Below are positions 1 to 24,000 of a stretch of DNA of 24,000 bases, piece after piece. The notes under the pieces were generated by a model. That model did not search any database, was not told where the DNA came from, and was given only the letters and a program-made list of their open reading frames with translations. Position numbers and translations under genes: made by a program. The DNA is from Elusimicrobiota bacterium (GTDB lineage: Bacteria > Elusimicrobiota > UBA8919). Location of the stretch: contig JAFGLF010000086.1 in assembly GCA_016928195.1 (NCBI GenBank), positions 1 through 24,000 on the forward strand, written 5' to 3'. How positions within the stretch are numbered: the stretch's first letter is position 1; each line of letters starts with the position of its first letter.

Positions 1-1341
1 ATGAGTTGAATCGACATTATGCGGTACAGGATTGTAGAGTTTATAATAAAAAAAACCTGTCCAGCACATATAAGAAAATCCTGCTTCGGGATTTTCTGCG
101 ATATAAAGTTGTCCCCATCCCGGAATAATCAGAGACCTCAAAAAAGCACCCTCGGGTGATTTTATTTTCCAATGGTCTTTATTATTTCTTTTTTCTGTAT
201 AAAAATATACTCCGGCAGCACCTGAAATATAATAGTTTATACATGAGAAATCCAAAAAGTCTTTTGTAAAGGATACTTGCGGGTCAGTTCTATATTCGTG
301 TAACTGTGTAATACTACAATTAAAACCAATCAATGTCCATGCAGTAACAAAATCTATAATTCCTTTTACCGGTCTGTCTGTATAAAACTGTCCTAAGCCG
401 GGAAAAATCAATGAATATTTCATGGCTGCTACCGGGTCTGTTTCAATCCACTCATCCCGTTTAAAACTTACTATTTCCCGGTCGGAATATGCTTTTTTTT
501 CAGAACCATTTTTTCTTCCAAGATTTTCTACGATTTCAGATTTTTTTGCACCCCCCGGTTTTTTTATAATCCCGGATTTTTTTATGACTTCCGATTTTTT
601 TACAATCCAGGGTTTTTTTTGAATATCAGATTTTTTCAAAAATGTTTTTTTTCTGATTTTCTCCATAACCTTTTTTCTTTCAGGTTTTTTTACGAAGTTT
701 TTAGTCCCTATTATTTTCTCAAAATTTAATTCGAGAGATTTTGCGTTTATAACGTCAGTGTATGTTCCGCCGGAAGTAGAGGTAATTTCCGCTAAAGATT
801 CATTGTCGTCCTCATCTACATCAAAACCGATAATATTAACTACGACATTTATACCTTCCCTCTGCAGACGCTTTACCGCTTTTACAGGATCGCCCCCGCA
901 GGTTTCTTTACCGTCGGTAATAAGTATAATCATTTTATCTTCGGAGAAAGGAAAATCATAGCCTGCCATAAGTATCGAATGTGCAATCGGACTATATCCT
1001 TTTGGAGTTATTTCGCCTAAAGTTTCCTCAAAGTTCCGAAGATTTACCTCCCTGATAGGAACAAGAAGGCGGGAATCCTTTCCAGCGTCCATTTCTCTTT
1101 CTTCTCCAAAAGTTCTTAGTCCGATTTTAAGATATCCGGTTGATTGAGGCGATAGTAATGAGAGCATTTTTGATATCACTTCTTTAGCGATATCGATTTT
1201 TTTTTCGCCTTCGATTTCATTATTCATACTTTCGGAAGCGTCAAGAATAATTTCGATGTTTTTAATTTTGTTATAGGGAAAAACAAGGCAGGGGAAACAA
1301 AACAGGACTGTGAAAATGATTATAGGTATTTTCTTGTTCAC
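1..1341 (-). CDS. von Willebrand factor A (vWA) domain protein with a Lys-rich hexapeptide-repeat linker and C-terminal PG(L/W)GQ(F/L)Y membrane repeats; the 3' end runs off the window
   Basis: Absent from the supplied ORF track. My translation of the minus strand from GTG (1341-1339) stays open for 447 codons to position 1. There is an in-frame TGA three codons upstream of the GTG. Sequence landmarks: VNKKIPIIIFTVLFCFPCLVF (signal-like), ILDASESM (DxSxS MIDAS), KGYSPIAHSI, LITDGKETCGGDP (vWA motifs), IVKKSEVIKKSGIIKKPGGAKKSEI, FPGLGQFY and IPGWGQLY. Confidence 0.8.
   Translation of the reverse strand, partial: MNKKIPIIIFTVLFCFPCLVFPYNKIKNIEIILDASESMNNEIEGEKKIDIAKEVISKMLSLLSPQSTGYLKIGLRTFGEEREMDAGKDSRLLVPIREVNLRNFEETLGEITPKGYSPIAHSILMAGYDFPFSEDKMIILITDGKETCGGDPVKAVKRLQREGINVVVNIIGFDVDEDDNESLAEITSTSGGTYTDVINAKSLELNFEKIIGTKNFVKKPERKKVMEKIRKKTFLKKSDIQKKPWIVKKSEVIKKSGIIKKPGGAKKSEIVENLGRKNGSEKKAYSDREIVSFKRDEWIETDPVAAMKYSLIFPGLGQFYTDRPVKGIIDFVTAWTLIGFNCSITQLHEYRTDPQVSFTKDFLDFSCINYYISGAAGVYFYTEKRNNKDHWKIKSPEGAFLRSLIIPGWGQLYIAENPEAGFSYMCWTGFFYYKLYNPVPHNVDSTH
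517..639 (-). repeat. imperfect 18-nt (hexapeptide [IV][IV]KK[SP]x) tandem repeat inside the vWA gene
   Basis: Translation reads LKKSDIQKKPW IVKKSE VIKKSG IIKKPG GAKKSE IVENLG. At DNA level these are serial T7-T8 runs separated by CCGG/CCGA-type islands. Confidence 0.6.
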
Positions 1342-1353
1342 TATATATCAGAT

Positions 1354-1986
1354 TTATTCATTGATTATTTTTTTACTGACGTTCTGTGAGTATATGTATC
1401 CGTATTTTCCTGCTTTTGTAAAGTCGGTTCTTGCCTTATCGAATTGCTTTTTTTTATAATATGTAATTCCGCGGTTATGATATGCATTTGCATATCCCGG
1501 CTTTAACATAATTGCTTTACTGTAATCGTTAATAGCTTTGTCATATAACTTTATATCATCATAGGCAATCCCGCGGTTGTTGTATGCACCTGCAAAATCC
1601 GGTTTTAATTCAATTGCTGCAGTATAGTCGTCTATAGATTCCTTATACATCAGTTTATAGTAATATATATTTCCCCGCTGGACATATGCTTTTACATATT
1701 TCGGGTTTAAAGCTATTGCTTTTGTAAAGTCACTGATTGCATCATCATACAGATTGCTGGAAATATATGCTAAACCGCGGTTATAATATGTTTCTACACG
1801 TTTTTCGGTTCCGACAGAATCCTTATATAGTTTAATTGCTTCTGTATAACATTCTATCTTTACAAGAGGGCTGTTGGAATTAACGGCTTTTTTGAACCAG
1901 TAATCGAAATTATCATCCTTCAAACTGGGAAGAAGAAGATTTAATCCCACAACTGTTCCGACAAAAAGAATACCTAATAGATTCAT
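1354..1986 (-). CDS. membrane-anchored tetratricopeptide (TPR) repeat protein (BatC-like in architecture)
   Basis: Track ORF of 210 aa. N-terminal hydrophobic helix MNLLGILFVGTVVGLNLLL, then serial 34-aa TPR signatures (YYNRGLAY, AYVQRGNIYY, AYNNRGIAY, AYHNRGITYY). The stop lies 12 nt upstream of the vWA GTG start. Confidence 0.8.
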   Translation of the reverse strand: MNLLGILFVGTVVGLNLLLPSLKDDNFDYWFKKAVNSNSPLVKIECYTEAIKLYKDSVGTEKRVETYYNRGLAYISSNLYDDAISDFTKAIALNPKYVKAYVQRGNIYYYKLMYKESIDDYTAAIELKPDFAGAYNNRGIAYDDIKLYDKAINDYSKAIMLKPGYANAYHNRGITYYKKKQFDKARTDFTKAGKYGYIYSQNVSKKIINE

Positions 1987-2003
1987 AGAATCAAATACAA
2001 AAT

Positions 2004-2738
2004 CTATTTGTTAAAATCTTCCAGTGCTTTAAATAAATCATCTTCAATTCCAATTTCCGGTGTTTTTTCAGGAGCAGGAGCAGCTTTCTTGGAGGGTTCT
2101 TTTTTTTCTACCGGTTTCTTATTCTCAAGAGTTTTTTTATGTTTTACTTGTTGTTTGTATTGTGATTGGGTTATTTTATTAAGAGTTATGGTGGGCGGAA
2201 GTTTGCCCTCGTTCAGAGCAACAATTCCACCTGCGTTTCCGTTATAATAAATCCTGAAAGGCGCATCTTTAATTGTAGGTTGATAGGACATCCCCTTAAC
2301 CTCAAGTTCGGTTTCCCACTTTGGATGAATTATTAATTTTCCGTTTGCATCGGCAATACCTTTAACAATCGGAATTTTGAATCTGACTTTGTAAATCCCG
2401 TTAATATCGGTTACCGCATTTTCAAAGCCGATACCGTCTACTATTATTTGAATATTTTCCAACGGGACCCCTTTTTCATCAACAATCTCACCTTTCAGAA
2501 AGCCAAGCAGCCAATCCGTATATCGGTCATTGGATACAATTAAGAACTTTTTTTGGCCTGCAAGTTCTTTTATAATTTTCACATCAACAAGCCGGTCAGG
2601 GTTGAGATTTTCATTAATTATCGTAATTTTACCCCCGGTTGATTTTTTGCCAATCAGGGGAATCCCTGAACAACCTAAAAAGACAGTGAGTAGTAAGCAG
2701 TTAGCAGTGAGCAGTAAAGAATATAAGGGTTTTTTCAT
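2004..2738 (-). CDS. hypothetical lipoprotein
   Basis: Track ORF of 244 aa. Lipobox LTVFLGC followed by SG. Beta-rich middle and a Lys/Pro/Glu-rich tail (KKPVEKKEPSKKAAPAPEKTPE). No family recognised from the sequence. Confidence 0.6.
   Translation of the reverse strand: MKKPLYSLLLTANCLLLTVFLGCSGIPLIGKKSTGGKITIINENLNPDRLVDVKIIKELAGQKKFLIVSNDRYTDWLLGFLKGEIVDEKGVPLENIQIIVDGIGFENAVTDINGIYKVRFKIPIVKGIADANGKLIIHPKWETELEVKGMSYQPTIKDAPFRIYYNGNAGGIVALNEGKLPPTITLNKITQSQYKQQVKHKKTLENKKPVEKKEPSKKAAPAPEKTPEIGIEDDLFKALEDFNK
2684..2718 (-). repeat. five imperfect tandem heptanucleotides in the signal-peptide coding region of a lipoprotein gene
   Basis: The plus strand reads CAGTGAG TAGTAAG CAGTTAG CAGTGAG CAGTAAA. 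This encodes LLLTANC/LLLTV. Confidence 0.7.
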
Positions 2739-2739
2739 A

Positions 2740-3306
2740 TTACTCCCTTTGTTTTTTTAATATGATTTTTTCCAGTTCTTTTTTCTTCTTTTTTGCCCAT
2801 CTGTTTTCAGGGAATTGTTCATCCAATAATTGGTTTATTTTTTTTACGGCACCCGGTCTTTGAGGATGAGTATAATATTCTTCGATAATTCTCTGGCAGA
2901 CCCTTATTGCTTCTTTAAATTTTGAAAGCTGTTCATGGATTTTCGCAGATTCTTCAAGTGCCCATGAAGCATACTGACTTTTAGGATATTCATTTGCAAG
3001 TTCTTCATATGCCTCAGCTGCTTCATTCCATTGGTTCATTCTGACAAATGCTTCCGATATCTTTTTCTGTGCCTCATCTCCATAATAAACATCGCCGAAT
3101 TGGTCGATGTAATACTGGTATTCGGCAATTGCTTCGTTGTACTTACCGTCATAATAATATTTCTCGGCTCTCTGGAACTGCTGAACTGCAGCCTGGTTCC
3201 CCCAGTAATCACCGGCTCTTACCGCCCTTTTTTGCCATAAACAACCGACAAGAAAGACAGCTAACAAGTTACAAGTTACAAGTGCCAAGTTAAGGAATTT
3301 TTTCAT
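2740..3306 (-). CDS. TPR-like lipoprotein (YbgF/BamD-like helical repeat protein)
   Basis: Track ORF of 188 aa. Lipobox AVFLVGC. Helical-repeat signatures (YYYDGKYNEAIAEYQYYI, MNQWNEAAEAYEELANEYP, QLSKFKEAIRVCQRIIEEY). Its start codon overlaps the ppdK stop as ATGA (3303-3306). Confidence 0.65.
   Translation of the reverse strand: MKKFLNLALVTCNLLAVFLVGCLWQKRAVRAGDYWGNQAAVQQFQRAEKYYYDGKYNEAIAEYQYYIDQFGDVYYGDEAQKKISEAFVRMNQWNEAAEAYEELANEYPKSQYASWALEESAKIHEQLSKFKEAIRVCQRIIEEYYTHPQRPGAVKKINQLLDEQFPENRWAKKKKKELEKIILKKQRE
3264..3291 (-). repeat. four imperfect tandem heptanucleotides in the signal-peptide coding region of the TPR-like lipoprotein gene
   Basis: The plus strand reads ACAAGTT ACAAGTT ACAAGTG CCAAGTT. 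This encodes LNLALVTCNLL. Confidence 0.7.
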
Positions 3307-6038
3307 TTTTTCTTTTTTCCCTCCACAACTGCCTGAGCGGCAGCAAGTTTTGCTATAGGAACTCTAAAAGGTGAGCATGATACGTAATTCATTCCCACAT
3401 TATGGCAGAATTTCACCGAACTCGGTTCACCACCATGTTCGCCGCAGATTCCGATTTCCAGATTTTTCTTTGTCTTTCTGCCGCGTTCAATTCCGATTTT
3501 TATCAATTCTCCTATGCCTTCAAAATCAATTACTGCAAAGGGATCACCTGGAAGGATATTTTTTTTGAGATAATCCGGCATAAATCCGCCTATATCATCA
3601 CGTGAAAAACCAAATCCCATTTGTGTGAGATCATTTGTTCCAAAAGAGAAGAATTCGGAAATTTCCGCAATCCTCCCGGCTGTCAGGGCCGCTCTTGGAA
3701 TTTCAATCATGGTTCCGAAAAGATATGGGATCTTTTTAATACCAAAAGCAGAAACAACCTCTTTATATATTTGTGTTACAATTTGTTTCTGATTATCCAG
3801 CTCTTTGACTGAGGAAACAACGGGTATCATTATTTCGGGAAATGCTTTATCGCCGTTCTTTATAAGTTCTGCCGCTGCCTCGAAAATTGCACGAACCTGC
3901 ATTTTTACAACCTCAGGGTATGTTATTCCCAGCCGGACACCACGATGCCCCATCATGGGATTTGATTCATGCAGAGCATCTGAACGTTTTTTGAATTCTT
4001 CGGCATCTATACCGAGACTTTTTGCAAGTTTTTTGCATTCATCCTCTCTTTTAGGCACAAATTCATGCAGAGGCGGATCCAGAAGCCGTATAACAACCGG
4101 CCTGCCTTCCATTGCTGCCAGAGTTCCTTTGATATCATTTTTCACAAAAGGAAACAACTCATCCAACGCGTTTTTTCTCTCGTCTTCAGTTTTTGATATA
4201 ATCATTTTACGGAGTTTAAAAAGAGGCTCTTCGGCATTTTTTCCGTAAAACATATGTTCGGTTCTGAACAACCCAATACCCTCGGCACCGAAGTTCCTGG
4301 CTTTTTCGGCATCTTCGGGTGTATCGGCATTTGTTCTTACGCCGAGTTTTTTTATTGCTGAACAGATTTTCATAAATTCAACAAAGTAAGGATTCTCCTC
4401 GGCAGCTTTTACCATCGGGAGTTGGCCCTGATATACAGTACCTTTGGAACCGTTTAATGACAGCCATTCACCCTCTTTTAATATCTTATCCCCGACTTTT
4501 AAAGTCTTTTCTCTGTAATCAATATTGAGTTCTCCTGCACCTACAATGCAGCATTTACCCCAGCCGCGTGCCACTAACGCTGCATGCGAGGTCATTCCGC
4601 CTCTCGCGGTAAGAATAGCATTGGCTGCACGCATACCTTCAACATCCTCAGGATTGGTTTCTTCGCGGACAAGTATGGTATCTTTTCCCTGTTTTTTCCA
4701 TTCAACTGCATCAGTTGCGGTAAAAACAATCATACCGGTTGCACCGCCCGGCCCTGCGGGAAGACCCTTAACCAGCGGACTGGAACTTTTTTCAGAAGCA
4801 GGGTCTATAATAGGATGCAGTAGTTCGTCTAACTGTGACGGAGTCACACGTGTTACCGCTTCTTCCTTTTTTATCAGTTTTTCTTTTACCATATCAACTG
4901 CCATTCTGACAGCAGCAGGTCCGTTCCTTTTGCCTACCCTGCATTGAAGCATCCAGAGTTTTCCTTCCTGTATTGTAAATTCTATATCCTGCATATCATG
5001 ATAATGTTTTTCAAGCTTTTTCTGTATTGTATCAAGCTGTTTATATAATTCAGGCATTGATGTTTCCAATGAGAGAAGGTCCTTGGTGTGTTCGGTTTTA
5101 CCTTCTTCGTTTATAGGGTTGGGTGTTCTTATTCCTGCTACCACATCTTCCCCCTGAGCGTTGACAAGCCATTCACCGTAAAACAATTTTTCTCCGGTTG
5201 CGGGATTTCTGGTAAAAGCAACACCGGTAGCTGACGATTCACCCATATTTCCAAAAACCATTGCCTGTACGTTTACGGCTGTGCCCCATTCATGAGGAAT
5301 ATTTTCTATGCGCCGGTAGGATATTGCACGTTTGCCGTTCCATGACTGGAATACCGCACTAATACCGCCCCATAATTGCTGCATCGGGTCTTCAGGAAAT
5401 TCCTTTCCCAAAACTTCTTTAACTTTGTTTTTGTATATTTCAATAAGTTCTTTTAAATCATCTGATGTCAGTTCGGTATCCAGCTTTACACCTTTTTTTT
5501 CTTTCATATTGTGAAGTTCTTTTTCCAGCTGTTGACGAATACCTTTTCCTTCTGCAGGCTCGATTCCTGCCGCCTTTTCCATGACTACATCGGAATACAT
5601 CTGTATCAGCCTGCGCTGTGCATCATATACAAACCTAGGATTGTTTGTTTTTTTGATCAATGCTTCCCGGGTTTTGTTATTAAGACCGATATTCAGTACC
5701 GTTTCCATCATTCCCGGCATGGATTTTCTGGCACCGCTTCTTACCGATACAAGAAGAGGATTTTCCATGTCCCCGAATTTATATCCCATGACTTTTTCTA
5801 CTTTTTTAAGAGCAGTTTCTACCTGTCCGCCGCGGCGGATTAATTCTTTCGGATATTTCCTCTTATTTTTGTAATAATGCGTACATACTTCCGTAGTAAT
5901 CGTAAAACCGGCAGGCACCGGGAGCCCGATCTTTACCATCTGTGCAAGATTGGCGCCTTTTCCGCCCAAAAGATTTTTCATCTTTTCATTTCCGTCTGCA
6001 TGTCCCTTACCAAAAAAATACACGTACCTCTTTGCCAT
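3303..6038 (-). CDS. ppdK: pyruvate, phosphate dikinase
   Basis: Track ORF of 911 aa. Canonical N-terminus MAKRYVYFFGKG..GGKGANLAQM, phospho-histidine motif RGGMTSHAALVARGWGK, and a C-terminal PEP-utilising TIM-barrel motif (FFSFGTNDLTQM). AGGAGG lies upstream of the ATG. Confidence 0.97.
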   Translation of the reverse strand: MAKRYVYFFGKGHADGNEKMKNLLGGKGANLAQMVKIGLPVPAGFTITTEVCTHYYKNKRKYPKELIRRGGQVETALKKVEKVMGYKFGDMENPLLVSVRSGARKSMPGMMETVLNIGLNNKTREALIKKTNNPRFVYDAQRRLIQMYSDVVMEKAAGIEPAEGKGIRQQLEKELHNMKEKKGVKLDTELTSDDLKELIEIYKNKVKEVLGKEFPEDPMQQLWGGISAVFQSWNGKRAISYRRIENIPHEWGTAVNVQAMVFGNMGESSATGVAFTRNPATGEKLFYGEWLVNAQGEDVVAGIRTPNPINEEGKTEHTKDLLSLETSMPELYKQLDTIQKKLEKHYHDMQDIEFTIQEGKLWMLQCRVGKRNGPAAVRMAVDMVKEKLIKKEEAVTRVTPSQLDELLHPIIDPASEKSSSPLVKGLPAGPGGATGMIVFTATDAVEWKKQGKDTILVREETNPEDVEGMRAANAILTARGGMTSHAALVARGWGKCCIVGAGELNIDYREKTLKVGDKILKEGEWLSLNGSKGTVYQGQLPMVKAAEENPYFVEFMKICSAIKKLGVRTNADTPEDAEKARNFGAEGIGLFRTEHMFYGKNAEEPLFKLRKMIISKTEDERKNALDELFPFVKNDIKGTLAAMEGRPVVIRLLDPPLHEFVPKREDECKKLAKSLGIDAEEFKKRSDALHESNPMMGHRGVRLGITYPEVVKMQVRAIFEAAAELIKNGDKAFPEIMIPVVSSVKELDNQKQIVTQIYKEVVSAFGIKKIPYLFGTMIEIPRAALTAGRIAEISEFFSFGTNDLTQMGFGFSRDDIGGFMPDYLKKNILPGDPFAVIDFEGIGELIKIGIERGRKTKKNLEIGICGEHGGEPSSVKFCHNVGMNYVSCSPFRVPIAKLAAAQAVVEGKKKK

Positions 6039-6060
6039 CTAAGTAGCCTCCTCTTGTCTT

Positions 6061-6693
6061 TTATGAACCCATCTTTATCAAAAAAACTACACGCCTGTTT
6101 AATCTTCTGTTTTCTTCCGTATCATTTTCTGCAATAGGTTTATGTTCTCCGTAACCGATTGCCGCTATTCTTGCTTCCGGAAGGTTATGTTTTTGTGTAA
6201 GATATTTTACGACGGTCGTCGCTCTTGCGGTTGAGAGCTCCCAGTTGGATGCAAAACGGCTGGTTGCTATCGGAACATTATCCGTATGTCCTTCAACTAT
6301 AAGTGTGTTGCTTTCGATTTTTTCCAGACTCTTTTTCAGCATGGGTGCTATCTTATCAATATATGTCTTCATAGCAGGAAGAAGTTCCGCACTGCCTGAA
6401 ACAAAAAACGGGACTTTCTGCTGTTCTTGAAAAGTAATCTTTAGTCCGTCTTTTGTCATTTCCGAGCCGCCTGCAATGTTCTCTTGTGCCATTGCTTCTT
6501 TTACTGCTTTTGCAGTTTCCTGCATCGTTCCTGAAAAAGCTACGGACAGTGCATACATCATTATGAAAAATGCGCAGAGTTCCGTCATCAGGTCGGCATA
6601 ATTGACAAGCCATGGCGGTGCTGCATGGCCGACCTGTGATACCCTGGGGTCATTTTCAGAGATAAATCCTCTCGGCGGTTTAAGAATAGACAT
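6061..6693 (-). CDS. motB: flagellar motor stator protein MotB (OmpA-like C-terminal domain)
   Basis: Track ORF of 210 aa. The plug/TM segment WLVNYADLMTELCAFFIMMYAL contains the conserved Asp. OmpA-family peptidoglycan-binding motifs are present (NWELSTARA, NRRLNRRVV). It lies directly downstream of motA. Confidence 0.85.
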   Translation of the reverse strand: MSILKPPRGFISENDPRVSQVGHAAPPWLVNYADLMTELCAFFIMMYALSVAFSGTMQETAKAVKEAMAQENIAGGSEMTKDGLKITFQEQQKVPFFVSGSAELLPAMKTYIDKIAPMLKKSLEKIESNTLIVEGHTDNVPIATSRFASNWELSTARATTVVKYLTQKHNLPEARIAAIGYGEHKPIAENDTEENRRLNRRVVFLIKMGS

Positions 6694-6705
6694 AATTTGA
6701 TAAAT

Positions 6706-6801
6706 GATTACACTGATTTCTAAAGACGATTACACAGATTTAAGGGCGTCTCGCCAGCTATTGAATTAATCTGTGTAATCTGCAGTTTAATCTGTGTAAT
6801 C
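6706..6801. repeat. intercistronic inverted word-array element (motA|motB spacer), GATTACACAGATT type
   Basis: GATTACACTGATT 6706-6718 and GATTACACAGATT 6728-6740 are followed by a 27-nt loop containing GGCGtctCGCC (6745-6755). Then come AATCTGTGTAATC 6768-6780 and 6789-6801. The inner stem is 13/13 bp and the outer 12/13. GATT starts at 6706, 6715, 6728 and 6737; AATC starts at 6768, 6777, 6789 and 6798. Confidence 0.85.
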
Positions 6802-6805
6802 ATGT

Positions 6806-7591
6806 TCATGCGGCTGTTGATTTTATAGCAAGCCGCTGTGTCGGTTCCAGATATGCCTTTAAGTTTGATTCCATTATTATAGGGCTCACACCGGATTGTA
6901 AAAGCAGAACCCCGCGAATAATGATTTCTTTTATTAAAAGCTCTTCTTCGCTTCTGCGTCTTAATTTTCCTGCCATAGGATAAAACAAAAGATACCCTGC
7001 GGAAAGACCGTAGAATGCCGCAGAAAGTGCCAGTGCCATTCTTGCAGGTACTTTTGACGGATCGTCAACACTGCTCAAAAGAAGAATCATTCCGAGAACC
7101 GTTCCGATGATTCCGAATGCAGGCGCATAAGTTCCGAGTGAATTGAAAATTTCCTGACCGACTTTATGTCTTTCCCTGATAAACCCGATTTCTGTCTCTA
7201 ACATGTTTCTTATAAATTCAGAATCATAACCGTCTATTACAAGCTGGGTACCTCTTCTCATAAAATCGTTCTTTACAGCTTTTACATCGGTTTCCAGCGA
7301 AAGAATTCCTTCTGTCCTTGCTTTTTTTGTAAAATCAACAAAAGTACTGACGATTTCGGTTGTGTCCTCATCGGTTGTTGTAAACAGCACTTTTCTTAAA
7401 ACCTTTCTTGTACCGAATACCTGACCTAGCGGATAATTGACAAGAAGCGCACAGAAGGTTCCGCCGATTACTACCAGAAAACCTTCCATGCTGATAAAAA
7501 GCTGTAGTGCGGCAAAACCCTGCTGATGTACGATTGCCGCAATAGCTAATCCTAAAAATACAATTATACCTGTAATTGTCGCTATATCCAT
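6806..7591 (-). CDS. motA: flagellar motor stator protein MotA (MotA/TolQ/ExbB proton channel family)
   Basis: Track ORF of 261 aa. It has a four-TM layout with a large cytoplasmic loop and a C-terminal channel region (GTYAPAFGIIGTVLGMI, ALSAAFYG). It sits in flbD-motA-motB context. Confidence 0.85.
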   Translation of the reverse strand: MDIATITGIIVFLGLAIAAIVHQQGFAALQLFISMEGFLVVIGGTFCALLVNYPLGQVFGTRKVLRKVLFTTTDEDTTEIVSTFVDFTKKARTEGILSLETDVKAVKNDFMRRGTQLVIDGYDSEFIRNMLETEIGFIRERHKVGQEIFNSLGTYAPAFGIIGTVLGMILLLSSVDDPSKVPARMALALSAAFYGLSAGYLLFYPMAGKLRRRSEEELLIKEIIIRGVLLLQSGVSPIIMESNLKAYLEPTQRLAIKSTAA

Positions 7592-7597
7592 ATTCTA

Positions 7598-7715
7598 CCT
7601 CGCTACGCTCGGAAACGCTAATTCCCCTGCCACTAAACCTTGGCGGGCGGGCGCGAATCTAACGCTGATATTCGCGAATATTCGCGTTCTGTATTTTATT
7701 CGTGTGTATTCGCGT
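7598..7715. repeat. intercistronic word-array element (flbD|motA spacer), CGCGAAT type, with a GC-rich hairpin module
   Basis: Modules in order: CCTCGCTACGCTC 7598-7610, GC-rich hairpin about 7624-7651, CGCGAAT 7652-7658 and AATCTAACGC 7656-7665. Then ATTCGCG at 7670 and 7680, ATTCGTG at 7698 and ATTCGCG at 7708. The last two words lie inside the flbD 3' codons. Confidence 0.8.
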
Positions 7716-7902
7716 TGTGTTTAGAATAAATTCTTTTTTTAAATTCGACTATTCTGTTTACTACCTCATCCGGGCTTTCCTTAACAATTATCTGCGAATC
7801 TGTAGTTAAGATAATAGTCGTGTTGGGATGACACGCCATATTATCGATTAAGTCAGGATTTATATACAGTTCTTCACCGTTCAATTTTGTTAGTTTAATC
7901 AT
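7696..7902 (-). CDS. flbD: flagellar protein FlbD
   Basis: Track ORF of 68 aa. MIKLTKLNGEELYINPDLIDNM....TIILTTDSQIIVKESPDEVVNRIVEFKKRI matches my memory of the FlbD family pattern, and the gene lies upstream of motAB. The last eight codons (KHNANTHE) are encoded by repeat words (see findings). Confidence 0.75.
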   Translation of the reverse strand: MIKLTKLNGEELYINPDLIDNMACHPNTTIILTTDSQIIVKESPDEVVNRIVEFKKRIYSKHNANTHE

Positions 7903-7908
7903 TAAATA

Positions 7909-7954
7909 TACGAATGTACACGAATAATCAAAAAATCACGAATGAAACACGAAT
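7909..7954. repeat. four direct (C)ACGAAT words in the flbD 5' UTR, complementary to the ATTCGYG array downstream of flbD
   Basis: TACGAAT 7909-7915, then CACGAAT at 7919-7925, 7937-7943 and 7948-7954. Spacing is 10, 18, 11, compared with 10, 18, 10 for the ATTCGYG words at 7670-7714. Confidence 0.8.
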
Positions 7955-7978
7955 GGAGTCTATGTGCTTATCAGAATA

Positions 7979-8006
7979 ATTATAACATTTTTAGCCGACT
8001 TGTCAA
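7979..8006 (-). promoter_or_regulatory. near-consensus sigma-70-type promoter upstream of flbD-motAB
   Basis: The minus strand reads TTGACA (8006-8001), a 16-nt spacer ending in TGT, then TATAAT (7984-7979). This is an extended -10 (TGnTATAAT). Confidence 0.65.
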
Positions 8007-8039
8007 CCCCGTATAAATCTTTTTAAGATTCTTCGGGGT
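8006..8039. other. nested hairpin abutting the -35 box
   Basis: ACCCCG 8006-8011 pairs with CGGGGT 8034-8039. This encloses AATCTT 8016-8021 / AAGATT 8025-8030 with a TTT loop. GTCAACCCC is repeated directly at 8002-8010 and 8038-8046. Confidence 0.6.
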
Positions 8040-8091
8040 CAACCCCCCGCACCAGAACAAGTTCGGTATAGGGTAAACCCTGTATCGAGTT

Positions 8092-8838
8092 CTACTCTGG
8101 TACAGGGTTCCTCTGGCGGTTTATTTCATAAAATATTACTGAAGCTGACATAGCTGCGTTCAATGAGCCGATTTTTTGGGTTATAGGTATCTTTATTAAA
8201 AAATCACATTTTTCTTTTGTTGTTCTCTGCATACCGCTTCCTTCGCTGCCTATTACAACTGCTACCTTGCCTTTTATTTCCTTTTCCGGCATTGATTCAC
8301 CCGACATATCAGCACCGTAAATCCAAAAACCGTTTTTCTTAAGCGCTTCTATGGCGTAAACTATATTGGCAATGCGGACAATGGGAATATGTTCTATTGC
8401 TCCTGCGGACGCTTTTGAAGTGCCTGTTGAAATACCGGCTGCTGCTCTGTGCTGTACAATTATAGCATCTATTCCGAAACAGACCGCCGAACGTATTATG
8501 GTTCCGAGATTTTGTGGGTCTTCTATACCGTCAAGAATACATACAGCCGCATCTTTTTTTTCCTTGAGCAGTTTTATCATTTGTTCGAACTGGATATACT
8601 CCTTTTGTGATACATATGCAACAACGCCCTGGTTATTAGGAGAAAAAGAAACCAGTTTGCGGCTTTCGACAAACTGTACAATAATTTTTTTCTTACGTGC
8701 AATAGACAATATATGGTTAACAATATCTCCTTTGAAGTGTTTGGCAATAAGTATTTTTTTAAAGTTTCTCTTTCCGGCACTGAGTGCCTCATAAACCGGG
8801 TGCCTTCCGTAAATGATTTCTGTACTCATATAGTTCAA
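8092..8838 (-). CDS. rlmB: 23S rRNA (guanosine-2'-O-)-methyltransferase RlmB (SpoU/TrmH family)
   Basis: Track ORF of 248 aa. N-terminal IYGRHPVYEAL substrate-binding-domain pattern and SpoU motifs (LDGIEDPQNLGTIIRSA, VVIGSEGSGM, GSLNAAMSASVIFYE). The track start at 8838 is TTG; an ATG at 8829 (MSTEIIYG...) is an equally plausible start. Confidence 0.85.
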   Translation of the reverse strand: MNYMSTEIIYGRHPVYEALSAGKRNFKKILIAKHFKGDIVNHILSIARKKKIIVQFVESRKLVSFSPNNQGVVAYVSQKEYIQFEQMIKLLKEKKDAAVCILDGIEDPQNLGTIIRSAVCFGIDAIIVQHRAAAGISTGTSKASAGAIEHIPIVRIANIVYAIEALKKNGFWIYGADMSGESMPEKEIKGKVAVVIGSEGSGMQRTTKEKCDFLIKIPITQKIGSLNAAMSASVIFYEINRQRNPVPE

Positions 8839-8839
8839 C

Positions 8840-8941
8840 CGCGGATTACGCAGAATCCGCCATCCGCCAACTGGCGGAGGCGGACGCAGATTACGCAGAG
8901 ATTTTCTCAGCGGTCTCAGCGAAACTTCTGCGGTTTCTGCG
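8840..8941. repeat. intercistronic inverted word-array element (cysS|rlmB spacer), CGCAGA type, with an inserted GC hairpin
   Basis: Forward arm: CGCGGA 8840-8845 and CGCAGA 8849-8854, then a GC hairpin (CCGCC 8857-8861, CCGCC 8864-8868 / GGCGG 8873-8877, GGCGG 8879-8883), then CGCAGA 8885-8890 and 8894-8899. Reverse arm: TCTCAGCG 8905-8912 and 8914-8921, TCTGCG 8927-8932 and 8936-8941. GATTACGCAGA occurs twice (8844-8854, 8889-8899). Confidence 0.8.
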
Positions 8942-8943
8942 AG

Positions 8944-10341
8944 CTATGTTTTCTTGAGTTTAGGACCGGTTTTAGTATCCTCGATCTCAAAACCCTCTTT
9001 TTTGATTTTATCCCTCAATTCATCGGCCAGTTTCCAGTCCTTGTTTTTTCTTGCCTGTTCCCGGTCCTTAAGTAGTTTTTGGATATTGGCAGATGCTTCG
9101 ATTTTATTTTCTTTCATTTCGCCGATATTTAATCCGAGAACCTCGTCGAATTTACAAATGGCAGCATATTTCGAATCAGCAGCTATTTTATCATCATTCA
9201 TAAGATCCAGTGTAACTGCCAATGCTACCGGCGTATTCAAGTCATCATTTATTGCTGATTCGAATTTTTTAATATGACTGCTGGTATCTGTAGTTCCGCC
9301 TTTTTTATTATTTCTGATTTCGATTATTTTGTTTTTGAATTTTTCATAACTGTTTTCCACGTTATCCAAAGCTTTCCATGAAAAATTCAGTTCTGACCTG
9401 TAATGTGAACCCAAACAGAAGTATCTGTATGATAACGGTCTATAGCCTTTTTTTTCTAATAAACCAAGTTTTAGGAAGTTTTCGGCAGATTTTGCCATTT
9501 TGCCTTCTTTAACAATAAGGAAATTATTATGAAACCATAGTTTAACCCACGGATGTACATTCATAGCTGTCTCTGCCTGAGCTATCTCGTTTGTATGATG
9601 AACCGGAATATGGTCGATACCTCCTGAGTGAATATCGAACTGATTCCCGAGATACTTTGAGGACATCGCACAACACTCGATATGCCACCCCGGATACCCG
9701 GTACCCCATGGGCTTTCCCATTTCATGGTGTGAGATTTACCGAATTTTGAACCTTCAAGAGAAAACCACAAAACAAAATCTCTCGGGTGTTTTTTATTTT
9801 CATCAACTTCTGTTCTAGCACCTTCTTTAAGATCATCCAGTTTTAATCTTGCAAGTTCCGAATAGTGTTTGAATTTACTCGTATCAAAATAAAGATTCCC
9901 GCCTGCTGAATATGTATAACCTGCAGTTTCTATCTTTTTGATCATATCAATCATTTCTTTAATATGTTCGGTTGCTTTACACCAGACATCGGGTTCCTGT
10001 ATATTAAGTTTTTTCATGTCATCTTTGAAGGTTTTAGTATAGAAATCTGCTATTTCCCAAACAGTTTTCCCTTCCCTTTCGGCGCCTTTTTCTATCTTAT
10101 CCTCACCGGAATCTGCATCGTCTGTAAGATGTCCCACGTCTGTTATATTCATAACATGTTTTATTTTATAATTATTGTATTTTAAAGTCCGCTTTAGAAT
10201 ATCTGCACATATATAAGCCCTCAGGTTGCCGATATGGGCATAATTATAAACAGTGGGACCGCAACTATAAAATCCGACAGTTTCTTTTATCGGTACAAAT
10301 TCTTCTTTTTTTCTGGATAATGTATTATAAAGTTTCAGCAT
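8944..10341 (-). CDS. cysS: cysteine--tRNA ligase
   Basis: Track ORF of 465 aa. Class I motifs AHIGNLR (HIGH) and KMAKS (KMSKS), and the Zn-binding pattern GYPGWHIECCAMS. The start overlaps the ispF stop (ATGCTGA, 10335-10341). Confidence 0.97.
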   Translation of the reverse strand: MLKLYNTLSRKKEEFVPIKETVGFYSCGPTVYNYAHIGNLRAYICADILKRTLKYNNYKIKHVMNITDVGHLTDDADSGEDKIEKGAEREGKTVWEIADFYTKTFKDDMKKLNIQEPDVWCKATEHIKEMIDMIKKIETAGYTYSAGGNLYFDTSKFKHYSELARLKLDDLKEGARTEVDENKKHPRDFVLWFSLEGSKFGKSHTMKWESPWGTGYPGWHIECCAMSSKYLGNQFDIHSGGIDHIPVHHTNEIAQAETAMNVHPWVKLWFHNNFLIVKEGKMAKSAENFLKLGLLEKKGYRPLSYRYFCLGSHYRSELNFSWKALDNVENSYEKFKNKIIEIRNNKKGGTTDTSSHIKKFESAINDDLNTPVALAVTLDLMNDDKIAADSKYAAICKFDEVLGLNIGEMKENKIEASANIQKLLKDREQARKNKDWKLADELRDKIKKEGFEIEDTKTGPKLKKT

Positions 10342-10814
10342 TTTTCAATTAAGCATACTGAATAAGCACAGATTGCCTTGCCTTTGCCTATTTCCCCCAC
10401 TCCTTCGTTTGTAGTTGCCTTTATACTGATATGTTTTGTCCCGGCGATTTTAGACATCAGTTTTTTCATTTTTGCAGTATAAGGAGAAATCCTGGGCTGT
10501 TTTATGACCAGCATTGTGTCAATATTAATGATTTTATATCCTGCTTTTTTCAATAAACCACAGGTTTCTTTAAGTAAAATAACGCTTGAGATATTCTTGT
10601 ATTTTTTTTCCGTATTAGGGAAGTAATGTCCTATGTCTTTAAGTGTTGCCGCACCAAGCAGTGAATCGCATACAGCATGTAAAAGTACGTCTCCATCCGA
10701 ATGGGCAAGGAATTTCTTTGAAAATGGGATTCTTATGCCTCCAAGATAAATGGACTTGCCTTTTATAAGCCTGTGAATATCGTAACCGAAACCGACATGT
10801 AGTTCAGAGTTCAT
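10335..10814 (-). CDS. ispF: 2-C-methyl-D-erythritol 2,4-cyclodiphosphate synthase
   Basis: Track ORF of 159 aa with the motifs GFGYDIHRL and AHSDGDVLLHAVCDSLLGA. Confidence 0.95.
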   Translation of the reverse strand: MNSELHVGFGYDIHRLIKGKSIYLGGIRIPFSKKFLAHSDGDVLLHAVCDSLLGAATLKDIGHYFPNTEKKYKNISSVILLKETCGLLKKAGYKIINIDTMLVIKQPRISPYTAKMKKLMSKIAGTKHISIKATTNEGVGEIGKGKAICAYSVCLIEKC

Positions 10815-10819
10815 AATTT

Positions 10820-10861
10820 GAAAATTAGAAAGATTAAAATATTACAAAAATTTAAAAGATT
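10820..10861. repeat. A-rich 9-nt-period word array downstream of the four-helix-bundle gene (left arm)
   Basis: GAAAATTAGAAAGATT 10820-10835, ATTAAAATATT 10833-10843 and AAAAGATT 10854-10861. Each is complementary to a segment at 11224-11259. Confidence 0.8.
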
Positions 10862-11223
10862 TAAGATTTTCTTAAATATTTTATAAAATTTGCTAATTGT
10901 TGAGAAATTTTCACAGTATTTTTAAAAACTTTTTCAAACTCATTTCTGGAAATATAACCAATGTCAACCGCAACATATAATTGTGCTCGTAATTCACCAG
11001 CAGAGCTTTTAGCATATATCAGGAATCTAATAAACTCTTTATTGTTGTGTCGTTCAAATCCTTCTGCTATATTTGAAATAACTGAAACAGCGGAGCGTTG
11101 TATCTGTTCTTTTAAGCCAAAATCTTTTTTAAATCTGTCATTTAAAGTTAGTCTATATACCTCTGCTACTAATTTTCTCGAATCTATCCATACCTGTAAT
11201 TCCTCAAATCTTTCAACTTTCAT
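10861..11223 (-). CDS. four-helix-bundle protein (23S rRNA intervening-sequence protein / Avd-like family)
   Basis: Track ORF of 120 aa. The family pattern is clear: FEELQVW..SRKLVAEVYRLT, FGLKEQIQRSAVSVISNIAEGFERHNNKEFIRFLIYAKSSAGELRAQL. It is inserted between ispD and ispF and bracketed by complementary repeats. Confidence 0.9.
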   Translation of the reverse strand: MKVERFEELQVWIDSRKLVAEVYRLTLNDRFKKDFGLKEQIQRSAVSVISNIAEGFERHNNKEFIRFLIYAKSSAGELRAQLYVAVDIGYISRNEFEKVFKNTVKISQQLANFIKYLRKS

Positions 11224-11259
11224 AATCTTTCTAATTTTTCAATCTTTTAATATTTTAAT
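11224..11259. repeat. T-rich word array abutting the four-helix-bundle start codon and overlapping the ispD 3' end (right arm)
   Basis: AATCTTTCTAATTTTTC 11224-11240 is the reverse complement of 10820-10835 with one extra T. AATCTTTT 11241-11248 is the exact reverse complement of 10854-10861. AATATTTTAAT 11249-11259 is the exact reverse complement of 10833-10843. Confidence 0.8.
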
Positions 11260-11880
11260 ATCCTCTTTTGTAGTTATTTTTATGTTCTTGTAGTCACCTA
11301 AAACTATTTTTACCTTTTTGCCGAGTCTTTCCACTAGTGCAGAATCATCCGTAGATAAATATCCGTCTTTGAATGCTTTTTTATATGCTTTTATTATTAA
11401 AGAATATTTGAATGTTTGCGGAGTCTGTGCCAGGAATATGCTTTTCCTCACAGGGGTTGAAACGGCAAGGCCATTCTTTACAATTTTTACCGTATCCTTT
11501 GCAGGAACAGCAACCACGGAAGCACCGTATTTTTTAGCTGATAATATACTTCTTTTTATAATCTGTGTGGTAATGAACGGACGTACACCATCGTGAATAA
11601 TAACAATGCCGGTATCGGATGGAAGTACGCATAAACCGTTGAAAACCGAATGTTGTCTTGTCTTCCCTCCTGCAACAATACTGACACCGGCAGGAAGATT
11701 AAGGTGCCTTGTAAGGTCCTCCTTGGGTAAAACAACAACTATATTGTTAATTTCCGGGACTTTTAAAAATTTTGAAAGAGCTGTTTCGAAGATACGTTTT
11801 TTACCCAAAAATATGAATTGTTTTTTCGAGCCGAATCTTTTTCCTAAACCTGCAGCAACTATAATTGCCGAAACTTTCAT
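11239..11880 (-). CDS. ispD: 2-C-methyl-D-erythritol 4-phosphate cytidylyltransferase
   Basis: Track ORF of 213 aa with IIVAAGLGKRFG near the N-terminus, IIHDGVRPF and QTPQTF. Confidence 0.93.
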   Translation of the reverse strand: MKVSAIIVAAGLGKRFGSKKQFIFLGKKRIFETALSKFLKVPEINNIVVVLPKEDLTRHLNLPAGVSIVAGGKTRQHSVFNGLCVLPSDTGIVIIHDGVRPFITTQIIKRSILSAKKYGASVVAVPAKDTVKIVKNGLAVSTPVRKSIFLAQTPQTFKYSLIIKAYKKAFKDGYLSTDDSALVERLGKKVKIVLGDYKNIKITTKEDIKILKD

Positions 11881-11914
11881 AAACGCCGATTGTAACTTAT
11901 AAATATGTGGTCAT

Positions 11915-11980
11915 CCCCGCCTGCGACCCGCCAGAACTGCCTGCCCGACGAAGGTCAGGCGGGCGTAGCTGTTGGCGGGT
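11915..11980. repeat. GC-rich compound hairpin (yacL-like|ispD spacer), with CCCGCC x2 and GGCGGG x2
   Basis: CCCGCC at 11916-11921 and 11927-11932; GGCGGG at 11958-11963 and 11974-11979. The outer stem ACCCGCCA 11926-11933 / TGGCGGGT 11973-11980 has 8 bp. The inner stem is CTGCCTG 11937-11943 / CAGGCGG 11956-11962. It abuts the TAA stop at 11980-11982. Confidence 0.75.
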
Positions 11981-12969
11981 TATCTGTTTGTATCATTTTT
12001 CAGGTTAGCAAAAACCATTTTACCGGTCGATGTCTGTAAAATATTTGATACAAGCACGTCTGCCTTTTTTCCTATTAATCCCCTGCCGTTTTCAACAACA
12101 ATCATTGTGCCGTCGTCCAGATAGGCGATTGCCTGTTTTTTCTCTTTTCCTTCTTTCATAAGATAAACACTTAATACTTCACCGGGAAGCAGTGCAGGTT
12201 TTATAACCCCTGCGAGTTCATTGACGTTTAATACCGGGACTCCGTGAACCGATGCAACTTTATTAAGATTATAATCAGTTGTGATAATTTTACCCTTTAT
12301 ATCCTCTGCAAGTTTTAATATTTTTGTATCGGTTTGTTTGACATCGTTATAATCTTTCTCGAATATTTTTACCGGAACGACTGAATTCTGCCTGATTTTA
12401 TTAAGAAGGTCAAGCCCCCTGCGCCCTCTTTGCCGTTTAGTAGAATCCGAAGAGTCTGCCAGCATCTGCAGTTCTGAAACTATGAATTCCGGAATCACCA
12501 GTATACCGGAAACAAAGTTTGTATCTATGATATCCAGAATACGGCCGTCAATAATTGCTGAGGTATCCAATATTTTAAGATCAACATTTCTTTTTTGAGA
12601 TGAAAGATGTAAATCCTTGTCAAGGAGTGCAAGTTCATCCTTTTTTCTAATAGCTATTATGAATCCCAGATATGCAAGCACCATTTTAATCAAGACCGAA
12701 TATGTTTTCATAAAATTATCAATTCCGCGATGTTCCATAAGAGAAATAGAATAATCCAGTAATTTTGCCGTAATTAACCCCAGGATAATACCTATTCCGC
12801 CTGCTACAATTGAGTCAAGGGGTACCATTTCAATGAGAATTTCGATAAAAATGATTGCTAAAGCTACACCTACACCTATCAAGATTCCTTTGGCATCCTT
12901 GGAAATCTGAAACCAGCCTATAACGGGCCCTGCAATAATAACGAAAGACCTAATTAACCAAATAAACAC
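11980..12969 (-). CDS. membrane-anchored PIN/TRAM domain protein (YacL-like)
   Basis: Track ORF of 329 aa with a GTG start preceded by AGGAGG. N-terminal TM helices, a PIN core (KILDTSAIIDGRI, TDYNLNKVA) and a C-terminal TRAM-like beta domain (GEVLSVYLMKEGKEKKQAIAYLDDGTMIVVENG). It holds the same position as yacL in the Bacillus radA...ispDF cluster. Confidence 0.8.
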   Translation of the reverse strand: MFIWLIRSFVIIAGPVIGWFQISKDAKGILIGVGVALAIIFIEILIEMVPLDSIVAGGIGIILGLITAKLLDYSISLMEHRGIDNFMKTYSVLIKMVLAYLGFIIAIRKKDELALLDKDLHLSSQKRNVDLKILDTSAIIDGRILDIIDTNFVSGILVIPEFIVSELQMLADSSDSTKRQRGRRGLDLLNKIRQNSVVPVKIFEKDYNDVKQTDTKILKLAEDIKGKIITTDYNLNKVASVHGVPVLNVNELAGVIKPALLPGEVLSVYLMKEGKEKKQAIAYLDDGTMIVVENGRGLIGKKADVLVSNILQTSTGKMVFANLKNDTNR

Positions 12970-12990
12970 AAAAACCTCCTATTAACTACA

Positions 12991-13068
12991 TGTAAAATAG
13001 AAAATGTAAAAAGTAAAATATAACGGACTTTAACTTTCAATTTTCAATTTTAGATTTTACATTTTTAG
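12991..13068. repeat. intercistronic inverted word-array element (radA|yacL-like spacer), GTAAAAT type, 7-nt period
   Basis: Forward arm is TGTAAAATAGAAAATGTAAAAAGTAAAAT (12991-13019). Reverse arm is ATTTTCA ATTTTAG ATTTTAC ATTTTTAG (13040-13068). AAAATGTAAAA 13001-13011 is the exact complement of TTTTACATTTT 13056-13066, and TAAAAT 13014-13019 of ATTTTA 13047-13052. The reverse arm lies inside the radA 3' codons. Confidence 0.8.
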
Positions 13069-14443
13069 ATGCCGTTATTGCTTCAAATACAGTATCAACA
13101 GGAACAACCTTTATTTTTGATTTTGTGCGGACTCCTTTTAGATTCACTTTGGGAATTATACACTTTTCAAATCCAAGCTTTTCAAATTCTGCCAATCTCT
13201 GAGATATATGAGTTACTGCTCTGACCTCTCCGGTAAGTCCGACTTCTCCGATAATTCCTGTTTTAGCCGATGTCTTAAAATTACCGAAAGCAGAAGCAAT
13301 GGCGCATGCCACAGCTAAATCCGATGAAGGTTCTCTTGTTTTGATACCGCCGACAACATTTACGAAAATATCCTGGTTGGATAACCGAATACCCAAACGT
13401 TTTTCCAGAACCGCAGCTATTATTATTACTCTGTTATAATCCAGTCCGGAAAACTGTCTTCTGGGTACAGGCATCGGCGTGGACGATACAAGTGCCTGGA
13501 TTTCCAGCAGAATCGGCCTGATGCCTTCAATAATGCATGTAATTACACTTCCTGAAGCATTTGTAGGTTTTTCACTGATGAAAAGTTCAGACGGATTTTT
13601 TACCTCTTTCAGTCCCTCTTCCAGCATTTCAAAGATTCCCACTTCGTTTGTGGAACCAAATCTGTTTTTAAAACATCTTAAAAGCCGGTATATATGATGT
13701 TGTTCGGAACTGAAATAAAGAACCGTATCGACAATGTGCTCAAGAATACGCGGACCTGCAAGAGTACCTTCCTTTGTAACATGACCGCATACAAATGTTG
13801 TAATCGACATCGATTTACTCACCGATAAAAGTTCAGCAGTGGTTTCTCTTATTTGCGAAACACTTCCAGGTGCAGAGCCTATATCATCCCTGTACATGGT
13901 CTGTATAGAATCTATGAAAAGAAATTTCGGCTTAACATCCTTAACTTTTGATATTATTTCCGAAAGCAGTGTTTCAGAAGCAAGAAAGAGATTACCGGAT
14001 TCGATTTTTAGCCTCTGGGCACGCATTTTTAGCTGTTCCAACGACTCTTCTCCCGAAACATATAGACACGTTAGTCCCCCGCCAGAATTGGCAGAGGATG
14101 AAAGATGTCCTGCTATCTGTAAAAGCAGAGTGGATTTACCTATTCCCGGTTCTCCGCCTATCAGAACCATTTGACCGTCTACAAGTCCGCCGCCAAGCAG
14201 ATTGTCAAATTCGCTTATATATGTTTTATACCTGTTTTTTATTGATTGTATTCCGGAAATTTCATTTATTTTTTTTACAGGTGATGAAAAACTAGTAATA
14301 TTCGGTCTTTGTTTTGAAGTAGGAACTTTACGTTCTTCTACAAACGAATTCCATTTCCCGCAATCAGGACATCTGCCCAACCATTTGGTTGATTCATATC
14401 CGCATTCCTGACAAATAAATTGAAATTTTTCTTTAGTCTTCAT
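13037..14443 (-). CDS. radA: DNA repair protein RadA/Sms
   Basis: Track ORF of 468 aa. Zn finger (CQECGYESTKWLGRCPDCGKW), Walker A (GGEPGIGKST), the KNRFG motif and a Lon-protease-like C-terminal domain. The last ~10 codons (SKNVKSKIEN) lie inside a repeat arm. Confidence 0.95.
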   Translation of the reverse strand: MKTKEKFQFICQECGYESTKWLGRCPDCGKWNSFVEERKVPTSKQRPNITSFSSPVKKINEISGIQSIKNRYKTYISEFDNLLGGGLVDGQMVLIGGEPGIGKSTLLLQIAGHLSSSANSGGGLTCLYVSGEESLEQLKMRAQRLKIESGNLFLASETLLSEIISKVKDVKPKFLFIDSIQTMYRDDIGSAPGSVSQIRETTAELLSVSKSMSITTFVCGHVTKEGTLAGPRILEHIVDTVLYFSSEQHHIYRLLRCFKNRFGSTNEVGIFEMLEEGLKEVKNPSELFISEKPTNASGSVITCIIEGIRPILLEIQALVSSTPMPVPRRQFSGLDYNRVIIIAAVLEKRLGIRLSNQDIFVNVVGGIKTREPSSDLAVACAIASAFGNFKTSAKTGIIGEVGLTGEVRAVTHISQRLAEFEKLGFEKCIIPKVNLKGVRTKSKIKVVPVDTVFEAITASKNVKSKIEN

Positions 14444-14449
14444 AAAAAT

Positions 14450-14537
14450 AACGCAAATTATCGCTAATCTAACGCGAATTGTCGCAAATTTTTTATTAGC
14501 GTGTATTCGCGTTGGTGTTTATTCGCGTATATTCGCG
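14450..14537. repeat. intercistronic inverted word-array element (mlaD|radA spacer), CGCGAAT type
   Basis: Forward words: CGCAAAT 14452-14458, CGCTAAT 14462-14468, CGCGAAT 14473-14479 and CGCAAAT 14483-14489. A T5 loop follows. Reverse words: ATTAGCG 14495-14501, then ATTCGCG at 14505-14511, 14521-14527 and 14531-14537. AATCTAACGC lies at 14466-14475. Confidence 0.85.
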
Positions 14538-14538
14538 G

Positions 14539-15372
14539 TCACTTCTTCTGTTCTTTCGCCCGTTCTCTTTCCAGCTCTTTCATAAGGTCTTTTTTTACCT
14601 TTCTGGCTTTTTTCTCGTCAACAATCCATTTTGAGGGTGCTTCCTCCATCATCTTGCTGAAGACACGGAGACTCTGGATGGTAGATTCAAGATCTTTTTC
14701 AACTTTTTTATCATTAACAAGTTTTCCGAAAGCGCCTTCCCCTTTTTCTATTGATTTTGACACTTTTTCAAGTGAAGATAACGTTGTATCCAATTTTTTT
14801 GAAATACTCTGCAGTCGTCCTTTTGGAACAGCATCTTTAATTTCCTTTGAAATAGCTTTTAAATCAGCGGTGAATTTATTGAGATTATTGATTGTGGACT
14901 TTATACCGCCTTCCACTGTCAGACCAAGCAGGGAATCTAAAAGAGAATTTATCGCTGTTTCTGTCTGTTCGAACATTTTGTCAATACTTATCGGGTCAAT
15001 ACCTACAATTTTATCTCCATCTTTTAAAAGTTCTTCGGTTTTAGTTCCAGGCGTAAGCTGTATAAATTTTACGCCTATAATTCCGGTTGAGAATATATAA
15101 GCATCTGTATCCGAATAGATTTTTACATCCTTATCAAGCCACACAGTTACATTTGCCTTTCCGTTCTCAAGTGTAATATTTTTTACATAACCGACATTGA
15201 CACCAGCTACCTGTACTTTTGCCTGTTTTAAAAGCCCTTGGATGTCATTAAAAAGAATATCTATAGTATATCCTTTTTCGAGAACCCTGACACCCGAGAG
15301 AACCATAATGGATATTGCGAGTATCAGTGTGCCAACAATAATTACTGCTCCGACTTTTGTTTCTTGTTTCAT
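14539..15372 (-). CDS. mlaD: MCE-domain protein MlaD (outer-membrane lipid asymmetry ABC system, substrate-binding component)
   Basis: Track ORF of 277 aa. N-terminal TM helix, an MCE fold region (VQVAGVNVGYVKNITL) and a coiled-coil C-terminus. It follows mlaE and mlaF. Confidence 0.8.
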   Translation of the reverse strand: MKQETKVGAVIIVGTLILAISIMVLSGVRVLEKGYTIDILFNDIQGLLKQAKVQVAGVNVGYVKNITLENGKANVTVWLDKDVKIYSDTDAYIFSTGIIGVKFIQLTPGTKTEELLKDGDKIVGIDPISIDKMFEQTETAINSLLDSLLGLTVEGGIKSTINNLNKFTADLKAISKEIKDAVPKGRLQSISKKLDTTLSSLEKVSKSIEKGEGAFGKLVNDKKVEKDLESTIQSLRVFSKMMEEAPSKWIVDEKKARKVKKDLMKELERERAKEQKK

Positions 15373-15373
15373 A

Positions 15374-15494
15374 GTCGCTCCTCTTCGCTCCGCTTTAATC
15401 CGCCGCGGCGGACTAATCTAACGCTAACTGTCGCGAATAACTGCTTTTAATTCGTATATATTCGCGTTGTCTTATCATTTCGCGTGAATTTGCG
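15374..15494. repeat. intercistronic inverted word-array element (mlaF|mlaD spacer), CGCGAAT type, with a GC palindrome
   Basis: Modules in order: GTCGCTCCTCTTCGCTC 15374-15390, AATCCGCCGCGGCGGA 15397-15412 (12-nt perfect palindrome at 15400-15411) and AATCTAACGC 15415-15424. Forward words are CGCTAAC 15422-15428 and CGCGAAT 15432-15438. Reverse words are ATTCGTA 15450-15456, ATTCGCG 15460-15466, ATTTCGCG 15477-15484 and ATTTGCG 15488-15494. Confidence 0.8.
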
Positions 15495-15496
15495 TT

Positions 15497-16255
15497 TCAC
15501 CTTTCCTTTATTTTCATTTTTATGGGTCCTACGGATGACCCGGTTGTAAATTGTTTCATATAAGGGTTATCAGTTTTCTTTATTTCGTCAGGGGTTCCTT
15601 CTCCTATAATTCTGCCGTCGTGAAGCATAGCAATGTGATTCGAAATTTTATATGCGCTCACCATGTCGTGAGTAACTACAATCGTTGTTATGTTTAGACT
15701 TTTCTGGAGATGAATTATCAGGTCATTAATTACATCTGCCATAATAGGGTCGATCCCTGTGGTCGGTTCGTCATAAAAAATGTACTTCGGGTCCGTAGCA
15801 ATTGCTCTTGCAAGCGCTACTCTTTTTTTCATTCCGCCCGACAATTCTGCCGGTTTCATATGTTCTATTCCCTGCAGACCGACCATAGACAGACATTTAA
15901 CAACTTTTTCAGAAATATCTTTTTCTGTTAAGCGTTTAAGATTTCTCAATCCGAATGCAACATTATCAGAAACAGTCAGGGAATCAAAAAGTGCAGCGCT
16001 CTGAAAAAGAAACCCGAACTTTTTCTGAACTTCAGAGAGCGGTTTTTCCGTAAGACCCGTTGTTTCGGTGCCGTCAATATATATTCTGCCGGAGTCGGGT
16101 TTTAAAAGTCCGACAATATGCTTTATTAAAACAGATTTGCCGCAGCCGCTGCCTCCTATAATTGTGAGTGTTTCTCCGTCTTTTATTTCAAGATTAACAC
16201 CTTTGAGTACGTGGTTATCTCCAAATGATCTATGAAGATTTTCTATTTTTATCAT
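15497..16255 (-). CDS. mlaF: ABC transporter ATP-binding protein MlaF
   Basis: Track ORF of 252 aa with Walker A GGSGCGKS, signature LSGGMKKRVALARA and Walker B IFYDEPTTGIDP. Confidence 0.85.
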   Translation of the reverse strand: MIKIENLHRSFGDNHVLKGVNLEIKDGETLTIIGGSGCGKSVLIKHIVGLLKPDSGRIYIDGTETTGLTEKPLSEVQKKFGFLFQSAALFDSLTVSDNVAFGLRNLKRLTEKDISEKVVKCLSMVGLQGIEHMKPAELSGGMKKRVALARAIATDPKYIFYDEPTTGIDPIMADVINDLIIHLQKSLNITTIVVTHDMVSAYKISNHIAMLHDGRIIGEGTPDEIKKTDNPYMKQFTTGSSVGPIKMKIKER

Positions 16256-16263
16256 AAAAAAGC

Positions 16264-16343
16264 ATACGAATTACCGCGAATCAACTACCGAATTACCACA
16301 AATAATTAGCGGTGATTTGGATTTTTATTTGCGGTCATTTGCG
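16264..16343. repeat. intercistronic inverted word-array element (mlaE|mlaF spacer), more degenerate
   Basis: Forward words are ACGAAT 16266-16271, CGCGAAT 16275-16281, CCGAAT 16288-16293 and CACAAAT 16297-16303. Reverse words are ATTAGCG 16305-16311, ATTTGG 16315-16320, ATTTGCGG 16327-16334 and ATTTGCG 16337-16343. Spacing is 10, 12, 10 on both arms. Confidence 0.7.
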
Positions 16344-16350
16344 CTCTTTA

Positions 16351-17136
16351 TCAGCCGATGCCCAGAAAAACCAGAAGTGCTGTTAAAAAGTAATCGGACA
16401 CAAGAATCATTACCATAGAAATTACGACGGTTTGGGTGGTTGCCTGGCCTACTCCTTCCGCACCGCCTTCGCAGTTAAATCCTTTGTAACAGGCAACGGT
16501 AACGATTATTAGTGCAAAAATAACAGATTTTATAAGTCCGTGAAAAAGGTCCTCAACACGCATGTAATCAAGTATATCTCCTTTATAAACAGCAGGGGCT
16601 ATACCCAGTTTATATATACTTACAAAAAAACCGCCGAATATTCCCACAATATCCGCGATTATGGTAAGTACGGGAAGCATTATAATTATGGAAAAAAATC
16701 TCGGAACTGCAAGGTATCTTGTTGGGTTTGTACCTAAAGTGTGCAGTGCATCTATTTGTTCCGTAACCTTCATTGTACCCAGTTCTGCTGCAATAGCAGC
16801 TCCGACACGTCCCGCAATGACTATGGCGGTCAAAACCGGACCAAGCTCCTTTACTATTGAAAATCCGACAACACTTCCTATGTATATAGGTTCGTTGAAA
16901 ATATTTCTTGTTGAATATGCTGTCTGCAGAGCCAAAACCATTCCGGTAAAAGCGGATGTAAGAACTATAACCGGAACCGAGGCAACACCAATTGCAATCA
17001 TCTGATTTATGGTAGTTGTTTTGCCGGTTTTTTCGGAAAACATACTGTAAATTGTTTTTGTAAACATCTTATATGCATTGCCTATGTCTTCTGATATTTC
17101 GAGGAATTTTTTCCCTATTAAATTAATAATTTTCAT
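16351..17136 (-). CDS. mlaE: ABC transporter permease MlaE
   Basis: Track ORF of 261 aa, polytopic, with the MlaE/YrbE pattern (ELGPVLTAIVIAGRVGAAIAAELGTMKVTEQIDAL). Confidence 0.85.
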   Translation of the reverse strand: MKIINLIGKKFLEISEDIGNAYKMFTKTIYSMFSEKTGKTTTINQMIAIGVASVPVIVLTSAFTGMVLALQTAYSTRNIFNEPIYIGSVVGFSIVKELGPVLTAIVIAGRVGAAIAAELGTMKVTEQIDALHTLGTNPTRYLAVPRFFSIIIMLPVLTIIADIVGIFGGFFVSIYKLGIAPAVYKGDILDYMRVEDLFHGLIKSVIFALIIVTVACYKGFNCEGGAEGVGQATTQTVVISMVMILVSDYFLTALLVFLGIG

Positions 17137-17137
17137 T

Positions 17138-17257
17138 TCGCTTCGCTCAAATACGAATTACACGAATTGCAGCAAATGACACGAATAAGTTCGGATGCGA
17201 TTCGATTTTTTTATTCGGCATTTATTCGTTAATTCTATTTATATGTTTCTATTCGTG
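17138..17257. repeat. intercistronic inverted word-array element (alr|mlaE spacer), ACGAAT type
   Basis: TCGCTTCGCTC 17138-17148 abuts the mlaE start. Forward words are ACGAAT 17153-17158 and 17162-17167, GCAAAT 17172-17177 and ACGAAT 17181-17186. Reverse words are ATTCGA 17200-17205, ATTCGG 17213-17218, ATTCGT 17224-17229 and ATTCGTG 17251-17257. Confidence 0.75.
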
Positions 17258-17260
17258 ATG

Positions 17261-18382
17261 TTACACATATACTCTTGGAACTCTTTTTGAAATTGATGTA
17301 AGTATTTCATAGTTTATAGTCCCGCATCTCTTTGCAACCTCTTCTGCAGAAATATTTTCCTTATTCTGTGAACCTATAATTACCACCTCATCGCCTACCG
17401 AAACATTTTTAACATCAGTAACATCTATCATCGCCATATCCATACAGACCCTGCCTGCAACAGGAACTCTCTTGCCTTTTACAAGAACCTTTGCATCCGA
17501 TGGCGGAGATGAATTTGTTCTTAAGAAACCGTCGGCATAGCCTATTGCTATTGTTGCTATTTTCGAACGTTTTTTTGTAAAAAACGTCCTGCAGTAACTA
17601 ATTGATGTGTTTTTAGGGACGGTTTTTAAAAAAATAATATTTGTTTTGAGAGATAAAGCAGGTTTTGTAGGAAGAACTTTATCGGATTTATCAAACGGCA
17701 GAAGCCCGTAAATCAGAAGTCCCGGGCGCACCATATTAAAATGTGAGGCCTTATATTTTAAAATAGAGGCGCTTGCAGAAATATGTTTATATTTAATTTG
17801 TTTATATTTGGAAGAATTTACCAGCTTTTTAAAAGATGATATCTGTCTTTGGGTAAACCTTTTTGATTCGACCGCGCATGGAATATGTGAGTATATGCCT
17901 TCCATATAAATTTTCCCGAATTTATTTATATTTTCCAGTAATGTTACCGATGTGTTGGGAGTAATACCTATTCTGCCCATTCCTGTATCAATTTTCAAAT
18001 GAAAAGAAATCCTTTTATTAAATTTCTTTGCATAAGAATTCAGTGCTTTAAGCCCGGAAACACTGGCAATAGTCGGAATCAGTTTATATGTTATTATGTC
18101 TTCAAAGTTTCTAAACGGGTATATACTTCCAAGTATTAAAATATCTTTTTTTATCCCTGCTCTCCGCAGTTCAATACCCTCTTCGATTGTTGCAACACCA
18201 AAAACTTTTACAGAAGTATTTTCCAGAGTTTTTGCAACAGCAACAGCGCCGTGCCCGTAAGCATCCGCCTTAACAACGGCGAGTATGTTGACATTCTTTC
18301 CGGCAAATTTTTTTAATATTTCTAAGTTATGCTTAATATTTTTAAGGTTTATTTCTGCATACGTCTGTCTCAGAATACTCAT
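17261..18382 (-). CDS. alr: alanine racemase
   Basis: Track ORF of 373 aa with the PLP-lysine motif AVVKADAYGHGA and the C-terminal pattern AGRVCMDMAMIDV. Confidence 0.93.
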   Translation of the reverse strand: MSILRQTYAEINLKNIKHNLEILKKFAGKNVNILAVVKADAYGHGAVAVAKTLENTSVKVFGVATIEEGIELRRAGIKKDILILGSIYPFRNFEDIITYKLIPTIASVSGLKALNSYAKKFNKRISFHLKIDTGMGRIGITPNTSVTLLENINKFGKIYMEGIYSHIPCAVESKRFTQRQISSFKKLVNSSKYKQIKYKHISASASILKYKASHFNMVRPGLLIYGLLPFDKSDKVLPTKPALSLKTNIIFLKTVPKNTSISYCRTFFTKKRSKIATIAIGYADGFLRTNSSPPSDAKVLVKGKRVPVAGRVCMDMAMIDVTDVKNVSVGDEVVIIGSQNKENISAEEVAKRCGTINYEILTSISKRVPRVYV

Positions 18383-18385
18383 ATA

Positions 18386-19756
18386 TTATTTACCGGCGCT
18401 TTCGAATCTGGTATACTCCTTGAAGAATCTCATATTTATTGTAGGGGTTCTGCCGTTTCTATTTTTAGCAACAATTAATTCTGCATTACTGATCAAACTT
18501 GAAGCTTCAATACTTTCAGGATTATTACTATATAATTCCGGCAGATAGAGCATTAAAACCATGTCGGCATCCTGTTCTATGGCACCCGACTCTCTTAAAT
18601 CTGCCAGACGCGGTTTCCCTGCCTGACTGCCGGTTCTTTTTTCAGGTTCCCTTGACAACTGTGATAGTGCTATTACAGGAACATCGAGGTCTTTGGACAT
18701 GATTTTAAGCGAACGTGAAATCTCCGCTACATCCTGCTGACGGTACTCAGAACGTCCGGTTTTACCAGCCATAAGCTGAAGATAATCTATGATAATAAGA
18801 TCAAGATCTTTAATTTCTGTTGCAAGACGTCTTGCCCGTGCTTTCATTTCCAGAACGCTAAGTGCTGCAGAATCATCAATGAATATTTTTGCATCTTTTA
18901 GTTTCTCACCTGCAGTTGTAAGCCTTGGCCAGTATTCCTTTGTAAAATATCCCGTTCTAACTTTAGTACTTGATACCCTTGCCTGGGAACATAAAAATCT
19001 CATAAGCAGTTCATCATTTGACATTTCAAGTGAAAATATCAATATAGATTTTTTATGTAAAAGTGCTGCATTTTCGGCAATATTCAGACCGAGCGATGTT
19101 TTACCTGTCCCGGGCCGTCCTGCGATAATAATCAGATTTGATTTACGGAAACCTCCGCTTGCCCTGTCTAAATCAACAAATCCGCTTGGTATACCAGGAA
19201 CCTCGTTTTTATTTTCATAAAGTGCTTCTATATTATCCAGTGCGGGATTTATAAGGTTGGTTACTTTTACAGGCCCTCTTATTATTCTTTTCTCGGAAAT
19301 ATTAAATATAATCTGGGAGATTGTATCTGTAACGATGTCTATATCTTCCAATTTAGAGGCAGTTACATCCCCGATTATTTTTCTGCCTGCCCTTAACAAG
19401 TCTCTTAGAATTGATTTATCCTTTACGATTTTAGCATAATGTTCAACATTTGATGCTGTAACTACTGTGTCCACAAGTGAAGCAAGGTAATTATTACCAC
19501 CCAATGCTGCTACAGTAGGTTCTGATTTTGTAGTTTCGCCAATTAGAACTATATCCACACTGCCTTTGGTCATATCATACATTTTGATTATCTCACGAAA
19601 AATTACTCTGTGCGCGGTAGCATAAAAGTCGCCTTCTTCAAGCATATCAAGGGCAACCTCTATTGCTTCTCTTTCTATAAGCATTGACCCAAGTACAGCC
19701 CTTTCGGCTTCTAAATTCTGCGGTATAATTATTTCGGTTAAAATATTATCTGCCAT
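18386..19756 (-). CDS. dnaB: replicative DNA helicase DnaB
   Basis: Track ORF of 456 aa. N-terminal PQNLEAERAVLGSML, Walker A AGRPGTGKTS, IIIDYLQLM and the SQLSR motif. No intein-sized insertion. Confidence 0.96.
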   Translation of the reverse strand: MADNILTEIIIPQNLEAERAVLGSMLIEREAIEVALDMLEEGDFYATAHRVIFREIIKMYDMTKGSVDIVLIGETTKSEPTVAALGGNNYLASLVDTVVTASNVEHYAKIVKDKSILRDLLRAGRKIIGDVTASKLEDIDIVTDTISQIIFNISEKRIIRGPVKVTNLINPALDNIEALYENKNEVPGIPSGFVDLDRASGGFRKSNLIIIAGRPGTGKTSLGLNIAENAALLHKKSILIFSLEMSNDELLMRFLCSQARVSSTKVRTGYFTKEYWPRLTTAGEKLKDAKIFIDDSAALSVLEMKARARRLATEIKDLDLIIIDYLQLMAGKTGRSEYRQQDVAEISRSLKIMSKDLDVPVIALSQLSREPEKRTGSQAGKPRLADLRESGAIEQDADMVLMLYLPELYSNNPESIEASSLISNAELIVAKNRNGRTPTINMRFFKEYTRFESAGK

Positions 19757-19774
19757 ACCTACCTTCCCATTTTA

Positions 19775-20266
19775 TTATTCTTTATTCTCCTGAGTTCCCT
19801 TATCCTCTGATTTTTCAGCCTCCTTTCTGACAACCCAGACCTTTATCATTGCAGTAACTTCATGGTGAATTTTTATTTTAATATCAAAAGCCCCGAGTTC
19901 CTTTAAAGGGTGTTCGAGAATGATATCTTTTTTATCAATATTAAATCCTTCAGATTTTAATGCTTCTGAAATATCCGATGCGACAACCGAGCCGAAAACT
20001 TTGTTTTCCTTTCCTACTTCAACGGATATTGTTACCGATACTTCCGAAAGTTTATTTGCAAATTCCTGAGCCTTTTCAATTTCTTTTTTTAAATTTTCAA
20101 GGGCTTTGGCCTTATACTTCTCTACAGTTTTTAAATTATTTCTTGTTGCTTCAAGAGCTAATCCTTTAGGAAAAAGAAAATTCCTTGCATAACCGTCTTT
20201 TACGTTTTTTACATCGCCTACTTTTCCCAATCCCGCAACCTCCTGTTTTAAAATAACCTTTGCCAC
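19775..20266 (-). CDS. rplI: 50S ribosomal protein L9
   Basis: Track ORF of 163 aa with a GTG start preceded by AAGGGGGT. N-terminus (M)[36 protein letters not shown]. Confidence 0.93.
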
Positions 20267-20280
20267 TTTTACCCCCTTAT

Positions 20281-21201
20281 TTATATTTTATCTTCAGTAT
20301 CTTGCACAGAAATGTCATTTTCTTTATTACGACGTCTTTTTCTAAAGTCAAACCATACATCAGAAATACCGAGAAGTACAGCTAACGGCGGATATAAAAA
20401 GAAAACCAGATATACAATAAAAATTGCCATACGGGATTTGCTAAAAAGATATTTTCCTATAGATATTCCGCCTATGAAATAAATAAAAAATAACAGATAA
20501 AGTAAGTTCTCAAAAAGCTGGGAAAGCGTATTATGTTTAAAGCGATAACCTATTAAGTAAAACAGGATAGAAAAAATTAAAATAAATATTACATTTTCAG
20601 GTATTCGCCACTTTTCGAAGGATGGGAGTTTTTTAAGAGTAATATTAAACTTTGGAGCAGTGAAAGATAAAAAGATGTAGGAAAGAAAAACATTCATCAT
20701 TATAAATATTACCGCAATTGCATAAATATTTTTCATGATAACATTAAAAATTATATCCAGTTTTTCTTTAGGTATATCGGATACAATTTTACTAACCATT
20801 CCTGAAGTCTGGGGATCCCCAATGTTTAGTGACAGCATCAACACAAGACTTGTAATGGATACTATAAAACATGATTCAAGGGTTATTCGCCACGGGTTAT
20901 TTTTTTTAATAATACCATAATATAAAACTACAGAATTCAATACAACAAATAAGCTGAAAGGAAAAAGAAAAATATATCCCGTCGGGACTATCTTATATAT
21001 AGCCAGCGAGGACAATAAAATTCCGATTAAACCGGTTAAGATACCGTTTTTAATAAACAGAAGCACAAGCGATACAGATGAAAAAGGCAAGAAGAATATA
21101 CCGATGACCGGGATGGAAAATCCGGACACAAAAAATAAGAATATTAGAATAGAAAAAATTAAAACACGTTTTGCGGTAGATATAGGCATTGTATTTTTCA
21201 A
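20281..21201 (-). CDS. polytopic membrane protein, YybS-like (DUF2232-type) by position and topology
   Basis: Track ORF of 306 aa, highly hydrophobic with multiple TM helices. It sits between rpsR and rplI, as yybS does in Firmicutes. The track start at 21201 is TTG; ATG at 21189 (MPISTAKR...) is an alternative. Confidence 0.6.
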
Positions 21202-21206
21202 ATACT

Positions 21207-21316
21207 GATTACACAGATTTCTTTCGCCTCGGCGAATCCGCCGCGGCGGAAAAAACGATTACACAGATTCCCATCTAGACTTTAATCTGCGTAATCTGCC
21301 GTATAATCTTTTAATC
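21207..21316. repeat. intercistronic inverted word-array element (rpsR|yybS-like spacer), GATTACACAGATT type, with a GC palindrome
   Basis: GATTACACAGATT 21207-21219, then AATCCGCCGCGGCGGA 21235-21250, then GATTACACAGATT 21257-21269. Reverse arm is AATCTGCGTAATC 21284-21296 and the degenerate AATCTTTTAATC 21305-21316. A further 7-bp hairpin GAGATTG 21318-21324 / CAATCTC 21338-21344 overlaps the rpsR stop. Confidence 0.85.
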
Positions 21317-21342
21317 AGAGATTGCCTGGTTTTTTAACAATC

Positions 21343-21624
21343 TCATAAATTTGAAAACGGAATTATGGCAATATTTCTTGCTCTTTTTATTTCGCGGGTC
21401 AAAATTCTCTGATGTTTTACACAAACACCTGTAAATCTTGAAGATAAAATTTTACCTCTTTCGGTAATATAGTTTTTAATAAGACCTATATTTTTATAAT
21501 CAATCTCTATTTTATCTGCACAAAATCTGCAGAATTTTTTCTTAAACATTTTGCGGCGTTTTGAAAATTTCCCCTTTTTATGTATAAACCTTTTTTTTGG
21601 TGCACCACTACCTGGTCCTGGCAT
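21343..21624 (-). CDS. rpsR: 30S ribosomal protein S18
   Basis: Track ORF of 93 aa with CRFCADKIEIDYKN....YITERGKILSSRFTG.C.KHQR.L...IKRAR. AGGAGGG lies upstream of the ATG. Confidence 0.93.
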   Translation of the reverse strand: MPGPGSGAPKKRFIHKKGKFSKRRKMFKKKFCRFCADKIEIDYKNIGLIKNYITERGKILSSRFTGVCVKHQRILTREIKRARNIAIIPFSNL

Positions 21625-21644
21625 GTTATTTCCCTCCTATAATT

Positions 21645-21742
21645 GCGATTCAGACAGATGGAAGCGAATGCATACAGATTAAATCTGTATAAATCCGAAC
21701 TTTTATCTGTTTAAATCCGCGTTTTTCATCCGTTTACATCGT
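21645..21742. repeat. intercistronic inverted word-array element (ssb|rpsR spacer), alternating ACAGAT / GCGAAT words
   Basis: Forward words are GCGATT 21645-21650, ACAGAT 21654-21659, GCGAAT 21664-21669 and ACAGAT 21674-21679. The central near-palindrome is ATACAGATT-A-AATCTGTAT (21672-21690). Reverse words are ATCTGT 21683-21688, ATCCG 21693-21697, ATCTGT 21705-21710, ATCCGC 21715-21720, ATCCGT 21728-21733 and ATCGT 21738-21742. Confidence 0.75.
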
Positions 21743-21750
21743 TCCTAATA

Positions 21751-22191
21751 TCAGAATGGTATTTCATCAGCTTTTTTCTTTTTTGTTTTAGTAGACGGTG
21801 TATACTCTTCAACCGGTGTTTCACTTACGGAATCTTCATCTACATCCGGACCTTTACTGCTTTTTTTCGGCATTAGATGAAGTCTCTCCCCTATCACTAC
21901 CAATTTACTTCTTTTTTGACCGTCTTTGCTTTCCCATGTGTCCTGTTTCAGACGGCCTTCTACAAGTATGCTGTCGCCTTTGTGGACATAGTTTTGACAA
22001 ATTTCTGCCTGTTTCCCAAAAAATGTTATATCAACAAAACATGCTTCATCTTTCGGCGAACCATCGGCAAGCTTATATCTCCTGTTAATACCAACTCCAA
22101 AGCCTGCAATAGGAGTACCGCTTGGAGCAAATCTAACTTCGGGATCCCTGGTAACGTTTCCCATTAAAATAACTTTACTAAAACTTGCCAT
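21751..22191 (-). CDS. ssb: single-stranded DNA-binding protein
   Basis: Track ORF of 146 aa. OB-fold N-terminus (KVILMGNVTRDPEVRF) and an acidic C-terminal tip ending DEIPF. GGAGG lies upstream. Confidence 0.95.
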   Translation of the reverse strand: MASFSKVILMGNVTRDPEVRFAPSGTPIAGFGVGINRRYKLADGSPKDEACFVDITFFGKQAEICQNYVHKGDSILVEGRLKQDTWESKDGQKRSKLVVIGERLHLMPKKSSKGPDVDEDSVSETPVEEYTPSTKTKKKKADEIPF

Positions 22192-22206
22192 ACAACCTCC
22201 ATGTAA

Positions 22207-22309
22207 GCGAAACGCAGTTGAAACTCATAGAAATTCATAGAAACTCATTGTTATTTTTAAACAACAGTATTTCTATTATATTTCTACCATATTTCCACCG
22301 TATTTCTAG
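22207..22309. repeat. intercistronic inverted word-array element (rpsF|ssb spacer), CATAGAAA type
   Basis: GAAA cores lie at 22209, 22220, 22230 and 22240, including CATAGAAA at 22226-22233 and 22236-22243. The loop contains TTGTT 22248-22252 / AACAA 22260-22264. TATTTCTA/TATTTCCA words have TTTC at 22270, 22281, 22292 and 22303. The last word overlaps the rpsF stop. Confidence 0.8.
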
Positions 22310-22665
22310 TTATCTTCGTTTTTGATATCTGTTTCTGCTGGTTTTTCTTCTTTTTTAGATTCTGTCTTTTTCTTTAGTGACTTATCAAGTTTTATGGTGA
22401 TATATTTAATCACAGAATCACTGGTTCTAAAAAAGTTTTCAAGTTCCGCGACGATTTTACCGTCACAGGAAAAATGAAAAAGGTAATAACTGCCTTCCTT
22501 ATATTTTTTCACCGGATAAGCAAGACGTCTTTTACCCCAGCTATCTGACAAAATAATGGTGCCTTCGTTCGAAGTTATAATTCCTTTGGTTTTTGTCAGA
22601 ACCGTGTCAACCTTTTCACTCGACAAGTTCGGTTTCAATATGAAAACCGTTTCATAATTAGGCAT
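22306..22665 (-). CDS. rpsF: 30S ribosomal protein S6
   Basis: The track ORF starts at 22686, but the ATG at 22665 is preceded by AAGGAGGAG at proper spacing. That start gives the canonical S6 N-terminus MPNYETVFILKP. Confidence 0.9.
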   Translation of the reverse strand: MPNYETVFILKPNLSSEKVDTVLTKTKGIITSNEGTIILSDSWGKRRLAYPVKKYKEGSYYLFHFSCDGKIVAELENFFRTSDSVIKYITIKLDKSLKKKTESKKEEKPAETDIKNEDN

Positions 22666-22797
22666 GAACTCCTCCTTTTTGGCCATAAACCCGATTATTG
22701 ATTTGTTTGCGGGTTAAGACCTCCCGACTCATCGATCGGGAAGTAAAGTGTAGGGGAACAACCTCAAGGGTGGTTAGAACCTGCACATTGCGTAGAT
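22666..22797 (-). promoter_or_regulatory. structured rpsF leader (candidate S6:S18 autoregulatory 5' UTR)
   Basis: In the mRNA sense there is an 8-bp hairpin CUUCCCGA-(8 nt)-UCGGGAGG (22743-22720), with one G.U pair only in this sense. A 6-bp hairpin AACCCG-(16 nt)-CGGGUU (22715-22688) sits just 5' of the AAGGAGGAG Shine-Dalgarno. I cannot confirm a match to the published rpsF-leader consensus by eye. Confidence 0.3.
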
Positions 22798-22832
22798 ATT
22801 ATAGCCTATCGCAAAAGTCGCTCTCGGCTAAT

Positions 22833-22895
22833 GATTACACAGATAGATAGTATGGACTTAATCTGTGTAATCGGTATTTTATAATCACTGTAATC
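22833..22895. repeat. GATTACACAGAT hairpin element within the predicted rpsF operon 5' UTR
   Basis: GATTACACAGAT 22833-22844 pairs with ATCTGTGTAATC 22861-22872 (12 bp, 16-nt loop). A further reverse copy, AATCACTGTAATC, lies at 22883-22895. Confidence 0.8.
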
Positions 22896-22923
22896 AAGGG
22901 CTGAGTTTTACGAAGCCATAGAT

Positions 22924-22952
22924 ATTATACAATAAAAATCTGATTTTTTCAA
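22924..22952 (-). promoter_or_regulatory. near-consensus sigma-70-type promoter for the rpsF-ssb-rpsR operon
   Basis: The minus strand reads TTGAAA (22952-22947), a 17-nt spacer, then TATAAT (22929-22924). It lies in the 300-nt gap downstream of the SIMPL gene. Confidence 0.6.
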
Positions 22953-22968
22953 CACAAAATATATTGTT

Positions 22969-23706
22969 CTATTCAAGTTCGAACTCTACCGAGACCATTG
23001 CATTTACAACAATCTGGCCGATTGCAATATTGTTTCCGATTTCCGGGATATATCCACCGGCATCCATATAAGAGTTTGACATTCCGCGGTTCCAATATTG
23101 GGAACCCCATCCTCTGCTGTAAGACTGCCCTGTTGACGGAAATTCCTGAATCTTATTAGGCTTGCCGACCTTTAGCCCGAATTCCCTGGCTAAGTCAGCT
23201 GCTTTTTCTTTGGCTGATTTAACCGCAAGGGCGCGTGCCTGGTCTTTATATTTTCTGAGTTCCGTAGTACGGAATTGTATGCCGTGAACATAATTTGCCC
23301 CATTTTTAAGTATATTGCTGAACAAATCTTCGAATAGGGAAATATCTTTAAGTGTAATAACAACTGTCTTGCGTACCTGATAATTGACAAACTTTTGGTT
23401 TTTGTATATAGGATTAATGCTGATATGGTCGGTCTGCACATCTTTTTCTTTAATTTTATATTTTTTTGTTACTGCTAGAATATTTGATATGCTGCGGTCA
23501 TTTTCGCTTTTTGCCGTATCAAGATTTTCATTCTTTGTTTCTACACCAATAGTAAGAATAACCTCATCAGGAACAACGCTGATTTCCGCATCGCCCGTAA
23601 CTGTAATAATGCGGGGCTCCGTTTTATCCGTAGCCCAAACGGGAAACGAAAAGACTCCGCTAAAAACGAAAAAACAGACAATACATTTTCTTACAGATTT
23701 AACCAT
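22969..23706 (-). CDS. SIMPL/DUF541 (YggE-like) periplasmic protein
   Basis: Track ORF of 245 aa. Signal peptide, then ITVTGDAEISVVPD, and a C-terminal GQIVVNAMVSVEFEL pattern typical of the SIMPL family as I recall it. Confidence 0.7.
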   Translation of the reverse strand: MVKSVRKCIVCFFVFSGVFSFPVWATDKTEPRIITVTGDAEISVVPDEVILTIGVETKNENLDTAKSENDRSISNILAVTKKYKIKEKDVQTDHISINPIYKNQKFVNYQVRKTVVITLKDISLFEDLFSNILKNGANYVHGIQFRTTELRKYKDQARALAVKSAKEKAADLAREFGLKVGKPNKIQEFPSTGQSYSRGWGSQYWNRGMSNSYMDAGGYIPEIGNNIAIGQIVVNAMVSVEFELE

Positions 23707-23725
23707 AATTAATCCCCCGGGGATA

Positions 23726-24000
23726 CTATTCTTTCTTTATAAATTTATATTTTTTTTCACCAGGCTGGATAAGCCCTAATTTTATTCTTGCCTCACGTTC
23801 GATATACGCAGGATCATGTTCAAGCCGGTAGAGACGTTTCCGCAATTTTCTGTTTTCTTCTTCAATTGATGCAAGTTTTTTCCTTAATTTTGAAAGTTCT
23901 ATTTTTTGTCTGACAGTATTGCGCATCCCCTCGTTGCCGAACAGGATCAGAATTAGAATGATTATCCCAATCCAGAGAAATAACTTTTTTTTATTTACCA
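23726..24000 (-). CDS. ftsB: septum formation initiator (FtsB/DivIC-like), 5' end outside the window
   Basis: The track ORF begins at the Met at 23926, but the frame stays open to the window edge. The upstream part encodes a TM helix (KKKLFLWIGIIILILILFG), followed by a coiled coil (LSKLRKKLASIEEENRKLRKRL) and DPAYIEREAR. Confidence 0.65.
   Translation of the reverse strand, partial: VNKKKLFLWIGIIILILILFGNEGMRNTVRQKIELSKLRKKLASIEEENRKLRKRLYRLEHDPAYIEREARIKLGLIQPGEKKYKFIKKE

Follow-up and report, generated by a model that had tools for sequence, protein, structure and literature searches.

Intervening sequences (IVS) are selfish elements known from ribosomal RNA genes. [quoted passage not shown] Its 5′ region contains 2 to 3 (+1) GACAGAT heptamers in tandem, their number differing among strains, and RNase III cleaves the element in vitro (PMC4990558). 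The spacer elements described here have the loop protein family, the tandem short words, and the inverted-repeat stem in common with the Coxiella IVS. They were analyzed in a window of 24,000 nucleotides of an uncultured Elusimicrobiota bacterium (contig JAFGLF010000086.1, positions 1 to 24,000).

Word arrays in the spacers of the window

Between positions 6694 and 22968, the majority of the long spacers contain tandem short words followed by reverse-complement words. The word coordinates and spacings of an earlier sequence-only reading were rechecked and are present: GATT at 6706, 6715, 6728, and 6737 with its reverse words over 6768-6801, words of the CGCGAAT type at 14452/14462/14473/14483 and 14495/14505/14521/14531, and the arrays at 16266-16342 and 8905-8941. 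The features are listed below, with the strand where one applies; p values refer to the count of direct and inverted 7-mer copies and z scores to folding energy, both compared to shuffles.

6706..6801, E1, MotA to MotB spacer: two double-words GATTACAC[T/A]GATT (6706-6718, 6728-6740); p = 0.000, z = -5.6 in both senses
6768-6780 and 6789-6801, second arm of E1: two AATCTGTGTAATC after a 27-nt loop
7652..7714, E2, FlbD to MotA spacer, extending 19 nt into the flbD 3′ end: CGCGAAT/ATTCGCG words flanking a palindromic core (7670-7686); p = 0.000, fold weak (z = -0.7/-1.8)
7910..7954, one-arm array in the flbD 5′ UTR: ACGAAT x4 on the plus strand, AUUCGU x4 in the mRNA
7979..8006, minus strand, sigma-70-type promoter match upstream of flbD-motA-motB: TTGACA-16-TATAAT, 12/12, with TG
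8849..8941, E3, CysS to TrmH spacer: CGCAGA x3, then TCTCAGCG x2 and TCTGCG x2, with a GC-rich palindrome (8857-8883) nested between the words of one arm; p = 0.000, z = -6.3/-7.0
10816..11259, minus strand, E4: ORF-bearing copy with arms on either side of a four-helix-bundle gene
11207-11259, minus strand, E4 5′ arm (mRNA sense): GAAAGATT-type words that double as the final codons of IspD, stop codon included
10861-11223, minus strand, four-helix-bundle gene of E4 (PF05635/TIGR02436), in the loop
10816-10861, minus strand, E4 3′ arm: AATCTTT-type words
11916..11979, E5, PIN/TRAM to IspD spacer, a doubtful member of the family: GC-rich hairpin, CCCGCC x2/GGCGGG x2; z about -1.8
12990..13070, E6, RadA to PIN spacer: ATGTAAAA-type words; p = 0.06
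14452..14537, E7, MlaD to RadA spacer: CGC[A/T/G]AAT x4 (spacing 10, 11, 10) and ATT[A/C]GCG x4 (10, 16, 10); p = 0.000, z = -4.7 in the mRNA sense
15421..15494, E8, MlaF to MlaD spacer: degenerate CGCGAAT/ATTCGCG words; p = 0.29
16266..16342, E9, MlaE to MlaF spacer: [A/G/C]CGAAT versus ATT[T/A]GC words; p = 0.02, z = -6.7 in the plus sense and -3.1 in the mRNA sense
17153..17256, E10, Alr to MlaE spacer: ACGAAT x3/ATTCGT x2-3; fold not stable (z = +0.5/-1.4)
21207..21316, E11, S18 to DUF2232 spacer: GATTACACAGATT at 21207-21219 and 21257-21269, AATCTGCGTAATC at 21284-21296, and a degenerate copy at about 21304-21316; z = -5.5
21654..21710, E12, SSB to S18 spacer: ACAGAT x2/ATCTGT x2; p = 0.03, z about -3
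22228..22308, E13, S6 to SSB spacer: TAGAAAT x2/ATTTCTA x4; p = 0.02, z = -3.1 in the mRNA sense
22833..22895, E14, 5′ UTR of the S6 operon, with a promoter match (22952-22924) upstream: one GATTACACAGAT[A] and two AATC[T/A][G/C]TGTAATC

Compared to dinucleotide shuffles, 10 of the 15 tested regions were significant (p ≤ 0.03), while 11881-11979 (p = 0.17), 15373-15496 (p = 0.29), 17137-17260 (p = 0.10), and 22687-22968 (p = 0.20) were not individually significant. A generic detector run over the whole window (score ≥6) returned nine elements, every one in a spacer, and none in the coding part, which makes up about 85% of the window. Elements occupy about 1190 of the 1838 nt of spacer DNA. The arrays are thus real, as the sequence-only reading had it, and confined to spacers; the strict 4+4 plan that it gave them is clean in only about half of the elements. 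Its statement that nearly every long spacer holds an element inverts cause and effect, as the spacers are long because the element is present (their equivalents in the relative L003 measure 3 to 24 nt), and a long spacer outside the range of that reading (about 1228-1353) has no element.

The cleanest 4+4 array is E7, which in the mRNA is followed by UUAUUUUU and then AUG. In E9, one identical G/A change separates all words of one arm from the partner arm, and the E6 arm at 13037-13070 codes for a C-terminal extension of RadA (VKSKIEN*). A 28-nt insertion with two GC hairpins (CGCCTCGGCG at 21225 and CCGCCGCGGCGG at 21238) lies in one linker of E11; CCGCCGCGGCGG is also the perfect palindrome that adjoins E8 (15400-15411). 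The E12 word ACAGAT is contained in the Coxiella heptamer GACAGAT (PMC4990558).

The spacer at 7903-8091 holds a single arm, and reverse-complement words to its ACGAAT array (7910..7954) are absent from that spacer. Pairing across the FlbD gene (7685/7938 and others) was considered; two separate partial elements are the better reading, because the FlbD flanks have a T-rich and then A-rich word order, opposite to every other copy, and because the promoter match (8006-7979) lies in the spacer. This match is outside the element and accounts for part of the 189-nt spacer.

Arm complementarity and folding

Complementarity between the two arms of the same locus, summed over 14 loci, was 172, compared to 99 ± 11 when arms were permuted among loci (p ≤ 5e-5). 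The arms therefore covary, which bears out the earlier claim that conservation lies in the pairing rather than in the word; we also agree that a single sequence-specific DNA-binding protein cannot account for the element. Each spacer was folded in both senses. In 8 of 14, at least one sense was more stable than shuffles (z < -3); the other six, among them 17137-17260, 7592-7695, 12970-13066, and 15373-15496, folded no better than shuffles. The proposed preference of mismatches for G·U in the mRNA sense disappeared in a larger sample of 70 co-directional elements, with 68 G·U pairs on the sense strand versus 84 on the antisense strand (p = 0.22). With six spacers folding like shuffles and no sense-strand preference, selection on an RNA stem is thus not demonstrated.

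Comparison of junctions with relatives

Spacers of the window were much longer than those at the same junctions of L003: 112 versus 3 nt for MotA/MotB, 95 versus 6 nt for MlaD/RadA, 124 versus 3 nt for MlaF/MlaD, 141 versus 3 nt for S18/DUF2232 (also 3 nt in a further relative, L002), and 105 nt versus an overlap for CysS/TrmH. Junctions with an element in the window are 3 to 24 nt long or overlapping in L003. L002 has an element built of different words at MlaF/MlaD, one at DnaB/Alr, a junction other than those occupied in the window, and a positional counterpart of E9; an L002 element at another junction is 82% identical to E7 over 74 nt. The S6/SSB junction measures about 21 to 24 nt in L002 and L003, and their AAAATA[C/T]GG resembles the first word of E13. 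Alignments place E1, E11, and E14 in one family with common words, spacing, and part of the linkers, and another locus (L164) holds four copies of one family within 8 kb. Target-site duplications or clean insertion boundaries were not found in the junction comparison with relatives.

These elements are insertions and not conserved spacers. A conserved host function as intercistronic punctuation is unlikely, given that most of these junctions lack the element in relatives whose RadA is about 80% identical. Nor is the element lineage specific, as had been proposed: the architecture is also present in Acidobacteriota, Cyanobacteriota, and Bacteroidota, as well as in many metagenome contigs, and together with the GATTACACAGATT word it was found in contigs of 29 to 64% G+C from several phyla.

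Genes enclosed by the arrays

E4 encloses a gene of PF05635, the "23S rRNA intervening sequence protein" family. In the MFE structure and in the centroid structure alike, its arms (38 nt, 76% complementary) pair and so close off the ORF. E4 is absent from L002 and L003, where ispD and ispF overlap. The similar flanks of this gene had been noticed before; that it is the cargo of one element copy, which tells the most about the element, had been missed.

Clear inverted word arrays flank 16 of the 18 four-helix-bundle genes examined (12/12 in metagenome or MAG loci and 4/6 on plasmids of named strains). They also flank 4/4 genes for GxxExxY nuclease-like proteins, a count ascertained on one word, because the 120 metagenome loci were chosen by it. 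We scored the upstream flank against the reverse-complemented downstream flank. The 16 metagenome/MAG cargo genes had a median score of 22.5 (minimum, 18), compared to a median of 10 and a 95th percentile of 16.9 for 183 further genes from these loci (Mann-Whitney p = 2e-11); all 16 exceeded this percentile, and E4 reached 27. An unbiased scan was run across all loci. Its well-supported array pairs (three or more matched words) at a distance of 300 to 500 nt surrounded a four-helix-bundle gene five times; the exception was a weak GC-rich pair in coding sequence (L078). Pairs with two matched words enclosed a four-helix-bundle gene in L102 and a GxxExxY gene in L110. Compared with their called or annotated neighbors, the cargo genes that were checked have the same orientation as the upstream host gene. 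Neither of the two cargo proteins is known as a transposase.

Words are shared between ORF-less and cargo-bearing copies, and for the GATTACACAGATT class so is the spacing: a GxxExxY element between rpsK and rpsD (L191) has two GATTACACAGATT double-words spaced identically to those of E1, E11, and E14. Gene-less hairpins with GAAAGATT words occur in L002 and L203, and GAAAGATT arms are common to the genes of the window, L202, L203a, and L209 proteins (55 to 66% identical) at unrelated insertion sites. AAAAGCT-type words accompany both the L218 and L219 proteins (74% identical). Words thus travel partly with the cargo gene. Two four-helix-bundle genes, that of Pseudanabaena with direct rather than inverted heptamer arrays in its flanks and that of Calothrix with weak inverted arrays, fit a landing of cargo genes in pre-existing repeat arrays equally as well as arms that move with the gene. 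ORF-less hairpins near the four-helix-bundle element were absent from L204, L211, L212, and L214.

Proposed origin of the elements

We lean slightly toward viewing the spacer elements as IVS-type selfish hairpin insertions, mostly ORF-less, that colonize spacers transcribed within protein-coding operons. A full copy comprises a 5′ arm of tandem words, a cargo gene in the loop, encoding either the four-helix-bundle protein (PF05635/TIGR02436) or the GxxExxY PD-(D/E)XK nuclease-like protein (TIGR04256), and a 3′ arm of reverse-complement words. In the window, E4 is such a copy, and about 12 others would be ORF-less derivatives, with arms only 5 to 30 nt apart. By analogy with rRNA IVS, transcription of the operon would let the arms pair as a long imperfect double-stranded RNA stem that is cut by RNase III; the cut would divide or trim the transcript where the element is inserted, so that the insertion stays tolerable. 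Words may drift by replication slippage, with gain or loss of whole words and homogenization of the arm, and either selection for the stem or template switching inside the hairpin may re-establish complementarity; together these would yield the observed covariation. Functions supplied by cargo-bearing copies may drive the spread of ORF-less ones. We agree that the elements are not REP/BIME, CRISPR, or attC; the earlier suggestions of an RNase III-type stem and of a fast-evolving MITE-like family appear close to the evidence, judging from the Coxiella parallel. An IVS-type origin would connect IVS-like elements with two large, unexplained families of small proteins.

Architecture of the spacer elements

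The elements E1 to E14, which lie between 6694 and 22968 of the window, are hairpin-shaped, spacer-restricted insertions that belong to dispersed families. Read in the mRNA sense, the spacers contain two to four copies of a short word at a period of 9 to 11 nt, a loop, and then the reverse-complement words. At least eight words occur in 16 kb of the window, with the same 9- to 11-nt period and a 2+2 layout. The word coordinates and spacings reported in a previous sequence-only reading were found to be correct when the sequence was read again. The plan of four words plus four inverted words described there applied less widely; clean arrays were present in only about half of the copies and not in the remainder. 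The best 7-mer direct and inverted copies beat dinucleotide-preserving shuffles (P ≤ 0.03) in 10 of 15 regions; 11881-11979, 15373-15496, 17137-17260, and 22687-22968 were individually nonsignificant against shuffles. Elements take up about 1,190 of the 1,838 spacer nucleotides. Another long spacer, at about 1228-1353 and outside the range of that reading, carries none.

Confinement to spacers was confirmed by a generic detector, which at a score of ≥6 returned nine elements and none in coding DNA. Covariation of the arms was assessed by a permutation test (own arm versus the arms of other loci) and not by cross-locus alignment, because differences in word, period, and loop size leave the loci without column-by-column homology and an alignment would be fitted to the pairing. 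The own-arm scores summed to 172, compared to 99 ± 11 for permuted partners (P ≤ 5 × 10⁻⁵), which upheld the proposed covariation. Folding gave a divided result: eight of 14 spacers reached z < −3 relative to shuffles, whereas the rest were indistinguishable from them, and the strand favored by the predicted fold varied among loci. In E9, the same G/A change separates every word of one arm from the other arm. Members of a family have words that are more conserved than their linkers, and E11 corresponds to E1 with 28 nt, in the form of two small GC hairpins, inserted into one linker.

Arm words encode three gene ends: the final residues and stop codon of IspD, seven residues that extend RadA at its C terminus, and the 3′ end of flbD.

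Gene ends encoded by arm words
Window 13037-13070: RadA C terminus VKSKIEN, from an arm
Window 11239-11259: IspD tail IKILKD and stop codon, from an arm; the relatives have a different tail, which overlaps ispF
Window 7696-7714: last codons of flbD, in an arm

Small GC-rich perfect palindromes were observed within the linker that separates the double-words of a single arm; they look as if a second, smaller element had been inserted.

GC-rich palindromes
Window 15400-15411, 21238-21249, and 5827-5838: CCGCCGCGGCGG, three copies (0 expected), of which one lies in the PPDK coding sequence and encodes RRGG
Window 8857-8883 and 21225-21234: CGCCTCGGCG and CCGCCATCCGCCAACTGGCGGAGGCGG
L002 (relative MAG locus), about 9090-9105: TCCCGCTAAAGCGGGA

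Genomic setting

All genes of the window lie on the minus strand of a bacterial chromosome. From right to left, they encode SIMPL, S6, SSB, S18, DUF2232, L9, DnaB, Alr, MlaE, MlaF, MlaD, and RadA, followed by a PIN/TRAM protein, IspD, a four-helix-bundle protein, IspF, CysS, TrmH, FlbD, MotA-like and MotB-like proteins, PPDK, and others. The nearest genomes are the uncultured Elusimicrobiota MAGs represented by loci L002 and L003, with RadA 80 to 81% identical and coding DNA about 74 to 76% identical. Exact-protein look-ups for the contig of the window returned solely short Logan contigs identical to the window, and Logan contig L001 matches it without a difference across 6.3 kb. Two Logan short-read contigs, L001 and L222 (run SRR13394437), stop at about window positions 17747 and, as judged from the length of L222, 3975; elements lie next to where this assembly ends, and neither end falls within one. 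The window gave no Rfam match at the gathering score, no tRNA or tmRNA was found in it, and rRNA is absent from it. Searching ten related loci against Rfam at E ≤ 1 yielded just subthreshold matches to miRNA precursors, i.e., generic long hairpins.

The best two σ70-type promoter matches of the 16-kb region fall in its two longest spacers, and the elements of those spacers are part of a 5′ UTR. Few other good promoter matches occur between the two, which suggests that the transcripts are very long.

Promoter matches
7979-8006, minus strand: 12/12 match with extended −10 TG, upstream of flbD
22924-22952, minus strand: 11/12 match upstream of rpsF, position kept in L002 and L003 (TTGCAA...TATAAT)

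Gain and loss at orthologous junctions

The elements are insertions that were gained and lost between relatives, and the spacers of the window are long because they contain them. The sequence-only reading had proposed an intercistronic punctuation element; as a conserved host function this is unlikely, since L003 at most of these junctions, and L002 at several, lacks the element and has a spacer of 3 to 24 nt.

Spacer lengths at orthologous junctions
MotA/MotB: 112 nt in the window, 3 nt in L003
MlaD/RadA: 95 nt in the window, 6 nt in L003
MlaF/MlaD: 124 nt in the window, 3 nt in L003
S6/SSB: 114 nt in the window, 24 nt in L003
S18/DUF2232: 141 nt in the window, 3 nt in L003
CysS/TrmH: 105 nt in the window, gene overlap in L003
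DnaB/Alr: 89 nt with an element in L002, 3 nt without one in the window

The MlaF/MlaD junction of L002 holds an element with another word, CACGGAACAG/CACAGAACAG, and the SSB/S18 junction has three different words in the window, L002, and L003. No target-site duplication was visible when filled and empty junctions were compared, at a distance between the relatives (about 75% nucleotide identity) that is too great for exact boundaries.

The first word of E13 (AAATACGGTG; window 22192-22305) resembles the ancestral spacer AAAATA[C/T]GGGG (L002 2621-2641, L003 2885-2908). This likeness to the short spacer of the relatives hints that some words were seeded from local sequence. Plain direct tandem repeats were also observed in L003 at junctions that hold hairpin elements in the window; they may represent early or decayed stages of the element.

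Direct tandem repeats in L003
13030-13075: AACTCTAAACT, two copies across the ispD/ispF overlap
11360-11400: TTCTTAA, four copies after radA

Genes enclosed by the arrays

E4 (10816-11259) differs from the ORF-less copies of the window in that its loop contains a gene (10861-11223) for a four-helix-bundle protein, which matched PF05635 ("23S rRNA-intervening sequence protein"; E = 2 × 10⁻³⁴) and TIGR02436 (E = 9 × 10⁻³⁴). L002 and L003 lack the gene, and their ispD and ispF overlap. In the operon sense, it is preceded by GAAAGATT-type words and followed by AATCTTT-type words, and the two arms close the ORF in the predicted minimum free energy (MFE) and centroid structures. The GAAAGATT word was seen to run into the 5′ coding sequence of the gene itself, where it forms the codons of a conserved ERFE motif at the protein start, which, like the first word of E13, hints that words may derive from local sequence. 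Gene-less GAAAGATT hairpins occur in L002 and beside another four-helix-bundle gene, that of locus L203.

Two four-helix-bundle genes in loci that were already part of the set (L102 and L123) are flanked by inverted arrays with other words, AGACAGA and GGCAGWA (about 18 copies), respectively. In L123 (4407-4552), about 18 GGCAG[A/T]A heptamers upstream stand against only four reverse-complement copies downstream; arm lengths can thus grow very unequal. Inverted word arrays, some of them degenerate, flank nine of nine further four-helix-bundle genes, which came from Elusimicrobiota (three genes), Ignavibacteria, Pyrinomonadaceae, and four other contigs and of which one lies in a cas operon. A second gene family behaved in the same manner: four GxxExxY genes (TIGR04256; PF13366, PD-(D/E)XK) from metagenome loci all carry CACAGATT-type arrays on the 5′ side and AATCTGTG-type arrays on the 3′ side. 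One of these genes lies between rpsK and rpsD in the L191 element, whose arms each contain two GATTACACAGATT double-words, spaced as in E1, E11, and E14 of the window.

The association was quantified by scoring the upstream flank of each gene against the reverse complement of its downstream flank. The 16 cargo genes (four-helix-bundle and GxxExxY) had a median score of 22.5 and a minimum of 18, compared to a median of 10, a 95th percentile of 16.9, and a maximum of 22 for 183 other genes of the same loci (Mann-Whitney P = 2 × 10⁻¹¹); all 16 cargo genes exceeded that 95th percentile. An unbiased scan of all loci found six array pairs with at least three matched words at a distance of 300 to 500 nt, five of which enclose a four-helix-bundle gene; the remaining pair (L078) is weak and lies in GC-rich coding DNA. 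Array pairs with two matched words enclose one four-helix-bundle gene (L102) and one GxxExxY gene (L110).

On plasmids of named strains, clear inverted arrays were present at four of six four-helix-bundle genes, the arrays at a Calothrix plasmid gene were weak, and the Pseudanabaena galeata gene lies amid direct arrays, as if it had been inserted into a preexisting tandem array of the STRR type.

Arrays at four-helix-bundle genes on plasmids
Clear inverted arrays: Nostoc sp. ATCC 53789, Riemerella anatipestifer, Geminocystis NIES-3709, and Picosynechococcus PCC 7003
Direct arrays, Pseudanabaena galeata pPg_01 (L219): about 1390-1500, AAAAGCT about 17 times upstream; about 1865-1970, AAAAGCC about 10 times downstream

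Cargo genes point the same way as the upstream host gene wherever called or annotated neighbors were compared. Three of 18 four-helix-bundle genes were observed within CRISPR-cas operons (L212 8001-8375, L219 1504-1863, and L221 1501-1857); the sites in this set are cas4/cas1, cas6/cas4, and cmr2/cmr3. Words partly track the protein tree. GAAAGATT arms accompany four proteins of 55 to 66% identity whose insertion sites are unrelated, and AAAAGCT-type words accompany a pair of 74% identity; exceptions are L102 versus L221 (63% identical) and L209 versus L212 (71%), which have different words. Relatives that bear cargo exist, and neither cargo family is a known transposase.

Occurrence in other taxa and evolution of the arms

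Public metagenome contigs scanned for GATTACACAGATT-N(3-30)-GATT gave at least 120 loci, and the contigs among the matches listed range from 29 to 64% G+C. Many of the listed loci read CCACAGATTACACAGATTNCACAGATT, loop, AATCTGTGNAATCTGTGTAATCTGTGG, and some are nested within others; a CGCAGATT-word hairpin was seen in the loop of a CACAGATT-word hairpin in L193 (4942-5102) and L106 (1042-1366). The same architecture was found in contigs of Pyrinomonadaceae (Acidobacteriota), with up to 12 elements per 21 kb, and in a Saganbacteria contig (L077), with two; these loci had been fetched solely for RadA. Each of these elements has its own word (AGTCCCA, AGGGATG, GCGGATT, GTTTTCA, and others), and they often abut the next start codon. 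The earlier proposal that the element is lineage specific is contradicted by this range of taxa and base compositions. Detections per kilobase were 0.38 in the window, compared to a mean of 0.06 in RadA control loci outside the close relatives (Pyrinomonadaceae included). The word period in other lineages is 7 to 8 nt.

Three Pyrinomonadaceae species (72 to 85% nucleotide identity) keep an element at the same junction, with the words of both arms changing together (AGGGATG/CATCCCT versus AAGGATG/CATCCTT; AGTCCCA versus AGTCTGG). At junction E, the number of words varies (three versus two). In one species (L045 13373), the arms have unequal periods of 7 and 8 nt with a common complementary core, and remnants of older arms adjoin newer arrays in Pyrinomonadaceae. 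Replication slippage within an arm, combined with a process that restores complementarity, would produce this pattern.

An excess of G·U pairs in the mRNA sense, which a few hand-checked mismatches had suggested, was not reproduced in 70 elements from co-directional spacers (68 transition mismatches in the sense and 84 in the antisense orientation, P = 0.22); selection on an RNA stem is therefore not demonstrated by this test. In GC-rich loci, the crude ORF caller takes some true elements for coding sequence and the detector yields false positives at score 6; context was thus counted for the higher-score set only. Of these high-quality elements, 50 lie in co-directional, 10 in convergent, and 5 in divergent spacers; the background ratio is 529:123:156. 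Divergent spacers, i.e., those where no gene ends, were mildly depleted (5 of 65 versus about 12 expected).

The arms also have a handedness. All eight Elusimicrobiota elements of the high-quality set have the A-rich form of the word in the 5′ arm, as do 36 of 45 elements from metagenome loci, a set chosen by word search on both strands. Among the Pyrinomonadaceae elements, 20 of 22 have the G-rich form in that arm. Since a hairpin is identical when read on either strand, handedness is a property of the element and not an effect of the transcribed strand.

Relation to known systems

The elements are built like the flanks of both cargo families and, by the published description of the latter, like the intervening sequences (IVSs) of 23S rRNA genes. 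The Coxiella burnetii IVS is a selfish element of 428 nt in helix 45 of 23S rRNA, and its loop contains an ORF of the same protein family as the E4 gene (PMC4990558). Its 5′ region has two or three tandem GACAGAT heptamers and a degenerate fourth, in a number that differs by strain; the IVS takes the place of a tetraloop, so that the extended stem is new sequence there, and the idea that it is mobile, with the ORF serving mobility, is an old one (PMC4990558). GACAGAT is also the word of E12 and of the CACAGATT family.

With the IVSs of C. burnetii, Leptospira, and Brucella (PMC4990558), the elements share a PF05635 gene in the loop in the case of E4 (the other approximately 12 window copies are ORF-less), terminal inverted repeats able to form a long stem (in E4, the arms pair in the MFE structure as well as in the centroid), short tandem repeats in the 5′ arm or region whose copy number varies between relatives (GACAGAT in Coxiella, ACAGAT/CACAGATT here), the existence of ORF-less forms such as the short IVSs, carriage within transcribed host RNA, and a sporadic distribution that suggests horizontal transfer. 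They differ in that they occupy intercistronic spacers and 5′ UTRs of protein-coding operons and not helix 9, 25, or 45 of 23S rRNA. There are many copies in 16 kb, most without an ORF, whereas there is one IVS per rRNA gene. Furthermore, their arms consist of 2+2 double-words at a 9- to 11-nt period with an internal loop, and GxxExxY genes form a second cargo family. The elements probably work like rRNA IVSs and are probably related to them. We class them beside the rRNA IVSs and not within them, because they lie outside the rRNA location that defines an IVS and because cleavage is proposed by analogy.

Heptamer arrays of GGGAATC in Xanthomonas include 70 to 75 cases of convergent inverted pairs that could form stem-loops (PMC4692102). 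Like these and the cyanobacterial GGGGA[C/T]T STRRs (PMC4692102), the elements consist of short intergenic tandem units that differ in length among related strains and are mostly transcribed. Those repeats are one contiguous word genome-wide and have been discussed as G-quadruplex formers, whereas here many words are found, complementarity is conserved, and there is a link to cargo genes (which was seen for cyanobacterial plasmids, too).

With the RAYT-mobilized REP/BIME/REPIN sequences, the elements have in common that they are extragenic, palindromic, and dense, that the recognized part is more conserved than the spacer between the arms, and that the gene of the system lies between inverted repeat copies. 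Their arms are tandem words and not a single imperfect palindrome of 20 to 40 nt, and many unrelated words occur per genome. There was no consistent GTAG/CGTC tag at or near any of 16 arms, in line with the earlier reading, which did not recognize the elements as REP/BIME, and no RAYT (Y1 transposase) gene was found among the window ORFs; the arm-flanked genes are PF05635 and TIGR04256 members. Correia elements are cotranscribed with their neighbors and cut by RNase III. The present elements resemble Correia/NEMIS and other MITEs as small inverted-repeat insertions in transcribed spacers whose ORF-less copies outnumber autonomous ones, but no target-site duplication was found, there is no known transposase partner, the arms are internally repetitive, and the sequence diverges among copies. 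Integron attC sites are likewise imperfect palindromes between co-oriented genes, with two-plus-two boxes and structure conserved over sequence; however, RYYYAAC/GTTRRRY boxes are absent here, and the flanking genes are syntenic housekeeping genes and not cassettes.

No account of such elements outside rRNA, of ORF-less copies in operon spacers, or of a link to GxxExxY genes was found in the openly searchable literature. A full-text search for the words GATTACACAGATT and AATCTGTGTAATC returned no paper. A paper on TAACTGA direct repeats (PMC4679880) was set aside as inapplicable, since it concerns one direct-repeat word only.

Origin of the elements

The explanation that we favor, and that as a whole is somewhat likelier to be right than wrong, combines selfish hairpin insertions of the IVS type with a stem that is cut by RNase III and with words that turn over by slippage. 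Transcription of the operon would yield a long imperfect double-stranded stem, which RNase III would cut as in the IVS model. Cleavage would render the insertion tolerable and, as a side effect, might uncouple the neighboring cistrons. The words would turn over via slippage, with complementarity restored either by selection on the stem or by template switching within the hairpin, as the arm comparisons suggest.

Several other explanations were weighed against this one. It is unlikely that the elements are intercistronic punctuation selected by the host, with stems that process or stabilize segments of polycistronic mRNA and set the relative expression of neighboring cistrons. Such a role would fit their strict placement between genes that run in the same direction, in long strings where promoter matches are few, and would also fit the mild depletion of high-quality copies in divergent spacers (5 of 65 versus about 12), z values below −3 in 8 of 14 spacers, and the retention of elements at Pyrinomonadaceae junctions C and D across species at about 80% nucleotide identity. 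However, most L003 junctions and several L002 ones do without an element at 3 to 24 nt, the G·U sense bias is absent, several copies have no stable fold, arms overwrite the gene ends of IspD, RadA, and FlbD, and two gene families with the behavior of selfish cargo are associated with the elements; some copies may still have been co-opted by the host. A purely mutational by-product, i.e., small hairpins that grow in place by slippage and whose arms are restored by quasi-palindrome template switching, with neither mobility nor function, appears improbable as a full account. It would leave unexplained why the same word family, spacing, and partly linkers recur at different junctions and in unrelated organisms and why two specific gene families sit in the loops. 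Such a process probably describes how arms evolve after the element is in place. Points in favor of the by-product reading are the difference in word number among relatives (three versus two at junction E), the concerted change of the words in both arms (AGGGATG versus AAGGATG), an element with arm periods of 7 and 8 nt (L045 13373), remnants of old arms next to new arrays, the likeness of the first E13 word to the ancestral spacer AAAATA[C/T]GG, the uniform G/A difference between the E9 arms, and the symmetry of G·U mismatches between strands. We also regard it as quite improbable that four-helix-bundle and GxxExxY genes are mobile on their own and use existing hairpin loops or arrays as landing pads, with ORF-less elements of independent origin. 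The Pseudanabaena gene amid direct AAAAGCT/AAAAGCC arrays is what insertion into a tandem array should look like, related proteins can have different words (L102 versus L221, 63%; L209 versus L212, 71%), and ORF-less hairpins far outnumber cargo-bearing ones in the window; against this, related proteins at unrelated sites often have the same words (GAAAGATT four times, AAAAGCT twice), the rRNA IVS replaces a tetraloop and its extended stem is thus new there (PMC4990558), and the GAAAGATT word extends into the 5′ coding sequence of the gene. Each of these three explanations may be partly true for some steps.

Two further readings carry much less weight. The 9- to 11-nt period in the window, the conservation of words above linkers within a family, and the persistence of the array without a stable fold in some copies would suit iteron-like arrays in double-stranded DNA, with words about one helical turn apart that are bound by, e.g., a pentameric four-helix-bundle protein. 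This is very unlikely given the number of unrelated words (eight or more in 16 kb, dozens across taxa), the period of 7 to 8 nt in other lineages, and the fact that what is conserved is arm complementarity. Rho-independent terminators with unusually long stems have the slimmest chance. A U run follows E7 and E9 just ahead of the next start codon, and T runs occur in some metagenome copies between convergent genes (L172 and L103), but the U tract is missing in about 9 of 11 window copies, and terminator-like matches on the minus strand, whose total does not exceed that in shuffled sequence (16 compared to 11.5 ± 4.1), include none in element-bearing spacers. Moreover, elements lie inside conserved operons such as S6-SSB-S18 and MlaFED. 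The terminator reading was rejected because only E7 and E9 have a U run and the element-bearing spacers contain no terminator-like match.

Implications

Beyond the favored explanation for the window, we tentatively raise the wider possibility of a widespread, unnamed superfamily of IVS-like selfish elements, defined by word-array arms and a PF05635/TIGR02436 (Avd-like) or TIGR04256 gene. The 23S rRNA IVSs would be its rRNA-resident minority, and operon spacers in many phyla would harbor ORF-less derivatives, among them perhaps some of the heptamer repeats of cyanobacteria and Xanthomonas; the cargo proteins would serve mobility or maintenance by acting on the arms. If true, this would provide the first functional context for two large uncharacterized protein families, and the nature and origin of the rRNA IVSs would become part of one testable problem. 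Two further questions would join that problem, namely, why four-helix-bundle and GxxExxY genes appear as sporadic single-gene insertions in operons, cas operons included (three cases), and why some genomes are rich in short tandem repeats set as inverted pairs.

For the organism of the window, the elements make up about two thirds of the spacer DNA across 16 kb and have rewritten the 3′ ends of IspD, RadA, and FlbD, and by analogy with the IVSs they probably cut the long operon transcripts into pieces. The system constitutes a natural experiment in which complementarity is kept during fast sequence turnover.
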